Notes under the pieces: model-generated
What the model was told of the DNA's origin: nothing
Seen by the model: the letters and a program-made list of their open reading frames with translations, nothing else
Databases searched by the model: none
Part shown: positions 1 through 36,131 of the stretch, in pieces
How positions within the stretch are numbered: position 1 is the first letter of the stretch
Layout of the letters: every line of letters starts with the position of its first letter
Assembly (NCBI GenBank): GCA_018175075.1
Contig: GCA_018175075.1_4100.3
Reading direction: 5' to 3' (one strand)
Origin: a phage
Length of the DNA stretch: 36,131 nucleotides
Translations under genes and position numbers: made by a program

Positions 1-51
1 AGGTAAGCTGTACTTTCATCAAATGACCCAACCACTGAGGTGTACTGATCG

Positions 52-303
52 ATGAATGCGATGAATATTGTGAATAACATCAGATTAGCAGAAAGATTTG
101 ATAGAATTGGGGAAGCACTGAGAAGATACGATAAAGAATATGGTCATTTGAGCTTTTCTATAGAAAAGAGATATGAACTTGAAGCAGAGTTTAAAATGCA
201 GAGTCTCTTAGGCACACAGTATCAAAACCAATATATTCAAACTTGGATTGATTGTTTAATCCAGACAATTTACGTAAGAAACATTAAATGCAAAATGAAA
301 TGA
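52..303 (+). CDS. hypothetical small protein, family A (LGTxxQ motif)
   Basis: Complete ORF; GAGGTG RBS-like sequence 8 nt upstream of ATG; motif SLLGTQYQNQYI. Confidence 0.6.
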   Translation: MNAMNIVNNIRLAERFDRIGEALRRYDKEYGHLSFSIEKRYELEAEFKMQSLLGTQYQNQYIQTWIDCLIQTIYVRNIKCKMK

Positions 304-548
304 TATACTTAACCTATAATGAATACGTCGAGAGATTAGTTCGTGCCAAGAGATATACCAATAAACGTCCAATTGACCTAAACCAAACCCCAGCAGAAAG
401 GAGTGCAGAAGTATTATTCCAATCACTACCATATCTTCTGGGAACTGATAGACAAGAGGAATATGTTGCACGTATGATTAGATATCTTAAAATCACTATT
501 AAGGAAAAAGTAAATGCAAATGCAAATGAAATACTTAACAGACGATGA
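288..548 (+). CDS. hypothetical small protein, family A
   Basis: Motif YLLGTDRQEEYV; also carries AEVLFQSL; alternative start ATG 300 overlaps upstream TGA (ATGA). Confidence 0.6.
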   Translation: MQNEMIYLTYNEYVERLVRAKRYTNKRPIDLNQTPAERSAEVLFQSLPYLLGTDRQEEYVARMIRYLKITIKEKVNANANEILNRR

Positions 549-771
549 GTTAAAAGAACGACTAATTAAATCCAGAAAACTTACAAATCAACTTCCAAAC
601 GACACAAACAAGTCACATGCCGAAAGGAGTGCAGAAGTTTTATACATTCAACTCATGTACTTTCTTGGTACTGACAGACAAGAGTATTACATTGAAAGTA
701 TGCTTCGATATCTTAAATTCTCTATAAAGGAAAAGATACATGCTCAAGAATTTAAAAATCCTAACAGTTAA
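514..771 (+). CDS. hypothetical small protein, family A
   Basis: Motif YFLGTDRQEYYI; close paralog of 288-548; start may be ATG 520 or 526. Confidence 0.6.
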   Translation: MQMQMKYLTDDELKERLIKSRKLTNQLPNDTNKSHAERSAEVLYIQLMYFLGTDRQEYYIESMLRYLKFSIKEKIHAQEFKNPNS

Positions 772-982
772 TGAATATCATAAGATTGTAATGAAAACTA
801 ATAGTGAAATTTCTAAAAAATCAAACCCAAAGTACATACTGGAACACACATTCGAAGAACGTCAATTAGCTCTAGTTGAAGCAAAACTTCTTGCACTCCT
901 AGGAACAAACTATCAAGAAGAATACATCAGAAAACTAATATACCTTTTAACTAAACATATAAGAAAAAGAAAAAATGCATGA
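740..982 (+). CDS. hypothetical small protein, family A
   Basis: Motif LLGTNYQEEYI; overlaps upstream gene end. Confidence 0.6.
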   Translation: MLKNLKILTVNEYHKIVMKTNSEISKKSNPKYILEHTFEERQLALVEAKLLALLGTNYQEEYIRKLIYLLTKHIRKRKNA

Positions 983-1209
983 AACACTTGACAGATGATG
1001 AACATGGGCTTATAGTAATGGATGTAATCAACATCGAATACAAAAAGTTGATACGCTACCGTTGTTATGAAGATAAGCAACTCGTTCTAGCAGAACAGAA
1101 GTTGTTTCGACTCTTAAACACAAACTTCCAAGCACAATACGAAGAATCGTATATGTACCTTTTGGCGAGGAAAGCAAAAAGAGATTATGAAAATTTTAAG
1201 CAAAGGTGA
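979..1209 (+). CDS. hypothetical small protein, family A (divergent)
   Basis: ATGA stop-start overlap; motif LLNTNFQAQYE. Confidence 0.55.
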   Translation: MKHLTDDEHGLIVMDVINIEYKKLIRYRCYEDKQLVLAEQKLFRLLNTNFQAQYEESYMYLLARKAKRDYENFKQR

Positions 1210-1402
1210 TTCAGTAATATTACTTATAGAGAGTTCAAGTAAATTCTTAAACATAACACTGTCTGATATAGATGAAGATGACAAAGAAGTACTGAGAGCA
1301 GATTTAAGAGTACTGTTACATATCGGAACAAACCTACAAGAAGAATATGTAGAGTGCTACATCAATGAACTTAAAGAATTAGTACTGAGAAAATGCAAAT
1401 GA
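1187..1402 (+). CDS. hypothetical small protein, family A
   Basis: Motif HIGTNLQEEYV. Confidence 0.6.
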   Translation: MKILSKGDSVILLIESSSKFLNITLSDIDEDDKEVLRADLRVLLHIGTNLQEEYVECYINELKELVLRKCK

Positions 1403-1587
1403 AAATCATTACCGATGCAGAATACCTAACAATCATAAATGGACTGTTTTTGAAGCTCTTCGTCATTAACACATCAGATATACCAGATATGGATAAAATT
1501 ATTAAGAGAAATGAAGTCTATGTTCTAGCTACCCTTGGAACGAACTATCAAGAACACGACATTAAATTAAACGAGCGATTGAACTAA
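1393..1587 (+). CDS. hypothetical small protein, family A
   Basis: Motif TLGTNYQEHDI. Confidence 0.55.
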   Translation: MQMKIITDAEYLTIINGLFLKLFVINTSDIPDMDKIIKRNEVYVLATLGTNYQEHDIKLNERLN

Positions 1588-1588
1588 A

Positions 1589-1804
1589 ATGCCAAAACCA
1601 CTAGGAACAGCAGAATACATTGAACTAATGGGATTACACTTCTCATCCTTTCAGAAACTTATGCGAGAATCAAAGAATGATTTAGAATATACCATCAGAG
1701 GTTCCGATTTAAGAATGCTTCTCACCCTAGACACAGATTCCCAAGAGCGATTTGTCAATGAGCATATTAGAGCACTTTTAATGGAAATTCAAAGTAAACT
1801 ATGA
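1589..1804 (+). CDS. hypothetical small protein, family A (divergent)
   Basis: Motif TLDTDSQERFV. Confidence 0.55.
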   Translation: MPKPLGTAEYIELMGLHFSSFQKLMRESKNDLEYTIRGSDLRMLLTLDTDSQERFVNEHIRALLMEIQSKL

Positions 1805-2016
1805 AGGTAATATCAAATCAAGAGTACTTGGCACTATTCAGGAAGAATAATCACAAATATATGGCACTTGATTCAAGAACTGATATAAGTGAACTTGAAA
1901 AAAATCTTTTGCGTTCAGATATGATAGTACTGACACTCTTAGGAACACAGCATCAAGAGAGAACTGTTAATTCACACATAGGGATTCTAATGCAGATAGT
2001 ACAGGAAAAGTTATGA
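1801..2016 (+). CDS. hypothetical small protein, family A
   Basis: ATGA overlap; motif LLGTQHQERTV. Confidence 0.6.
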   Translation: MKVISNQEYLALFRKNNHKYMALDSRTDISELEKNLLRSDMIVLTLLGTQHQERTVNSHIGILMQIVQEKL

Positions 2017-2234
2017 GAATCATAACACAACAAGATATTCTTAAGTTCACAAGGGTTCATGCATCTGAATTTGATGCTATATTATCAAAAAGTTACAACA
2101 ACCCTTATACAGAAGATGTACACTACAATGAATTATGGGTGTATATACTTTTAGGTACAGATCATCAAGAGCAAGCAGTACAGAAGTATTTGTTAGCTTT
2201 ACGTGATGCTACTGCTAATGGAGTACATGTTTAA
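2013..2234 (+). CDS. hypothetical small protein, family A
   Basis: ATGA overlap; motif LLGTDHQEQAV. Confidence 0.6.
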   Translation: MRIITQQDILKFTRVHASEFDAILSKSYNNPYTEDVHYNELWVYILLGTDHQEQAVQKYLLALRDATANGVHV

Positions 2235-2235
2235 T

Positions 2236-2478
2236 ATGAAAGTACTATCTGAATTAGAAATGTATCATAGATTTAATAAGTACTATCATTTACTTAAGCC
2301 TATACAGAGGATTAAATGTCCATTTGAAGAGAAACAGGTTTTAATCTATGAGCACAAGTTCTTTGTATCATTAGGTACAGATCAACAAGAGTACTATTTG
2401 ACGTTGTACTTGATTACATTAATAGATTTAATTTACTATAAAACCAAACAAGCTAATAAAGAGAAATATGAAAACTAA
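2236..2478 (+). CDS. hypothetical small protein, family A
   Basis: Motif SLGTDQQEYYL; start moved from track 2203 to first ATG after upstream TAA (2232-2234). Confidence 0.55.
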   Translation: MKVLSELEMYHRFNKYYHLLKPIQRIKCPFEEKQVLIYEHKFFVSLGTDQQEYYLTLYLITLIDLIYYKTKQANKEKYEN

Positions 2479-2812
2479 TATACAACTCAAGGTATATAAA
2501 TCATTTGAACATACATATATCAAAAGTAGTCTATGTAGAGATGTAATGGATTACAAGGGTAAGCCATTCACAATTACTTATGATTCTTATGTTGATGATT
2601 TATATATATCATTTGTTAATTACGAAAATAAAATATACAAGCACGTTGATATTAAAGATTTAAGTACTTTATCACCAGAGGAATACTTTCAGGAATCATT
2701 AGTATGGGATTTAGAGTTTCCTATGCCATTAGTACATAAGATGATAGTACTAATGAAAGAATCTAAACAGGAGCCTAATGGTGATTATGAAGAACACACA
2801 GTTGAGTATTAA
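2468..2812 (+). CDS. hypothetical protein, family B (FQxS motif)
   Basis: Motif EEYFQESLVWD; C-terminus ends VEY like gene 11848-12219. Confidence 0.65.
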   Translation: MKTNIQLKVYKSFEHTYIKSSLCRDVMDYKGKPFTITYDSYVDDLYISFVNYENKIYKHVDIKDLSTLSPEEYFQESLVWDLEFPMPLVHKMIVLMKESKQEPNGDYEEHTVEY

Positions 2813-3182
2813 AAGTACTGATAATATTAAGAGTTATACAAGCTCAAGTACTGTGACAATCGAAGTGAATTCTATTAATGCTGGTAATGCAGTAGATAAG
2901 TTCTTTATTGCTCAAGGGTACAGGAAAGATATTCATCAATATTGTTCAGTATATGGGGAGTACAATAGTACTGAAGATATAATTTATTGGTCAACACATC
3001 AAGATTATCTAACTAAAATTGGAGTCCCAGATGTTAGTACTTTATCTGAAGAAGAATACTTTCAGTACAGCTTAATATGTGATGTACCTATACCTTTAGG
3101 GTTAATCAAGGGTATACAGGAAGAGGTTCATAAGCTTAAATCCATGAGTAAAGGTACTTTCATTAGAACAGTGCAATACTAG
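2778..3182 (+). CDS. hypothetical protein, family B
   Basis: Motif EEEYFQYSLICD; alternative start ATG 2787. Confidence 0.65.
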   Translation: MVIMKNTQLSIKSTDNIKSYTSSSTVTIEVNSINAGNAVDKFFIAQGYRKDIHQYCSVYGEYNSTEDIIYWSTHQDYLTKIGVPDVSTLSEEEYFQYSLICDVPIPLGLIKGIQEEVHKLKSMSKGTFIRTVQY

Positions 3183-3241
3183 CTTGACAGTACTTTTCAT
3201 TACTGATATAGTACACTAACGTTAATCATAGGGTAAAAATT

Positions 3242-3487
3242 ATGTTAAATTTTTTAAATTTCCTTATCGTTTTGTGTATTGTTCTTGGGATTGCACCATT
3301 TGTATTGTATTTCATGGATTCAGATGAAATGCAGAAGATGAATTGTACAAGGACAGGACAGAGTAGAGAAGAGACGATTCTTATGCCTGTTACGGTTATT
3401 GTTAACAACATGCCCATTACAAACATGGTCCCTACCCTAACGACAACGTACCAGTACTCTTGTGCTGACGGAGAGAGGTGGAGATGA
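3242..3487 (+). CDS. small hydrophobic (putative membrane) protein
   Basis: Hydrophobic N-terminal stretch FLNFLIVLCIVLGIAPFVLYF; first ORF downstream of promoter at 3184. Confidence 0.5.
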   Translation: MLNFLNFLIVLCIVLGIAPFVLYFMDSDEMQKMNCTRTGQSREETILMPVTVIVNNMPITNMVPTLTTTYQYSCADGERWR

Positions 3488-3804
3488 AATTTAATATAGC
3501 AAAAACATCGAGTATATGTATTTTTGGTTATGCAGAAGAGTTAGGTGATATTGACATTCTTTTGTACAAAAAGGATGGTGTTATGCATTTCAAGTACCAG
3601 GATGAAGAGGCAGACAATTATCTTTTACCTAATTTAGTACAAATGCAGGAAGAGGAATTATTCCAGTACAGCTTAGTATACGACATTGATATTTGCACGA
3701 TGCCAGTACTAATTAGTATTCAAAAAGTGATGCTCGATATGTATGATAAGCTAATACAAGGTACATCAGGGAGAATCATTGAAATCGATATACAAGACAA
3801 TTAA
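3484..3804 (+). CDS. hypothetical protein, family B
   Basis: Motif EEELFQYSLVYD; GGAG RBS before ATG 3484 (track extends to GTG 3478). Confidence 0.65.
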   Translation: MKFNIAKTSSICIFGYAEELGDIDILLYKKDGVMHFKYQDEEADNYLLPNLVQMQEEELFQYSLVYDIDICTMPVLISIQKVMLDMYDKLIQGTSGRIIEIDIQDN

Positions 3805-3997
3805 TCAAGAATGGAAGACCCAAAAGTACAGGGAATTCAACAGGAATTTTACAAAAGATGCATTGAATTTAAAAACAACAGAGTTTGATATGTTTATTTT
3901 TCTTGGAACACGTTCACAAGAACAATTTGTTCATTATTATATAAATTCGTTGCGAACGGAGATAGTATGCAAAACACAGGGTATTATAAAAAGGTAA
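3779..3997 (+). CDS. hypothetical small protein, family A
   Basis: Motif FLGTRSQEQFV; apparent TTG start with GGGAGAA RBS, no in-frame ATG until codon 38. Confidence 0.5.
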   Translation: MKSIYKTINQEWKTQKYREFNRNFTKDALNLKTTEFDMFIFLGTRSQEQFVHYYINSLRTEIVCKTQGIIKR

Positions 3998-4233
3998 ACC
4001 AATATTTGTACGCTACAAAGTACAGGGATTTTTGTTTAAAGGGTGGTGATGAAGATTTTTCTTTGCGATTATCAGAATTTAATCTGTTATTTTATCTTGG
4101 TACAAAAGAACAAGAAGAAATGGCACAGAAATTTATCAAGCACCTTTTACAAAAAATTAATATGCAAATTTTGATGCTTAAGTTACAGAATGAGATAAAT
4201 GAATATGAATCCAGAAATAGTTCAGGATCTTAA
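3967..4233 (+). CDS. hypothetical small protein, family A
   Basis: Motif YLGTKEQEEMA. Confidence 0.6.
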   Translation: MQNTGYYKKVNQYLYATKYRDFCLKGGDEDFSLRLSEFNLLFYLGTKEQEEMAQKFIKHLLQKINMQILMLKLQNEINEYESRNSSGS

Positions 4234-4591
4234 AAAAGTAATATTTCTTTTGAATACCAGAAGTGAATTGTATACAGAGTTAAAAGAGATTAATGCATTT
4301 TATCAGAATTTTGTAATCCAAGAGTTCAGTGATTTAATTACAGATGCATTATTTGAATTCTCGGAGAAATACAAAGGAACAGAGTTCAGTGTTAAGAATG
4401 TTATTCGTCCAAGTACAAGGAAAATTATATTATCACATTTTACATTTGACAATAAAGATTTATTCAGTCATAATCCAAGTACAGCTTTATATTTTATTCC
4501 TGATTCAGACAAAAATCATCCTATTCATTACGGATGGATTTTGTCATATATAGTACAAGGAAAGGAGTATCCTATTAAATGGAAAGATTAG
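4199..4591 (+). CDS. hypothetical protein
   Basis: 130-aa ORF, neither family motif; ATG 4199. Confidence 0.5.
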   Translation: MNMNPEIVQDLKKVIFLLNTRSELYTELKEINAFYQNFVIQEFSDLITDALFEFSEKYKGTEFSVKNVIRPSTRKIILSHFTFDNKDLFSHNPSTALYFIPDSDKNHPIHYGWILSYIVQGKEYPIKWKD

Positions 4592-4739
4592 GGCGATTAG
4601 ATTATTACACAATTAATACAAATTATTTGTTGCGTAATATAAAATCCGATTACAAAATATGGATAAAGAACAGAGATAGCATGTGTTATGAATTTTATTT
4701 AGATTATGCTATCAAACGATTTTTAAGAGAAGAACATTA

Positions 4740-4943
4740 ATGCAAAAGATTAATACGATAACATTAAATGCATTACAGGATTCATTATTAGATAGTATTA
4801 AGATGTATTACAATATACATTTGAAGGGTGGTATTGATAATTACGATTATTATTTGAGTTTAATTACATTTGAGCACCTTTCAGTACAGGACAGGATTTT
4901 ACATCCTACAAATCCTAGGTATCCATCGATAGGTAAATTATGA
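4740..4943 (+). CDS. hypothetical protein
   Basis: 67-aa ORF after 148-bp gap; coupled (ATGA) to downstream gene. Confidence 0.45.
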   Translation: MQKINTITLNALQDSLLDSIKMYYNIHLKGGIDNYDYYLSLITFEHLSVQDRILHPTNPRYPSIGKL

Positions 4944-5488
4944 ATGAGATAGAGTTATTAGCACACAAGATAAGTACAATAATGCTTATCCTCAATAACA
5001 ACCATCCTATATCGCATATAGATGGAATCCTGAGTCAGAGGACAGGTGGTAGTTTATATTTGTCCATAAACGCAGATATCGCAAGGAAATACATTGATAT
5101 TGATGTTGAAATCGAATATGATACAACGGGGATTGTTGATGTAGGTGCATTAATCAGTTCAAATCCAGTATCAGCATCCCCATTGACCAAAGATGTTAGT
5201 ACAGGATTCGAAGGATATTTGTGGTACAATACCAATGATGATTATTTTATATATCAGCATTCCAATACAAATTATGATGAAGACAAATTTCAGTTCATAG
5301 ACCCTTATGATGAAGCTGAAGTATTTCAAAAATCATTAATCACAAAACCGCATGAGATGATGTATCTAATGTTATTCAGTACAATGCATTTGAATCCATT
5401 AATTAAAGGTTTAAAATTTTATATTCAATTAAATTTAGTCCATGTAGTTTATGATTTATTAATGCAAGGATATAGTTATGAAGTATAA
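4940..5488 (+). CDS. hypothetical protein, family B (divergent)
   Basis: Motif EAEVFQKSLITK. Confidence 0.6.
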   Translation: MNEIELLAHKISTIMLILNNNHPISHIDGILSQRTGGSLYLSINADIARKYIDIDVEIEYDTTGIVDVGALISSNPVSASPLTKDVSTGFEGYLWYNTNDDYFIYQHSNTNYDEDKFQFIDPYDEAEVFQKSLITKPHEMMYLMLFSTMHLNPLIKGLKFYIQLNLVHVVYDLLMQGYSYEV

Positions 5489-5789
5489 AATGATGTATAC
5501 CCCAGATATGATTTATGTTGAATTAGAAGATGATGACGATGGGTGGAATTTGATTTATTCAAGAAGTTCAGGTTGGTACATGGCACATTTAAATGATTCG
5601 ATAGTTACAGATTATTTTGTAGATTTCAATACATTATCCGATGAAGAATTGTTCCAACAGCAATTAGTGATTGACACGGGTGGTTATGATGTCTTATTAT
5701 TAAAAAAGATACAGAAAGCTGTTATTGATTTTAAGCCCATGATATGGCAAAGGAAATATTATGACCTCGAAGTACCGTACCAGCAATGA
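5478..5789 (+). CDS. hypothetical protein, family B
   Basis: Motif DEELFQQQLVID; AAGGA RBS. Confidence 0.65.
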   Translation: MKYKMMYTPDMIYVELEDDDDGWNLIYSRSSGWYMAHLNDSIVTDYFVDFNTLSDEELFQQQLVIDTGGYDVLLLKKIQKAVIDFKPMIWQRKYYDLEVPYQQ

Positions 5790-6327
5790 AATTCAGTACA
5801 CCTACGCTAATGCAATCCTTATGGGACAAAAGTTAGCTTGTATTGTTGCATCCTTATATAATGCCCAGAAATATCACAAGCGTCATTTCCACAAATGTAT
5901 TGGTATTATTCCATCGAAGTACAATACATATATTGCGTGCACGAGTCATTTTGATAAACGATTCAATACACCAGATATACCAAATGCCCGTAGTGTTATT
6001 GGTCTTTTGGATTTCGCACCTGGTGCTGTTATTGGAAAGAATGATTTAGAGTACGCATGGTATAATAAAAATTCCCCATTAGTAATGGTAACATATGATA
6101 AAGAAACGAACAAAACAATAGAGTACAATACATATAAATCAGAGGAAGAATTTTTCCAAGGTTCAATGCTTGTACCAGTGCGTTTGTTATTTTATAATGT
6201 CATAATGAGTACAGTACACAATAGTCCATTACACAAGAATCACAAAATTAATTTCAATTTTTGTGCTTATGCGATTGATGGTGTGTATGAGTGTTTAATG
6301 GAGGTATTGAGTTATGAAGCTGAATAA
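5761..6327 (+). CDS. hypothetical protein, family B
   Basis: Motif EEEFFQGSMLVP. Confidence 0.65.
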   Translation: MTSKYRTSNEIQYTYANAILMGQKLACIVASLYNAQKYHKRHFHKCIGIIPSKYNTYIACTSHFDKRFNTPDIPNARSVIGLLDFAPGAVIGKNDLEYAWYNKNSPLVMVTYDKETNKTIEYNTYKSEEEFFQGSMLVPVRLLFYNVIMSTVHNSPLHKNHKINFNFCAYAIDGVYECLMEVLSYEAE

Positions 6328-6655
6328 TACATTTGATATTAATAAGTTAAGAGAATGGTTTTATAGTATTGAAATTGAAGCCATCCCGTATCATAGATAT
6401 GAACAATATAATTTAACCAGTATTGATATCCGTGAGTTGTACGCGTATTATCAAAGTGCATTAGAGATGCATAAGATATTTTTGAGTACAGATTTTGTTC
6501 TAAATTACAATTTTGAGGAATTTAATAATTATAATTTAGTACAGAAATATGTAGTAGCAAAGTACATGTACCTTCAAGGAATTACAAGTATAGTTGAATT
6601 TAATACAGTTCTTGCTTTAGTTGAGGTAATTTTATGCAGTACATGTATGATTTAG
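6314..6655 (+). CDS. hypothetical protein
   Basis: 113-aa ORF; GGAGGT RBS; no clear family motif. Confidence 0.55.
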   Translation: MKLNNTFDINKLREWFYSIEIEAIPYHRYEQYNLTSIDIRELYAYYQSALEMHKIFLSTDFVLNYNFEEFNNYNLVQKYVVAKYMYLQGITSIVEFNTVLALVEVILCSTCMI

Positions 6656-7140
6656 AGTTCAGCTTAGATGCTGCATTTAAATATGTTCACAAGATAGAAA
6701 CAATATACAGTACATTATGTGCAATAAAATCAGTAACAGAAGAGCTTGATGTTGGTGAAAAATATCAGGTATGGAATAATACATTTTTAAATAAAGAACG
6801 TTGCTCTACGGGGTTTAATATTTTAACATTTAATCCCAGCAATTGTTACCCAGAGAAGCATGAACGTTATCCGAATGACGACATGTGGTTTGAGTACAAA
6901 GAAGATTGTGATATGTCGTTCATTGAAGTTCCTGATGATTTTAATGCACAAGATTTAACAGACGAGTGGTGGTTCCAGCAGAATTTAGTCCACGATGATA
7001 TTGATTTATTTTTTTATGTAGTATTTAAAATGCTTTATCACAACAATATAGTACAAGATAGTGTATTTTTTTCATGTCTATATATTGATGATTTGTACAA
7101 TGAAATTCAAATCAACATGCCCATAACGCCTGTATCGTAA
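6634..7140 (+). CDS. hypothetical protein, family B
   Basis: Motif DEWWFQQNLVHD; GAGGT RBS. Confidence 0.65.
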   Translation: MQYMYDLEFSLDAAFKYVHKIETIYSTLCAIKSVTEELDVGEKYQVWNNTFLNKERCSTGFNILTFNPSNCYPEKHERYPNDDMWFEYKEDCDMSFIEVPDDFNAQDLTDEWWFQQNLVHDDIDLFFYVVFKMLYHNNIVQDSVFFSCLYIDDLYNEIQINMPITPVS

Positions 7141-7155
7141 GATATGGGCTTTTTT
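7119..7155 (+). terminator. possible rho-independent terminator
   Basis: GCCCATA / TATGGGC 7-bp stem, 17-nt loop, then TTTTTT; overlaps stop codon of 6634-7140. Confidence 0.4.
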
Positions 7156-7165
7156 CGTTTTGGTA

Positions 7166-7194
7166 TTGACATAGAAGACCAAAGCTGTTATCAT
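7166..7194 (+). promoter_or_regulatory. sigma70-like promoter
   Basis: TTGACA (7166-7171), 17-bp spacer, TATCAT (7189-7194). Confidence 0.6.
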
Positions 7195-7222
7195 GTGTAT
7201 TCATTTTAAAGGAGAACATATA

Positions 7223-7735
7223 GTGAGTTTCATAATCCCAAGTACATACGAAGATGCATCAAGTGCAGTTCATAAGATTCATTATATTTTTAATTTAATT
7301 ATTAAATCTGCAAAAATTAAAATGTATGCACCTCTTGTGACAAATAATCGAAATGAAGAAATTTTTATTAGCACAGACAAAATTATTTTTCCATATTTCA
7401 ATGAAGATAGATTGTGGTTCATACATTTAGCTGCATTACAAAAATATAAGATGTCAATTCGTAATAATTTGGTTATACCGTTATATCATCCCGATATTGG
7501 AGAGGATGAGTATTTTCAGTACAGCACAGTACACCGCCATGAAGATATCTTTGCTGCTATGCTTATTGCTAAATTGAACACCGTTGATTTGGAGCAGTAC
7601 AAATACAATAATAAATCATGTAAGATCATAATCCCTGCATTCATAGCTCTTTATGATTATGTGGTGCATAACATAAAAGATGATACATATGCTTTCAATG
7701 AAGAGTATTTGGATTTTTTTAAGGAGAACATATGA
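7223..7735 (+). CDS. hypothetical protein, family B
   Basis: GTG start 8 nt after AAAGGAGAA RBS (track extends to ATG 7193 inside promoter); motif EDEYFQYSTVHR. Confidence 0.6.
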   Translation: MSFIIPSTYEDASSAVHKIHYIFNLIIKSAKIKMYAPLVTNNRNEEIFISTDKIIFPYFNEDRLWFIHLAALQKYKMSIRNNLVIPLYHPDIGEDEYFQYSTVHRHEDIFAAMLIAKLNTVDLEQYKYNNKSCKIIIPAFIALYDYVVHNIKDDTYAFNEEYLDFFKENI

Positions 7736-8271
7736 GCAGTACAACAGTATCAAAAGTACAGAAAGCAATGTCATTCAATGAAATTGGTACATTTAAAGAT
7801 AAGATCATTGATTGCCTTGAATACATGATTTGTAGTAATATCGAAAGTATCGAGATATTTAACAAGACAAATCGCTCTTACCATATGATGTACATTGCAA
7901 ACAATAATGGTATCATTCCATTTATTTCGGATAGTACAATATGGTACGCATGTGATACGAAAAAAACCACAATAGGTTTACATTTATTTGAGACACATTA
8001 TGATCTAATTATTCCTGAACATTGTATGCAAGAAGAAGAATATTTTCAAATGCAATGTATACATTCACCATTAGTGTTGTTTAGTTTATATATTATACCT
8101 TATATCACCAAATGTGTTCATGAGAATAAAGCTCCGTGGAATCATGAATTTGTATCGTTGAAGTTATTGTATAATGTATTAGTAGAATATTATGATTACA
8201 GGCACAATGGTACAATCAGTGATGTATGGGATTTTGAATCGCTAAGGGTGAAAACATACACAGGTGAATGA
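7732..8271 (+). CDS. hypothetical protein, family B
   Basis: AAGGAGAA RBS; ATGA overlap; motif EEEYFQMQCIHS. Confidence 0.7.
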   Translation: MSSTTVSKVQKAMSFNEIGTFKDKIIDCLEYMICSNIESIEIFNKTNRSYHMMYIANNNGIIPFISDSTIWYACDTKKTTIGLHLFETHYDLIIPEHCMQEEEYFQMQCIHSPLVLFSLYIIPYITKCVHENKAPWNHEFVSLKLLYNVLVEYYDYRHNGTISDVWDFESLRVKTYTGE

Positions 8272-8887
8272 TATGACCAGAATTAAAATGTATGATTTGA
8301 TGCAGTACAGTAAAATTGCCATTCCAGTGCTTAATAAAGTGCTGGATGCATTCATTGCCAAATACCCTGAGAATTCAGTGTTATGTATTCCATTTAGTGT
8401 TCCAGATAAAGATGATATATTCCAAGTGAATGTCAGTACACGTGGTATTACATTGCAGCAGAAATATATGGATACGGAATATTATGGAATAAAGTTGGAT
8501 TCAGTACAGGGTTCTAAATCAGCCTATGATTTTTTTGTTCCTAATAACATCGAGTCATGGGAAACAAACATTTCAAAGAAAGATGAAAATGATGTTCCTA
8601 TTAGTGGTGTGTTCAACAATAAAGTTTTTTATTATTACGAAACCGACAAATTCCCTGAAGAGTTATATTACAATTCAGAAATGAATGAAGATGTAGATGC
8701 ATTCATGTTTCAATTATCTTTAGTACATGATATCATTGATGTTCAAGAGTTAAGAGCAGAAATCAATTTAGCTAAAGAGTTATCGGACATGCTGCCACCG
8801 TTTAGTATGCTTTTTTGTGAAGGTGGTTATTTTTCAAAAGAAGTGTTTGAACATTTCGTAGATGTTGTAAAAGGGTTGGATATATAG
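8264..8887 (+). CDS. hypothetical protein, family B
   Basis: Motif DAFMFQLSLVHD; alternative start ATG 8273. Confidence 0.65.
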   Translation: MNDMTRIKMYDLMQYSKIAIPVLNKVLDAFIAKYPENSVLCIPFSVPDKDDIFQVNVSTRGITLQQKYMDTEYYGIKLDSVQGSKSAYDFFVPNNIESWETNISKKDENDVPISGVFNNKVFYYYETDKFPEELYYNSEMNEDVDAFMFQLSLVHDIIDVQELRAEINLAKELSDMLPPFSMLFCEGGYFSKEVFEHFVDVVKGLDI

Positions 8888-8888
8888 T

Positions 8889-9083
8889 ATGCTTACAGTT
8901 GATGTTAAACAAAAATACCGTAAGTTTGATTGGTTCACCGACAGCTTCCAGCTTGAATTATTACATTTGAATATCTGTGAAACATTATGTGCAGAAACAC
9001 AAGATGAATTTGATGATAGAGTGATGAACATAGTAATGCTTTCTTGCTTTAAACATTTTGGTTATTTTTTCGGACAGAATTGA
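8889..9083 (+). CDS. hypothetical protein
   Basis: 64-aa ORF filling gap between family B genes. Confidence 0.45.
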   Translation: MLTVDVKQKYRKFDWFTDSFQLELLHLNICETLCAETQDEFDDRVMNIVMLSCFKHFGYFFGQN

Positions 9084-9091
9084 GGTAAAAA

Positions 9092-9607
9092 ATGCATCAA
9101 CACAAGCATCATTCATATGATTTTGCAATTAACATTATGAAGTTCATTCGAGCGTTGGAGGATGGGAAGCTTAGTCATAAGTACACCAAAGTAGGTGACA
9201 ATTGGTTCAGAAATGATGATGAGTTCAGAAGTCATAAGATTGTTTACAGCAATAATTACAGTGCCAATTACCTACAAGATGTAGTGATGTGTTTTGAATA
9301 CGTGTTGCAGTTCAGGGGTTCAATCCAGGATGAGTTGATGGAGCACATGTACATCCGATACCTTCCAATGCTCAAAGATGAAAATGTATTATTAAATTCA
9401 ATATACCAACGAGTTCGTGAAATTGAGTGCAGGGATATATTAGATACAGAAGAATCGTATTTCCAGCAATCCCTGATTTATGCACCTGATTTATTACAGG
9501 TACATAATTTGTTTAATACATTACGTCAAAACATCAGTACAGACATATTTTTGTCATTATCGAATTATGATACATTTGTCAAAGATTTAGAGGAAATAGG
9601 TTTATGA
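9092..9607 (+). CDS. hypothetical protein, family B
   Basis: Motif EESYFQQSLIYA; GAGGT RBS. Confidence 0.65.
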   Translation: MHQHKHHSYDFAINIMKFIRALEDGKLSHKYTKVGDNWFRNDDEFRSHKIVYSNNYSANYLQDVVMCFEYVLQFRGSIQDELMEHMYIRYLPMLKDENVLLNSIYQRVREIECRDILDTEESYFQQSLIYAPDLLQVHNLFNTLRQNISTDIFLSLSNYDTFVKDLEEIGL

Positions 9608-9948
9608 GTCGATTTTCGGTTTATATAGTAAACGTCAGTAAAGATGGTAGTTTAATTGAATTTGATGTAGTTGATAACAATGATAATTCATATGGTATTA
9701 AGGTACAGGACAATGATGTACAGTTCAGTACAAGGACAAATTTTGAGAATCCAGTCCAAGTTCCGAATTTCATAGAAGATGAAGCTGCACGATTCCAATA
9801 CGAAACGGCATATGACAATGTACATATGCATATTATTATGCAAACGAGTTTAGTTCAATTAGTTCCTTTGTTCAGACAAAATATATATGTACATGAAGTG
9901 TCGATTAATGGCATTCAAAGTTCCGTTTTGTTCGGTACAAATATGTAA
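9604..9948 (+). CDS. hypothetical protein, family B (divergent)
   Basis: ATGA overlap; motif AARFQYETAYD. Confidence 0.55.
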   Translation: MSRFSVYIVNVSKDGSLIEFDVVDNNDNSYGIKVQDNDVQFSTRTNFENPVQVPNFIEDEAARFQYETAYDNVHMHIIMQTSLVQLVPLFRQNIYVHEVSINGIQSSVLFGTNM

Positions 9949-9958
9949 GGAAAGTACA

Positions 9959-10510
9959 ATGAGTTCAATGAGTTTATTAGATACATTAGAAAAAGACAGA
10001 AGTGCAATTAAGCGTTTAAAAGAGCAAGTACAAAAGATTGTATACAACGTTGATAAGTTTGAAGTCCCAGGAAGATTTGGTGATATTTCCCATACGGAGA
10101 TCAAATCCCTTAAGTCAGATTTGTTGATTAAAAATAAAAATGGGTTGATTTTAGTTTTGAGTTCAGATATGATGGGGGCAACACATAGTTATAATGCAGT
10201 ATCGGTGCGTTCAGAGTGTGAAGGTATATATCTATCACAGGGTTTCAATAGCGAGACACAGGTTTGTTTTTGTGATGCAGTACATGACCCTATGAAGTTC
10301 ACGAGAAGTGAAGCCCAAGCGTTATTAGAGCTATCAGACGAGAGTTTGTTTCAGTACAGTACAATGTATGACAATGATAAGCTTCGTTGTATGTACGCTG
10401 TAAAGCATTATACACAGGAGTTTTCTGGATTTGCATACCTTTTAGTTAGAACCAATACCAGATATATTGATATGTTAGAAGATTACATCGATAAAGTTGT
10501 TAATGTATGA
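9959..10510 (+). CDS. hypothetical protein, family B
   Basis: AAGGAAAG RBS before ATG 9959 (track extends to 9887); motif ESLFQYSTMYD. Confidence 0.6.
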   Translation: MSSMSLLDTLEKDRSAIKRLKEQVQKIVYNVDKFEVPGRFGDISHTEIKSLKSDLLIKNKNGLILVLSSDMMGATHSYNAVSVRSECEGIYLSQGFNSETQVCFCDAVHDPMKFTRSEAQALLELSDESLFQYSTMYDNDKLRCMYAVKHYTQEFSGFAYLLVRTNTRYIDMLEDYIDKVVNV

Positions 10511-10532
10511 TGTATGATTATGGGATGGGATA

Positions 10533-10709
10533 ATGCTGATGAAAGAGTTATTTGAAGATCAGTTCAATACATATGTGGATAATATTCTTTATTCCAGCCG
10601 TGCTAGTCAACGAGGAAATCGTGCTTACAATATAGATTACCTATTAGTGGTGCTGAGTTCACAGTACACCAATGCGGTACAAAGGGTTTATTATGAAAAG
10701 TGCAAGTAA
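10533..10709 (+). CDS. hypothetical small protein (58 aa)
   Basis: ATG ORF below track size cutoff, found by manual translation; overlaps next ORF. Confidence 0.3.
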   Translation: MLMKELFEDQFNTYVDNILYSSRASQRGNRAYNIDYLLVVLSSQYTNAVQRVYYEKCK

Positions 10710-10902
10710 TAGTGATATTGCAAAGGAGAAGTTCAAGTGCAGTTTAGATTTTGGGTTAAATGATTTTCTGACATGCACAATGTACAGGAATGATGATTAT
10801 GAGCAATCCGTAATTTCGTTGCACAGATATTTCGAAATAATTTACGCAAGATATCTTAGAAGGTTAGAGGGAATAGGGGATTGGAATTATGATTACGTTT
10901 GA
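10693..10902 (+). CDS. hypothetical protein
   Basis: Track ORF 10672-10902; internal ATG 10693 has AAAGGG RBS-like sequence; start uncertain. Confidence 0.45.
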   Translation: MKSASNSDIAKEKFKCSLDFGLNDFLTCTMYRNDDYEQSVISLHRYFEIIYARYLRRLEGIGDWNYDYV

Positions 10903-11113
10903 AGAGCCGGAAGTGGCATATTGCTTTAGTGTGAAAGGTTTTGAATTCATGATGGATTCTATTTTGAAGGATACATATTTGGTTCAGATTGCAGTTCCAG
11001 ATAATACAGATAATGCATTACAGCGAGTATTGAATATATACGAGAGGACGAGTCGAAGGCTTTGTGCAATGAAAAGGATTGAAGAAATCAAGCTTTCTAT
11101 GCTGAATAAATAG
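10889..11113 (+). CDS. hypothetical protein
   Basis: 74-aa ORF; GGGGA upstream of ATG. Confidence 0.5.
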   Translation: MITFEEPEVAYCFSVKGFEFMMDSILKDTYLVQIAVPDNTDNALQRVLNIYERTSRRLCAMKRIEEIKLSMLNK

Positions 11114-11138
11114 AGACGTTTCATTTTGACAGGCCGCT

Positions 11139-11147
11139 GGGGGGGGG
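11139..11147. repeat. G9 homopolymer tract
   Basis: Nine consecutive G in intergenic region, directly after a TTGACA hexamer (11126-11131) and before an A7 run. Confidence 0.9.
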
Positions 11148-11312
11148 TCAAAAAAATTTCCGCTGAAAAACATGCTAAGGTATATGTTTAATATAAAGTT
11201 TTATATTGTGTTTTTCAGAGTACAGTTCATGTTTCTTGAAACAAAAAATACCCCGCCGCCGAACGTTCTCCTTATATTGGAGTTTACCTTATTAATTATA
11301 GTAGAGATTAAG

Positions 11313-11690
11313 ATGGAAATAAAATATAATGAATTTTGTGCAAGGACATGGATGTACACTGGTGAGTTAGTTACGCACTCTAACTTATACAAGGGTGATT
11401 TAAACTACGCTAGGGACAAGATTTTAAAGTACTGGAATGCTGACTTTTATTTGATGGATTTTAGTACTGGGTTTAGGGGTAAAGCAACCGAGATGTTGGA
11501 CTATACAGTACTTGATGATGCTGCACTGTTTCAGGCGGCATTAGTATTTGATAAGAAGTACATCTGTACATTAGAAGAGATGATTGAATTACAGCGTAGA
11601 ATTAAATGTATTCACAGAGAATGTATAGACATCTGGTGCAGTACTGGTGAAGATGATTTTTGTAATCATTTCAATCTAGGGGAAGAGTGA
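11313..11690 (+). CDS. hypothetical protein, family B (KGD subfamily)
   Basis: Motif DAALFQAALVFDKKY; start set at ATG 11313 by length match to paralogs at 12219 and 12572 (track extends to 11172). Confidence 0.6.
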   Translation: MEIKYNEFCARTWMYTGELVTHSNLYKGDLNYARDKILKYWNADFYLMDFSTGFRGKATEMLDYTVLDDAALFQAALVFDKKYICTLEEMIELQRRIKCIHRECIDIWCSTGEDDFCNHFNLGEE

Positions 11691-11775
11691 TGGAATTTGA
11701 TTTTTTAATATCAGTACATTCTTTTAAGCACAGTTATCAGTACTTTTGTAATTTAAACAAAGGTGATTTGATTAT
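11686..11775. repeat. direct repeat, copy 1 (~85 bp)
   Basis: Near-identical to 12215-12304 (about 3 mismatches); includes TGATG junction and 5' end of a family B gene. Confidence 0.8.
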
Positions 11776-11851
11776 GGATACAGATACAGAGGCTGTATAC
11801 AGTTCTAATATTCTGTACAAATTCAGTACTAATCTGAAGGAGATTTTATGA
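11690..11851 (+). pseudogene. truncated paralog fragment (53-aa ORF)
   Basis: First ~28 codons near-identical to N-terminus of gene 12219-12575, then diverges and stops; TGATG coupling at both ends. Confidence 0.4.
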
Positions 11852-12219
11852 AAAAAGAAATTAGAATTCAATTCGGTATGAGGAAAAAAGAGGTCATCTG
11901 TACACTGAATCATGCGGTCGTGGAAAGCCTTGGTGGTGCATTACAAAAATTCTCCCATTTTGTTCTTGTACTATATGAAAATGGGTCTTTTAAAATCTTC
12001 ACATATGATGATTCAAAAAATTACCGTAATGATTTTGTAAATCTGACAGTACTGTCAGAAGAGGAATTCTTTCAGGAAAGTACTGTCTGGAATTTACCAG
12101 GAGCACCAATTGAATACGTCCGTGCTACACAGGCAGAAATGATCAAAGTAATGCAGAACTATCCAGAAGATTATATGACTAAGTTTCCTGAATCTATTTA
12201 TGTAGAGGTTGAGTACTGA
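11848..12219 (+). CDS. hypothetical protein, family B
   Basis: AAGGAG RBS; motif EEEFFQESTVWN; C-terminus VEY like 2468-2812. Confidence 0.7.
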   Translation: MKKEIRIQFGMRKKEVICTLNHAVVESLGGALQKFSHFVLVLYENGSFKIFTYDDSKNYRNDFVNLTVLSEEEFFQESTVWNLPGAPIEYVRATQAEMIKVMQNYPEDYMTKFPESIYVEVEY

Positions 12220-12304
12220 TGGAATTTGATTTTTTAATATCAGTACATACTTTCAAGCACAGTTATCAGTACTTTTGTAATTTAAACAAAGGTGATTTAA
12301 TGCA
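12215..12304. repeat. direct repeat, copy 2 (~85 bp)
   Basis: Partner of 11686-11775. Confidence 0.8.
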
Positions 12305-12575
12305 CAGTGCAAATGAGTATATTCATTACACTCAGGGTAAATTTACATTCATTGATTACAGTTCATTACAGTATCCACACCAAGATATGCCGGACTATAC
12401 ATTAATGGATACCGCAGAACTATTCCAAGAATCATTAGTATTTGATAAGAAGTACTTGTGTACATTTGAAGAAGTTATTGCAATACAAAATGAAATGAAA
12501 GAGTATGCTGCTTTGCATAAACCCAATGCAAGTATTAATCAAGAATACAAATTCAATTTAGGAATTCAAGAATGA
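12219..12575 (+). CDS. hypothetical protein, family B (KGD subfamily)
   Basis: Motif TAELFQESLVFDKKY. Confidence 0.65.
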   Translation: MEFDFLISVHTFKHSYQYFCNLNKGDLMHSANEYIHYTQGKFTFIDYSSLQYPHQDMPDYTLMDTAELFQESLVFDKKYLCTFEEVIAIQNEMKEYAALHKPNASINQEYKFNLGIQE

Positions 12576-12931
12576 CATATGATTATTCTATGTACTATTA
12601 TAAGTTACCTAAAGGATGGGACTTGTGCTGTAATCTTATTAAGGGCGACTCGGAACATGAGTTGAGTTTATATATGCATTACAAAGATTCTTGTTTTAAA
12701 TTTATTCATGTATCACATGACGACTATGACTATGAATCTGAGAGTCTTATAGATTATACAGTACTGGACGATGGTGAACTATTTCAGGCTGCATTAGTGT
12801 TTGATAAGAATAAGTACTCCTGTACATTTGAAGAAATGGTTTCTTTGCAAAATGAAATGAAGAGATTTGAAAAAGAAAACGTATTTAATCCATCCCCATC
12901 AAGAACGAATAATTATTATTTCAATATATGA
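12572..12931 (+). CDS. hypothetical protein, family B (KGD subfamily)
   Basis: ATGA overlap; motif DGELFQAALVFDKNKY. Confidence 0.65.
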   Translation: MTYDYSMYYYKLPKGWDLCCNLIKGDSEHELSLYMHYKDSCFKFIHVSHDDYDYESESLIDYTVLDDGELFQAALVFDKNKYSCTFEEMVSLQNEMKRFEKENVFNPSPSRTNNYYFNI

Positions 12932-12940
12932 GATTATAAA

Positions 12941-13432
12941 ATGACATTACAGAGTTCATTGGAAAAAGCAAAGAAGATTCATGAGTACATGAATATGGCA
13001 AAAGAAGGTTCAGTTTACGGTGTTTTCAAAGACACAAGTACTCAATATTATGTACCGGATAACCTCCTTTATAATGACTGCTCAGATACAGAAACGTGCG
13101 TACTGGATACAGAAACGTGCATACTAGATACCGACCCTAATGATTATGAATGCTTCATTAATATGCATAATGAGTACATGGTCTATATTAATGATACAGA
13201 TACCATCAACAGTACTGACAGCGATTCCAATGACATTATAATTCCGAGTGAAGTACTGGAAGGTCCGTGGGATAGTGAAGAGTATTACTTCCAACAAAGT
13301 ACTGTATATGATAATGAAGTACTTGATGTTATTATAATTATGTGGTACTTTAAAAGTATTGGTTCTGGGAACTTCTATTTCGATTACAAATACGTAAAGA
13401 AAACTGTAGATAACGGTATTAACAGGGGTTGA
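12941..13432 (+). CDS. hypothetical protein, family B (MSL subfamily)
   Basis: N-term MTLQSSLEKAKKIHEY; motif GPWDSEEYYFQQSTVYD; contains in-frame 21-bp tandem repeat. Confidence 0.65.
   Translation: MTLQSSLEKAKKIHEYMNMAKEGSVYGVFKDTSTQYYVPDNLLYNDCSDTETCVLDTETCILDTDPNDYECFINMHNEYMVYINDTDTINSTDSDSNDIIIPSEVLEGPWDSEEYYFQQSTVYDNEVLDVIIIMWYFKSIGSGNFYFDYKYVKKTVDNGINRG
13085..13131. repeat. in-frame 21-bp tandem repeat (2 copies plus partial)
   Basis: gatacagaaacgtgcgtactg / gatacagaaacgtgcatacta / gatac; encodes DTETCVL-DTETCIL-DT. Confidence 0.8.
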
Positions 13433-13433
13433 A

Positions 13434-13904
13434 ATGAGTTTAGAAAGAGCATTAGAGATTGCGAAGTTAATTGATTTATGCAGCAAAGAAATTGTAGCAA
13501 ATTGTCTTAATGGATATCTATTCAAGGAAGGTAAATCATATTGTCGAATGAGATACGATGACAGTAGTGAGTACATTCACATGTATGAAGAAAACTTAGA
13601 TTCTTCTGAAACAACACTCAATGGGTGTGATGTTAATTTGGAAGATAATTACATGTACTTCTGTCGTGATGCTGATATTTTAATACAAGATTCTGACATT
13701 ATATCTGGTGCAGCAGAGAAACATCTTCCGTATTCAGTACTGGATAATGACTGGGGAAGTGAAGAGTACTACTTCCAGCAGAATACTATCTACGAGGAAG
13801 ATGTACTTGACAAGCTTGTCATTCTGTGGTACTTTAATAATACAGATTGTCCTAGCTTCTATTTGGACTTGGATCTACTACGAGTTATTAAAGAGGATAT
13901 ATGA
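13434..13904 (+). CDS. hypothetical protein, family B (MSL subfamily)
   Basis: N-term MSLERALEIAK; motif DWGSEEYYFQQNTIYE. Confidence 0.65.
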   Translation: MSLERALEIAKLIDLCSKEIVANCLNGYLFKEGKSYCRMRYDDSSEYIHMYEENLDSSETTLNGCDVNLEDNYMYFCRDADILIQDSDIISGAAEKHLPYSVLDNDWGSEEYYFQQNTIYEEDVLDKLVILWYFNNTDCPSFYLDLDLLRVIKEDI

Positions 13905-14344
13905 GTTTAGCAAGTGCACTTGAACTAGCACACAGAATACATCACTTCCACGATAACATAAAAAGTGGTTTCTATGGTGATAAAGTAAGTGCATTTGGTA
14001 ATGAGTATTATCTATCAGGTATAAAGACATACTCTGATGATATTTTACTTATGGGTCATGATAAAGACAATACTATACAGTACTCTTCATGTAGTCAATA
14101 TACTAATTTTTTTGTATATATTCCAGGTACTAAGATTACTTTTGACACAACAAATACACCTGTTGACTTCGGGGTACTTGATGGCCCGTGGGGTACTGAA
14201 GAGTATTACTTCCAACAGAGTCTCATTTTTAACCAAGAAATTCTTGATTCCTTGGTTGTGTTGTGGTACTTTAAGGAATTGAATTTTGAACCATTCTTTC
14301 TTGACTGGGGAGCATGTGAATATTTAAGTACAGGGGATTTGTAA
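13901..14344 (+). CDS. hypothetical protein, family B (MSL subfamily)
   Basis: N-term MSLASALELAH; motif GPWGTEEYYFQQSLIFN. Confidence 0.65.
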   Translation: MSLASALELAHRIHHFHDNIKSGFYGDKVSAFGNEYYLSGIKTYSDDILLMGHDKDNTIQYSSCSQYTNFFVYIPGTKITFDTTNTPVDFGVLDGPWGTEEYYFQQSLIFNQEILDSLVVLWYFKELNFEPFFLDWGACEYLSTGDL

Positions 14345-14832
14345 TGTCATTACAAAGTGCATTGAAAGAAGCAAAGAAGATTCATGAGTACATGATTATG
14401 GTACAGGAAGGTTCAGTACCAGGTGTATATAAAACATCTGATACTGAATTTTTTGTAAAAGACCGTGACGATTATGACGAGTCCGAGATATGTGCAGAAA
14501 CATTAGTACTGCACACTGATACTGGTGACAGTGATAACTGTGAATATCATATGTACAATCAGTACATTAGTTATTGCCGTAATGAAGATATTACCATCTA
14601 CAACACAGATAGTGATGCTGATGACACTATCATTCCTTATTCAGTACTGGAAGGTCCGTGGGATAGTGAAGAGTATTACTTCCAGAATACTACGTTGTAC
14701 AATGAAGAAGAATTAGATGTTATTGTAATTATGTGGTATTTCAAAAGTATTGACTCCAGTAGTTTCTATTTTGATTATGAATATGTAGAGAATACTGTAG
14801 GAGAAGGTAATGTCATTACAAAGTGCTCTTGA
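14344..14832 (+). CDS. hypothetical protein, family B (MSL subfamily)
   Basis: N-term MSLQSALKEAKKIHEY; motif GPWDSEEYYFQNTTLYN. Confidence 0.65.
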   Translation: MSLQSALKEAKKIHEYMIMVQEGSVPGVYKTSDTEFFVKDRDDYDESEICAETLVLHTDTGDSDNCEYHMYNQYISYCRNEDITIYNTDSDADDTIIPYSVLEGPWDSEEYYFQNTTLYNEEELDVIVIMWYFKSIDSSSFYFDYEYVENTVGEGNVITKCS

Positions 14833-15262
14833 AAAAGCAAAAGAACTACATGGATACTTTGACGATATAAAGGCAGGAAAGTTCAAAGAAGTGTACAAAG
14901 CCGAGAACGGCAACTACTACAAAGATGAAATGTATAATAACTCCGTGGGTGTAAGGGTTATTCTTGGGTTGAATTCCAATAGTCCTATATCGTTTTCTGA
15001 ATACAATAGAGATGCAGAATTTATTAGTTATGTTGAAAATGGTAGCATTCGTTTTATTAATCGCAAAAAACCATTAATTTTGAATTATGAAGTACTGGAT
15101 GGTCCGTGGGATAGTGAAGAGTATTACTTCCAAAACAGTACTGTTTACGATGATGAAGTACTTGAAGCATTAGTTATTATGTGGTACTTAAAGAGTGTTA
15201 ACTGTCCTCGATTTTATTTGGATTTCGAAGAACTTCGTAAAGATCCAGAAGGTATAGAATGA
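14810..15262 (+). CDS. hypothetical protein, family B (MSL subfamily)
   Basis: N-term MSLQSALEKAK; motif GPWDSEEYYFQNSTVYD; GGAGAAGG RBS. Confidence 0.65.
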   Translation: MSLQSALEKAKELHGYFDDIKAGKFKEVYKAENGNYYKDEMYNNSVGVRVILGLNSNSPISFSEYNRDAEFISYVENGSIRFINRKKPLILNYEVLDGPWDSEEYYFQNSTVYDDEVLEALVIMWYLKSVNCPRFYLDFEELRKDPEGIE

Positions 15263-15573
15263 AAAACTTATTCAGTGTTCAGTACGTCCCTGGTGAAATT
15301 AGTTTATTGTATCTGTTTGATCATGATAATTCATTATTACTAGTAGTAAAGAAATGCCAAGCTAGTTCGTTTGTTGAATACATTCACGATAGTGAATATA
15401 TACCTGATTTTTTAGAGTGTGATTATTACGATGAACATGAATCATTTATTTTCCAGGAATCGCTCGTATGGGATAAATCGATCAACTTCTTTACGTTAAT
15501 TGAATTACAAAAGCAGGTGAAGTATCATTGGAATTACTTAATCACACAGGATTACATTGAGATAGAAATATAA
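15259..15573 (+). CDS. hypothetical protein, family B
   Basis: Motif ESFIFQESLVWD. Confidence 0.6.
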   Translation: MKNLFSVQYVPGEISLLYLFDHDNSLLLVVKKCQASSFVEYIHDSEYIPDFLECDYYDEHESFIFQESLVWDKSINFFTLIELQKQVKYHWNYLITQDYIEIEI

Positions 15574-15881
15574 TGACTAAAAATGAATTTGATTCACTTT
15601 GTACGGTTTATAATTCATTGACAGAAATACCTGACTTTATTAATTACATTTCAGCTTTAAATCAAATTATGCATAGTTTTGAACAATCGTTTGAAGAGAA
15701 ATATGCTGGTAGAAAAGTTCTATGTCATATGTCAATGTACTTAGGAGATGGTGAGCCTTACACTACAAGTACTACATGTGAAATAAAAAAATATAATATA
15801 TTATTGGGGACAATAGAATTCACAGTATCCAATGGTGGTAGTTATATGTACTTTAGAGATGGAGTGGTTGAATTATTATGA
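15573..15881 (+). CDS. hypothetical protein
   Basis: 102-aa ORF without family motif. Confidence 0.5.
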   Translation: MTKNEFDSLCTVYNSLTEIPDFINYISALNQIMHSFEQSFEEKYAGRKVLCHMSMYLGDGEPYTTSTTCEIKKYNILLGTIEFTVSNGGSYMYFRDGVVELL

Positions 15882-16327
15882 GTTACGAAAGTGCAATCAA
15901 GAAAGCAAATGATATTCTACGCGTCGTTAAATTCTTCAAAGAAAATCCTGAATACTTAGCTGATGAAAACCATGATCACGATGAGAGATTGAGACGAAAA
16001 ATTGTCGCTTTATTTGACACTAATGCGGATAATTATAGTCTAATTGAGTTAGCATACGATTATATTTCATTGAACCGAAACGGCAATATAGTTAATATAG
16101 AAAGACATGCAACTGAAGAATCTTTTAAAATTTCAGATATTTTATCCCTGAGTACTGAAGAAGGGTACTTCCAGGGTAGTACTGTTTATGAACAAGGAAC
16201 ACTTGACAATCTATGCACATTCAGTGTAATATATCAGAAATCTGTACTAGATGTATTTTATCTTGACACTGCTGAACTGGATACACTAACCAATTTTGTT
16301 ACTACTGAAGAGGCTACATTCGAGTGA
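15878..16327 (+). CDS. hypothetical protein, family B
   Basis: Motif EEGYFQGSTVYE. Confidence 0.65.
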   Translation: MSYESAIKKANDILRVVKFFKENPEYLADENHDHDERLRRKIVALFDTNADNYSLIELAYDYISLNRNGNIVNIERHATEESFKISDILSLSTEEGYFQGSTVYEQGTLDNLCTFSVIYQKSVLDVFYLDTAELDTLTNFVTTEEATFE

Positions 16328-16860
16328 TGAAAGTTAACATCAATGACTTTGATGCATTACAAGATTTATCAAAAAAGATTCGCACCATTGTACCAGTACT
16401 CAAAAAATGCAGTACTGGTTTAATCGATCCTAGTACTGTTGTTAATGAGAAGTACAATTTTCATTATGTATTACAGGGTACTGGGGCATTCCAGAAGTGT
16501 GAGGTGCGTGAGACACACGTAATTGATACATCATTGTTTTCTATTGGTGCACCTGTGTCGAATAATACTATTTTCCTAGACAACGCTGGAAATATTCAAC
16601 AATTAACATTTAAGAAAAGGAAAAAGAACAATAACATTGGTGTGTATGCGATGAAGTGGGGTCAACCTGATTTGAAGCGTGAAATTCACATCCCTAAGTA
16701 CAATTACAATGCATTTGACGAACAGTGTTTTCAACTATCGTGTACTGACCCTGACTATGCTATCATTCAGTTCTATATGGAATTGCAGATTGCATTTAAC
16801 AGTAATTTGTATATTAACTTATTGGCGATGAACATCGATGAAGTATTCAAAAACATTTAA
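16327..16860 (+). CDS. hypothetical protein, family B (divergent)
   Basis: Motif DEQCFQLSCTDP; ATG 16327 overlaps upstream TGA (track begins GTG 16324). Confidence 0.55.
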   Translation: MKVNINDFDALQDLSKKIRTIVPVLKKCSTGLIDPSTVVNEKYNFHYVLQGTGAFQKCEVRETHVIDTSLFSIGAPVSNNTIFLDNAGNIQQLTFKKRKKNNNIGVYAMKWGQPDLKREIHIPKYNYNAFDEQCFQLSCTDPDYAIIQFYMELQIAFNSNLYINLLAMNIDEVFKNI

Positions 16861-17056
16861 TCGAATTGAATACATGAGAACTGTGAGTGCAGTGTGGGAC
16901 ATATGGTTCACTACTAAACCAAAAATGGATTACCATGACTTTAAGCTCTTGTTCTTCGTTGGCTCTAACAAACAGGATGTTGCAATGAAGGGTTATATTC
17001 AGCACTTACAGGAACTAATCCAGAAGAGAATATATGAAAATAATAGACCAAAATGA
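16838..17056 (+). CDS. hypothetical small protein, family A
   Basis: Motif FVGSNKQDVAMKGYI; alternative start ATG 16874. Confidence 0.55.
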   Translation: MKYSKTFNRIEYMRTVSAVWDIWFTTKPKMDYHDFKLLFFVGSNKQDVAMKGYIQHLQELIQKRIYENNRPK

Positions 17057-17225
17057 TATTGCTAAACTATTCAATATATATTCTACTAGAATGATGCAAA
17101 CAGACTCATATAGTACTGAATTCAAAGAGTTGAAAGTCCTGATGTACTTGGGAACCCAATATCAGGAACAAGTTATTTTGGAATATATTAATTCGCTGAA
17201 GAAGGATATCCGTTATGTACGATGA
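17034..17225 (+). CDS. hypothetical small protein, family A
   Basis: Motif YLGTQYQEQVILEYI. Confidence 0.6.
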   Translation: MKIIDQNDIAKLFNIYSTRMMQTDSYSTEFKELKVLMYLGTQYQEQVILEYINSLKKDIRYVR

Positions 17226-17775
17226 TTTAGATCTTGCGTTTGAACGTATGGTAATTTTAATGCAATGTGCAGAAATGCATGAAACAATCCGTCGCACCAA
17301 AGGGATTGAATATACAAGTAAACTATTCTCATACGAAAGTCGTCGAGGGATGGATCATTTTTACTGCACTGATTGTTCAAAGTTTTCAGTACTGAAATAT
17401 TATCATCCTACTGTTTCCAATAATAGTTTAATATCCACATATGACGGTGATCTGTTTAGTGTAATGTATGACACATTACATCCATCAATTTCAATCTATA
17501 AAGATTGCGATAGTAGTTTATCGTATATAATTGAAGATTACTTATCTCCTAATACTGAAGAGAATATTTTTCAGAACAGTGTGTTGCATGATGAATTAAG
17601 TATAAAATGCATCTATATGTTCAATAAGTTAAAAGAGTACGCCGATAATAATTACTTAATTGATAAGTTAGCAGTATTGTCTGTTTCCGTTTTTAATACA
17701 AATGACATTGATATGAAATACTATAATGAGATTTGTAAAGTACATCATATGTATAAGGAATTACTATGTTATTAA
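17215..17775 (+). CDS. hypothetical protein, family B
   Basis: Motif EENIFQNSVLHD. Confidence 0.6.
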   Translation: MYDDLDLAFERMVILMQCAEMHETIRRTKGIEYTSKLFSYESRRGMDHFYCTDCSKFSVLKYYHPTVSNNSLISTYDGDLFSVMYDTLHPSISIYKDCDSSLSYIIEDYLSPNTEENIFQNSVLHDELSIKCIYMFNKLKEYADNNYLIDKLAVLSVSVFNTNDIDMKYYNEICKVHHMYKELLCY

Positions 17776-18368
17776 ATGCAAATAAATGTTGTAGTGCAGA
17801 TGTGCATTTGTTTTTTAAGAAATTAGTAAATGATATTATCTATATGCAAGAAATCATTTATCACAAAAGAATGGACTTAGAAAAAGCATTAGTTCAGTTC
17901 TCTTTTATGCTGGATGGGATTATTACTCTAGATGGTGATGGATTGCGTATAGCATTTGACGGTAATTCAAATAGGGTTTTCTATTGGATGAATAATAAAT
18001 TATGTTCCTCAATTTGCCGCACTTTTTATAACCCTATTTCGGACTTATATCAATTGGTGTATTCTAAAGGTGCAGTAGAAGCATCATATGGTGATGGTTA
18101 TGCCCTAGGAAAGAGTATTCCATTTATGAAATCATTTAAAATAGAACACATCAGTACTGATGAAGATGCAATGTTCACAAATGATATAACTATGGGACGT
18201 GAAGATGCAATGCGATATATTACAAATTCTATGCATACATTCTTTCAACGAACAGAATTTGATAATGTATATATATCAAATGTAAATATTTTCAATGACC
18301 TGTGTCAGTACTTGAGAAGTGTTTGTGATTTTGATGAAAGCTATTGTAAGCTTTATACTGAGGTATAA
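17766..18368 (+). CDS. hypothetical protein (family B-like, degenerate)
   Basis: AAGGAA RBS; weak motif EDAMFTNDIT. Confidence 0.55.
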   Translation: MLLNANKCCSADVHLFFKKLVNDIIYMQEIIYHKRMDLEKALVQFSFMLDGIITLDGDGLRIAFDGNSNRVFYWMNNKLCSSICRTFYNPISDLYQLVYSKGAVEASYGDGYALGKSIPFMKSFKIEHISTDEDAMFTNDITMGREDAMRYITNSMHTFFQRTEFDNVYISNVNIFNDLCQYLRSVCDFDESYCKLYTEV

Positions 18369-18373
18369 AACAA

Positions 18374-18736
18374 ATGAACACATTAAGTATTACATACTAT
18401 ACAACTAAAAAATTAGTTACTTGTTTAATATCATTGAAGACAAACCATGATGATATGTTTGATATGGCTGCATATGAATTAGAATTATCAGAAGATGGCT
18501 TCAAGAGCTATGAAGTATATAGCTATGTTCGTGAAGATGTAATTGACACTACACTAATGCAAGAGGATGAGTTATTCCAAGAAAGTTTAGTATGGGATAA
18601 TAAGTACGATTGTAACTTTGATTTCTTATGTTTAATCCAGAAAGAAATGAAAAGAATCTTTGATAATTATCCAGTGAAGAGATTGAGTACTGGACCGGAG
18701 CAGTACAGGAGAATTTTATTCCGTTATGAAGACTGA
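18374..18736 (+). CDS. hypothetical protein, family B
   Basis: Motif EDELFQESLVWDNKYD (KGD-subfamily-like C-terminus). Confidence 0.65.
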   Translation: MNTLSITYYTTKKLVTCLISLKTNHDDMFDMAAYELELSEDGFKSYEVYSYVREDVIDTTLMQEDELFQESLVWDNKYDCNFDFLCLIQKEMKRIFDNYPVKRLSTGPEQYRRILFRYED

Positions 18737-19061
18737 ATTAGTGAAAGTAATGTACGCTACTCATATTAAACTACTACTTGTGAAATTTGATTATAATAAA
18801 AAACATAATGATTTCTATACTTTAATTCGTGATGAAAATACATTCTCCTTGCGATGCAACAATATACCGTTGAAGATAAATGATTTTACTTCACTTGACG
18901 AGGGGGAATTATTTCAAGAATCATTAGTTTTTAATAGTAATATAAAAATTGATATAGAAGTTATTAAAAAATACCAGATTCTATTGAACAAAATTATGAA
19001 TTGTTATCCATGTGAAATAGGTGGTCATATGCAGTTCAAATCAAAAATGTATGAATTATGA
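18726..19061 (+). CDS. hypothetical protein, family B
   Basis: Motif EGELFQESLVFN. Confidence 0.65.
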   Translation: MKTELVKVMYATHIKLLLVKFDYNKKHNDFYTLIRDENTFSLRCNNIPLKINDFTSLDEGELFQESLVFNSNIKIDIEVIKKYQILLNKIMNCYPCEIGGHMQFKSKMYEL

Positions 19062-19068
19062 GGTTTAT

Positions 19069-19605
19069 ATGTTAGATAAAAAAATGAACTCTGGAACCCA
19101 ATATAATCATCTTAAGTTGGATACATTCGAATCAGCTATCAGTACAGCACAAGATATAATTGATATTATCAAGTTCATTAAAGAAGATAAGTTCAAATGT
19201 TTGAAAATACTAAATCGTTCAATGTACCGTGATAAAAATATTCATGTATCAGTACGTAGACCGAAAGATCAAGAAAGTGGGAGAGATTTCTATAACAACA
19301 GTGAGCAGTTCGAATGTGAATATGATCCAGAATTTAGAGGTGGTTTCATGTGTTACAGTATGAAGGATACCTCACACATTGAGATACGTTCATCGAAAGG
19401 TGGCATACGTACATTAGAGTTTATTGATATAGTTTTAAATCAGGAATACTACTTTCAACTATCATTATTGTTTCCTGCATACGATTTAGGAGTTCTATTC
19501 ATGTATAAGTACTTTCATGAGCACTGGAATGAAGACTTCTATCTGGACTTAGAAGATTACCAATTAGTTTGGGAAGAAATGGTAGAACTTCGCAACCACT
19601 CTTGA
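19069..19605 (+). CDS. hypothetical protein, family B
   Basis: Motif QEYYFQLSLLFP; start set at first ATG after upstream stop (track GTG 19021). Confidence 0.55.
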   Translation: MLDKKMNSGTQYNHLKLDTFESAISTAQDIIDIIKFIKEDKFKCLKILNRSMYRDKNIHVSVRRPKDQESGRDFYNNSEQFECEYDPEFRGGFMCYSMKDTSHIEIRSSKGGIRTLEFIDIVLNQEYYFQLSLLFPAYDLGVLFMYKYFHEHWNEDFYLDLEDYQLVWEEMVELRNHS

Positions 19606-19631
19606 CACCCACCGATTTTTTGTGATATAAT
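19602..19631 (+). promoter_or_regulatory. sigma70-like promoter
   Basis: TTGACA (19602-19607, overlapping upstream stop codon), 18-bp spacer, TATAAT (19626-19631). Confidence 0.65.
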
Positions 19632-19654
19632 CCCTTTATATTAATTGTAAAGGG
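19632..19654 (+). promoter_or_regulatory. inverted repeat in 5' leader
   Basis: CCCTTTA / TAAAGGG 7-bp arms with 9-nt loop, between -10 element and ATG 19665. Confidence 0.5.
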
Positions 19655-19664
19655 TTATAACACA

Positions 19665-20141
19665 ATGTCCAAAGACCTATCATTTAGCAATGCACAAAAA
19701 ATAGCAAAAGACATTATCAGGGTTTATAAATTCCTTGCGAATGTTACTGAAGATTTTTCCGTGGGCAAACATACAGTCAAAAAACGAAATGGATACCTTT
19801 CCTTTATGGATGGGTTACTCTATAGTTCAGATGAATCAACTTGTAGTATTAGAGTGCTTGATGAAGTACCAAGTGGTGATTTTATTTCATACCATTTCCC
19901 AAGTTCAGATAATTTCAAATACTACAATCATCTTCTTATAAATGAAACATTTGATACGATTGTAATTAACACTGAAGAAGAGTTCTTTCAGTACAGTACT
20001 GTGTATCCAGAGAGGATTGTTTTCAGTTCAGTGATTTTAACAGCCCTTAAAAATGAACTAAATTCCGATAGTGATCATTTCTACTTGGACCTGAACAATG
20101 TCGATTGTATTATTGAGTACCTGGAGAAAAATGGTTTATGA
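19665..20141 (+). CDS. hypothetical protein, family B
   Basis: Motif EEEFFQYSTVYP. Confidence 0.65.
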   Translation: MSKDLSFSNAQKIAKDIIRVYKFLANVTEDFSVGKHTVKKRNGYLSFMDGLLYSSDESTCSIRVLDEVPSGDFISYHFPSSDNFKYYNHLLINETFDTIVINTEEEFFQYSTVYPERIVFSSVILTALKNELNSDSDHFYLDLNNVDCIIEYLEKNGL

Positions 20142-20647
20142 TTACTACAGAATATGATTACTATGGTGTTTTAGAATTTACAGAAAATATCTATCGCATT
20201 GCAAAGGAGTTCAGAAGTCCTAAGCCTTTTGGTGGAATGCCTTTTGGTGGTATGTTTCAATACGATGAGTTCAGTTCATCTAAAGGAAGACTAGCATTTA
20301 CTAATGGTAGAGGTAATCAAATCTACGCGGAGTACTTTGATGATAATGACTTTCATTACAAAGCAGAATACATTTCATATTGCCCTGGGTCTGATTTGAA
20401 GATTAATATTGATACATTTAGAGAAGCAGTATTTGTTCCGTATAATGATTTAGTCTTCATGACAGAGGAAATGTACTTTCAGGGTTCTTGTATTCATGAT
20501 GTAAAAGTACTTAATGCTATGTTATTTTATGGTGCACTACTTCATCATTACAAATACAAACAACGATTCTTTTTAGATTTAGCAGTATACTATAAATGCG
20601 TGGATTATTTGAATGCAAAATACGACAACAATTCAGTACATGACTGA
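20138..20647 (+). CDS. hypothetical protein, family B
   Basis: ATGA overlap; motif EEMYFQGSCIHD. Confidence 0.65.
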   Translation: MITTEYDYYGVLEFTENIYRIAKEFRSPKPFGGMPFGGMFQYDEFSSSKGRLAFTNGRGNQIYAEYFDDNDFHYKAEYISYCPGSDLKINIDTFREAVFVPYNDLVFMTEEMYFQGSCIHDVKVLNAMLFYGALLHHYKYKQRFFLDLAVYYKCVDYLNAKYDNNSVHD

Positions 20648-20975
20648 TGGTACTGAATACTTTGTTTCAAGATATGTAATCAACCACAACCATTATGTAA
20701 CCTATATTCCAGAATACAATCAATTTTATATCCAGATTTATCAATATAATGGAAAGATAAATGATATATATTCAGAAATAAAAATCCCTGATTATAGTAC
20801 TTTATCAGAAGAGGAATTATTTCAGGAGAGCACTATAAGTACTGAAGATGTGTACGAAATAATGGAATACCAGAAGGTACTTAAACATTTTCATGAAGCA
20901 AATGATATACAAATCGATATTGTTAAACCGTGGTGTTACAATACATATGAGGTAAATTATGTTAGAAATGATTAA
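20613..20975 (+). CDS. hypothetical protein, family B
   Basis: Motif EEELFQESTIST; alternative start ATG 20640. Confidence 0.6.
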   Translation: MQNTTTIQYMTDGTEYFVSRYVINHNHYVTYIPEYNQFYIQIYQYNGKINDIYSEIKIPDYSTLSEEELFQESTISTEDVYEIMEYQKVLKHFHEANDIQIDIVKPWCYNTYEVNYVRND

Positions 20976-21372
20976 AATTATGCAACGTTGTGTTGTTGAC
21001 CAACACGGGATATATGGATATCGTTTAAGTGCTCCTATTGACAAAAATAAAACAACCTATGTAAGCTATAATGCTGTACAAGGATTTGATATATTCATTA
21101 GTACTAATTATCAAATCAAACAAGCTAAAGATGTGTCTATAATGACCCCTGATGAGTTATTTCAGTACAGCTTAGTCTTTCCTACATGTATCGATTTACA
21201 ACGTCTAGGAGCGATACAGAAGGTTTTACGCGAACATAAAGTACAACCCAATAAAGTCACACACATTCCAGAAACAATCTTCAAAACCATAGAAGTAGAA
21301 ACTCCTGATTATATGTTAAGTGATGATGAGTACTACGAGAAACACTTCCCTGGTAAAGTTTGGAGAGACTAA
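20959..21372 (+). CDS. hypothetical protein, family B
   Basis: GAGGT RBS; motif PDELFQYSLVFP. Confidence 0.65.
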   Translation: MLEMIKIMQRCVVDQHGIYGYRLSAPIDKNKTTYVSYNAVQGFDIFISTNYQIKQAKDVSIMTPDELFQYSLVFPTCIDLQRLGAIQKVLREHKVQPNKVTHIPETIFKTIEVETPDYMLSDDEYYEKHFPGKVWRD

Positions 21373-21863
21373 TGAACCGAAAGTACAGAGAAACTATGAA
21401 GTTCGCTAGGGAGTGTTTAGAAGTGTTTGAGTTCATCAATGCTCATAAAGATTTACTCCATAGATACATTGCAATCAGTGAGACAGATGACCATAGGTAC
21501 ATATGTTCTCGAATTCAAGATAAGATATATAAGATTGTGTTCTCGGAAACATACACAGATACATCTAATTCACTATATGATTTTGCACGTACTGATTACG
21601 TTTCATACAAATCTTGGTCTGATAGTATTAAAATTGTGCACAAGCAAAATACATTTTATTCTTTTCTTACGGACATTTCCGAAGAAAGTTACTTTCAAAA
21701 CAGTTTAATTTATACAGAAAAAGAACTCAAAATGTTATATATTATGTCGTACTTTAAAAAGTACTGCAAATTTAATACATTATCTTTTGAGATTTCTGCA
21801 ATGAAAGTATTCATTAAAAATGTAAAAGAATTAAAGAGGGCTTTTAATGTACATAGAAAATGA
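21372..21863 (+). CDS. hypothetical protein, family B
   Basis: TAATG overlap with upstream stop (track TTG 21360); motif EESYFQNSLIYT. Confidence 0.6.
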   Translation: MNRKYRETMKFARECLEVFEFINAHKDLLHRYIAISETDDHRYICSRIQDKIYKIVFSETYTDTSNSLYDFARTDYVSYKSWSDSIKIVHKQNTFYSFLTDISEESYFQNSLIYTEKELKMLYIMSYFKKYCKFNTLSFEISAMKVFIKNVKELKRAFNVHRK

Positions 21864-22389
21864 GAATGTAAAATGCATTACTGACATTTGTATAAAATTA
21901 ATGAAAATTTTCATTAATCCAAAATACAAAAAACGTTCATTACATCATAATATTGATGAGCATTGTACCATTAATATACTAGGTAGTATTCTTGATGTAA
22001 AATATGATGGTAAAATGTTATTCGGTATAAGAGAAGAGAAAATAGATGATGCATTCTTTTCCTGTAAAGATAAATTTGAACCTTCTGATTATAAAGTAAT
22101 TATTCGTGATGATAGCATCTACATTAGTAGTGATTATTCAAATTACTTCGATAAAATATACACTGAAAACGTTGACTACCATTATGAAATGATAGATTTA
22201 CCAGTAACAGACATTGATATGGAGAGAATCAAATTTTCATTATCAGATAATGAGTACTTAGGTATACAAACATATTATTCACTACAAGGAAAGATTCCAC
22301 CTGCTATGTATATAAGGATTGAGATTGGTAATGTATTCAATGATAAGGTTATATCAATTGCTGATAAAATATTGAGGGTTGAATTATGA
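21847..22389 (+). CDS. hypothetical protein
   Basis: 180-aa ORF; AGAGGG RBS; no clear motif. Confidence 0.55.
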   Translation: MYIENENVKCITDICIKLMKIFINPKYKKRSLHHNIDEHCTINILGSILDVKYDGKMLFGIREEKIDDAFFSCKDKFEPSDYKVIIRDDSIYISSDYSNYFDKIYTENVDYHYEMIDLPVTDIDMERIKFSLSDNEYLGIQTYYSLQGKIPPAMYIRIEIGNVFNDKVISIADKILRVEL

Positions 22390-22949
22390 ATATCAATGAT
22401 TACCAATTTCATAGGCTTGAATTTCGTCATTGTGTTGCATTTGCAAAAACATTGATGTGCATCATTGACACTCTTTCATCCAAACAATTTCGTAAGGATA
22501 ATGATTTATTTCTGAAAAAAGGTCGTGTAACATCAACCGATATCGGTATTGAACTATTTGTTGATATCAGTGTTGATACCGGAGACAGTACAAGGGTTGG
22601 TTGTATAGGTCATATTGGTACACATTGCTTCACATGGAATCCAAATACAAGTCAAGTGCGAATTGATTATAGAAATTCACGTTGGGTTGATCTTAGTACT
22701 GAATCAGATTTAGAATCAGCTATGTTCCAGCTAAGTTTAATTCACAATCCTAATGAACTTCTTTACATTATTACTTTCAGTTATCTGTTACAAAACTACG
22801 ATAAACCATCAGGGTTTTTCATAGAATCGGATATAGAAGAAATTATGGAAGAGTTTCCTAGTTTAAAGGATATTCTGGAAGAAAAAGATTTCTATGAAGA
22901 CTTCAGAGATTTATACGACATGCACTTGGAGTTATTTAAGAATGGATAA
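22386..22949 (+). CDS. hypothetical protein, family B
   Basis: Motif ESAMFQLSLIHN. Confidence 0.65.
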   Translation: MNINDYQFHRLEFRHCVAFAKTLMCIIDTLSSKQFRKDNDLFLKKGRVTSTDIGIELFVDISVDTGDSTRVGCIGHIGTHCFTWNPNTSQVRIDYRNSRWVDLSTESDLESAMFQLSLIHNPNELLYIITFSYLLQNYDKPSGFFIESDIEEIMEEFPSLKDILEEKDFYEDFRDLYDMHLELFKNG

Positions 22950-23460
22950 AGATGATATTCTAATTAGACTAATTAATAGTTTAATAAAGTTCTCAAATAA
23001 TGATGTCGATACATACAAAGTGGGGGATATTGAATTTAAATCATTTGGTATGTACGGTGAGGATAAAACATATTATGCGTCAATGAAATTTCAAGATTTT
23101 CACGAGATGTTAATATCGTTATCATATGAAGATGTTGATCCAAGATGGAGTTCCAGTATTTCACTATCGAGAATGGTAATTCGTAGTAAGCATCGTTATA
23201 TTTCGTCAAAGAATACTCCTAACTTGATTAATATTGTCTTGAATGAAAATACAAATCCCCTATCTAAACATGATATCGTACCGTTAACCGATGAAGTTCT
23301 TTTTCAATTGAGTACCATTTGTGATGAAGATGTGATATCATGTATGAAAATTTATGAGAAGGTTGGGAGTGATATTCCCATGAACTATTACCTAACTATA
23401 GATGGAACGTACCTTCGAGATGAGGTTCTAGCGTACATTGACAGTGTTTTACCAAAATAA
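22942..23460 (+). CDS. hypothetical protein, family B
   Basis: Motif DEVLFQLSTICD; start at ATG 22942 overlapping upstream stop (track 22894). Confidence 0.6.
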   Translation: MDKDDILIRLINSLIKFSNNDVDTYKVGDIEFKSFGMYGEDKTYYASMKFQDFHEMLISLSYEDVDPRWSSSISLSRMVIRSKHRYISSKNTPNLINIVLNENTNPLSKHDIVPLTDEVLFQLSTICDEDVISCMKIYEKVGSDIPMNYYLTIDGTYLRDEVLAYIDSVLPK

Positions 23461-23481
23461 AGACCCGTATGGGTCTTTTTG
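23459..23481 (+). terminator. rho-independent terminator
   Basis: AGACCC gtat GGGTCT hairpin followed by TTTTT, directly after stop at 23460. Confidence 0.7.
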
Positions 23482-23491
23482 TGTTTATGGC

Positions 23492-23520
23492 TTTACAAGA
23501 GCATTCAGGTGTGTTATACT
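23492..23520 (+). promoter_or_regulatory. sigma70-like promoter
   Basis: TTTACA (23492-23497), 17-bp spacer, TATACT (23515-23520). Confidence 0.65.
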
Positions 23521-23547
23521 TGATTTTAACTAGAGTTGGAGGAATCT

Positions 23548-24114
23548 ATGAGTACTGAATTAATTAAAGAAGTCACATTACTTCTGAAGCATTGTTTTAA
23601 GTTCATTCCTGATACTGGCTCACGCCAGTACATTAAAGTTAATGAGAAATATAACATCAATATCCTTGTATCTGAAACTGCGAGCAGTTATGCTAACATT
23701 GAGTTGGATTCTGAAGAAAAATATACAGTATTACAAATCATAGCAGATGTACAACGTAAACAAGATTATCGTTCTTCATTTTACAACGATCATCTGTGTG
23801 TTTGCTCAAACTTCAGTGAGAATAAAATTGTGTATAAGAATTTATACACACATGAAGTGATTGATACATATAATTATAAAATTTCATCTGATGAATACAA
23901 TGTTCTAATGTTCAACGCAAACCTTTTGTATGATGCCAGTACTGTACGCTGTTTAGAGTTAGCATATAAAATTCCAAAGATCATGGAAAGAAAAGATTTG
24001 ATTCACTTTAAAACAATTTTAAAATACAGTACAAAAGAATTAGAGGATTTAGTACAGGCTCTTAAGAATTTCATTAATGAACATGTACCTGTTAAATTCG
24101 AGGATGCACAATGA
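23548..24114 (+). CDS. hypothetical protein
   Basis: GGAGGAA RBS 4 nt before ATG 23548 (track begins TTG 23536); family motif only degenerate (LMFNANLLYD). Confidence 0.6.
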   Translation: MSTELIKEVTLLLKHCFKFIPDTGSRQYIKVNEKYNINILVSETASSYANIELDSEEKYTVLQIIADVQRKQDYRSSFYNDHLCVCSNFSENKIVYKNLYTHEVIDTYNYKISSDEYNVLMFNANLLYDASTVRCLELAYKIPKIMERKDLIHFKTILKYSTKELEDLVQALKNFINEHVPVKFEDAQ

Positions 24115-24695
24115 ACCATATCAGAACTAAAATTTTGAGACTCATGCATGACATTGCAGAACTTTCAGAGATTCATGACATTACAGAAATTGTTGAATTT
24201 GATAATTATCGACTGAAAATTGAAAACAAATCCAAACATCGTTTTGGTTCAGTTCAGTTGGATGTATATAAAACTTATGAATTTTCTAAAAAAATTAAAA
24301 GTTCATGGGATACGATTACTATGTACATTCGCACATCCAGAAATCGTGAACGTATTGGTTCTATTTCTTATAATATGGTATTTGCGAATGCATTACATGA
24401 AAAAATGAATAAAATTGTAGAATCTAATTTCAGTGAAGATGATGGTTTTATTGGTTTGGAAGTTCCACCAGAATTAGACCAAAGTGAAGATATTCGAGAT
24501 GCATTCATTTTCCAGAAATCATTGTTGGACAATTACAAAGAATTCGAGTACTTAATGCTTTGTTACGATACTGCAAAAGTTCTTGATTGTGGTGAACTAG
24601 TTATGTACAATGATTTTATCAATTGCAAGACTGATGTTCTGAATACACTACTTCAAAATATAGAATCTGTTAAGGAAAAATATGAACGCTTATAG
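24111..24695 (+). CDS. hypothetical protein, family B
   Basis: ATGA overlap; motif DAFIFQKSLLDN. Confidence 0.6.
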   Translation: MNHIRTKILRLMHDIAELSEIHDITEIVEFDNYRLKIENKSKHRFGSVQLDVYKTYEFSKKIKSSWDTITMYIRTSRNRERIGSISYNMVFANALHEKMNKIVESNFSEDDGFIGLEVPPELDQSEDIRDAFIFQKSLLDNYKEFEYLMLCYDTAKVLDCGELVMYNDFINCKTDVLNTLLQNIESVKEKYERL

Positions 24696-25260
24696 TTATA
24701 TGACAGAACGCCATCAGTTATTATATGATATCAGTAAAAAAATGCTATCAATTGTTGGTAGTGCGAAAGAAATTGAAAAACAATATCTCATCCGTGATGT
24801 AGCAATTTCATCTAAATGTTGGTCAAATGAATATTACGACCACGGTATTCTTACTATTTCTGGGGCCAGAAATATTTGTATTGTAAAAAATAAAAGTAAA
24901 AGTAATGAAGAGTGTGAGATTAGAACCGATATACAAATTAAGGATGATGGAAGTTTTTCACATCACCCATTCCATATTAGTACTGTTGGTGTTTTATATA
25001 ATATTAAAGTTCTATTCGGTGATGAAGAGTATGTGTTAAAAGCTATCAATCCAGATTCAAGTACAGTTGAAGAAGAACTGTTCCAGATGAGCACTGTTAT
25101 ACCTGAAGAGGTTCTTAGTACTGTTATTTTTTGTAGTTTAATTTATCATGAATACAAAAAGTACCAGTTCGATTTCCACATGTTAGGAACGTACATCTTC
25201 AATAATTTGAATGTAGATCGTTTAAAAGCATTAAATTCAGCAATGGATAAGGTGCTATAA
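24682..25260 (+). CDS. hypothetical protein, family B
   Basis: AAGGAAAAA RBS; motif EEELFQMSTVIP. Confidence 0.65.
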   Translation: MNAYSYMTERHQLLYDISKKMLSIVGSAKEIEKQYLIRDVAISSKCWSNEYYDHGILTISGARNICIVKNKSKSNEECEIRTDIQIKDDGSFSHHPFHISTVGVLYNIKVLFGDEEYVLKAINPDSSTVEEELFQMSTVIPEEVLSTVIFCSLIYHEYKKYQFDFHMLGTYIFNNLNVDRLKALNSAMDKVL

Positions 25261-25688
25261 TGACAAGAGATGATTGTTTGTACATATGGGATATAATTGA
25301 AACTACACTTTCAAATCCAGAAAATTATAAAACACAAAAAAGACAACGACACAAAACATGGATAGATTTGTTCGTTGAGGACATACACGCAGTGACTATT
25401 TGGGATTCACCGAGGACATCAGCATCTACTCTGTTGGACAATGAATGCATTGATTGCATTAATTCCACTTTTCATCTCCACGGTACTACAATTTTTGGTA
25501 CATTTCTGGATATTGAAAGTAAAGATGATATTGATTCACTTGCGTTACAATACCAAGTACTGTATAATACTAAATTAATTTACGATTTAGTACTAGCTTC
25601 TTATGTGTATAAATTAATGATGAAATATAATCATATTTCTGTTTCAGTTTATACTAAGGATATTCTTTCATTAAGAGACAAAACATGA
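25260..25688 (+). CDS. hypothetical protein
   Basis: AAGGTG RBS; 142-aa ORF; motif absent or degenerate. Confidence 0.55.
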   Translation: MTRDDCLYIWDIIETTLSNPENYKTQKRQRHKTWIDLFVEDIHAVTIWDSPRTSASTLLDNECIDCINSTFHLHGTTIFGTFLDIESKDDIDSLALQYQVLYNTKLIYDLVLASYVYKLMMKYNHISVSVYTKDILSLRDKT

Positions 25689-26194
25689 GTTTATTAAATG
25701 CACGCGAATTGGTTGAGATGTATGAGATTTTGTCTTCATATAAAAATTCTCATGGAGATGTGATTCTCGACAAAAAGTTCCATGTCAGTGTTGAACATAT
25801 ATCAAATATAGATATGATTTCTTTGGTGGAAAGTAATAAGTCAGGTCTTGAACGCGATATCATGCGTTTGATTTATATTCCCAAACCATCATATACTAAT
25901 GATAGTTCAATTAGTAATGAGACATTCATGTATAGTCCCGGTACGGATTCTACTATAGTATCGCTGTCCAATAAATCAATGGATACTTTCCAATTCATAT
26001 ATACCAGTACTGATAACATTGAAGAAATTGAATTTCAAAACAATACATTAAGTCCATGTAGTAGTGTTATAACCTTTATGTCATATCTATGGTCAACTAA
26101 AACAAGTGCTGTTGTATATAGTTCAAATTATACACAAGATAGTATTGTTGAATCATATAAAGTTCTAAAGGAATACTATGAAAATAACAAATGA
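25685..26194 (+). CDS. hypothetical protein (family B-like, divergent)
   Basis: ATGA overlap; weak motif EEIEFQNNTLSP. Confidence 0.55.
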   Translation: MSLLNARELVEMYEILSSYKNSHGDVILDKKFHVSVEHISNIDMISLVESNKSGLERDIMRLIYIPKPSYTNDSSISNETFMYSPGTDSTIVSLSNKSMDTFQFIYTSTDNIEEIEFQNNTLSPCSSVITFMSYLWSTKTSAVVYSSNYTQDSIVESYKVLKEYYENNK

Positions 26195-26759
26195 TTTTAT
26201 TAAAAGTGTAGTACACCCTATGCTTAGTATTATGAAAAAAATACAGAATCTACCGGAAGATAACGATTACAAGTTTAATCGTTTTGATTCAGATGTGTTT
26301 TGTATTGAAATTGAAATTAATAACAATCGCAATTTACATTTAAAATTCAAAGAATCTTCGAGTCCGTACTACAACTTTGATATGAATTTTAAAATAGATA
26401 CTGACATTGAAGAAAACATAATATCAAATCATACTAGCAAAAATGGTTTTATGCATAGAACTACTATGTACAATAATAAAAATAGTATTATATCTAAATG
26501 GAATCAACAATTCACTAAAATTTGTGAAATTGAATATAATGATTTTGGTGAAGAGAATTACTTTCAGTTAAGTACAATTCATGAACTTCCACCGTATGAT
26601 TATGTTAAAACATGGTTTGATATTCATAATATAATTGATGATGCAATCAAACTTCCATTTGGTGTGTCAATATCATATACTGCTCCTAAAACATTTGTTT
26701 TTACTGAAGATATGATTATGAAAAAGATATGGGCAATTATCCCACTTATGATGGATTAA
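26178..26759 (+). CDS. hypothetical protein, family B
   Basis: AAGGAA RBS; motif EENYFQLSTIHE. Confidence 0.65.
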   Translation: MKITNDFIKSVVHPMLSIMKKIQNLPEDNDYKFNRFDSDVFCIEIEINNNRNLHLKFKESSSPYYNFDMNFKIDTDIEENIISNHTSKNGFMHRTTMYNNKNSIISKWNQQFTKICEIEYNDFGEENYFQLSTIHELPPYDYVKTWFDIHNIIDDAIKLPFGVSISYTAPKTFVFTEDMIMKKIWAIIPLMMD

Positions 26760-26773
26760 ATTCGTACCAGGGG

Positions 26774-26802
26774 TTGACTCTGGTATTTTTGTATGATACA
26801 TT
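26774..26802 (+). promoter_or_regulatory. possible sigma70-like promoter
   Basis: TTGACT (26774-26779), 17-bp spacer, TACATT (26797-26802); followed by AAAGGAGAA RBS. Confidence 0.45.
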
Positions 26803-26820
26803 GTCCTAAAGGAGAATTTT

Positions 26821-27372
26821 ATGAACTACAATCATGATCTTTTTACATTATGTGCATCCAAATGTGTTGATGGATGGACAGATAAAATCAATACCATAAT
26901 TCATCGATATCTGGTCTTTAGTTCTCGTGCACGAAGTGAGGGGGCTATGGATTTCAAATATACACTATCTATTGATGGTGTAACTATCCATGCAGACGAA
27001 GAACGTCTGAGCATTAATTTGTATGATTCCTGTGTATTTGCTATTCACCAAAAGATGGGGAAAGGATGGGGTTGTAATAACATTAACTCAAAAGCTATCT
27101 TTTGGGTTGGTCACCACCAGACAGTACTTGATCCTTCAATCAAATCTAATCTTTTATCCGATAATATGGTTTATGATTTATTGTACTCCGAAGAACAACA
27201 TTTTCAGTTAAGTACATTACATGATCTGGCACAGTACGAGGATTGTTACAAAACTTTAGAACTATGCCATTCCCTTGAACTTAAAGATAAATTGATACAA
27301 GTTTACCCTTCATTCTTTCATGAAGAAGTACAAAGTACACTAGATCATATTTTATATGGATACGATAAATGA
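26821..27372 (+). CDS. hypothetical protein, family B
   Basis: AAAGGAGAA RBS; motif EEQHFQLSTLHD. Confidence 0.7.
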   Translation: MNYNHDLFTLCASKCVDGWTDKINTIIHRYLVFSSRARSEGAMDFKYTLSIDGVTIHADEERLSINLYDSCVFAIHQKMGKGWGCNNINSKAIFWVGHHQTVLDPSIKSNLLSDNMVYDLLYSEEQHFQLSTLHDLAQYEDCYKTLELCHSLELKDKLIQVYPSFFHEEVQSTLDHILYGYDK

Positions 27373-27971
27373 GAAAAAGTTATCAAGAAGCTATTGACTT
27401 AATTCGTGAAGTTATCAAGGTGGCTCCTGCTGCTATTGAGTTCAAGAAGTCCATATACAAGAAGTATGGTCCAATGTCGAGTATGTGCTTTCAAAAGAAA
27501 CGTAGTGCATATACTACACAGTACTGGAATGATTCTATCATCCTGAGCAATGAGACTCAGCGTATTTTATCTCTAGAATCTGAACCTACTGATTACGGGG
27601 AAGGGAACATTTGTGCACCTGATTATGATGAAATTAACTTCAACTGCGGTGATTTTGAAACAACATTATTACTTCATGAGGGTTATCCAGAAGGTGATGT
27701 ATTAGCTGAGTACAATCCAAAAACTAAAATTCTCAAAAGAGGAATCCAGTTCACTATTAATAACAAAGATGATGTTCAAGCAGCACTGATGCAACTGAGT
27801 ACAAGTGAACCTATCACTATTAGTGTAGAAGAGTTATGGGGAATTATTTCAGTACTCAATGAGTGCTATAAAGTAAAATCATTGCGTAAACACAGCATTA
27901 TATTACATACCAATATGGCAAATATAAAATGTAAGCACATTCAAGAAATGGTGGTTCCAGATGGACTTTAA
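27369..27971 (+). CDS. hypothetical protein (family B-like, degenerate)
   Basis: ATGA overlap; weak motif AALMQLSTSEP. Confidence 0.55.
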   Translation: MRKSYQEAIDLIREVIKVAPAAIEFKKSIYKKYGPMSSMCFQKKRSAYTTQYWNDSIILSNETQRILSLESEPTDYGEGNICAPDYDEINFNCGDFETTLLLHEGYPEGDVLAEYNPKTKILKRGIQFTINNKDDVQAALMQLSTSEPITISVEELWGIISVLNECYKVKSLRKHSIILHTNMANIKCKHIQEMVVPDGL

Positions 27972-28545
27972 AGAAATTGAAAGTAAATTAAAGTACTTCA
28001 AAGATATCAAACTTCTTTGGGAAAAGTATAAAGTTGATTACAATTTCAGTGATGATGACACTGTAAAAACAATTGAGATTAATATCAAAATCAAGTTCAA
28101 GAATAATAATTATGGTGAAGTAACCTTAAATCATACTGGTATATCACTCAAGGACTATGATGGTTCAACACTCGCATATTTTGACTTCACACCAGAACCA
28201 GATGAAACACTACTTAGTGAGATAAATTCCTATGACATGGAAGTGTTCGGCGGGAATCCGTTACTGTTCCGACTTTCTGAAGATTGGAGTGAAGAATACT
28301 ACACTTACAAAGATGGTGTAGTACTTGACATTAATGGTGAAGTTGTGAATGACTTGGAAGAACGCTTGTTCCAAGAATTGTGTGTTTCAAATACTTCATA
28401 TGCATACAATCATATCCTTGACATGTTTGATTTATATAGTAAAATAGATGCTGAAATGAATGCACATGGTATTCATTATCTTACAATCAACGACTATGCT
28501 CAACTTGAAACTGTAGTGAAAGCATTGACTAAAGTACTGAAATAG
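27961..28545 (+). CDS. hypothetical protein, family B
   Basis: Motif EERLFQELCVSN. Confidence 0.6.
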   Translation: MDFKEIESKLKYFKDIKLLWEKYKVDYNFSDDDTVKTIEINIKIKFKNNNYGEVTLNHTGISLKDYDGSTLAYFDFTPEPDETLLSEINSYDMEVFGGNPLLFRLSEDWSEEYYTYKDGVVLDINGEVVNDLEERLFQELCVSNTSYAYNHILDMFDLYSKIDAEMNAHGIHYLTINDYAQLETVVKALTKVLK

Positions 28546-28554
28546 GAATGAAAT

Positions 28555-28968
28555 ATGAAACTGTATCATGCGAGTACTGTAAAAATTGATAACTTTTATA
28601 TCCCGTATGGTGGTCTTCATATGGGAGGTAAACACAGTGCTTTGGAAGCTGCATTACGCAAGCTGAGAAGCCCACTGAACGTAGTAGACGCATGTACAGT
28701 ATACTTGCATACCTTAGAAGTTGATGTTGATAACGTGCTTCTGTGTGAAGATTTAGGCAGTGATGATGAGTGGCGTTCACTTATTGAGAATTGCACTGCT
28801 CAAGGTTATGATGCTGTTCAGTACAAAAATGATTACGAGCCAGACAATGTTCCTAGCTTTATGATTTGGGATGCATCTAAAGTTCGCATCATTGAAGTTG
28901 ATGCTATGCATATGGATGAAGCTGAAATGATTATCGAAGATTTTCTTGATGAATATGAAGGTGTATAA
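28555..28968 (+). CDS. hypothetical protein (composition outlier)
   Basis: 137-aa ORF; AGGAATGA RBS; no family motif; visibly more G+C and CTG/GCG codons than neighbours (by eye). Confidence 0.6.
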   Translation: MKLYHASTVKIDNFYIPYGGLHMGGKHSALEAALRKLRSPLNVVDACTVYLHTLEVDVDNVLLCEDLGSDDEWRSLIENCTAQGYDAVQYKNDYEPDNVPSFMIWDASKVRIIEVDAMHMDEAEMIIEDFLDEYEGV

Positions 28969-29504
28969 TGACTGACCCGATGGTAGCACTGGCACGTACT
29001 AAGTTACTATTAAAGATTGGTGAGATTTTTACGGTTCTTCTGTCCAATAATATTGATATTACTGAGCTAGATATTAAGCAACCGTGGGAAGTGACTATGT
29101 TCTCGGCGTTCCACCGATTGTCATATAAAGGTGAAAGTGTTCTTGATTTTAACCCTAAAGCAAAATTCATAGATTATGCTGCGTTGTACAGAGAGTTGCA
29201 CCGAAATATTTATTCCGGTTGTATAACCAATAACTTCAAAGAAATTAAAGTTCAAACTGCATCACATGAGTTCAATGATTTACTTTATCCAGAATTTAAT
29301 CTAACGGAAGAATTACTCTTTCAGTACTCGTTAATTCTCACAAATCTCGAAACGCTAGAGTACTACAAAGAGTTAGTAGATATTTTTATGAATACACGAC
29401 TTTCAAAAGATATTGTGATATTCTGGTATACAGAGCATGTTACGGAGGAATTGCTTACTGAATTTCTTCTAAATATGACAGCTATAAAGGAGAAGTTATG
29501 TTAG
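28968..29504 (+). CDS. hypothetical protein, family B
   Basis: GAAGGTG RBS; TAATG overlap; motif EELLFQYSLILT. Confidence 0.65.
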   Translation: MTDPMVALARTKLLLKIGEIFTVLLSNNIDITELDIKQPWEVTMFSAFHRLSYKGESVLDFNPKAKFIDYAALYRELHRNIYSGCITNNFKEIKVQTASHEFNDLLYPEFNLTEELLFQYSLILTNLETLEYYKELVDIFMNTRLSKDIVIFWYTEHVTEELLTEFLLNMTAIKEKLC

Positions 29505-29971
29505 ATATTTTAGGAAACATCGATACTGCAAATTATTTTATCCAGGACGCACTGTTCAATACAGTTCAACAAGGATTAGAAGTTCGTCATAACGTTTACC
29601 AAGGTGATGGTTATTTCGTTGATATTGTTGAGGCACGAAAGAATACGTTTAATGTTAACATTACAACACTGGGTAGACAGAACATTGCACGAATTTTAGT
29701 AAGTAAAGATGAAATTGTATTGAGATACAGTGCTAAGTTTATGTTGACTTATAAGAAAAAAACTGATATGTTCAGTACTAATTTATTTGATGAGCCATTT
29801 GACCTTGAAGATATTGAAGCTACTTTCTTTACTCAAAGTACTATGGTAAAATACACTGATGTTCAATTTTCATCAGACGTTATGTCTGAAACATTACAAA
29901 TGATCAAGGTATTATTTTATGCATTTGAGCAATTCAGAGAAGAAAGAAATAAGGTTAACAACCACAGATGA
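29498..29971 (+). CDS. hypothetical protein (family B-like, degenerate)
   Basis: AAAGGAGAAG RBS; weak motif EATFFTQSTMVK. Confidence 0.6.
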   Translation: MLDILGNIDTANYFIQDALFNTVQQGLEVRHNVYQGDGYFVDIVEARKNTFNVNITTLGRQNIARILVSKDEIVLRYSAKFMLTYKKKTDMFSTNLFDEPFDLEDIEATFFTQSTMVKYTDVQFSSDVMSETLQMIKVLFYAFEQFREERNKVNNHR

Positions 29972-30332
29972 ACTAATAGAGGCGATCACTAAGGAGTCAA
30001 AATACCACAAAGGGATTCGTCTATATTTTATAGATATTGGTTCAATGGAAGGCATATACATTTATGGTTCACAATCTTTATCTTATGATGTAATGCCAAA
30101 AAAACATGTAAAAATCTTTTTAGGTTCAGATAAAAAAACTTTCTTGACAATTAATGATAAAAACGTTATTATGAATTCGTTGGGCCATGATAAGGTGGAA
30201 ATTGATCTAAACACACTAGAGGATATTGATTTTTTTCAATACGAGTGTTTAGGTGTTGACTTACATGGCATTAGTAGCGATATGATAAAATCATTAATCA
30301 AATATTTCGAAGGTGTTCATAAATGTATCTAA
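29919..30332 (+). CDS. hypothetical protein, family B
   Basis: Motif DIDFFQYECLGV; start uncertain (53-nt overlap with upstream gene). Confidence 0.5.
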   Translation: MHLSNSEKKEIRLTTTDELIEAITKESKYHKGIRLYFIDIGSMEGIYIYGSQSLSYDVMPKKHVKIFLGSDKKTFLTINDKNVIMNSLGHDKVEIDLNTLEDIDFFQYECLGVDLHGISSDMIKSLIKYFEGVHKCI

Positions 30333-30820
30333 CTAAATCAATGAAAAATTCATTTGATAAAATTAAGAGTTGTCTTGATGGAGAAAATATTACAAGTGTT
30401 ACACAAACTGCTGACCAAATTCAAAGCAGTTCAAGTGATTGCACTGTTATTTTTGGTTTACATAGTCTGCGTTTATCAATAGTAAATAATATTGACAACA
30501 CTGCTATTGTAATCACACCATGCAATATTCAAAATGAGAATGGTGTATATCTTCATCACATGGGAACAGTATTTCACATTTTCAATTCAAACGAAAACAT
30601 TGTTAAGGAATACAATACTCTTAATATTGATTCAGGTGAATTATTTCAAATGAGTACTTTGTACTCATGTAATTTTACAGATACTTCATGTATTTTGCCA
30701 TTTTTCTTGGAAATTATTAAGAAAATGGAAAATTTAAAACGTGAATACAATAAAGAAATGGTTCCTGAAGCTATATTAAATATTACTAATGCTATAGAGA
30801 AGTATAATGCAGTGACTTAA
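30323..30820 (+). CDS. hypothetical protein, family B
   Basis: AAGGTG RBS; motif SGELFQMSTLYS. Confidence 0.65.
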   Translation: MYLTKSMKNSFDKIKSCLDGENITSVTQTADQIQSSSSDCTVIFGLHSLRLSIVNNIDNTAIVITPCNIQNENGVYLHHMGTVFHIFNSNENIVKEYNTLNIDSGELFQMSTLYSCNFTDTSCILPFFLEIIKKMENLKREYNKEMVPEAILNITNAIEKYNAVT

Positions 30821-30862
30821 TAAAAACGCACATGGAGTGCATTAGAAGATCAAGGATAGATC

Positions 30863-31336
30863 ATGGAGATTAAAACTGTTGAAAATGGGAAAATTGATGA
30901 CATTTTAGAGTTGGACGCATTCAAAGTTCATGATATAATGTTTAATGTGAAGGACATTATTCAATGTCTATTTTTGTGTAGCAAGACAATGCATGATTTT
31001 TTTCACAACCCAAATACTAACGTTTTTATACTAACAATCAGTACTGAAAACTCGTTTATCATGGGTATGCCTATGAGTACAAATGAACAATATATTGATT
31101 GTGTTATTCGTAATAACGATAGTATTACGCCACAATCTGAAGTACGTAAAAAGAAAAACACCTACACAATCAAAGATGATAAAATTATGATGTGCTGTAG
31201 TAAAGGGTTTATATTAGATAATTTTATCGTAAAAGACAGTTATCACGACTTTAAAGTATCTGAAAATCAATCCAATGTAGTTCTTTATGCGAGTGACATA
31301 GAAAGTCTAACAGTTAAAGATCCCAGTTTGGAGTAA
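30863..31336 (+). CDS. hypothetical protein
   Basis: 157-aa ORF; AAGGA RBS; no family motif. Confidence 0.55.
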   Translation: MEIKTVENGKIDDILELDAFKVHDIMFNVKDIIQCLFLCSKTMHDFFHNPNTNVFILTISTENSFIMGMPMSTNEQYIDCVIRNNDSITPQSEVRKKKNTYTIKDDKIMMCCSKGFILDNFIVKDSYHDFKVSENQSNVVLYASDIESLTVKDPSLE

Positions 31337-31338
31337 GT

Positions 31339-31470
31339 ATGGCTAAGAAAGTAAACAATTTCGTACAGAAACACATGAATGAGTTTAACAAGCCTCAGAC
31401 ACATGTGGATCGTAAAAAAGAAATGAAAAATGGTAAAGTAAAACACAAGTCGAGATTTATTCTCGACTAA
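31339..31470 (+). CDS. small lysine-rich protein (43 aa)
   Basis: Not in track (under size cutoff); GGAG 5 nt before ATG 31339; sequence MAKKVNNFVQKHMNEFNKPQTHVDRKKEMKNGKVKHKSRFILD; terminator overlaps stop. Confidence 0.45.
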   Translation: MAKKVNNFVQKHMNEFNKPQTHVDRKKEMKNGKVKHKSRFILD

Positions 31471-31476
31471 TTTTTT
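31449..31476 (+). terminator. rho-independent terminator
   Basis: GTCGAGA tttat TCTCGAC hairpin followed by TAATTTTTT. Confidence 0.7.
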
Positions 31477-31499
31477 GTATAAATTTATGAGGATTGTAT

Positions 31500-32348
31500 A
31501 TGTTAGACATTTCAGATTTTCTTAATTTTAAAAAGTATTCAGTACTTGAACATATCAACGAATTTCTGAATTCTACTACACCATTTGGTATCAGTACATC
31601 AAATGCATACGATGGATATACAATCTTCCCATACAATGACTTTCAAATTTCCGTCAAAAAAGGTTTTACAAAAGAAGTTGCAATTCGTGATGTAGTAATG
31701 TATAGCGATTCTTCTATTTCTTACTGTCATGACGTGAACAAGTTTGAATCTCTTTCAACACCTAATTGTTCATACTACAAATCCCATGACACGATGATGT
31801 ATAAAGAACAACATATCAATGGTGTTTCGTTCTATAAAACTAGCAGTGATAAATCATATACATCTAGAGATGATTTTGGAAAATACACATGTACTATGCA
31901 CACGGATAATGAAAAAACAAATTACACTCATTCATTCGAGTCCAAATTCCAAGAGAGTGAAGTTTCAAATATCACTATACAAGAACAGGTTTCAGAAGGC
32001 ATTGTATATCGTAGTACTGCATTCTTTCGCATGAAAGATATTGCCACAGGCAGACCAATGATGTACAATATTGACATATACATGAAAGGTGATATATCCG
32101 AAGTAGTGATTAGTACTGGTTATCGTGAAAAATATACAGTTACAATGGAATCACCAGATGCATCATTAGTTCACCTCTTTAACAATTTATATACATTCCA
32201 ATTCGAACTTAGTTTCGATCCAAATGAATATCAAATATTTGATATATTAAAAAGTAATATTATTAATAAGTTAGAATATTACTACAAGTTAGGTGGTAAG
32301 ATGTGCATAGTTAATACTATGTTACATAACATAAAAGAAACATTATAA
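31500..32348 (+). CDS. hypothetical protein (282 aa)
   Basis: GAGGA RBS 6 nt before ATG 31500 (track begins TTG 31494); long uninterrupted ORF; no recognisable motif. Confidence 0.65.
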   Translation: MLDISDFLNFKKYSVLEHINEFLNSTTPFGISTSNAYDGYTIFPYNDFQISVKKGFTKEVAIRDVVMYSDSSISYCHDVNKFESLSTPNCSYYKSHDTMMYKEQHINGVSFYKTSSDKSYTSRDDFGKYTCTMHTDNEKTNYTHSFESKFQESEVSNITIQEQVSEGIVYRSTAFFRMKDIATGRPMMYNIDIYMKGDISEVVISTGYREKYTVTMESPDASLVHLFNNLYTFQFELSFDPNEYQIFDILKSNIINKLEYYYKLGGKMCIVNTMLHNIKETL

Positions 32349-32364
32349 ATCTGGAGGATTTGGT

Positions 32365-32658
32365 ATGGATACTAAATTCAAAATTATTTTTAAAACTAAG
32401 CCGTATATTCCACATACAGCAGAACGTTTTATACCACATGGTGCTGAGGAAATTATTCACCAAGATGGTACTAAGTTATACCTTGTTCCTTGTTCTTATG
32501 AACGTGCAGTAGAAATGTTACTAATGAATGCTAGACTATGCAAAAACAAGTACATTAGTTACCTATACAATGAACATATTTTAGATTTCAATGATGAAAA
32601 TATGTTCATTCTAGCAATTGAGGATTTTGATAACTGGTACAATATTATTAAAATCTAA
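32365..32658 (+). CDS. hypothetical protein (97 aa)
   Basis: GGAGGA RBS before ATG 32365. Confidence 0.6.
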   Translation: MDTKFKIIFKTKPYIPHTAERFIPHGAEEIIHQDGTKLYLVPCSYERAVEMLLMNARLCKNKYISYLYNEHILDFNDENMFILAIEDFDNWYNIIKI

Positions 32659-32666
32659 TGAAAATA

Positions 32667-32705
32667 ATGTGAACATATTAGATTCTTGTGATATAATGTT
32701 CACAT
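32667..32705 (+). promoter_or_regulatory. promoter with embedded palindrome (candidate operator)
   Basis: Perfect 10-bp inverted repeat ATGTGAACAT (32667-32676) / ATGTTCACAT (32696-32705), 19-bp spacer; extended -10 TGaTATAAT at 32689-32697 lies inside it. Confidence 0.55.
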
Positions 32706-32729
32706 CTTTTTTTGATAACGGAGATATAG

Positions 32730-33116
32730 ATGAATACAAGTTCAATCCTAAAAGCAATTGGTGGTGTTTTACTCATTGAAGTAAAAGGTGAGCCAAAGCT
32801 ATGCTGTTTAGAAGATATGAAGAATACAAAACACTTCAGTACTGGTCAGATTTTCAATGCCATTCGTATTCTAAATGACAAATCCATTGCTGATTATGGA
32901 AAAGTTTGGCCTGTATATCAAAATGCTGATGGTGATATCAGTACTGATTGGAAAACAATTGAGGCGGTACGACAAAGTTGTGAGAGTGATTGGGACTTCA
33001 TTGTTGAAGTTTGTGTTCAACTACAAGAAGATGTTCCAGAAATTGTCGAACGAAAAGAAGTCCTAGCACGACTTGAAAAATTCCGTCACGGAACACTACA
33101 GTATGACACAATCTAA
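32730..33116 (+). CDS. hypothetical protein (128 aa)
   Basis: GGAG RBS before ATG 32730; first gene after palindromic promoter. Confidence 0.6.
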   Translation: MNTSSILKAIGGVLLIEVKGEPKLCCLEDMKNTKHFSTGQIFNAIRILNDKSIADYGKVWPVYQNADGDISTDWKTIEAVRQSCESDWDFIVEVCVQLQEDVPEIVERKEVLARLEKFRHGTLQYDTI

Positions 33117-33165
33117 TCTGCTTATTAAAAATATCTAATTAACATTATATAAAAGGAATTTAAAA

Positions 33166-33471
33166 ATGGAAGACAATGGAATGAAATTTGATATGTTTGA
33201 AGGTGTACCAGAGTTCGATTTCAACAAACTTGAAGAAGGTGAGGAATCAGAACTAGTTAGTGTTACACTTAAAGCAGATTCTAAAAAGAAATATTCATCA
33301 TCAGTACGTTCACGTTCACAAGAAGAATACGAAACATTTATTGAAAGTATTCATTATGAAACATTCCATCACGCAGATGGAACTCCATATGAAGTACGTG
33401 TAACAGTACTGAAGCCTGAAGTAAATCCAATGGAAAATCTACGTCCTGTTTACTGCTGGGCAAGTCACTAA
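33166..33471 (+). CDS. hypothetical acidic protein (101 aa)
   Basis: AAAGGAA RBS; followed by terminator. Confidence 0.6.
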   Translation: MEDNGMKFDMFEGVPEFDFNKLEEGEESELVSVTLKADSKKKYSSSVRSRSQEEYETFIESIHYETFHHADGTPYEVRVTVLKPEVNPMENLRPVYCWASH

Positions 33472-33477
33472 TAAACC

Positions 33478-33510
33478 AAAGGACGGGATTTGTTATCTCG
33501 TCCTTTTTTT
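33478..33510 (+). terminator. rho-independent terminator
   Basis: AAAGGACG ... CGTCCTTT hairpin followed by T-run. Confidence 0.65.
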
Positions 33511-33522
33511 GTCTGGAGATGT

Positions 33523-34377
33523 ATGAAACTTTATCTAATCGTTGACTACAATAAGGATTATGCTGGTAACTTCACCGAAGATTCGGATGGATATTGCACA
33601 TCGACTAATGTCAATGTACGTAGCAGTAGTGCTCATGAACATGAATCTTGTAAAAATCTAAAAGATTTTATCGCATACCGAGCATTTGAAAAGAACTTCT
33701 GCCGCAGTAGATATTCGAAGTTTGAGTACCCGTTAATTGATGTTCCTGATGATTTAATGTTCCAGTTAATGCTGACTGGAGTTCAAGATTATGATTACAT
33801 AGCATATAATCATATTACTAAGAAAATTTATATTGGTACATCATCACATGACACTTCTATGTATGCATCATGCCCAGATGATCGAATGAATGATAGAAAA
33901 TCATACTATAGTGGGTCAGTTGGTTTAAATGATTCATTAAATAAAAATTCATTCTTTGAGTATGTTTATGATTACCATCATGAGAAAAAAGAACGTGAAG
34001 ATTACTGTATAGCAATTGATAGTACTAATGGTTATGAAGACGTGAAAGAAGCACTTATGCCGTACATTATTGAAAAGTACTACAAAGATTTTCAGTACTG
34101 TAGTAATTTTCTAATCAGAAATTCTATTATAATCGGTCGCCAATCTAGTGCATACTCTCAGTACTATAATGATTCACCAGTAGCATCGGCAAATGAAATG
34201 TGTGATATTTTACAAATTCCACGTGAAGATATGGCATTCATTTTTACATCTTTTATTGAAGATGATGAGTTGTATATTAAAAATAAACACCGTTTCATGC
34301 CAAGCAAGATTGAGGTTATTCGAAGTTTTAGTGTTGATATACTAACAAATTTCACAGAAAAAACCGAATATAACTGA
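33523..34377 (+). CDS. hypothetical protein (284 aa)
   Basis: GGAG RBS before ATG 33523 (track TTG 33490 lies inside terminator); contains FQ-like DDLMFQLMLTG. Confidence 0.6.
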   Translation: MKLYLIVDYNKDYAGNFTEDSDGYCTSTNVNVRSSSAHEHESCKNLKDFIAYRAFEKNFCRSRYSKFEYPLIDVPDDLMFQLMLTGVQDYDYIAYNHITKKIYIGTSSHDTSMYASCPDDRMNDRKSYYSGSVGLNDSLNKNSFFEYVYDYHHEKKEREDYCIAIDSTNGYEDVKEALMPYIIEKYYKDFQYCSNFLIRNSIIIGRQSSAYSQYYNDSPVASANEMCDILQIPREDMAFIFTSFIEDDELYIKNKHRFMPSKIEVIRSFSVDILTNFTEKTEYN

Positions 34378-34405
34378 GACAAATGATAAGTTAATGATAT
34401 AATAT

Positions 34406-34439
34406 AAGGTGACAACATAATATGTTAGTCACCTTTTTT
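34406..34439 (+). terminator. rho-independent terminator
   Basis: AAGGTGAC ... GTCACCTT hairpin followed by TTTTTT. Confidence 0.7.
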
Positions 34440-34441
34440 AA

Positions 34442-34979
34442 TCCTGAAAGGTTCCCATAAGGAAATGATTAAAAGCCTAATCCACTCGAAAATGTAGAGG
34501 GTAGATGAGTAGTCCTTTCAGTACGAACAGCAGATGAAACCCGTTAGATGATGGCATAGTTTGAACCACTCACGGCAATGCGGCTGTATAAAGAACTCCA
34601 ATAGGATAAAGAGAGTTCCTCGATAGACATATAAGGATCGCACCTTACCAATTATCTAAGGGAGATTTCATAAGAAATATGCGGTCGGAATTATACAATA
34701 TAGTTGCGTCCAAATTTTGTGAAATCAAATACAAGTACTGGTCATATGGTATTTGTATTATGTGTCGGGATGTTTAAGACCGACGACCGTTGCTACAAGA
34801 ACCGCGATAGAGAGAAACAGAGCAACCCGCTTTCGTCTCGTAAGAGAATTCGTGATATGAACTATGTGAAGGCCACCAGCGTCAAATTTTTTTGTTCTTT
34901 CCCCTGCGGGGGGATGAAATATGCTCAAGCAAACCCCGTCAATATTAATTAAAAGAAAATAGTACTTGTAGAATTAGAC
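34442..34979. other. GC-richer noncoding island (candidate structured RNA or cis element)
   Basis: ~540 bp without a convincing ORF; locally GC-rich by eye (e.g. CCCCTGCGGGGGG, GTCGGgatgtttaagaCCGAC); bounded by terminator and next gene. Confidence 0.35.
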
Positions 34980-35600
34980 ATGCGTAGCATGATAATTCTA
35001 CTGATGTTGATGCAATCAACGTCACGTATATTCATTGATGTTTCCATAGGAATAATGATGGCATTTATTAGAAAAGAAAAAACTGTTACTTATAAAACTT
35101 TGAATTTTGATGATTGCATTAATCAATCACAAGACGAAGATATCTTTACTGGATATGTGGTTATTAAAGAAAAAGGATGCATTTCTTATATAAAGGAATT
35201 ACAAAATGGAATTGAAGTGACTTCAGTTAAATTACTTCCTACTCAAAAACCAACAATATCAAAAGCCCAGTATGGTAATTATTTTGAAGAAAGATATAGT
35301 AATAATTCAATAAGTGTTAAGGCTCATATTATTAAAGGAGAACTAGAAGGAGAATATAGAAAATACAACCCACAAGGAAAATGTGTTTGGGTTAAATACT
35401 TCAATTCAGGATATGATGTAACATCTGAAATTATAGAATTCTTGGGTTTAAAATGTACCCCTGAGACTATTCATGATTACAAGTTCAATACTGAAGAAGA
35501 GTTTAATCTGATGATGCGTTACGGTTCACATTTTAAATTTTTATATGAATATAACATTGACAGTAGTACTTTTGATGACATAGTACTTAACTGTCTATAA
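34980..35600 (+). CDS. hypothetical protein with possible MORN-like repeat
   Basis: Track ORF; G/Y/N-spaced segment KGELEGEYRKYNPQGKCVWVKYFNSGYDV; start uncertain (no clear RBS at 34980). Confidence 0.45.
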   Translation: MRSMIILLMLMQSTSRIFIDVSIGIMMAFIRKEKTVTYKTLNFDDCINQSQDEDIFTGYVVIKEKGCISYIKELQNGIEVTSVKLLPTQKPTISKAQYGNYFEERYSNNSISVKAHIIKGELEGEYRKYNPQGKCVWVKYFNSGYDVTSEIIEFLGLKCTPETIHDYKFNTEEEFNLMMRYGSHFKFLYEYNIDSSTFDDIVLNCL

Positions 35601-35616
35601 TCAAAGGAAATAGTAC

Positions 35617-36131
35617 ATGCCGAAAGGACAACGCGGTGGATTGGTTTATGGATATGGAATAAATGACATAGTTGGTAATGAAATTGATGGTTATGCAAAT
35701 TCCAAAAATAAATGTTACCAAACTTGGGGTGGAATATTGGAACGATGTTTTTCAGAATCATTTCATGAAAAGTATACATCCTACATTGGAACTACATTAT
35801 GTGATGAATGGAAGTATTATTCTGAATTTAAAAAATGGTATGATGATAACAAAAAAGATGGATATGAACTTGATAAAGACATTATTGGTGGAAATAGAAA
35901 ACATTACTCACCATCTACATGTGCATTTGTTCCATCGATAATCAATTGCTGTATTTTAGATGGCAAAAAAAGAACACTGAATCTTTTACCATTAGGAATT
36001 ACATACCATAAAGCTGAAAAATATAAAAATAAACCGTATGAAACACAACTTCGTAGATATAAAAAGTTAATTAGTTATGGGTATCATTCAACTCCAGAAG
36101 AAGCCCACAAAGCCTGGCAAATTGCCAAACG
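35617..36131 (+). CDS. putative homing-endonuclease-like protein with AP2-type DNA-binding motif (3' partial)
   Basis: AAGGAAA RBS 7 nt before ATG 35617; open to window end (manual translation, absent from track); C-terminal YGYHSTPEEAHKAWQIAK resembles AP2-domain signature; N-terminal GINDIVG, DKDIIGGNRKHYSPSTCAFVP. Confidence 0.45.
   Translation, partial: MPKGQRGGLVYGYGINDIVGNEIDGYANSKNKCYQTWGGILERCFSESFHEKYTSYIGTTLCDEWKYYSEFKKWYDDNKKDGYELDKDIIGGNRKHYSPSTCAFVPSIINCCILDGKKRTLNLLPLGITYHKAEKYKNKPYETQLRRYKKLISYGYHSTPEEAHKAWQIAK

Follow-up and report, generated by a model that had tools for sequence, protein, structure and literature searches.

A tandem array of small paralogous genes

Positions 52-2478 of the window (the whole stretch of 36,131 nucleotides that was analysed) hold a tandem array of a single small paralogous phage family, hereafter family A, whose 11 ORFs lie head to tail on the + strand and, taken as longest ORFs, encode 64-91 aa. 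With Escherichia phage SP27 the window shares 97.6% identity, in keeping with the phage origin proposed in an earlier note that was drawn up from the letters alone, and its phage is an Asteriusvirus, a PBECO4/121Q/SP27-like jumbo coliphage of about 350 kb. All 15 members counted in that note were recovered, 11 in the main array, two at 3779-4233 and two at 16838-17225, and the array does run on upstream of the window as it had supposed: positions 2-55 code for the last 17 residues of another copy, whose translation, GKLYFHQMTQPLRCTDR followed by the stop, is the C-terminus of the SP27 copy at L001 7792-8055 and whose stop overlaps the next ATG as ATGA. In the Logan contig ERR3500718_266, which equals the window over 11,717 nt (0 mismatches), 16 further family A copies lie upstream; in total, the window phage has 27 copies in the main array, which forms one gap-free run, and 31 in its genome. 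The members found in the window are given below with their E-values against phrog_4148, an entry of PHROGs v4, and against an independent HMM made from 15 SP27 copies, all of which lie outside the window.

2..55, + strand: 3' end of the preceding family A copy, last 17 codons and stop, cut by the window edge
52..303, + strand: copy 1, 83 aa, motif LLGTQYQN; phrog_4148 E=6e-8, independent HMM E=1.8e-9
288..548, + strand: copy 2, 86 aa, or 82 aa with an ATGA overlap from the conserved Met at 300; phrog_4148 E=8e-18
514..771, + strand: copy 3, 85 aa, conserved Met at 526; independent HMM E=1e-13, full length
740..982, + strand: copy 4, 80 aa; phrog_4148 E=6e-12, independent HMM E=2e-12
979..1209, + strand: copy 5, 76 aa, variant motif LLNTNFQA; independent HMM E=1.4e-6, the weakest of the eleven
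1187..1402, + strand: copy 6, 71 aa; phrog_4148 E=5e-22, independent HMM E=7e-16
1393..1587, + strand: copy 7, truncated, 64 aa; HMM match at positions 1-56 only
1589..1804, + strand: copy 8, 71 aa, motif TLDTDSQE; ORF, matched by phrog_4148 and the independent HMM
1801..2016, + strand: copy 9, 71 aa, the copy whose structure was predicted; phrog_4148 E=1e-19
2013..2234, + strand: copy 10, 73 aa; ORF, matched by phrog_4148 and the independent HMM
2203..2478, + strand: copy 11, 91 aa from GTG 2203, or 80 aa from the conserved Met at 2236; segment 2236-2475 against phrog_4148 E=4e-21
3779..3997, + strand: copy 12, 72 aa; phrog_4148 E=7e-9, independent HMM E=2e-9
3967..4233, + strand: copy 13, 88 aa with a C-terminal extension; phrog_4148 E=1.6e-3, linked to other copies by BLASTP
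16838..17056, + strand: copy 14, 72 aa, of which the C-terminal half alone matches; HMM E=2e-7, independent HMM E=1.4e-6, BLASTP link
17034..17225, + strand: copy 15, 63 aa, motif YLGTQYQE; HMM E=1e-12, independent HMM E=1.4e-11

The family HMM matches copy 13 at E=1e-19, but the copy is itself part of that model, and the independent HMM misses it. Copy 7 has lost its last helix through a 16-nt deletion relative to SP27, as seen in the DNA alignment; the same truncated allele occurs in Logan contig L023, and full-length orthologues of 73 aa in L021 and L022. All but two of the 27 main-array copies have intact reading frames. The coupling of successive genes through ATGA overlaps, which the earlier note had assumed throughout the array, is seen at five of the ten junctions when the family-conserved Met is taken as start, the others having overlaps of 23-32 nt (three) or a 1-nt gap (two). 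Three genes of a second family, B, and a small hydrophobic ORF lie between the main array and copy 12. Family A has 15 members in the window and family B at least 27, the two together making up 41 of the 86 ORFs called there; the window holds no tRNA genes.

The L-G-T-x-x-Q-E motif by which family A had originally been noticed is only partly as described. The motif region is present in 11 of 11 array copies and its T and Q are invariant, but the strict pattern is broken in several of them, with N for E in copy 1, L-N-T..Q-A in copy 5, H-I-G-T in copy 6 and L-D-T in copy 8. A relaxed form of it has 18 matches in the + frames of the window and none in the - frames (mean 0.57, maximum 3 in shuffled windows); four of the 18, at 9512, 20653, 24639 and 35392, are degenerate chance occurrences unrelated to family A. 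Conservation is not confined to this short motif but extends along the entire domain of about 70 residues. The independent HMM recovers 14 of the 15 window members at E 1e-6 to 7e-16, mostly over their full length; in 384 six-frame segments it has no further match, up to E=10. Profile matches extend over the full length and are confined to the + strand and to the frames of the ORFs. In an alignment of 116 members, G48 is found in 106, T49 in 112, Q52 in 115 and L63 in 109, position 40 is E or D in 108, and most remaining columns have an entropy of 3.4-4.0 bits. The copies share only 15-28% identity with each other and their pI spans 4.4 to 9.8. The family A ORFs are genuine protein-coding genes of one family, and that family is distinct from family B as the earlier note had held, kinship between the two being ruled out by an hhalign probability of 0.2%.

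Predicted fold and selection

The AlphaFold2 (AF2) model of copy 9, computed from an alignment of window sequences and search hits, has a pLDDT of 95.6 and a pTM of 0.78, with helices at residues 6-15, 17-24, 31-45 and 52-70 and a beta-bridge from residue 2 to T49. The BFVD models of the 121Q and UB copies, which were predicted independently, superpose at TM-scores of 0.74-0.93, and a fold search of BFVD returned matches limited to family A itself. Structure comparison did not reveal a helix-turn-helix, that is a tri-helical arrangement with a short recognition helix. The family A product is thus predicted to be a soluble four-helix domain of about 70 residues, in which the N-terminal M-K-x-L-T strand is modelled as pairing with the L-G-T loop. 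The T of the motif probably caps the N-terminus of the last helix and, judging from where the two lie in the sequence, a buried polar lock is likely to link the invariant Q with the conserved E40. All copies keep the hydrophobic core and this putative Q/E40 lock, and almost all other positions vary freely. The near-invariance of T and Q could instead mark a functional site shared by the copies and not a structural lock.

Family A genes are under purifying selection. When the window was compared with SP27, PBECO4, 121Q and Ecwhy_1, pooled dN/dS was 0.31-0.41 in frame and 0.53-1.28 in the other two frames. Over 19-25 orthologue pairs, the ratio rose from 0.22 at positions conserved across the family to 0.38-0.48 where the family varies, which indicates that each copy's own residues are maintained too. 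No positive selection was detected overall in these pairs, dN/dS being below 1 even at variable positions. Copy 10 compared with its orthologues shows about nine nonsynonymous changes to one synonymous, in small numbers.

Distribution, copy number and genome position

The earlier note could not recognise the family, nor could the libraries searched: no significant match was obtained in Pfam, NCBIfam, PADLOC, PDB sequences or PDB folds. The sole library match is phrog_4148, annotated 'unknown function', along with phrog_28039 weakly. All ten copies tested match phrog_4148, eight of them at E 7e-9 to 5e-22, and six of these eight strong matches span approximately positions 1-73 of 74; it is the same family, but as recorded a sequence cluster without fold, genomic arrangement, copy number or function. 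In Pfam, family A gives sub-threshold noise alone (E 0.035 or worse), and none of 26 proteins searched (10 family A, 10 other window ORFs and 6 upstream SP27 ORFs) scored above threshold. NCBIfam gave nothing above noise, with one stray match among 32 members (E=0.0023), and PADLOC no homology to its defence models, with scattered single matches at E 0.0013 or worse. Csm2 and prefoldin, which appeared in a profile search of PDB sequences, were set aside as noise (E=2-4).

Among 1.84 billion representative proteins, the family comprises 91 clusters in all, and the members that were traced belong to RaK2-like jumbo phages or to metagenome contigs; of the 10 most divergent clusters, one holds a protein of E. 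coli phage JNE01 and the rest come from metagenome contigs. Complete E. coli RefSeq genomes gave no match. Klebsiella phage RaK2 has at least 13 members within 40 kb, scattered as ones, twos and threes and not gathered in one operon. Scanning IMG/VR with a 15-base degenerate DNA pattern gave 10 contigs, with true members only in 121Q and RaK2; tblastn with single members was too insensitive for mapping the family, P0143 matching phage Turkey5 alone. The domain also occurs fused to other modules, in a 269-aa protein of phages UB and EC.P1 and in ORF362 and ORF372 of RaK2. As far as can be seen, we are dealing with a lineage-specific expansion restricted to RaK2-like jumbo phages. Family A goes unmentioned in the papers on Sharanji, fEgEco12 and phAPEC6, and the RaK2 paper, which says no more than that about 10% of RaK2 proteins are paralogues, names none of the RaK2 member ORFs that were tested.

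The earlier note had suggested checking whether copy number differs between related phages, and it does: across the window phage and seven relatives, the main array varies from about 18 to 29 copies, with about 18 in Turkey5, 23 in 121Q, 26 in SP27, 27 in UB and in the window phage, 28 in Ecwhy_1 and G17, and 29 in PBECO4. Adjacent homologues, confinement to one lineage and differing copy number together are those of a tandem lineage-specific paralogue expansion. Partial copies are present in several genomes. Identity is mosaic, neighbouring array genes being 77% and 100% identical to the same relative, and contigs that have one identical copy in common differ in the genes upstream of that copy. 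Recent duplication or gene conversion was considered and rejected, as only short DNA stretches remain 61-73% identical between copies; the largest inter-copy DNA repeat family is 51 nt, around the motif. Since the copies are old and diverged and share short DNA repeats only, the array is not a recent amplification.

The terminal repeat of G17, 20,668 bp long, holds perfect 12/12 sigma-70 promoters, and 98 nt separate its inner edge from the first array gene, which lies downstream in the same orientation. A TTGACT-16-TAAAAT site is found 31-58 nt upstream of the first conserved array ATG. Promoter-like sites in and around the array do not exceed their frequency in shuffled sequences, internal promoters and terminators within it are not above chance, and the G17 annotation places no terminator inside it. 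With promoter counts at chance, it is the position of the array, together with the analogy of PA5oct and CBB, that speaks for early expression. RNA-seq of PA5oct, a related phage, identified its terminal-repeat genes as the early genes (PMC7318152), and in the RaK2-like phage CBB a block of short ORFs with RpoD-like promoters was proposed as an early host-takeover region (PMC5259590); no Asteriusvirus transcriptome was found in the literature. The virion proteome of phAPEC6 (62 proteins) includes none from gp440-500, the range that holds the array and in which gp470c is a member; this absence is weak evidence, because small proteins easily escape virion mass spectrometry.

Possible roles of the array

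The explanation that we favour, tentatively and with a probability of roughly 45%, is that the array encodes small binder proteins that have expanded in this one lineage, are made early, stay out of the virion and act on host or defence targets, where we infer the timing, the binding and the targets. The array would be one long operon beginning beside the terminal repeat and transcribed early by host RNA polymerase, and its products would remain in the infected cell and not enter the virion. The copies would be diversified small binders, each adapted to a target of its own in the host or its defences, and duplication, loss and recombination between co-circulating phages would remodel the copy set. 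Two points speak against such a binder arsenal: an arms race would often show positive selection, and known anti-defence loci usually hold unrelated small proteins, normally mixing unrelated folds as far as known, not 30 of one fold. Like these loci, family A is small, probably early, not in the virion as far as the proteome suggests, and hypervariable between close relatives; it differs from them in using one fold about 30 times and in having no homology to the PADLOC defence models.

One may also imagine, although we find it very doubtful, that the copies constitute a phage-encoded adaptor library, in which a common face would dock onto one host hub and variable helix surfaces would recruit or block different targets. 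The conserved face would then be made of the N-terminal strand, L-G-T-x-x-Q-E and E40, and a protease, RNA polymerase or the ribosome would be candidate hubs. A shared binding site is compatible with the data because T49 (112/116) and Q52 (115/116) are more invariant than most core positions, and an adaptor role would fit a domain that is naturally fused to other modules in UB, EC.P1 and RaK2. If true, bacterial viruses would here have an equivalent of the ankyrin/PRANC or BTB-Kelch expansions of poxviruses, and many host defence or stress proteins might be neutralised at once.

Other explanations must be weighed against the binder arsenal. It is unlikely, in our opinion, that the copies are nucleic-acid-binding regulators (helix-turn-helix-like factors, antiterminators or nucleoid proteins) recognising different sites, with the helix, G-T turn and helix segment contacting DNA or RNA. 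The inter-helix L-G-T-x-x-Q bears a superficial resemblance to the 'LG[VI]S..T' turn of helix-turn-helix proteins, and about half of the copies are basic (pI 8.7-9.8). Moreover, the roughly 35 zinc ribbon copies of Bacillus phage G were proposed to be transcription factors or DNA-binding proteins (PMC7824862). Family A, for its part, carries no nucleic-acid-binding signature and is found in a different host lineage from phage G. That the copies assemble into one hetero-oligomer or polymer, or are multiplied for the sake of gene dosage, with overlaps setting fixed proportions, is in our view quite improbable. Its appeal comes from 27 genes without intergenic gaps, half of whose junctions are ATGA, and without annotated internal terminators, an organisation that would give co-transcription and coupled translation, as well as from a conserved core and motif that could be a shared interface. 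Copies that are just 15-28% identical, however, a copy number of about 18 to 29 and the tolerance of truncated copies are hard to fit to a stoichiometric complex, and the RaK2 family is dispersed and not in one operon; simple dosage amplification is ruled out because the copies have diverged.

We consider it equally improbable that the array serves phage-phage competition (superinfection exclusion or interference with co-infecting relatives) instead of host manipulation. Mosaic, cassette-like replacement between close co-circulating phages would fit kin discrimination, and the reported persistence of Asteriusvirus in E. coli isolates, with 189 genomes inside bacterial assemblies (PMC12768965), would favour it. 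Yet the proteins have no membrane or DNA-entry features, GRAVY being mostly negative and the longest hydrophobic run, in helix 3, measuring about 10 residues, less than a membrane span requires, and they resemble no known exclusion protein in the libraries searched; the present data cannot separate competition from the binder arsenal. The idea that we find hardest to credit is that the array is evolutionary debris, functionless drifting duplicates that the jumbo capsid's tolerance of spare DNA has kept. A dN/dS of 0.3-0.45 is relaxed compared with what is expected of core genes, truncated or partial copies occur and copy loss is frequent. Against this, dN/dS lies clearly under 1, with its minimum in the annotated frame, more than 100 diverged sequences from two phage genera retain the full-length domain architecture, the fold is predicted with very high confidence, and 25 of the 27 main-array copies have kept their reading frames.

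Similar multigene families or 'genomic accordions' are familiar from large eukaryotic DNA viruses, such as MGF110/360/505 of African swine fever virus, the K3L amplification of poxviruses and their ankyrin/PRANC genes. Family A has in common with them near-terminal paralogue arrays, a copy number that varies between isolates, and a conserved scaffold with variable surfaces; it differs by the domain of its hosts, by having no sequence or fold relationship with them, and in that its copies are old and diverged. Among phages, SPO1 and T5 have early genes in their terminal repeats and, as far as known, their early blocks, like those of PA5oct and CBB, are largely made up of unrelated genes with individual promoters. 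Family A is unlike those blocks in being a single-family gap-free run that starts 98 nt outside the repeat. It is like PA5oct (PMC7318152) and CBB ORFs 390-546 (PMC5259590) in its dozens of small, uncharacterised one-strand ORFs at or beside a long terminal repeat and in the sigma-70-type promoters of the terminal-repeat region. The zinc ribbon expansion of the Bacillus jumbo phage G, described by Iyer et al. 2021 (PMC7824862), likewise consists of one small domain in about 35 copies with a guessed function, against about 30 here; unlike the zinc ribbon, family A is a four-helix domain with 0-3 cysteines and no cysteine/histidine ligands.

In phAPEC6, 83% of genes are without known function (PMC7247149), and the share exceeds 80% in such 350-kb coliphages. 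Family A now offers a workable entry, with about 30 copies per genome, a compact fold predicted with confidence and a fixed place beside the terminal repeat. Should the copies be early effectors with different targets, they would amount to a ready-made library of small binders of E. coli proteins, of use in finding host vulnerabilities or new anti-defence activities, and would help to explain the host range of phages developed against pathogenic E. coli. Were the array dispensable, it would inform us on how much non-essential DNA a jumbo capsid carries. Natural variants with different copy sets and truncated copies exist, and the 189 Asteriusvirus genomes from bacterial assemblies (PMC12768965) would permit a birth-and-death analysis of the family.

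Members of the array and their constraint

The window, with a GC content of ~32% and almost all ORFs on the + strand, opens within a tandem array of small genes, family A (~70-residue paralogues with an LGTxxQE motif, copies numbered 1-15 in the window). Our analyses establish it as a family of small four-helix proteins without recognisable relatives, specific to its lineage and expanded in tandem, which is kept by selection while its members turn over through duplication, loss and recombination. ORF calling confirmed the coordinates of the eleven consecutive genes that an earlier note had read from the sequence; its total of 15 members was likewise recovered. The motif proposed there holds for T and Q, which are invariant in the eleven ORFs, but G is replaced in two copies and E in two; likewise, the ATGA coupling claimed throughout is seen at five of ten junctions only, the rest being overlaps of 23-32 nt or a 1-nt gap.

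Family A and family B in the window
2-55: final 17 residues of one more family A copy
52-2478: eleven consecutive family A genes
3779-3997: further family A member
3967-4233: further family A member
16838-17056: further family A member
17034-17225: further family A member
2468-2812, 2778-3182, 3484-3804, 4940-5488, 11848-16327, 17215-21863: family B examples

A relaxed motif gave 18 matches in + frames, four of them due to chance, and none in - frames, against a mean of 0.57 in shuffled sequence. So as to avoid circularity, an independent profile was built from 15 copies of phage SP27 located outside the window. With this profile, 14 of the 15 members in the window were detected, at E-values of 1e-6 to 7e-16 and for the most part along all 71 positions; the 384 six-frame segments gave no other match, even at E=10.

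When the window copies are compared with four relatives, pooled dN/dS ranges from 0.31 to 0.41 in frame and from 0.53 to 1.28 in the other frames; over 19-25 orthologue pairs (SP27, 121Q, Ecwhy_1) it is 0.22 at family-conserved and 0.38-0.48 at family-variable positions. These values indicate that the genes are translated and maintained, copy-specific residues included. The constraint is weaker than we would expect for core genes, and the dN/dS comparisons of family A gave no overall signal of positive selection. The copy at 2013-2234 carries ~9 nonsynonymous changes and one synonymous change against its SP27, PBECO4 and 121Q orthologues. On these small numbers, from non-independent comparisons, selection on that single copy may be relaxed or positive. 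Copy 7 (1393-1587) has lost its last helix through a 16-nt deletion relative to SP27 (L001 9393-9614); the truncated allele recurs at 5476-5664 of L023, an independent Logan assembly of apparently the same phage, and full-length 73-aa versions are present in two other contigs.

Fold, relatives and turnover

The alignment used for structure prediction (A2) joined the window copies with database relatives. The AlphaFold2 model (mean pLDDT 95.6) has helices at residues 6-15, 17-24, 31-45 and 52-70 and a beta-bridge joining residue 2 and T49, and BFVD models of other copies, which are independent predictions, superpose with TM-scores of 0.74-0.93. Among 116 diverse members, M1, L4, E8, Y9, L13, V36, E40, L43, L47, G48, T49, Q52, E53, V56, Y59, I60, L63, I67 and K70 are conserved and the remaining columns are mostly near random; conservation thus extends across the whole domain, and a restriction to the short motif, which the earlier note had named as refuting its family, is not seen. 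Hydrophobic residues are spaced i, i+3/4, i+7, in keeping with a single buried face on each helix, and E40 shares the helix 3 face with core residues. We infer that G48 forms the turn, that T49 caps helix 4, and that Q52 and E40 connect to the N-terminal strand through a buried polar link. The proteins are hydrophilic, with pI values from 4.4 to 9.8.

In agreement with the earlier note, to which the family was not recognisable, the sole named match is the PHROG phrog_4148, of 'unknown function', and hhalign shows no relationship to family B. The latter comprises proteins of 100-190 aa with an EEYFQxSL motif whose F-Q is invariant; BLASTP single linkage assigns at least 27 window members to it, within 2468-21863. 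Of the 86 ORFs called, 41 belong to one or other of the two families. A word-index profile search yielded 169 proteins, and all of the 120 matches listed are at least 56% identical to a few of the paralogues; when 1.84 billion representative proteins were searched exhaustively with a profile, only 91 clusters emerged, and of the ten most divergent clusters examined one holds a protein of E. coli phage JNE01, the others coming from metagenome contigs. In IMG/VR, scanned with a degenerate DNA pattern, true members turned up in 121Q and RaK2 only. A 40-kb stretch of RaK2 (Klebsiella, Alcyoneusvirus) carries at least 13 members, scattered in small groups of one to three as opposed to a single long array; two of its domains are embedded in larger ORFs, ORF362 (121 aa) and ORF372 (115 aa), at L006 13443-13850 and 17126-17476. 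A 269-aa protein in UB and EC.P1, a natural domain fusion, combines an N-terminal family A domain with a ~200-aa module in common with RaK2 ORF380 (40% identity for UB, L019 9001-9810, AXC36995.1); in UB it sits where the window has a small hydrophobic ORF.

The suspicion that the array continues upstream of the window proved correct. The Logan contig ERR3500718_266 (L023) is identical to the window across 11,717 nt and reaches 4,077 nt further upstream, where it adds 16 copies, which brings the main array of this phage to 27 (two partial) and its genome total to 31. Copy number does vary between relatives, from ~18 to 29.

Copies in the main array of related phages
Turkey5: ~18
121Q: 23
SP27: 26
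UB: 27
Ecwhy_1: 28
G17: 28 and fragments
PBECO4: 29

Adjacent genes can show 77% and 100% identity to one single relative, and neighbouring cassettes differ among contigs that have one 100% identical copy in common; the array is therefore a recombination mosaic. DNA similarity between copies is limited to short stretches around the motif (61-73% identical), and judged by their DNA the copies are old.

Genomic position and possible role

Window 1-6000 is matched over its full length by Escherichia phage SP27 at 97.6% identity. The matching phage records number 36 and represent Escherichia and Salmonella phages of 310-383 kb; all those whose taxonomy was checked, a subset, belong to Asteriusvirus, of which 189 genomes have been reported from bacterial assemblies (PMC12768965), and the window is itself probably a phage contig within such an assembly. 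The annotation 'hypothetical protein' applies to all genes that the matches cover. The two ends of the G17 record, derived from read coverage (PMC6563267), form a 20,668-bp perfect direct repeat (L017 12151-32818 = L018 1-20668). Only 98 nt separate its inner boundary from the first family A gene, which lies downstream and is transcribed away from it, so that unique sequence beyond the repeat has the array as its first unit; no family A members were found in the G17 repeat itself. The repeat holds dozens of small genes with gaps between them, some containing annotated terminators; the array is gap-free and lacks annotated terminators, an arrangement suggestive of a single long operon. The array's first conserved start is preceded, 31-58 nt upstream, by a TTGACT-16-TAAAAT site; promoter-like sites occur no more often than expected by chance. 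In PA5oct, the early genes by RNA-seq are those of the terminal repeat (PMC7318152), and in CBB a block of short ORFs with RpoD-like promoters was proposed as an early host-takeover region (PMC5259590); no Asteriusvirus transcriptome was found in the literature. None of the 62 proteins of the phAPEC6 virion proteome comes from the array's part of the genome. From the position next to the repeat, the operon-like layout, the analogy with PA5oct and CBB and the absence from the phAPEC6 virion list, early and intracellular expression of family A seems likely, albeit unproven.

It is tempting to hypothesize that family A is a diversified set of early, non-virion binders aimed at host or defence targets, given its conserved scaffold and variable surface, its wide charge range, its adjacency to the terminal repeat and its hypervariability between close relatives. 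We hold this reading tentatively, at roughly 45%, and rank each alternative below it. Nucleic-acid-binding regulators are an unlikely option, and slightly less probable still, on an equal footing, are subunits of a common assembly or an effect of gene dosage, on the one hand, and a service in competition between phages, on the other. Debris without function is scarcely credible. The proteins are already known insofar as databases list them as hypothetical and PHROGs has clustered them, and earlier mention of paralogy among RaK2-like phages is in general terms only; we found no description of the family's size, arrangement, fold, distribution or position in the searchable literature. The phenomenon itself is familiar, the ~35 zinc ribbons of phage G being a comparable expansion (PMC7824862).

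Elements around the terminal repeat

The G17 repeat boundary corresponds to ~L001 4621 (SP27) and L023 592; L023 begins only ~590 nt outside this position, which may reflect the terminal repeat. Two perfect 12/12 sigma-70 promoters (TTGACA-16-TATAAT) are found on the + strand at L001 1316-1343 and 2840-2867, both in intergenic gaps of the terminal-repeat region, where a rough base-composition estimate gives a chance expectation of ~0.01 per 5 kb. An identical 28-nt hairpin, AAAGGGATTGACTCCGGTCAGTCCCTTT, then GCTATTATAT, is repeated between terminal-repeat genes in five phages (L001 882-919 and 3138-3175; L017 13608, 16360 and 19629; also L002, L003 and L005) and is absent from the window. Annotated as terminators in G17, these sites also read TTGACT-17-TATTAT with an extended TG, and the element may serve as terminator and promoter in one cassette. 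Within the window, a TTGACA-17-TATAGT site with extended TG (3184-3212) lies in the one non-coding gap of appreciable size in the array's vicinity; just downstream, an 81-aa ORF (3242-3487) with a strongly hydrophobic N-terminus (MLNFLNFLIVLCIVLGIAPFVLYF...) possibly encodes a small membrane protein, and the SP27 annotation has an opposite-strand 66-aa ORF here. A 194-aa protein of the terminal repeat, ~4 kb upstream of the array (L001 286-870; L005 5742-6326), has a weak protein-kinase match below threshold (Pfam E=0.004) and is annotated as a serine/threonine kinase in Turkey5; there its gene adjoins others annotated as TraR/DksA zinc finger, acetyltransferase and transcriptional regulator, and together they are candidate host-takeover genes.

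Follow-up and report, generated by a model that had tools for sequence, protein, structure and literature searches.

What is the long run of small genes carried by this jumbo coliphage, and what might so many similar proteins do? The window (the whole stretch of phage DNA analysed here, 36,131 nucleotides) comes from an Asteriusvirus (PBECO4/121Q-type), the host of which is E. coli. A sequence-only reading had proposed that almost every gene between 2468 and 30820 belongs to one unrecognised family of about 45 co-oriented paralogs sharing an F-Q-x-S core motif.

Extent and membership of the array

Positions 2468-30820 contain 41-43 paralogous genes of one family, arranged in tandem. The proposed bounds are exact, from the first member (2468-2812) to the last (30323-30820), and every member lies on the + strand, as had been claimed. 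Within the span, 34 ORFs contain the strict FQxS motif, compared with 1.12 +/- 1.02 (maximum 6) expected from 1000 per-protein shuffles. For the acidic version, [DE][DE]xxFQxS, the count is 23 where 0.02 would be expected. Reading the same DNA in its three minus-strand frames yields 1-2 matches per frame. The array with its shared motif is real. Using the 34 strict-motif ORFs as the seed of a hidden Markov model (HMM), we recruited seven further ORFs without the strict motif, giving 41 members of 103-207 aa; the union of three profiles gives 43, and three more ORFs outside these 43 have degenerate motifs. The figure of about 45 was therefore slightly too high. The span contains 68 ORFs, of which 41-43 are members, so that "almost every gene" was an overstatement; the non-member ORFs are small, or are 137-200 aa long, and in the latter HHalign detects collinear signals that are weak at best. 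All ORFs assigned to the family or suspected of belonging to it are as follows.

2468..2812, +, member, short form, 114 aa, EEYFQES; HMM E 1.1e-17; phrog_13866
2778..3182, +, member, 134 aa; HMM E 6.1e-21
3478..3804, +, member, short form, 108 aa; HMM E 4.6e-19
4940..5488, +, member, 182 aa; HMM E 8.6e-19
5478..5789, +, member, 103 aa, HMM-recruited, outside seed; HMM E 2.4e-8
5761..6327, +, member, 188 aa; HMM E 2.3e-16
6634..7140, +, weakest firm member, 168 aa; HMM E 3.3e-4; F-Q aligned
7193..7735, +, member, 180 aa; HMM E 3.1e-11
7732..8271, +, member, 179 aa, HMM-recruited; HMM E 5.9e-9
8264..8887, +, member, 207 aa; HMM E 1.4e-10
9092..9607, +, member, 171 aa; HMM E 6e-16
9604..9948, +, borderline member, 114 aa; jackhmmer E 2.8e-4; HHalign 14%
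9887..10510, +, member, 207 aa; HMM E 2.5e-17
11172..11690, +, member, 172 aa, HMM-recruited; HMM E 2.6e-8
11848..12219, +, member, short form, 123 aa; HMM E 4.7e-15
12219..12575, +, member, short form, 118 aa; HMM E 3.1e-19
12572..12931, +, member, short form, 119 aa, FQAA variant; HMM E 5.1e-9
12941..13432, +, member, 163 aa, 98% identical to phAPEC6 gp442c; HMM E 1.1e-20
13434..13904, +, member, 156 aa; HMM E 6.3e-10
13901..14344, +, member, 147 aa; HMM E 1.4e-18
14344..14832, +, member, 162 aa; HMM E 7.6e-18
14810..15262, +, member, 150 aa, long-form structure model; HMM E 8.6e-22; AlphaFold pLDDT 94, pTM 0.87
15259..15573, +, member, short form, 104 aa; HMM E 7.8e-12
15878..16327, +, member, 149 aa; HMM E 4.3e-18
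16324..16860, +, member, 178 aa; HMM E 6e-11
17215..17775, +, member, 186 aa; HMM E 1.1e-12
18374..18736, +, member, short form, 120 aa, short-form structure model; HMM E 6.3e-15; AlphaFold pLDDT 86
18726..19061, +, member, short form, 111 aa; HMM E 1.6e-17
19021..19605, +, member, 194 aa; HMM E 5.5e-16
19665..20141, +, member, 158 aa; HMM E 2e-18; phrog_12674
20138..20647, +, member, 169 aa; HMM E 3.3e-19
20613..20975, +, member, short form, 120 aa; HMM E 1.4e-18
20959..21372, +, member, 137 aa; HMM E 1.2e-15
21360..21863, +, member, 167 aa; HMM E 9.6e-20
22386..22949, +, member, 187 aa; HMM E 9.5e-18
22894..23460, +, member, 188 aa; HMM E 7.9e-18
24111..24695, +, member, 194 aa; HMM E 5.4e-10
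24682..25260, +, member, 192 aa; HMM E 3.6e-15
26178..26759, +, member, 193 aa; HMM E 1.4e-17
26821..27372, +, member, 183 aa; HMM E 4.1e-14
27369..27971, +, borderline member, 200 aa; detected solely by a broader profile
27961..28545, +, possible degenerate member, 194 aa, DLEERLFQELCV; sub-threshold HMM match at motif position; HHalign collinear, weak
28968..29504, +, member, 178 aa; HMM E 6.7e-12
29498..29971, +, possible degenerate member, 157 aa, EATFFTQSTMV; HMM E 0.21
29919..30332, +, possible degenerate member, 137 aa, EDIDFFQYECL; HMM E 0.12
30323..30820, +, last member, 165 aa; HMM E 1.6e-12

The consensus motif is [ST]-E-E-x-[YF]-F-Q-x-S-[TL]-[VI]-[YWH]-D, within which the F-Q pair is invariant, being present in 41 of 41 members and in each of three family alignments. 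Identity between paralogs ranges from roughly 9 to 55%, and the members are small, mostly acidic, soluble proteins (median pI 5.0, median charge -9).

The claim that the family is an unrecognised one held in every database searched. Pfam-A and NCBIfam gave isolated single-member matches (E 0.002-0.01), no recurrent one and none that passed a curated cut-off, the PADLOC-DB defence profiles matched two single members alone (E 3e-4 and 7e-3), and neither sequence nor fold neighbours in the PDB were convincing; no homology connects a member with a host target or a defence system. In PHROGs the family is scattered over 28 clusters (phrog_12674, phrog_13866, phrog_9317, phrog_15629 and 24 others), all of "unknown function" and joined by cross-hits, that is, a single family cut up without a unifying model.

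A single predicted domain

The N-terminal halves of the members had been described as mostly unrelated, a view that our results contradict. BLAST detects little, but profile matches cover nearly the full protein length, and conserved columns run along the whole of it, including the N-terminal helix and strands. AlphaFold models of a long form (pLDDT 94, pTM 0.87) and a short form (pLDDT 86, pTM 0.79) each predict one compact α/β domain with the same order of elements: an antiparallel β-meander, a short helix bearing F-Q, a turn formed by S-[TL]-[VI]-[YWH]-D, a long helix and a closing strand, with an extra N-terminal helix in the long forms. Profiles and models together indicate that the members have the architecture of one homologous domain, and the structure prediction suggested by the sequence-only reading places the motif within this common fold. 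In the models the motif forms a helix-turn within the folded core, and its role may therefore be no more than structural.

The E-x-x-Y-F-Q-x-S pattern resembles the 3C/TEV-type protease site ENLYFQ/S, and the motif might accordingly be a processing or recognition site cleaved at F-Q, the proteins acting as substrates or decoys. However, the motif lies in a confidently predicted helix-turn, S directly follows Q in TEV-type sites and here stands two residues after it, and the sole protease checked nearby is of the ClpP type.

Bacillus phage G has a zinc-ribbon expansion of ~35 copies (Iyer et al. 2021, PMC7824862), likewise a case of a jumbo phage in which one small protein has multiplied, specifically in its lineage, to a similar copy number. 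The fold is different, however. Neither of two family alignments contains a conserved Cys column or Cys-His pattern, the array proteins have no conserved CxxC...CxxC pattern, and we found no convincing homolog of the family in phage G.

Gene junctions, promoters and the virion

Translational coupling, which had been proposed for the whole array, is supported at most junctions, 53 of 67 being overlapping (15 by exactly 4 nt), and fails at seven gaps of at least 25 nt. These gaps divide the array, and most have promoter-like and/or terminator-like sites, including the following.

3184..3212, +, σ70-like promoter TTGACA-17-TATAGT, 59-nt gap; site also kept in SP27
7128..7194, +, terminator hairpin (7128-7149), then σ70-like promoter (7166-7194) TTGACA-17-TATCAT; promoter kept in SP27 and A4
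19602..19631, +, perfect-consensus σ70 promoter TTGACA-18-TATAAT, flagged as TG-extended by the promoter scan, 59-nt gap
23459..23520, +, terminator hairpin (23459-23478), then σ70-like promoter (23492-23520); promoter kept in SP27 and A4
26764..26786, +, terminator-like hairpin (terminator scan), 61-nt gap

The total number of promoter-like sites shows no excess over shuffled expectation, and four of the 23 strong + strand sites fall inside the intergenic 1.4% of the span (P = 3e-4). The promoter at 19602..19631 matches the consensus at 12/12 positions, and SP27 and A4 each keep a 12/12 site in the orthologous gap. Three gap promoters persist at orthologous A4 gaps, where the identity of the neighbouring proteins is 27-34% at the low end and 78% at the high end. 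Judging from these sites, predicted terminator/σ70-promoter pairs divide the array into units. Expression of the array should be early, because several strong promoters would be read by host σ70 RNA polymerase. The early or takeover blocks of T5 (pre-early), SPO1 and T4 also encode small acidic proteins near a genome end under host-σ70 promoters, but those blocks consist of unrelated genes, whereas the array consists of 40 paralogs of one domain. A direct terminal repeat of ~21 kb has been reported in Asteriusvirus (PMC13070987), and the array would lie to the right of this region.

None of the 62 proteins of the phAPEC6 virion falls between gp347 and gp549, a range that includes gp442c, the ortholog of 12941-13432. 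The array proteins would thus remain in the cell, outside the virion. This status leans on the single phAPEC6 study, because many non-structural proteins co-purified in the proteomics of a relative, fENko-Kae01. Inner bodies have been reported in 121Q and phAPEC6 (PMC5646251, PMC7247149), and the family might be packaged like the inner-body paralogs of φKZ, but virion mass spectrometry of the one phage concerned, phAPEC6, lists no gene from the numbering range of the array. The processing-site and inner-body readings are largely refuted, and we regard them as very improbable.

Distribution, divergence and possible roles

An exhaustive search found only 136 matching clusters among 1.84 billion representatives, and structural matches in BFVD are confined to RaK2-like phage proteins. 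The same expanded array is present in other RaK2-like jumbo phages: we counted 43 members in SP27 and 44 in A4 (both Asteriusvirus), 32 in RaK2, 21 in Salmonella phage Munch, 14 and 26 in uncultured contigs, and 15 and 25 in two overlapping loci of 121Q. Prior literature on the array amounts to a one-sentence mention of ">30 very similar genes" in 121Q, read as tandem duplication (Hua et al. 2017, mBio, PMC5646251) and repeated in a 2026 review (PMC13282480). The 121Q array is most probably the one described here; that phage is of the same group, and the loci we fetched carry the same family. Far from being very similar, the genes mostly share ~10-40% identity, and the mention gives no motif, family definition, structure, distribution, regulation or function.

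Positional orthologs in A4 are collinear, with a median identity of 39% compared with 70% for the non-family genes of the window. Within the genus such orthologs fall to 26-40% identity and alleles are exchanged mosaically; in SP27, otherwise ~97% identical, single array genes fall to 65-80%. dN/dS has a median of 0.25; pooled by region, it is lowest in the motif (0.16), intermediate in the C-terminal part (0.27) and highest in the N-terminal part (0.38). The value exceeds 1 nowhere at the whole-gene or regional level, and the test for diversifying selection on the N-terminal halves that the earlier reading had called for thus showed no positive selection at these levels. The array evolves quickly and as a mosaic, under purifying selection (dN/dS about 0.2-0.4). 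Together with a copy number that stays at 43-44 within the genus, the low dN/dS points to a function that is maintained.

These data bear on whether the array is genome filler, produced by tandem duplication after capsid enlargement (the ratchet of Hua et al. 2017), with mostly dispensable copies. The duplication reading of 121Q (PMC5646251), the lack of known domains and several neighbouring ORFs that resemble decayed copies speak for it. Yet dN/dS is well below 1, the reading frames are undisrupted, the number of copies is steady, and the promoters inside the array have been conserved. The family has also lasted in RaK2, in Munch-like phages and in uncultured lineages, and its paralogs are ancient and not recent duplicates; we consider filler distinctly unlikely.

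The paralogs could instead have subfunctionalised for a role internal to the phage, assembling with one another, with phage DNA or with replication factors in a chaperone-like or organising capacity for the 350-kb genome. Purifying selection, conservation in several jumbo-phage genera, and a copy number of 43-44 with collinear gene order across Asteriusvirus lineages all suit such a role, which is nevertheless unlikely: the divergence of orthologs within one genus and the mosaic alleles are unusual for co-assembling housekeeping subunits, copy number varies widely between genera (21, 32, 43), and no DNA-binding or known assembly fold was found. Stable copy number and conserved gene order, which weigh against host binding, also fit subfunctionalised housekeeping roles.

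We tentatively favour, at somewhat less than even chances, a diversified library of early, non-virion proteins that would bind or inhibit host proteins in host takeover or counter-defence, this binding role being the weakest step. The nearly invariant E-E-x-x-F-Q-x-S patch would be a shared structural core or a docking or ligand site, and the highly variable β-sheet and termini would confer differing specificities. The fast divergence of the genes and the acidic character of their products would suit an arms race. Against this library stand the total count of promoter-like sites, the lack of homology to host targets or defence systems, the absence of a whole-gene or regional dN/dS above 1 and the possibly structural motif. 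The earlier idea of a diversified arsenal on a conserved scaffold agrees with one predicted fold at ~9-55% identity, and its "polymorphic effector" form finds no support, since nothing points to toxin-like modules. A rival idea, rather unlikely in our estimation, is that the patch docks all paralogs on one machine (for instance the ClpP-type protease of the phage working with a host unfoldase, or RNA polymerase, or the replisome) while the variable sheet recruits different substrates. Poxvirus ankyrin/PRANC proteins offer a parallel: in them a conserved motif for docking on a ligase is coupled to a binder that varies.

The MGF360/505/110 families of ASFV and the ankyrin/PRANC and Bcl-2-like families of poxviruses are host-range and immune-evasion factors. 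Like the array, these terminal families comprise dozens of divergent paralogs with a common fold that stand in tandem near a genome end, and they are expressed early, as predicted for the array. They have no sequence or fold relationship to it, its host is a bacterium, and its function in takeover or counter-defence is putative. A role of the array in host takeover or anti-defence is consistent with the predicted σ70 promoters in its gaps, the lack of any gene from its numbering range in the phAPEC6 virion and the fast mosaic divergence of its genes.

Membership of the FQxS family

The array of tandem paralogous genes occupies the + strand from 2468 to 30820, exactly the bounds that the sequence-only reading had set. 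A regular-expression scan detected FQxS in 34 + strand ORFs within this span, compared with 1.12 ± 1.02 (maximum 6) in 1000 shuffles of each protein, and the acidic form [DE][DE]xxFQxS was observed 23 times versus 0.02 expected from shuffles. Translated in its three reverse frames, this DNA gave one or two motif matches per frame. The shuffle and minus-strand frame tests thus rule out the feared artefact of codon bias, low complexity or composition. An HMM search seeded with the 34 motif regions converged at 41 members and added seven ORFs lacking the strict motif (named, as throughout, by start coordinate: 5478, 6634, 7732, 11172, 12572, 13434 and 14344). In the full-length alignment every one of the 41 members has the F and the Q, and the union of three profiles raises the count to 43. 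ORFs 27961, 29498 and 29919 carry a degenerate motif at the right position, below threshold. Ten larger ORFs (17766, 21847, 23536, 25260, 25685, 27961, 28555, 29498, 29919 and 30863) were left out of the member count because their collinear signals in jackhmmer and HHalign are weak. The earlier figure of about 45 genes was therefore slightly high, and the family does not take in almost every gene, since its 41–43 members stand among 68 ORFs of the span. It accounts for about 7–8% of the genes of the 350-kb phage.

None of the 41 members has a convincing match in Pfam, NCBIfam or PADLOC, and a PDB-sequence search with the family profile returned no match even at E <= 10. PHROGs does contain the members but splits them over 28 clusters, every one of 'unknown function'. 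The first impression of an unrecognised family is thereby supported. Foldseek against predicted viral structures matched only uncharacterised proteins of RaK2-like jumbo phages: 121Q, SP27, four RaK2 proteins with neighbouring accession numbers, Serratia phage BF and, weakly, GAP32. A zinc-ribbon-like expansion was rejected, as there are no conserved cysteines.

A single predicted domain

The N-terminal halves had been described as mostly unrelated, an impression explained by BLASTP, which links only 7 pairs of N-terminal parts. It is contradicted by full-length profile matches, conserved N-terminal columns and a single AlphaFold2 domain. Most database relatives match the profile from about position 4–11 to about 145–150 of 160. 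An alignment of 105 sequences shows conserved columns in the N-terminal helix (A10, I13), the strands (Y65, Y71, I72, Y74), the motif (E103 86%, E104 87%, F107 and Q108 100%, S110 93%), the long helix (L118, Y126, L127) and the last strand (F135). With this alignment as input, AlphaFold2 folds the long-form member 14810-15262 into one compact predicted domain (pLDDT 94, pTM 0.87), in which a helix (3–21) precedes seven strands between 28 and 91, short helices at 93–97 and 103–109 (the latter containing F-Q), a turn, a helix (115–129) and a strand (135–138). The AlphaFold model of the short form 18374-18736 (pLDDT 86) has the elements in the same order minus the N-terminal helix; the two size classes, of ~100–135 and ~150–207 amino acids, would therefore share one core and differ mainly in N-terminal additions. 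The members are soluble and mostly acidic (median pI 5.0, median net charge −9).

A TEV/3C-like cleavage site was considered for the motif and rejected: the motif lies in a folded helix-turn, the serine does not stand where such a site requires it, and the one protease examined is ClpP-type. That protease is encoded in the BF17 locus (L002) at 25976-26668 (Pfam E 4e-41), together with two calcineurin-like phosphoesterases (20003-20743 and 24318-25106) that are annotated in the record as Ser/Thr phosphatases; all three lie ~20–25 kb downstream of the array. Inner-body or other virion proteins were likewise rejected. Of the 62 proteins in the published virion proteome of phAPEC6, none is numbered between gp347 and gp549 (PMC7247149), and the phAPEC6 ortholog of 12941-13432 is gp442c; by numbering, therefore, the family is undetected in the virion, including the reported inner body. 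Both the protease-site and the packaged-protein readings are essentially excluded.

Genome position and operon layout

An 8-kb test stretch of the window is 98% identical to Escherichia phages BF17, CRJP21, G17, PBECO4 and other Asteriusvirus, in which every gene beneath the match is annotated 'hypothetical protein'. On this identity we assign the window to the genus Asteriusvirus, jumbo myoviruses of ~350 kb belonging to the RaK2-like group. The window corresponds to roughly 25–61 kb of the BF17 record, with a ~22-kb block of individually spaced small genes on its 5' side and genes for a Dam-type methylase, RNA ligase, polynucleotide kinase, phosphatases, DNA ligase and a protease on its 3' side. 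The Asteriusvirus genome is linear, with a direct terminal repeat of ~21 kb at the left end (fEgEco12, PMC13070987), which places the array just inside the terminal-repeat region.

The array has a coding density of 98%; 53 of its 67 junctions overlap, 15 of them by 4 nt, and only seven gaps reach 25 nt or more, none of which is an arbitrary spacer. Predicted signals in five gaps are listed below.

Predicted transcription signals in gaps of the + strand array
3183-3241: promoter TTGACA-17-TATAGT
7141-7192: terminator hairpin, then promoter TTGACA-17-TATCAT
19606-19664: promoter, 12/12 consensus
23461-23535: terminator, then promoter TTTACA-17-TATACT
26760-26820: terminator

Total promoter-like matches show no excess over the shuffled expectation, so that the only information lies in where they fall: of the 23 strong sites on the + strand, four are in the intergenic 1.4% of the span (binomial P = 3e-4). 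The promoters are kept at the corresponding gaps in the close relative SP27 and at three gaps in the divergent Asteriusvirus A4 (matches of 11/12, 12/12 and 11/12), beside which the proteins are from 27–34% up to 78% identical to their window orthologs. This retention supports several host-σ70-dependent transcription units, which are hence probably early. Early expression driven by the host polymerase and an intracellular, non-virion location together receive moderate support.

Several other elements were noted. The gap 11114-11171 contains a run of nine G (…GCCGCTGGGGGGGGGTCAAAAAAATT…) beside a TTGACA hexamer, which could be prone to slippage or else to sequencing errors; the genes around it (10533-11851) belong to those that match SP27 and A4 at low identity or have no ortholog there. 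Directly upstream of the array, 52-2478 holds a second tandem paralog family of 11 overlapping ORFs (64–91 amino acids) with an LGT[ND]xQE motif common to the C-terminal halves, and in BF17 and SP27 it extends further upstream as a run of ~70-aa genes. Directly after the array, an unlisted basic 43-aa ORF at 31339-31470 (MAKKVNNFVQKHMNEF...) matches Pfam DUF7230 (E 4e-17), its 3' end overlapped by a terminator-like hairpin (31448-31468); an array on an uncultured contig (L011) also ends with a DUF7230 gene (48 aa, 20092-20238). A non-coding stretch of 326 nt at 34378-34703 has a promoter-like site at its start (34374-34403, TATAAT, flagged TG-extended by the scan) and a GGTGAC...GTCACC hairpin with a run of T behind it. 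Neither a tRNA nor an Rfam family was found on scanning the whole window, this stretch included.

Distribution, divergence and possible function

When 1.84 billion cluster representatives were searched exhaustively with the profile, in place of a word-indexed homolog search that had returned only 22 close relatives, only 136 clusters were found at E <= 1e-3. Their proteins are all 65–222 amino acids long; the motif is present in nearly all of them, and many share no more than 25–40% identity with any window member. With a single member as query, tblastn matched 36 Asteriusvirus records among 50,697 phage genomes, and a pattern scan of IMG/VR found the 121Q genome only. Members from other lineages link Munch-like Salmonella and Klebsiella aerogenes phages, EJP2, and the Alcyoneusvirus group (RaK2, K64-1 and Muenster).

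Family members in relatives (fetched loci scanned with the family profiles)
SP27: 43
A4: 44
Salmonella phage Munch: 21 (18–20 with single profiles)
RaK2, one 50-kb stretch: 32
Contig AGFT01054919 (361 kb; 20 kb examined): 14
Uncultured contig L011: 26 of 37 genes

Every sampled occurrence is a tight array of co-oriented genes, and in Munch and RaK2 it lies in the same neighbourhood, 5' of the methylase and RNA ligase. The family is real, clade-restricted and hyper-expanded; its members are single-domain proteins whose fold is confidently modelled and has no convincing neighbour among solved structures.

The paralogs are ancient, being 9 to 55% identical to a reference member, yet copy number within the genus is stable (43, 43 and 44). 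SP27 has reciprocal-best orthologs of 42 of 43 members (median identity 97%), among which 14810, 15259, 15878, 20613, 21360 and 28968 are only 65–80% identical amid neighbours at 95–100%; this mosaic of single diverged cassettes suggests allele replacement by recombination. In A4, orthologs were found for 33 of 43 members; they are largely collinear, at a median identity of only 39% compared with 70% for the non-family genes of the window. In A4 (L009) a 470-aa 'methyl-accepting chemotaxis protein' gene (31130-32542) is inserted in mid-array and HNH endonuclease genes (41568-41945 and 43881-44189) flank the array end, which points to insertion activity in the region.

Median dN/dS against SP27 is 0.25. 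For 26 moderately diverged pairs taken together, the ratio falls from 0.38 ahead of the motif to 0.16 within it and rises to 0.27 behind it; neither whole-gene nor regional dN/dS, the N-terminal part included, gave positive selection. The genes are kept by selection and diverge fast, the motif being most constrained and the β-sheet part least. Purifying selection, stable copy number, conserved promoters and retention across genera all argue against a largely dispensable duplication 'filler', which we disfavour.

Tentatively, the paralogs may form a diversified repertoire that binds or inhibits host proteins, in which the conserved helix-turn would be a common core, possibly a common docking or ligand site, and the variable sheet the source of specificity. 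The main rival is a version of this idea in which all paralogs are adaptors docking to one machine; nothing observed ties the ClpP-family protease gene ~25 kb downstream in BF17 to the array. A subfunctionalised, phage-internal role is another rival. By analogy with the terminal multigene families of poxviruses and ASFV, a parallel that we propose for an array whose fold was previously undescribed, the binder set might even be a library of ~40 proteins with a common hub that sets host range in RaK2-like jumbo phages, a reading we hold to be rather unlikely. The E-E/F-Q/S patch would then couple each binder to the hub, and each paralog, by means of its hypervariable β-sheet, would neutralise or redirect a different host protein, whether of defence or of housekeeping.

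A tandem array in coliphage 121Q was mentioned in one sentence by Hua et al. 2017 (PMC5646251), repeated in a 2026 review (PMC13282480); given that the examined 121Q loci are full of family members, the array meant is most probably the present one. The RaK2 and CBB papers note some proteins as paralogs and nothing more; the Sharanji, UE-S1, RaK2, CBB and fEgEco12 papers do not describe the family, and our literature search found no definition of its motif, fold, distribution, regulation or function, or of the family itself. Giant viruses are already known to expand paralogs in a lineage-specific way; the FQxS family and its apparent fold are undescribed.

Even if the arsenal idea is wrong, a defined motif, a confident model and a clear operon map make a testable question. 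The same expansion is retained in several jumbo-phage genera infecting Escherichia, Salmonella and Klebsiella, and some of these phages are under development for therapy. Were the array a diversified host-interaction arsenal, it would, in our assessment, rank with the largest repertoires of this kind reported from a phage. It would then offer ~40 natural variants of one small scaffold for target mapping, probably supply novel inhibitors of bacterial immunity or physiology, and be a determinant of host range.

Follow-up and report, generated by a model that had tools for sequence, protein, structure and literature searches.

The 85-nt direct repeat at positions 11688–11772 and 12217–12301 of the window, by which we mean the whole analyzed stretch of phage DNA with its 36,131 nucleotides, is in all likelihood the scar of a microhomology-mediated, ectopic gene capture from a related, co-infecting phage. 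The captured cargo is gene X (11848–12219), which encodes 123 aa and lies between the two repeat copies, and the first repeat copy now forms the start of a short chimeric open reading frame (ORF). All features described here are on the + strand.

Setting, repeat, and chimeric ORF

Over the 4 kb around the locus, the DNA shares 92–99% identity with Asteriusvirus jumbo phages of Escherichia and Salmonella, among them 121Q, PBECO4, G17, phAPEC6, and slurp01, and the window belongs to an Asteriusvirus jumbo coliphage of the 121Q/PBECO4/G17 group. Small genes, all on one strand, make up the whole window, which has 32% G+C and is dominated by tandem paralogue families, and no tRNA genes were found in it. 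Gene A (11313–11690, 125 aa), the intact gene B (12219–12575, 118 aa), and gene C are tandem paralogues of phrog_15629, and X belongs to the related phrog_13866; no function is known for either PHROG, and when A, B, C, X, the chimeric ORF, the gene A4_364 of phage A4, and the neighbors were scanned against Pfam and PHROGs, all families returned were of unknown function. B, X, and the gene 366 that follows X in A4 belong to one superfamily, and A, B, C, and X have a conserved motif with the consensus EEELFQESLV in common. This motif is shared by a superfamily of 15 small proteins at 2468–21372 of the window (for example, those at 2468, 2778, 3484, 4940, 5761, 11313, 11848, 12219, 12572, 18374, 18726, 19665, 20613, and 20959), and F75 and Q76 of X were invariant in an alignment of 13 sequences. 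A second family with nine members (12941–15262, 15878, 17215, 20138, and 21372) carries the related motif EEYYFQQSTVYD, and both motif-bearing families are restricted to RaK2-like jumbo phages and have no known function. The gene at 12941–13432 of that family also contains a 21-nt tandem duplication (13085–13126; GATACAGAAACGTGCGTACTG twice, 90% identical and in perfect register) that encodes DTETCVL/DTETCIL.

A repeat search of the window and the direct comparison of the two copies showed identity at 82 of 85 positions, with exact runs of 32, 4, 44, and 2 nt and a start-to-start spacing of 529 nt, and the flanks immediately outside either end are unrelated between the copies. Nothing else in the 36-kb window exceeds about 86% identity, the other paralogue repeats being at 60–86%, and the 44-nt run is the longest exact repeat of the window, compared with an average of 16 and at most 18 in first-order Markov simulations. 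The 85-nt repeat is thus real and exceptional, as is confirmed by these comparisons, and since more than 30 independent assemblies have the same repeat–cassette structure, it is not an assembly artefact. A near-exact duplication of about 85 bp with a gene between its copies had already been claimed in the first-pass annotation, whose ends were right within 2–3 bases, and it is indeed a gene-sized cassette that sits between the copies. The repeated unit spans the stop/start overlap TGATG and codons 1–28 of gene B: copy 1 (11688–11772) is derived from the recipient and comprises the overlap of the A stop and the B start, with the TGA of gene A overlapping the ATG of the copy, and copy 2 (12217–12301) opens the intact gene B. 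Genomes without the cassette have an unchanged A|B junction, with A as the left neighbor of B. In phage UE-S1 (L016), the region that elsewhere consists of genes A and B is covered by a single annotated CDS of 729 nt (1503–2231), which reflects either a fusion of A with B or a discrepancy in annotation or sequencing at the TGATG junction.

The chimeric ORF (11690–11851) starts with the ATG at 11690 and ends with a stop codon at 11849–11851 that overlaps the ATG of X as ATGA. It encodes 53 aa, in which residues 1–28 of B continue in frame into the C-terminal tail of a protein of the A4_364 type, and it is annotated as a CDS in G17, slurp01, and Turkey3, and with 74 aa in 121Q. The ORF had been taken for a truncated paralogue of B, which fails after codon 28, as from there on it aligns with the 3′ end of a different gene: in phage A4, the X homologue A4_365 is directly preceded by the full-length, 192-aa gene A4_364. 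This gene, of a family with about 195 aa, occurs in full length only in A4-type relatives, directly upstream of X; a search of 5.8 billion proteins with A4_364 yielded one other cluster. A4_364 aligns end to end, including the C-terminus, with the window paralogue at 17766–18365 (24% over 193 aa), and therefore the tail is native to the family of about 195 aa, and the 53-aa ORF is a derived chimera. That the ORF might be a full-length distinct gene in relatives, which was to be considered as an objection to the first reading, consequently applies to one of its halves: the tail portion is full length in A4-type relatives, but the first 28 codons are those of B. The remnant of the 3′ end of the A4_364-type gene (11773–11847) carries the native Shine–Dalgarno sequence of X, AAGGAG. 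Within this remnant, at 11806–11820, 63 bp that are present in 121Q and A4 were secondarily deleted in frame between the imperfect direct repeats TAATGTTCTGTGCAA and TAATATTCTGTACAA. 121Q and the metagenomic contig L034 still have the 63 tail nucleotides that the window lineage lost, which gives their ORF a length of 74 aa. The dN/dS values were 0.35–0.68 for the tail and 0.14–0.52 for X, with very few substitutions behind both ranges.

This composition also bears on another reading, in which unequal crossing-over duplicated B in tandem, the first copy then decayed, and the sequence between the copies was inserted or diverged; to this we assign next to no probability. The first 28 codons are duplicated, and the tandem paralogues A, B, and C render unequal crossing-over plausible, but there is no similarity to B after the repeat, the boundary is sharp and lies at a microhomology, and the sequence that follows, the 364 tail with X, is 88–95% nucleotide-identical to A4-type loci. 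Tandem duplication of B was therefore rejected as the source of the sequence between the copies: the 444 nt found there consist of the 364 tail and X, and their module has a non-allelic position in A4.

The cargo itself gave few matches. Pfam had no match for X, and the AlphaFold model, a beta-sheet with two helices (pLDDT 81), matched nothing in the PDB at E ≤ 0.001 in a Foldseek search; in BFVD, only unknown proteins of RaK2-like phages were matched. The relatives found in a homologue search with X were all at least 94% identical, and an IMG/VR search returned only 121Q itself and one distant relative. Nuclease domains such as HNH, GIY-YIG, or LAGLIDADG, and features of recombinases or transposases, were not found in X by Pfam, PHROGs, PDB, or BFVD comparison. 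Transposable elements have terminal inverted repeats and short target duplications (2–15 bp). If a transposase or homing endonuclease had inserted the cassette, the 85-nt repeat would be a target-site duplication or a product of co-conversion; this reading would agree with the direct duplication of the target sequence and with a presence/absence polymorphism of a sharply bounded identical tract, and HNH endonuclease genes are annotated elsewhere in A4. We nevertheless consider it highly improbable, as nothing but X and a gene fragment is encoded in the cassette, with X having no match to Pfam or to solved structures, as the only terminal inverted repeats near the cassette are 14-nt, 86% chance matches, and as 85 nt far exceed the target duplications of transposases. 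X may have a selective value for the phages that carry it.

Empty sites, donor module, and junctions

The comparison of relatives for presence or absence of the cassette, which the first-pass annotation had proposed, revealed a clean polymorphism in which the empty sites keep one repeat copy. About 11 sequenced phages carry the 529-bp insertion, and the cargo between the repeats (X with the upstream tail, about 441–444 bp) is present in 13 GenBank records; beyond these, at least 24 contigs, each about 350 kb long, encode the exact X protein in this context. The flanks are also matched by about 19 records, from 18 distinct phages, in which the span is exactly 1122 bp, or 1651 minus 529, and a base-level alignment shows that these empty sites consist of gene A, one copy of the repeat, and the remainder of B. 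The duplication is absent from the outgroups, the syntenic site of A4 having only one B-like gene (A4_350) and JNE01 having B without X, and the most diverged members of the clade, ph0011 and UE-S1, are empty, from which it follows that the insertion is derived within the PBECO4/121Q clade. The empty-site haplotypes T..T..A (PBECO4, SD15) and A..C..A (JP4) fit both never-filled and secondarily deleted sites. Near-complete Asteriusvirus genomes of about 350 kb occur as single contigs in assemblies that were deposited as bacterial isolates (L022–L031 and L036, NCBI GCA), and the protein P0005 is named as an E. coli protein. Such contigs are consistent with reported cases of lytic phage genomes in bacterial assemblies (PMC12768965).

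The origin of the cargo is indicated by its similarity and by its position. X shares 93.5% amino-acid identity with A4_365, compared with 27–28% for the positional counterpart of X in the window itself, and the cassette is 95% nucleotide-identical to the X of A4, with neighbors that are unalignable. In blastn comparisons, the spacer upstream of A, gene B, and the genes at 12941–14791 match the A4 locus at 14.2–17.4 kb, whereas X matches at 20.2 kb, an offset about 5–6 kb larger than that of the neighboring matches. At the protein level, A4 and the window are collinear: A4_350 corresponds to B, 354–357 to 12941–14344, 359 to 16327, 360 to 16838, 364 to 17766, 365 (X) to 18374, 366 to 18726, 367 to 19051, and 368 to 19665 and onward. 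Protein comparison thus identifies resident, diverged counterparts of the A4 donor module at 17766–19061, namely, those of A4_364 at 17766–18368 (24%), of X at 18374–18736, and of A4_366 at 18726–19061 (41%). As the donor module is located about 5–6 kb further downstream in A4 and the window keeps its own counterpart, the capture was ectopic, and the cassette is an additional, A4-type copy of X about 6.5 kb upstream of the resident diverged counterpart. In filled genomes, only one place matches X at the DNA level, which favors a transfer from a different, co-infecting phage. The larger region at 14800–28555 shows over about 14 kb no detectable nucleotide similarity to A4 (L038, 17420–34603), yet its genes are collinear at 24–41% protein identity, and these are extremely diverged positional orthologues between phages of one genus.

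Both junctions of the cassette could be located precisely. We aligned seven loci, three of the chimeric type (window, 121Q, and L034) and four of the A4 type (A4, L033, L036, and L037), and the homology between the two types runs exactly from GATTTGAT to TGATGGA. At the left junction, B reads GGTGATTT(A/G)ATGCAC, A4_364 reads CAGGATTTGATTATGGAT, and the chimera reads GGTGATTTGATTATGGAT; the 8 nt GATTTGAT (11765–11772) are common to A4_364 and the G allele of B, which is present in Turkey3, WPEC3, EC.P1, and fEgEco12. At the right junction, the recipient A|B sequence is GAGTGATGGAATTTG, the A4 X|366 sequence is TACTGATGGATTTAG, and the product is TACTGATGGAATTTG, with the 7 nt TGATGGA (12217–12223) being common to all; the TGATG therein is the generic stop/start overlap in this genome, and only two of the seven bases are really informative. 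At both joints, bases are thus shared without homology beyond them, which is what defines microhomology-mediated illegitimate recombination. Since the two limits of homology are exactly the two ends of the 85-nt unit, these 85 nt represent the segment of the recipient that lies between the exit point and a re-entry point upstream of it, and which was thereby duplicated.

Based on these sequence comparisons, we propose the following course of events. The recipient would have been an Asteriusvirus of the PBECO4/121Q type with the gene order A–B–C, and the donor a co-infecting A4-type genome with the module of the 364 gene of about 195 aa, X (365), and 366, about 5–6 kb further downstream. A recombination or replication intermediate would have exited the recipient near nucleotide 85 of B, at GATTTGAT, and entered gene 364 of the donor some 140 nt short of the end of this gene, where it would have copied the 364 tail and all of X. 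The intermediate would then have re-entered the recipient 85 nt upstream of where it had left, at the TGATGGA of the stop/start overlap with which B begins, and because the re-entry lies upstream of the exit, the first 28 codons of B would have been duplicated. The product is A, the in-frame fusion of B codons 1–28 to the 364 tail, X, B, and C, and a later in-frame 63-bp deletion between short repeats shortened the chimera from 74 aa, the form of 121Q, to the 53 aa of the window. The 529-bp unit then moved between genomes, and may have been lost from some, by homologous crossovers mainly in the invariant 3′ 25–33 nt of the repeat. The comparisons directly show the chimera, the two junctions, the donor and empty arrangements, the ectopic placement, and the mosaic spread; co-infection and the order of the two switches are inferred from them. 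Both parental configurations exist, with the empty A–B–C arrangement in about 18 phages and the full 364–X–366 arrangement in at least six contigs.

What speaks against this two-junction model is that it requires two illegitimate joins. A single unequal, illegitimate crossover between an A–B–C genome and an unsampled genome with the order 364–X–B–C, in which X already was next to B, would yield the same product in one event; only the left junction at GATTTGAT would then be novel, and X|B would be inherited. Such an adjacency is conceivable, as B, X, and 366 are of one superfamily and as the TGATG overlap is the same at X|B and X|366. However, X was found in only two contexts in all sources, the chimeric one and 364–X–366 (at least six independent contigs), and a full-length 364 followed by X and then by true B was not found in any source examined. 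In six of six independent A4-type loci, it is 366 and not B that follows X, and 366 is the positional counterpart of the window gene at 18726 and not of B. As the B counterpart A4_350 lies about 5–6 kb upstream of X in A4, the supposed parent would itself need an earlier rearrangement, and we therefore regard the single crossover as unlikely. A gapped DNA pattern for the full 364 tail and the junction of X with the next gene matched seven A4-type loci (six independent contigs) as a positive control, and had no matches in viral, metagenome, and genome contig collections, which are collections without A4-type phages.

Later spread of the cassette

After its formation, the cassette did not stay in one lineage. 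Copy 1 carries the allele of the left flank, its haplotypes falling into three groups that track the left-flank background, and copy 2 and the cargo are almost invariant among cassette-bearing genomes. In Turkey3, the 444 nt of cargo have no mismatch to the window, whereas gene A is only 85%, the rest of B 90%, and C 81% identical. The Turkey3 flanks are 72–91% identical to those of other filled genomes, but 98.4% and 99.3% identical to those of the empty fEgEco12, and both exchange boundaries lie between repeat positions 48 and 80, a segment that is nearly invariant in all genomes examined; no clade member varies in the 3′ 25–33 nt of the repeat. The flanks of the filled G17 and the empty E9.1 are 99.5–99.7% identical, CRJP21 and L028 combine a copy 1 of the 121Q type with a cargo of the window type, and in L037, an A4-type locus, X is identical to that of the window over its 5′ two-thirds. 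A cassette that is 100% identical in backgrounds that have diverged by 10–25% indicates a later spread, or loss, by homologous recombination within the repeats. The first-pass annotation had interpreted the locus as a recombination footprint between members of one gene family, and this is correct insofar as homologous recombination in the repeats explains the movement of the cassette, but not for the founding join, which used microhomologies of 8 and 7 nt to a non-allelic donor module. These mosaics show that homologous exchange is frequent, and that in diverged backgrounds the repeats serve as the effective homology arms.

Copy 1 of 121Q (L004, 1891–1973), CRJP21 (L009), and L028 contains a clustered divergent patch of 11 nt (GG.....GGTGCACC.......C) in B codons 11–19, which may be an old allele or a gene-conversion patch. 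The same codons are also hypervariable among B alleles, as in UE-S1 and JNE01.

The spread could also be due to an actively mobile cassette: recombination between the repeats would free a 529-bp circle with one repeat, the 364 tail, and X, which would re-enter any related empty genome through a single crossover in the invariant 25–33 nt at the 5′ end of B, in a manner resembling the mini-circles described for promoter early stem-loop (PeSL) elements. If true, this would be a nuclease-free “hitch-hiking” mobile gene and a coding-sequence analogue of the PeSL mini-circles. It would account for the 100% identity across diverged backgrounds, and it agrees with the invariance of the 3′ 25–33 nt and with the position of both Turkey3 boundaries, as predicted for a Campbell-type single crossover; moreover, mini-circles have been physically detected for ORFans flanked by direct repeats in RB49/phi1 (PMC2839356). 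We still find a mobile circle doubtful, as a double crossover or a gene-conversion patch between co-infecting filled and empty genomes gives an identical product, as the repeat is without a PeSL-like promoter or stem-loop, and as the circle would account for the spread alone and not for how the chimera arose, for which the capture at two microhomologies is the preferred explanation.

Promoter- and terminator-like sites were not in excess over shuffled sequences in our consensus scan, the consensus of which may not fit the promoters of these phages, and no such sites bracket X on the + strand. In the same scan, neither + strand promoter-like hits nor terminator-like hairpins were found within 11688–11772 or 12217–12301. 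The capture would have kept expression signals: the chimera would use the native upstream context of B, X the AAGGAG in the 364 tail, and B the TGATG overlap.

Comparison with known systems

The locus is an unusually complete natural example of the growth of an accessory region in jumbo phages, as the donor module, the empty site, both joints, the 74-aa intermediate of 121Q, and the later spread are all recoverable from public genomes. It shows that in RaK2-like phages, the alleles of hypervariable families of small genes are exchanged at ectopic as well as at allelic positions, and with Turkey3 and fEgEco12, and with G17 and E9.1, natural near-isogenic pairs exist for addressing the function of X. 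Our literature search found no paper that describes this locus.

The concept of illegitimate recombination stems from the literature on lambdoid phages and mycobacteriophages. In its microhomology-mediated form, it has long been put forward as the source of phage mosaicism (discussed in Martinsohn et al., 2008, PMC2327257). As in other cases in tailed phages, the novel joint lies at 7–8 nt that are shared by otherwise unrelated DNA, a whole gene has been added between existing genes, both parents are still sampled, and homologous exchange followed. What differs here is that the donor module and the precise empty site could be recovered together with both junctions, and that 85 nt of the target were duplicated, with the formation of an in-frame chimeric ORF. 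A moron is an autonomously expressed added gene that is flanked by its own promoter and terminator, and the cargo differs from a classical moron in that, according to the consensus scan, it has neither of its own.

In T4-type phages, PeSLs mediate modular shuffling that involves mini-circles (Arbiol et al., 2010, PMC2839356). The similarity to our locus is that an ORFan cassette lies between direct repeats some tens of bases long, within a hyperplastic region made up of small genes of unknown function, that the cassette is present or absent between close relatives, and that repeat recombination is the vehicle of gain and loss. However, PeSLs are intergenic, consist of a sigma-70-like early promoter with a stem-loop terminator, and occur many times per genome, whereas the repeat described here is coding, is present only twice, and has neither of these signals. 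Repeat-mediated deletion and duplication in paralogue arrays are a further parallel, as the locus lies in tandem arrays and the in-frame 63-bp deletion and the possible loss of the cassette are of that type; unlike in unequal crossing-over, the founding event joined non-homologous, non-allelic sequences. The locus is therefore a well-resolved new instance of a known process, and not a new kind of element.

Follow-up and report, generated by a model that had tools for sequence, protein, structure and literature searches.

The stretch of phage DNA analysed here, referred to below as the window (36,131 nt), is part of the genome of an Asteriusvirus jumbo coliphage of the 121Q/PBECO4 type. Over the 3 kb around the site of interest it is 99.3-99.8% identical to Escherichia phages 121Q, PBECO4 and G17 and their relatives, jumbo myoviruses of ~350 kb that make up the genus Asteriusvirus. 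Every gene in the window lies on the + strand and the annotation consists of hypothetical proteins; no tRNA, and no Rfam family at its gathering score, was found in the window. The whole 121Q genome (348,532 bp) served for genome-wide counts, and all of its TGnTA(T/C)AAT sites were listed. The site is located between the homologues of 121Q genes 412 and 413, within a block of five genes (gp411-gp415) that is syntenic in at least four genera. The following features were recognised in and around it:

32365-32658, + strand: homologue of gp412, with its stop codon 8 nt before the left arm of the palindrome
32660-32667, + strand: A-rich tract GAAAATAA, UP-element-like, adjoining the -35-like box on its upstream side
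32667-32676, + strand: left arm ATGTGAACAT, containing the -35-like hexamer TGAACA (32670-32675)
32676-32688, + strand: promoter spacer, also most of the hairpin loop, invariant in length and free in sequence
32689-32697, + strand: extended -10 element TGaTATAAT (TGATATAAT)
32696-32705, + strand: right arm ATGTTCACAT, comprising the last 2 nt of the -10 element, the discriminator GTTC and the start-site context ACAT(C)
32707-32713, + strand: run of seven T, transcribed as a U-rich 5' leader when RNA starts at this promoter and, on read-through RNA, as a tail after the hairpin resembling that of a terminator
32720-32732, + strand: Shine-Dalgarno sequence GGAG (32720-32723) and the gp413 ATG at 32730
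32730-33116, + strand: homologue of gp413 (128 aa), first gene of the unit, PHROG 15570, without function annotation
33166-33471, + strand: homologue of gp414 (101 aa), second gene of the unit, without function annotation
33478-33512, + strand: canonical intrinsic terminator of the gp413-gp414 unit, with a 12-bp stem, a loop of 5 and a T run

Searches of the two downstream genes against Pfam and PHROGs assigned no function. The AlphaFold model of gp413 is of high quality (pLDDT 92.9, pTM 0.86) and consists of two strands and six helices, for which Foldseek returned no neighbour in the PDB at E <= 0.001; the model of gp414 is poor (pLDDT 59). The record of phage fENko-Kae01 reports the detection of the gp412 and gp414 homologues by mass spectrometry. 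The terminator that closes the unit is strong (-16 kcal/mol, z -6.2). It was annotated by ARNold in G17 and a terminator is also annotated at the homologous place in Munch, and therefore the unit consists of promoter, two genes and terminator and is conserved across genera.

Several of the short elements are shared by the whole genus. The motif AAAATA(A/T) in the A-rich tract is present in all Asteriusvirus orthologues, and the consensus of the promoter class described below is A-rich at the equivalent place; the sequence GGAGATA at the Shine-Dalgarno site is invariant in Asteriusvirus. The T run varies in length from 5 to 9 within the genus, with 7 in the window, 8 in 121Q and G17, 9 in TH47 and 5 in ph0011, A4 and CMSTMSU, a variation that slippage or sequencing error could explain.

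The first-pass annotation had drawn attention to a perfect 10-bp inverted repeat, and the repeat is indeed there: ATGTGAACAT (32667-32676) is followed, after a gap of 19 nt, by its exact reverse complement ATGTTCACAT (32696-32705). The TG (32689-32690) and TATAAT (32692-32697) of the extended -10 element lie between and partly within the arms, the right arm including the last two bases of the -10 element. With looser matching, the A tract in front of the left arm and the T run behind the right one lengthen the arms to 16 nt, with 88% complementarity. A bare perfect hairpin-type repeat of 10 bp is not rare, as the window contains seven of them with a loop of at most 40 nt, against 3.1 +/- 1.8 in Markov shuffles. 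Repeats of at least 10 bp that embrace an extended -10-like motif were found for 3 of the 145 motifs in 121Q, where permuted upstream/downstream pairs predict 0.5; two of the three lie at the very locus studied here. By our own arithmetic, chance would produce one such case with a probability of ~16% in a genome with ~50 likely promoters, which is not improbable. Embracing repeats are no trait of the promoter class, since the mean best repeat is 5.48 for its members and 5.46 for permuted controls.

Further copies of the palindrome, which had been proposed as a check, did not turn up: the inverted pair of arms occurs a single time in the 348,532 bp of 121Q, and the window holds no second exact copy. 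The half-site TGTGAACAT by itself occurs 8 times in the 348 kb, with 4.4 expected. A search of IMG/VR with TGATATAATGTTCRCATC for more orthologues yielded only 121Q itself and unrelated matches in coding sequence.

The claim of an extended -10 promoter at this position is well supported, as its position and geometry are conserved at 20 orthologous loci and it is part of a genome-wide class. A promoter scan reported TGAACA, a 16-nt spacer and TATAAT preceded by TG, with 10 of 12 matches; the call nevertheless rests on the comparative evidence, because the same scan finds equally many sites in shuffled sequence. The -35-like box TGAACA in the window agrees with TTGACA at only 4 of 6 positions, and the TGGACA of most relatives at 5 of 6.

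The 20 orthologous loci lie 5' of the gp413 homologue in annotated phages and in metagenomic contigs, located via their gp413 homologues, and they represent at least four phage genera. The box, the 13-nt length of the spacer and the extended -10 element are shared by Asteriusvirus, Munch/fENko-Kae01, Serratia phage BF and Cronobacter phage GAP32. The spacer measures 13 nt at all 20 loci yet comes in at least seven different sequences, so that its length is fixed while its sequence drifts. Within Asteriusvirus the extended -10 element is invariant except in Turkey3, which has CG for TG. The other genera mostly display TGnTA(T/C)AAT; the metagenomic locus lgn_P0009 has GGA for TGn, and RaK2 lacks the -10 element. 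At the position of the box BF and GAP32 carry TGAAACA. Downstream, RCATC follows 5-9 nt after the -10 element in most of the genera without the repeat, being shifted by one position in Munch and replaced by GCACC in BF and GAP32.

The class to which the promoter belongs could be delineated in 121Q from 19-23 position-locked sites with a common layout: an A-rich tract, the box (T/G)(G/A)GACA(A), 13 nt, and TGnTATAAT. RCATC at the start site is counted as a further part of this layout. The sites precede replication, protease, sigma-factor, ncRNA-like and other genes. Examples in 121Q are found at 5208, 15313, 38032, 68650, 101459, 214321, 247458, 258205, 277218, 298208, 321919 and 326620, and a further example is found in the window at 34375-34403. 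The promoter upstream of gp413 has the geometry of the class, with TGAACA replacing GGACA, and the class matrix ranks it 38th among the 697,000 positions of the genome. In the columns that had not been used for selection it scores -8.0, versus -10.5 +/- 8.3 for sites outside the class, although with 19 training sites these columns carry too little information. A literature search retrieved no promoter or transcript map for 121Q-like phages, and no description of a (T/G)(G/A)GACA promoter class in Asteriusvirus.

The 20-mer TGTGATATAATGTTCACATC of the right arm recurs unchanged at a second promoter in 121Q (274149-274168), where a TTGACA box and TTGAAACG lie upstream. This promoter precedes gene 563, annotated as an ATPase, and lacks a left-arm partner of at least 8 nt.

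On these grounds a simple course of events can be proposed for the locus. RNA polymerase holoenzyme, with either the host sigma-70 or the phage's own factor of the sigma-70 family, gp167 in 121Q, would bind TGaTATAAT and TGAACA, the latter a degenerate -35-like box. The start would lie near A32704, the predicted +1 some 7 nt after the -10 element, and the resulting mRNA would have a U-rich leader and the GGAG ribosome site. This mRNA would code for both gp413 and gp414, with its 3' end set by the terminator at 33478-33512.

The arms of the palindrome are made of the same promoter parts. The left arm is the -35-like box and the right arm the end of the -10 element plus the conserved discriminator and start region, and a separate regulatory site is probably not involved. 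Like GGACA in the rest of the class, the box in the left arm is position-locked 13 nt 5' of the TG, and in most relatives it reads TGGACA. The sub-elements within the arms are conserved in genera that lack the repeat. The repeat itself follows another course: the number of Watson-Crick pairs is 10 in the window, 121Q, G17 and ECO103, 9 in ELP22 and UES1, 8 in the slurp01 group and 7 in ph0011, JNE01 and A4. Two metagenomic Asteriusvirus-like lineages retain 5 and 4 pairs, and the other genera at most 3. An alignment of the arms from eight sequences contains no pair changed on both sides, and thus no compensatory change; two pairs vary to G-U and three are mismatched. The perfect 10/10 repeat is confined to the 121Q subclade, in which position 32672 is A and not G. 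This G-to-A change perfected the stem, yet it weakened the match to the consensus of the box, a point against the reading that we prefer, in which the palindrome is most likely a lineage-specific by-product of an ordinary, well-conserved promoter. On balance we consider that the site is probably just that, a conserved promoter of the sigma-70 extended -10 type, with a palindrome that emerged from its parts.

The first-pass annotation had instead read the locus as a repressor operator laid over a promoter. One half of that proposal stands, namely the extended -10 promoter facing gp413-gp414; the operator is unsupported, as two of the three observations named beforehand as speaking against it were made, the palindrome being unique and not conserved. 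If a dimeric repressor occluded the -35 and start regions and so regulated gp413-gp414, a perfect 10-bp dyad spanning the promoter is what one would look for, and repeats embracing extended -10-like motifs do exceed the permuted controls ~6-fold (3 vs 0.5), albeit with two of the three at this locus. Each arm also contains a CRP-type half-site, TGTGA or TCACA. However, the dyad occurs once in the 121Q genome, its half-sites are mismatched to each other in most relatives, and it is absent from other genera in which the promoter is conserved. The centres of the arms are 29 bp apart, or ~2.8 helical turns, so that two half-sites would face different sides of the helix. A nearby helix-turn-helix regulator, another of the proposed checks, is not among the recognisable Pfam families in the window, none of its 79 ORFs having a Pfam DNA-binding domain (new folds fall outside such a scan), and the adjacent genes belong to PHROGs without function. 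Since both arms are moreover accounted for by promoter elements, we regard an operator as highly unlikely.

Two known kinds of site were considered for comparison and rejected. In a CRP site TGTGA and TCACA are 6 nt apart, whereas the pentamers in the arms are 26 nt apart. A DnaA box was likewise rejected; the resemblance to it in the relatives is 7 of 9.

A different role for the repeat could be sought in RNA. The stop codon of gp412 lies 8 nt before the left arm, so RNA reading through from upstream would carry the hairpin, and the promoter's own transcript would be without it because its start falls at the 3' end of the right arm. Only read-through RNA from gp411-gp412 would thus fold the hairpin (-11.4 kcal/mol) ahead of U7, and the hairpin probably terminates some of this read-through. 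The result would be a compact terminator-promoter junction, bearing no sign of selection, that resembles the PeSLs, the promoter-early stem-loop cassettes of T4-type phages (Arbiol et al. 2010, PMC2839356; Comeau et al. 2014, PMC4122927). The 39-nt hairpin has a z of -3.0, and its folding energy reaches -14.7 kcal/mol with the A/U tracts; the equivalents in the relatives range from -3.7 to -10.9 kcal/mol. For the 42 nt preceding the T run the folding energy is -12.1 kcal/mol, a value reached by 1.3% of random 42-mers but by 9% of the 42-mers preceding T runs of at least 6 in 121Q, an enrichment of ~7-fold over random. These genome-wide T-run statistics favour a real terminator more than they do the by-product reading.

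It may therefore be asked whether the hairpin is a selected cassette of the PeSL type, in which stem-loop and U7 stop the gp411-gp412 transcripts and insulate gp413-gp414. Its placement suits that role, as it begins 8 nt past the gp412 stop and ends 1 nt before the T7 run, and so does its stability, -11.4 to -12.1 kcal/mol, which is within the range of the canonical terminators of the window (-10.5 to -16) and of a kind enriched before T runs in 121Q. Seven to ten pairs, G-U included, are retained in 9 of 13 Asteriusvirus-like lineages, and both of the transitions seen in the arms yield G-U. Overlapping junctions of terminator and promoter occur elsewhere in the phage, among them a repeated cassette GGGTTGACTTCGGTCAGCCC-TTTTT-GCTATAAT, and the stem-loops of PeSLs are proven terminators in T4-type phages (PMC2839356). 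The evolutionary record points the other way. The arms show no compensatory change; in A4 the stem is down to -4.5 kcal/mol (z -0.7), in lgn_P0004 and lgn_P0006 it is gone while the T run and the promoter remain, and other genera possess the promoter with neither hairpin nor T run. The loop of 19 nt is long, the inner pairs are unconserved and only 3 of the 10 stem pairs are G-C. A terminator scan made no call here, and in G17 and UE-S1, where terminators nearby are annotated, this site is not. We therefore hold a selected cassette to be rather unlikely, if the most serious of the alternatives. Partial termination of read-through is likely a physical side effect in the 121Q lineage, with no demonstrated or selected function, because the stem decays in the relatives, the loop is long, the inner pairs are unconserved and the predictors are silent.

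The hairpin also has a neighbour. The coding sequence of the gp412 homologue contains a perfect 14-bp inverted repeat (32569-32582 with 32597-32610, loop of 14 nt) that has TGAACATATT in common with the left arm of the palindrome. TGAACAT occurs four times in 137 bp here, in alternating orientation, which makes this one of 22 such 7-mer clusters in 121Q, compared with ~2 in shuffled sequence. That the two hairpins (32566-32613 and the one at the promoter) descend from a diverged duplication was considered and rejected, as their alignment score of 24 is beaten by unrelated segments of the window.

Together the two hairpins could in principle form an attenuator of four segments (32569-32582, 32597-32610, 32667-32679 and 32696-32705), pairing 1:2, 2:3 or 3:4, in which ribosomes translating the last part of gp412 would control the termination, by the 3:4 hairpin and U7, of read-through into gp413. 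The pairings exist, 1:2 being the perfect 14-bp repeat, 2:3 a perfect 10-bp repeat and 3:4 the palindrome itself, and the TGAACAT cluster (4 in 137 bp) is rare in shuffles. In addition RNAalifold retains hairpin 1:2 with two compensatory pairs, and the 171-nt region folds with a z of -3.6. Segments 1 and 2 are nevertheless coding, and their changes are mostly drift at synonymous sites; ECO103, a recombinant within the loop, breaks one of the 'compensated' pairs. The 2:3 pairing is down to ~7 pairs in the slurp01 group (read by eye), the similarity of the two hairpins is not significant and the 3:4 stem is unconserved. An attenuator with this logic therefore seems extremely improbable. The wider proposal, that the hairpins at 32569-32610 and 32667-32705 jointly act, in the 121Q lineage only, either as an attenuator sensing read-through or translation or as sites for an unrecognised phage factor, and so insulate gp413-gp414, we judge to be very improbable. 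The reading that we prefer remains that of a conserved promoter with an incidental palindrome.

Junctions at which hairpins and promoters meet were observed at other places in the same genomes. In 121Q a PeSL-like cassette, AAAGGGTTGACTTCGGTCAGCCCTTTTTGCTATAATTATTTCATCAA, is repeated, with a G/C-rich terminator hairpin that holds the -35 box TTGACT, a spacer with a T run and an extended -10 element. It is found at 109276, 110558 and 112726 (also at 101936 and ~98690), amounting to 3-4 near-identical copies within 14 kb. The window contains one junction of the same design at 26764-26800, with the hairpin at 26764-26786 and the TTGACT box in the loop. At 34375-34439 a promoter of the class, TGAGACAA-12 nt-TGATATAAT, is combined with a hairpin formed by AAGGTGAC and GTCACCTT and followed by T6 (~34406-34439), which begins within 3 nt of the -10 element ending at 34403 (coordinates read by eye). 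RNA arriving from gp415 would run into a terminator there; RNA made from the promoter would begin within the 5' arm and avoid it. The records of G17, Munch and GAP32 mark a terminator at the place homologous to 34406-34439.

Upstream of the gp411 homologue the window has a hairpin at 31448-31468 that looks like a bidirectional terminator, followed by TTTTTTGTATAAATT (to 31483). The latter resembles the late promoter of T4-type phages, TATAAATA. If it were a real late promoter, gp411-gp412 and gp413-gp414 would fall into different temporal classes. Farther upstream, at 11128-11160, a G9 homopolymer (CTGGGGGGGGGTC) followed by A7 is found in the gap between the ORFs at 10889-11113 and 11172-11690.

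Downstream of the unit, the 600-nt gap after gp415 (34378-34979) contains a promoter-driven, non-coding element of ~460 nt with its core at 34482-34940. The element is found at 66-76% DNA identity across the genera of Rak2-like jumbo phages, in 4-5 copies per genome, including Munch, BF, GAP32, CBB and Erwinia, Yersinia and Xanthomonas phages; its paralogues in 121Q are located at 326676-327149, 90332-90783 and 247513-248041. All four copies lie just 3' of an extended -10 promoter (121Q coordinates read by eye). In an alignment of eight sequences 96.6% of the cells pair, and 39 of the 75 predicted pairs display compensatory change; none of 500 shuffles reaches 39, and slid controls give 5-11. 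The element has no match in Rfam 15, and in most records it is unannotated and lacks an annotated CDS. It is probably an undescribed structured RNA family. The four ncRNAs defined by RNA-seq in phage PA5oct (PMC7318152) are candidates for comparison. Lying 1.7 kb downstream of the palindrome, this RNA with its covariation provides, by contrast, an example of a structure under selection in the same set of genomes.

Asteriusvirus jumbo phages, so far sparsely annotated, gain a well-supported promoter and a described promoter class, which helps to delimit transcription units among hundreds of genes without an assigned function. The site also illustrates how the components of a promoter can by themselves give rise to a conspicuous palindrome across it.

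The site can finally be compared with systems that are better characterised. With dyad operators that overlap promoters, of the lambda, LexA and CRP type, it shares an exact dyad over the -35 and start regions, and the pentamers TGTGA and TCACA add to the likeness. The centres of known operator half-sites are 10-11 bp or ~21 bp apart, against 29 bp here, and unlike these operators the site is a single copy with unconserved half-sites and no cognate regulator among 79 ORFs searched with Pfam. With intrinsic terminators it shares a stem-loop, U7 after 1 nt, a preceding A tract and a position 8 nt past a stop codon, and the stability of the hairpin is similar to that of the weaker terminators of the window. 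It differs from their compact G/C-rich stem and loop of 3-8 nt in having an A/U-rich stem, a long loop and no covariation.

As for the promoter, the RpoD-like and 'divergent RpoD-like' promoters of CBB and GAP32 come closest; these were predicted with MEME, without mapping of start sites (Buttimer et al. 2017, PMC5259590). They belong to related jumbo phages; their -10 element is classic, their -35 region unusual (TGAAACG), and an A/T-rich element lies upstream (PMC5259590). The BF and GAP32 orthologues of the promoter described here have TGAAACA where Asteriusvirus has TGAACA or TGGACA, in agreement with that unusual -35 region (PMC5259590). The consensus of the Asteriusvirus box, (T/G)(G/A)GACA(A), differs from that of CBB and GAP32, and a palindrome has not been reported for the promoters of the latter.

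The junction as a whole is reminiscent of the PeSLs, despite clear differences. PeSL stems are usually G/C-rich (GGGG...CCCC) with short loops, whereas the stem found here is A/T-rich with a loop of 19 nt. Similar copies of PeSLs are found repeatedly and favour recombination; the present hairpin occurs once in its genome and is poorly conserved. PeSLs are hosted by T4-type phages, the phage studied here being an Asteriusvirus. Yet in both cases a short intergenic unit fills the space from an upstream stop codon to a downstream Shine-Dalgarno sequence amid small genes without assigned function, and an AT-rich tract and a sigma-70-like promoter are combined with a stem-loop that overlaps the promoter boxes. 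Their logic matches as well: the stem-loop acts on transcripts arriving from upstream, an activity that for the present site is a predicted one, and the promoter restarts transcription.

Follow-up and report, generated by a model that had tools for sequence, protein, structure and literature searches.

The window analysed here, a 36,131-nt stretch of phage DNA, belongs to an Asteriusvirus, that is, a 121Q-like jumbo phage. Positions 18733-35609 of the window align with positions 177114-193977 of Escherichia phage 121Q at 98.6% identity, and the 801 bases around the region that interests us, a GC-rich island at 34442-34979, are 99.9% identical to that phage. The island corresponds to an unannotated gap between the 121Q genes 415 and 416. 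The ORFs on either side belong to separate conserved families (phrog_15199 and phrog_16210) and are annotated as separate genes in 121Q, G17 and RaK2. The downstream one (34980/35058-35600) had been described as MORN-like, a label that is not retained here: it has no Pfam match and its sole match is phrog_16210, a family to which no function is assigned. The homing-endonuclease-like gene that follows was correctly recognized as such, since it encodes an HNH endonuclease (PHROG 953, E = 6e-55); neither 121Q nor G17 has this last ORF of the window at the corresponding position. In most of the annotated relatives (121Q, G17, phAPEC6, PBECO4 and RaK2 among them) no feature is recorded under the match to the island, except that G17 shows a predicted terminator on its left border, and a few records place small hypothetical proteins there.

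The GC content of the island is 40.0%, versus a window mean of 32.0% (sd 2.6% among 538-nt windows). Only 0.17% of the windows of this size are as GC-rich, which places the island in the top 0.2% and bears out the original prediction of a GC-richer segment; the sole other site at this level, around position 28600, is coding. The accompanying statement that this is the only long stretch without a credible ORF is about right, the other gaps of the window being small annotated genes in 121Q. The homologues used to study the island were collected through pattern scans of IMG/VR and JGI metagenomes, which provided about 40 copies confirmed by nhmmer, 23 of them non-redundant at 52-95% identity; together with the window copy they make up alignment A1 (24 non-redundant sequences). 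The longest ORF inside the island is an 82-aa ORF with a TTG start (34704-34952), which has no counterpart across the 24 homologues, where the longest ORFs vary in strand and position. No conserved ORF spans the region in these sequences and 85% of their indels are not multiples of three, so a coding interpretation was discarded. In an AT-rich phage genome, a GC-rich intergenic island proves to be an effective flag for structured RNA.

A promoter scan places a putative promoter for an RNA gene at 34376-34403 on the + strand, with 10 of 12 consensus matches. Its -35 box, GAGACA (34376-34381), overlaps the TGA stop codon of the upstream gene 415 and is separated by a 16-nt spacer from the -10 element TATAAT (34398-34403), which is extended by a TG at 34395-34396. 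The same layout, GGGACA/GGAACA-N17-TGnTATAAT, precedes all four copies in 121Q and the homologues, in every copy examined. From these elements, transcription of the RNA gene is predicted to start at about 34409-34412. The upstream gene, the homologue of 121Q gp415, ends in an intrinsic terminator on the + strand (hairpin AAGGTGAC...GTCACCTT at 34406-34435, with a T-run to 34439), which the original prediction had rightly noticed and which is annotated in G17; the simple terminator scanner missed it because its loop exceeds the 8-nt limit of that program. This hairpin is an insertion specific to the paralogue found in the window. The RNA is predicted to start within the 5' arm of this terminator, so that the complete hairpin should be unable to form in transcripts initiated at the promoter of the RNA itself; the terminator would then stop the transcripts coming from gene 415 and spare those of the RNA. 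The overlap of promoter and terminator was absent from the original prediction, as were the four paralogues per genome and the pseudoknots described below.

Judging from nhmmer, blastn and alignment A1, the whole RNA gene occupies 34410-34943 on the + strand, a length of about 535 nt when counted from the predicted start through the final conserved motif, with a conserved core at 34444-34943. In two of the four 121Q copies, and in most homologues elsewhere, a CGTCAR motif is followed by a terminator hairpin and a U-run; this covarying hairpin with its U-run (helix 17) is found in 19 of 24 sequences. Both the window copy and the 121Q copy at 90 kb lack it and, given that the hairpin has been deleted at about 34886/34887, the 3' end is not defined in the window copy, which could be co-transcribed with the downstream gene. 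On the 3' side of the terminator-like hairpin, the conserved order continues with a CCCC-loop-GGGGGG hairpin and a second CGTCAR motif. In the window, the C-run/G-run hairpin (H21) is TTCTTTCCCC-TGCG-GGGGGATGAA at 34895-34918 on the + strand; it lies 3' of the terminator-like hairpin and U-run in most homologues and is kept even in RaK2 and the other most distant relatives (L051 and L079). Several of the GC-rich hairpins that had been reported in the island are real and conserved, H21 being one example. The last conserved motif, CAAACCCCGTCAAT (34930-34943, + strand), repeats the CGTCAA/CGTCAG motif of 34880-34885, and in the sequences checked by eye a change in one CGTCAR motif is mirrored in the other, A going with A and G with G. 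The persistence of a conserved hairpin and motif beyond a terminator-like hairpin is odd for a simple terminated RNA gene.

The fold of the RNA was modelled from the RNAalifold structure of A1, to which two pseudoknots were added by inspection and through a covariation scan. The first-pass RNAalifold structure was already far above controls, and the final model comprises 106 pairs in 18 helices, including the two pseudoknots. In the 24 homologues, paired cells amount to 91.6%, versus 38-44% in slid controls. Changes on both sides affect 73 of the 106 pairs and 352 cells, versus 26-38 pairs and 51-78 cells in the controls, it being understood that the count controls correct for phylogeny only in part and that the slid controls keep the relatedness of the sequences. 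The covariation score is 0.408, with controls at or below 0.094, and none of 500 shuffles matched any of the observed measures. Compensatory substitutions well above controls are what is generally expected of a structured ncRNA, and they give strong support, across 18 helices, to the structured-ncRNA candidate of the original prediction. The single-sequence folding energy is unremarkable (z = -1.1 for the + strand and -0.2 for the - strand). Conserved G-U pairs occur in H12 (columns 425-436, 23 of 24 sequences), Pb (columns 500-521, 24 of 24) and H13 (columns 450-472, 20 of 24), and fit an RNA read from the + strand. A covariance model of the pseudoknotted core (R1, 102 positions) recovered precisely one copy from the window and four from 121Q, and also matched RaK2 and metagenomic relatives; nothing else was matched in 0.73 Mb. 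Several helices proposed by RNAalifold (columns 135-137/475-477, 486-490/698-701, 507-509/516-518 and 283-290/321-339) were removed, as they never covary or clash with a supported pseudoknot.

From the 5' end, all on the + strand, the model begins with a domain at 34444-34521 closed by H1 (CTGAAAGG at 34444-34451 with CCTTTCAG at 34514-34521), seven of whose eight pairs show changes on both sides. It contains a variable hairpin, H2 (34452-34464), and the hairpin H3 (34477-34504; 93% paired, six of eight pairs changed on both sides), with an almost invariant loop, GAAAATGTA (34488-34496). After this domain come a conserved single strand, AGATGAG, and then, at 34527-34587, H5 (ACAGC/GCTGT; 100% paired, four of five pairs compensatory) and H6 (CCGT/ACGG; 97% paired, three of five pairs compensatory); these two helices surround an internal loop rich in purines and a variable insert. 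Two hairpins, H7 (GAACT/AGTTC, 34593-34618, all five pairs changed on both sides) and H10 (TAAGG/CCTTA, 34632-34647), precede the conserved single-stranded CTAAGGGAG (34656-34664), with an AAGGGA core that is invariant in the 24 sequences of A1. A long hairpin of 12-13 bp, H12 (34728-34759, 11 of 12 pairs compensatory), leads to the pseudoknotted core at 34762-34854, which is 97% paired versus 37-58% in slid controls. The core, which also contains the invariant GACCGT, is built from H13 (34762-34787), Pa (GTTGC/GCAAC, 34789-34793 with 34822-34826), H15 (CGCGA/TCGTG, 34803-34807 with 34850-34854), Pb (GAGAG/CTTTC, 34810-34814 with 34830-34834) and H18 (34836-34847), Pa crossing both H15 and Pb. 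In 25 sequences both Pa and Pb show 100% pairing, three of five pairs being compensatory in each helix; the compensatory changes of Pb, which is otherwise invariant, are supplied by RaK2 (GAGAG/CUUUC to AGGGG/CCUCU).

The second pseudoknot, PK2, is formed by the loop of H12 (GTCATAT, 34741-34747) and a strand directly 3' of H15 (ATATGAA, 34855-34861), with 6 bp in the window copy. PK2 emerged from the covariation scan; it is 95% paired and four of its seven pairs are compensatory, each in 10-11 sequences, with examples such as AUUGUAU/AUACAAU, GUCGAAU/AUUCGAC, AUUGCAU/AUGCAAU and UCAUAU/AUAUGA. A different matched pair is present in each of the four 121Q paralogues. The comparative evidence shows a predicted fold of at least 18 helices, in which one pseudoknot would lock a compact core and the other would tie the loop of the long hairpin to a 3' strand. 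Between the helices there are invariant unpaired stretches, namely the GAAAAUGUA loop, AGAUGAG, CUAAGGGAG (with AAGGGA invariant), GACCGU, AGAGAGAAAC and ACCCGC, and such a number of them is the signature of a tertiary core or of a binding surface. Tertiary pairings guessed by eye (AGAAGAAA/UCUUC, GAUAGA/CUAUC and CCGC/GCGG) found no support in the variation of the sequences and were not kept.

The covariance scan called for by the original prediction matched no family. At gathering level, the 4227 models of Rfam 15 (GOLLD, ROOL, OLE, HEARO, raiA and 6S among them) gave no match in the whole window, and neither did the models for RNase P, tmRNA and group I and II introns. When the threshold was relaxed to E up to 10 between 34300 and 35100, only chance snoRNA and sRNA matches on the terminator hairpin appeared, and at E up to 5 nothing overlapped the element in ten diverse homologues. 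ARAGORN detected no tRNA or tmRNA gene in the window, and the earlier failure to see tRNA-like or group I features by eye is thus in agreement with the programs. The conserved motifs GACCGUUGC, GAUAGAGAGAAAC and ACCCGCUUUCG are, by eye, unlike what we take to be the group I P/Q/R/S consensus. A group I intron was dismissed for lack of an interrupted host gene (the flanking ORFs are separate), the presence of an own promoter and the absence of an Intron_gpI match. The series GACCGUUGC...AGAGAGAAAC...ACCCGC locally resembles the segment GACCAGUGCAACAGAGAGCAAACCGC of E. coli M1; nevertheless, an RNase P RNA was rejected: the elements come in a different order, the GGAAAGUCC motif is lacking and none of the RNase P models gave a score even at E up to 10. 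Full-text searches of the literature found no description of the element, and literature searches likewise turned up no transcriptome for a phage that carries the family. The covarying fold, the lack of Rfam or ARAGORN matches and the absence of a published description among those searched make this a new family of large structured phage ncRNA.

The comparison with related genomes, also suggested by the original prediction, revealed a wide distribution. Blastn finds the element in 62-71 records of Rak2-like jumbo phages, at four to five places per genome. These phages include Asteriusvirus, Eneladusvirus, GAP32, CBB, the Salmonella phages Munch and 7t3, the Xanthomonas phages XbC2 and XaC1 and RaK2-like phages of Klebsiella; no match was found in a plasmid collection. 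The complete 121Q genome bears four copies, all on the + strand: the first at about 90.3 kb, after the sigma-factor gene 167; the second, equivalent to the window copy, at 192.8 kb; the third at 247.5 kb, where it overlaps ORF 516, a very small minus-strand frame that is probably spurious; and the fourth at 326.7 kb, between the minus-strand genes for endonuclease VII and the baseplate hub. Similarly, in the eight IMG/VR genomes for which at least two copies were retrieved, all copies within a genome lie on one strand. Full-length alignments of the 121Q paralogues give pairwise identities of 62-74%, and the paralogues are nearer to orthologues in other genera than to one another. RaK2 has a homologue (nhmmer E = 1e-50) at a site syntenic with that of the window copy, in the order ORF445, element, ORF446, dam. 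Since the sites are syntenic across genera, the paralogues are ancient and stably placed. The element is thus an RNA family with four co-oriented paralogues per Asteriusvirus genome, common to the Rak2-like jumbo phages of Enterobacterales and Xanthomonas.

The neighbours of the element differ between paralogues and no linked conserved protein gene was found among them. A first alternative is that the element is a cis-regulatory leader (a riboswitch-like element or an attenuator) for the downstream homologue of 121Q gp416. Such a leader would be congruent with the window copy, which has no terminator before the next ORF, and with the conservation in RaK2 of the order 415, element, 416, dam. 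Yet a terminator is present in the other paralogues, the genes downstream of them are unrelated, and the copy from an E. coli island discussed below has different neighbours. Furthermore, the endonuclease VII, RNA, baseplate-hub arrangement is present at 16 syntenic loci where the RNA lies on the strand opposite to both of its neighbours, which argues that the element is an independent transcription unit and not a leader. We know of no riboswitch that approaches about 500 nt and 18 helices in size. With opposite-strand neighbours at these loci, a terminator-like hairpin in most copies and unrelated genes downstream, the riboswitch or leader class was set aside, and it seems highly improbable that the element regulates gp416 in this way.

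Outside phages, an intact member of the family was found in two of 5426 complete E. coli genomes (nhmmer E = 2e-126; R1 score of 86 bits). It is endowed with a promoter and a terminator, and the strands of both pseudoknots are complementary. Its site, the island of E. coli LR-29-1, is a 10.8-kb segment between ffs and ybaA that also encodes an integrase split by IS3, proteins without assigned function, a serine recombinase and the candidate defence system PDC-M45 (DuOB, DUF488, mSLOG-DUF4326). The only part of the island that matches phage DNA is the RNA gene of about 545 bp, 80% identical to the copies of Serratia phage BF and Erwinia phages, and the proteins that flank it have no jumbo-phage homologues. 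A related island with the same integrase and a 303-aa protein carries other cargo and no RNA, and no protein partner linked to the RNA emerged from the E. coli islands. An iteron-like repeat lies 430 nt downstream of the E. coli copy. A separate scan of bacterial genomes with the pattern TAGAGAGAAACNNNNNNACCCGC gave 21 loci, all of them chance matches according to nhmmer and the covariance model; because of an additional base, the copy in the E. coli island would escape this pattern. Since the RNA gene was captured alone, together with its promoter and terminator, it is a self-contained and transferable module within a variable island cargo. Its retention would be compatible with a use as decoy or in defence, or with a function in cis, namely amplification brought about by an infecting phage, and its capture by an island with a candidate defence system suggests a role in the conflict between phage and host.

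The transfer of one copy into a bacterial island is also one of the observations that could speak for an intron or mobile element, either as a remnant or as an active copy, along with the multiplicity of the element and the HNH genes close to several copies (121Q gp170 and gp513, and the 3' end of the window). Nevertheless, there is no Rfam match to group I or II introns even at E = 10, the element does not break up any host gene, all copies have promoters of their own, synteny of the sites extends across genera, and the alignments show neither terminal repeats nor target duplications. The spread of the copies is ancient rather than recent, given that the paralogues are only 62-74% identical. 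The intron or mobile-element remnant considered by the original prediction is also difficult to reconcile with the separate conserved genes on both sides and the synteny between 121Q and RaK2, and this origin is barely credible.

The scenario that we favor, that of an independent gene for a large structured ncRNA of about 500 nt in Rak2-like jumbo phages, is very probably correct. Early transcription would be carried out by the sigma70 RNA polymerase of the host, starting at the extended -10 promoter of the gene itself, and the product would most likely act in trans as a folded RNA, the stable fold working through its invariant core and not as a leader for a neighbouring gene. It could serve as a scaffold or binding partner for a conserved component of the phage or the host or, alternatively, form a self-assembling RNA particle, as ROOL and GOLLD do; a catalytic role would be possible too. 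No partner, ligand or activity of the RNA was indicated by any of the analyses.

A different interpretation gives the transcript a role in cis: the element would be a replication origin, made up of a promoter and a structured pre-primer RNA whose persistent RNA-DNA hybrid primes the leading strand. The original prediction had mentioned a replication or packaging site, which found no direct support and would be conceivable as a role of the transcript. An origin could explain the four to five dispersed copies, which all carry a strong promoter and share one orientation whatever the local direction of the genes, and it would give a sense to the conserved G6/C4 element at the 3' end. Similarly, an island carrying only this element could be amplified by an infecting jumbo phage, and the iteron-like repeat of the E. 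coli island may be regarded in the same light. A comparable number of origins, made of a promoter and an unwinding element, is found in the distantly related T4, and plasmids that carry them are amplified upon infection, while the RNA II of ColE1 is a folded RNA of about 550 nt in which a G-run contributes to hybrid formation. However, some 80 invariant unpaired nucleotides and a double-pseudoknotted core far exceed the known needs of a primer RNA, and a canonical terminator precedes the G/C hairpin in most copies. In addition, the cumulative GC skew of 121Q has no inflection at the four sites and tracks gene orientation only, and no mapped origin is known in these phages. Since the origin interpretation accounts for the copy number, the co-orientation and the capture by the island but not for the invariant core or the terminators, it seems unlikely.

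Beyond the independent trans-acting RNA gene that we favor, a bolder hypothesis can be put forward tentatively: the family may represent a new class of large RNA machine specific to Rak2-like jumbo phages, be it a large ribozyme, an RNA-only particle with PK2 pairings as "addresses" or a primer RNA for multiple replication origins, which the host would have co-opted in a defence island as a decoy or as an amplifier triggered by infection. The distinct PK2 pairs of the 121Q paralogues would confer specificity of assembly if PK2 were intermolecular, although they could equally be due to drift. In the case of an RNA-only particle, the PK2 addresses would let the four to five paralogues assemble separately or as a defined hetero-oligomer. 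In any case, the family is well defined for study, with its 18 helices and two pseudoknots, and it is present in the culturable coliphages 121Q, PBECO4, phAPEC6 and G17, whose hosts are E. coli K-12 or other laboratory strains. The existence of four to five ancient paralogues is unusual and invites genetics.

To our knowledge, few classes of large (>300 nt), highly structured ncRNA are known in bacteria and phages. Those that have been solved (RNase P, tmRNA, group I and II introns, OLE, the HEARO omega RNA and the ROOL/GOLLD cages) each revealed new biochemistry. OLE and HEARO (the omega RNA of IscB) resemble the new family as large conserved bacterial ncRNAs with complex folds, and they work with protein partners; they are nevertheless defined by their linked genes, whereas the new family has no conserved adjacent protein gene and no Rfam match. 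The likeness to ColE1 RNA II and to the T4 R-loop origins oriF and oriG lies in a promoter-driven transcript of a few hundred nucleotides with a G-run element near the 3' end, in the several dispersed copies per T4-related genome and in the capacity of such an element to work on a foreign replicon. Yet ColE1 RNA II and the oriF and oriG transcripts are not known to have a conserved pseudoknotted core, nor the T4 origins to share sequence with one another, whereas the paralogues of the new family keep 62-74% identity and invariant junction nucleotides.

The related jumbo phage PA5oct expresses four ncRNAs of 236-619 nt that were defined by RNA-seq in unannotated intergenic regions (PMC7318152). 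One of them, ncRNA004, is reminiscent of the new family in that it lies on the + strand between two minus-strand genes and has a similar C-run/G-run 3' hairpin, a match that is weak (nhmmer E = 0.004). R1 had no match on three PA5oct stretches that together contain all four ncRNAs (two of 1.3-1.7 kb and one of 16 kb). Homology to the PA5oct ncRNAs is consequently not established, since ncRNA001 and ncRNA002 look unrelated by eye, R1 matches none of the four and the match of ncRNA004 is restricted to the 3' hairpin.

The closest analogues of the new family are ROOL and GOLLD, large pseudoknotted RNAs of phages and prophages whose function is not known (PMC12286853). Like these RNAs of more than 500 nt (RF03087 and RF01998), the new RNA is large, multi-helical, pseudoknotted, phage-borne and supported mainly by covariation. 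In the nanocage of GOLLD, a loop-to-linker "pseudoknot" that covariation had predicted proved to connect different molecules (PMC12286853); PK2 is a contact of the same type, between a hairpin loop and a joining strand, and judged from sequence alone may be either intra- or intermolecular. The differences are nevertheless substantial. The new family matched neither ROOL nor GOLLD in sequence or structure in the Rfam scans; it belongs to jumbo phages of Proteobacteria, whereas ROOL and GOLLD are mainly found in prophages of Firmicutes; it is not situated beside tRNA islands, the nearest 121Q tRNAs being 12 kb away; and, unlike ROOL and GOLLD, it maintains four to five ancient paralogues in each genome.

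An intact member of the RNA family is found in the chromosome of E. coli LR-29-1 (NZ_AP027515.1, around position 3,479,000; 5959-6545 in locus L107), and the same intact member occurs in NZ_CM130020.1. The LR-29-1 copy has both its own promoter and its own terminator and is carried by a 10.8-kb integrase-bearing island that occupies the interval between ffs and ybaA, the further cargo of which includes the candidate defence system PDC-M45. The RNA gene is the only part that this island and the jumbo phages have in common. An iteron-like tandem repeat, ATTATCGATCGTT, lies 430 nt downstream of the island copy as two copies and an inverted partner (L107 6972-7023), in a non-coding region of 2 kb, and may serve the island as an origin or as a protein-binding site.

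A conserved motif, (A)ACGAAGUGA, is located 50-120 nt 3' of many copies of the RNA (in L016, L018, L027 and other loci), with sites at 248119 in 121Q and at about 1960-2060 in L104. Among the copies that it follows are those of RaK2 and of the E. coli island; the window copy lacks it. GUAC...GUAC is often present on its flanks, and GAAUUGAG ahead of it. The motif could be an extra 3' domain or mark where the next transcription unit begins. Within the RNA itself, two optional insertion hairpins occupy different sites (L107 6234-6258 and 6380-6404, and the corresponding places in L023, L018 and L027; columns ~350-400 and 530-570 of A1, the alignment of the window copy and 23 homologues). The motif ...UACAAnnAnAGnUCCGUCnAAAAUU... 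is common to both of them, which suggests a structural or protein-binding module that can be reused.

The relative of the RNA that has diverged furthest lies in the metagenomic contig OEQO01000349.1 (L051 1-9643). It can be aligned in its 3' half only and its core has a GC content of ~52%. Its neighbours are four paralogous genes for T7 gp0.7-like protein kinases (phrog_15752), a setting that looks like the early region of a phage.

At the 3' end of the window, the similarity to 121Q stops at 35609, and position 35617 is the first of a gene for an HNH endonuclease (PHROG 953, E 6e-55). The corresponding site in both 121Q and G17, after gene 416, is occupied by a dam-type methyltransferase gene, and the window segment 35609-36131 looks like a strain-specific homing-endonuclease insertion. 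Elsewhere in the window, tandem paralogous small genes (11172-16327, 18374-18736 and 20138-21863) form two families, one of eight members of ~150-170 aa and the other of five members of ~120-170 aa. Outside the window, 2 kb of 121Q (135194-137161; L004 35194-37161) carry no annotated gene; this stretch has no Rfam match at E values up to 0.1 and no match to R1, the covariance model of the pseudoknotted core.

An RNA-seq-defined lncRNA, ncRNA004 (L105 517-1135), is found in the related jumbo phage PA5oct. It is encoded on the + strand with a minus-strand gene on either side and has a sigma70-like promoter. Its 3' end is a C-run/G-run hairpin that resembles H21, the conserved hairpin at 34895-34918 of the window. 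No homology to the core of the RNA family was detected in ncRNA004.
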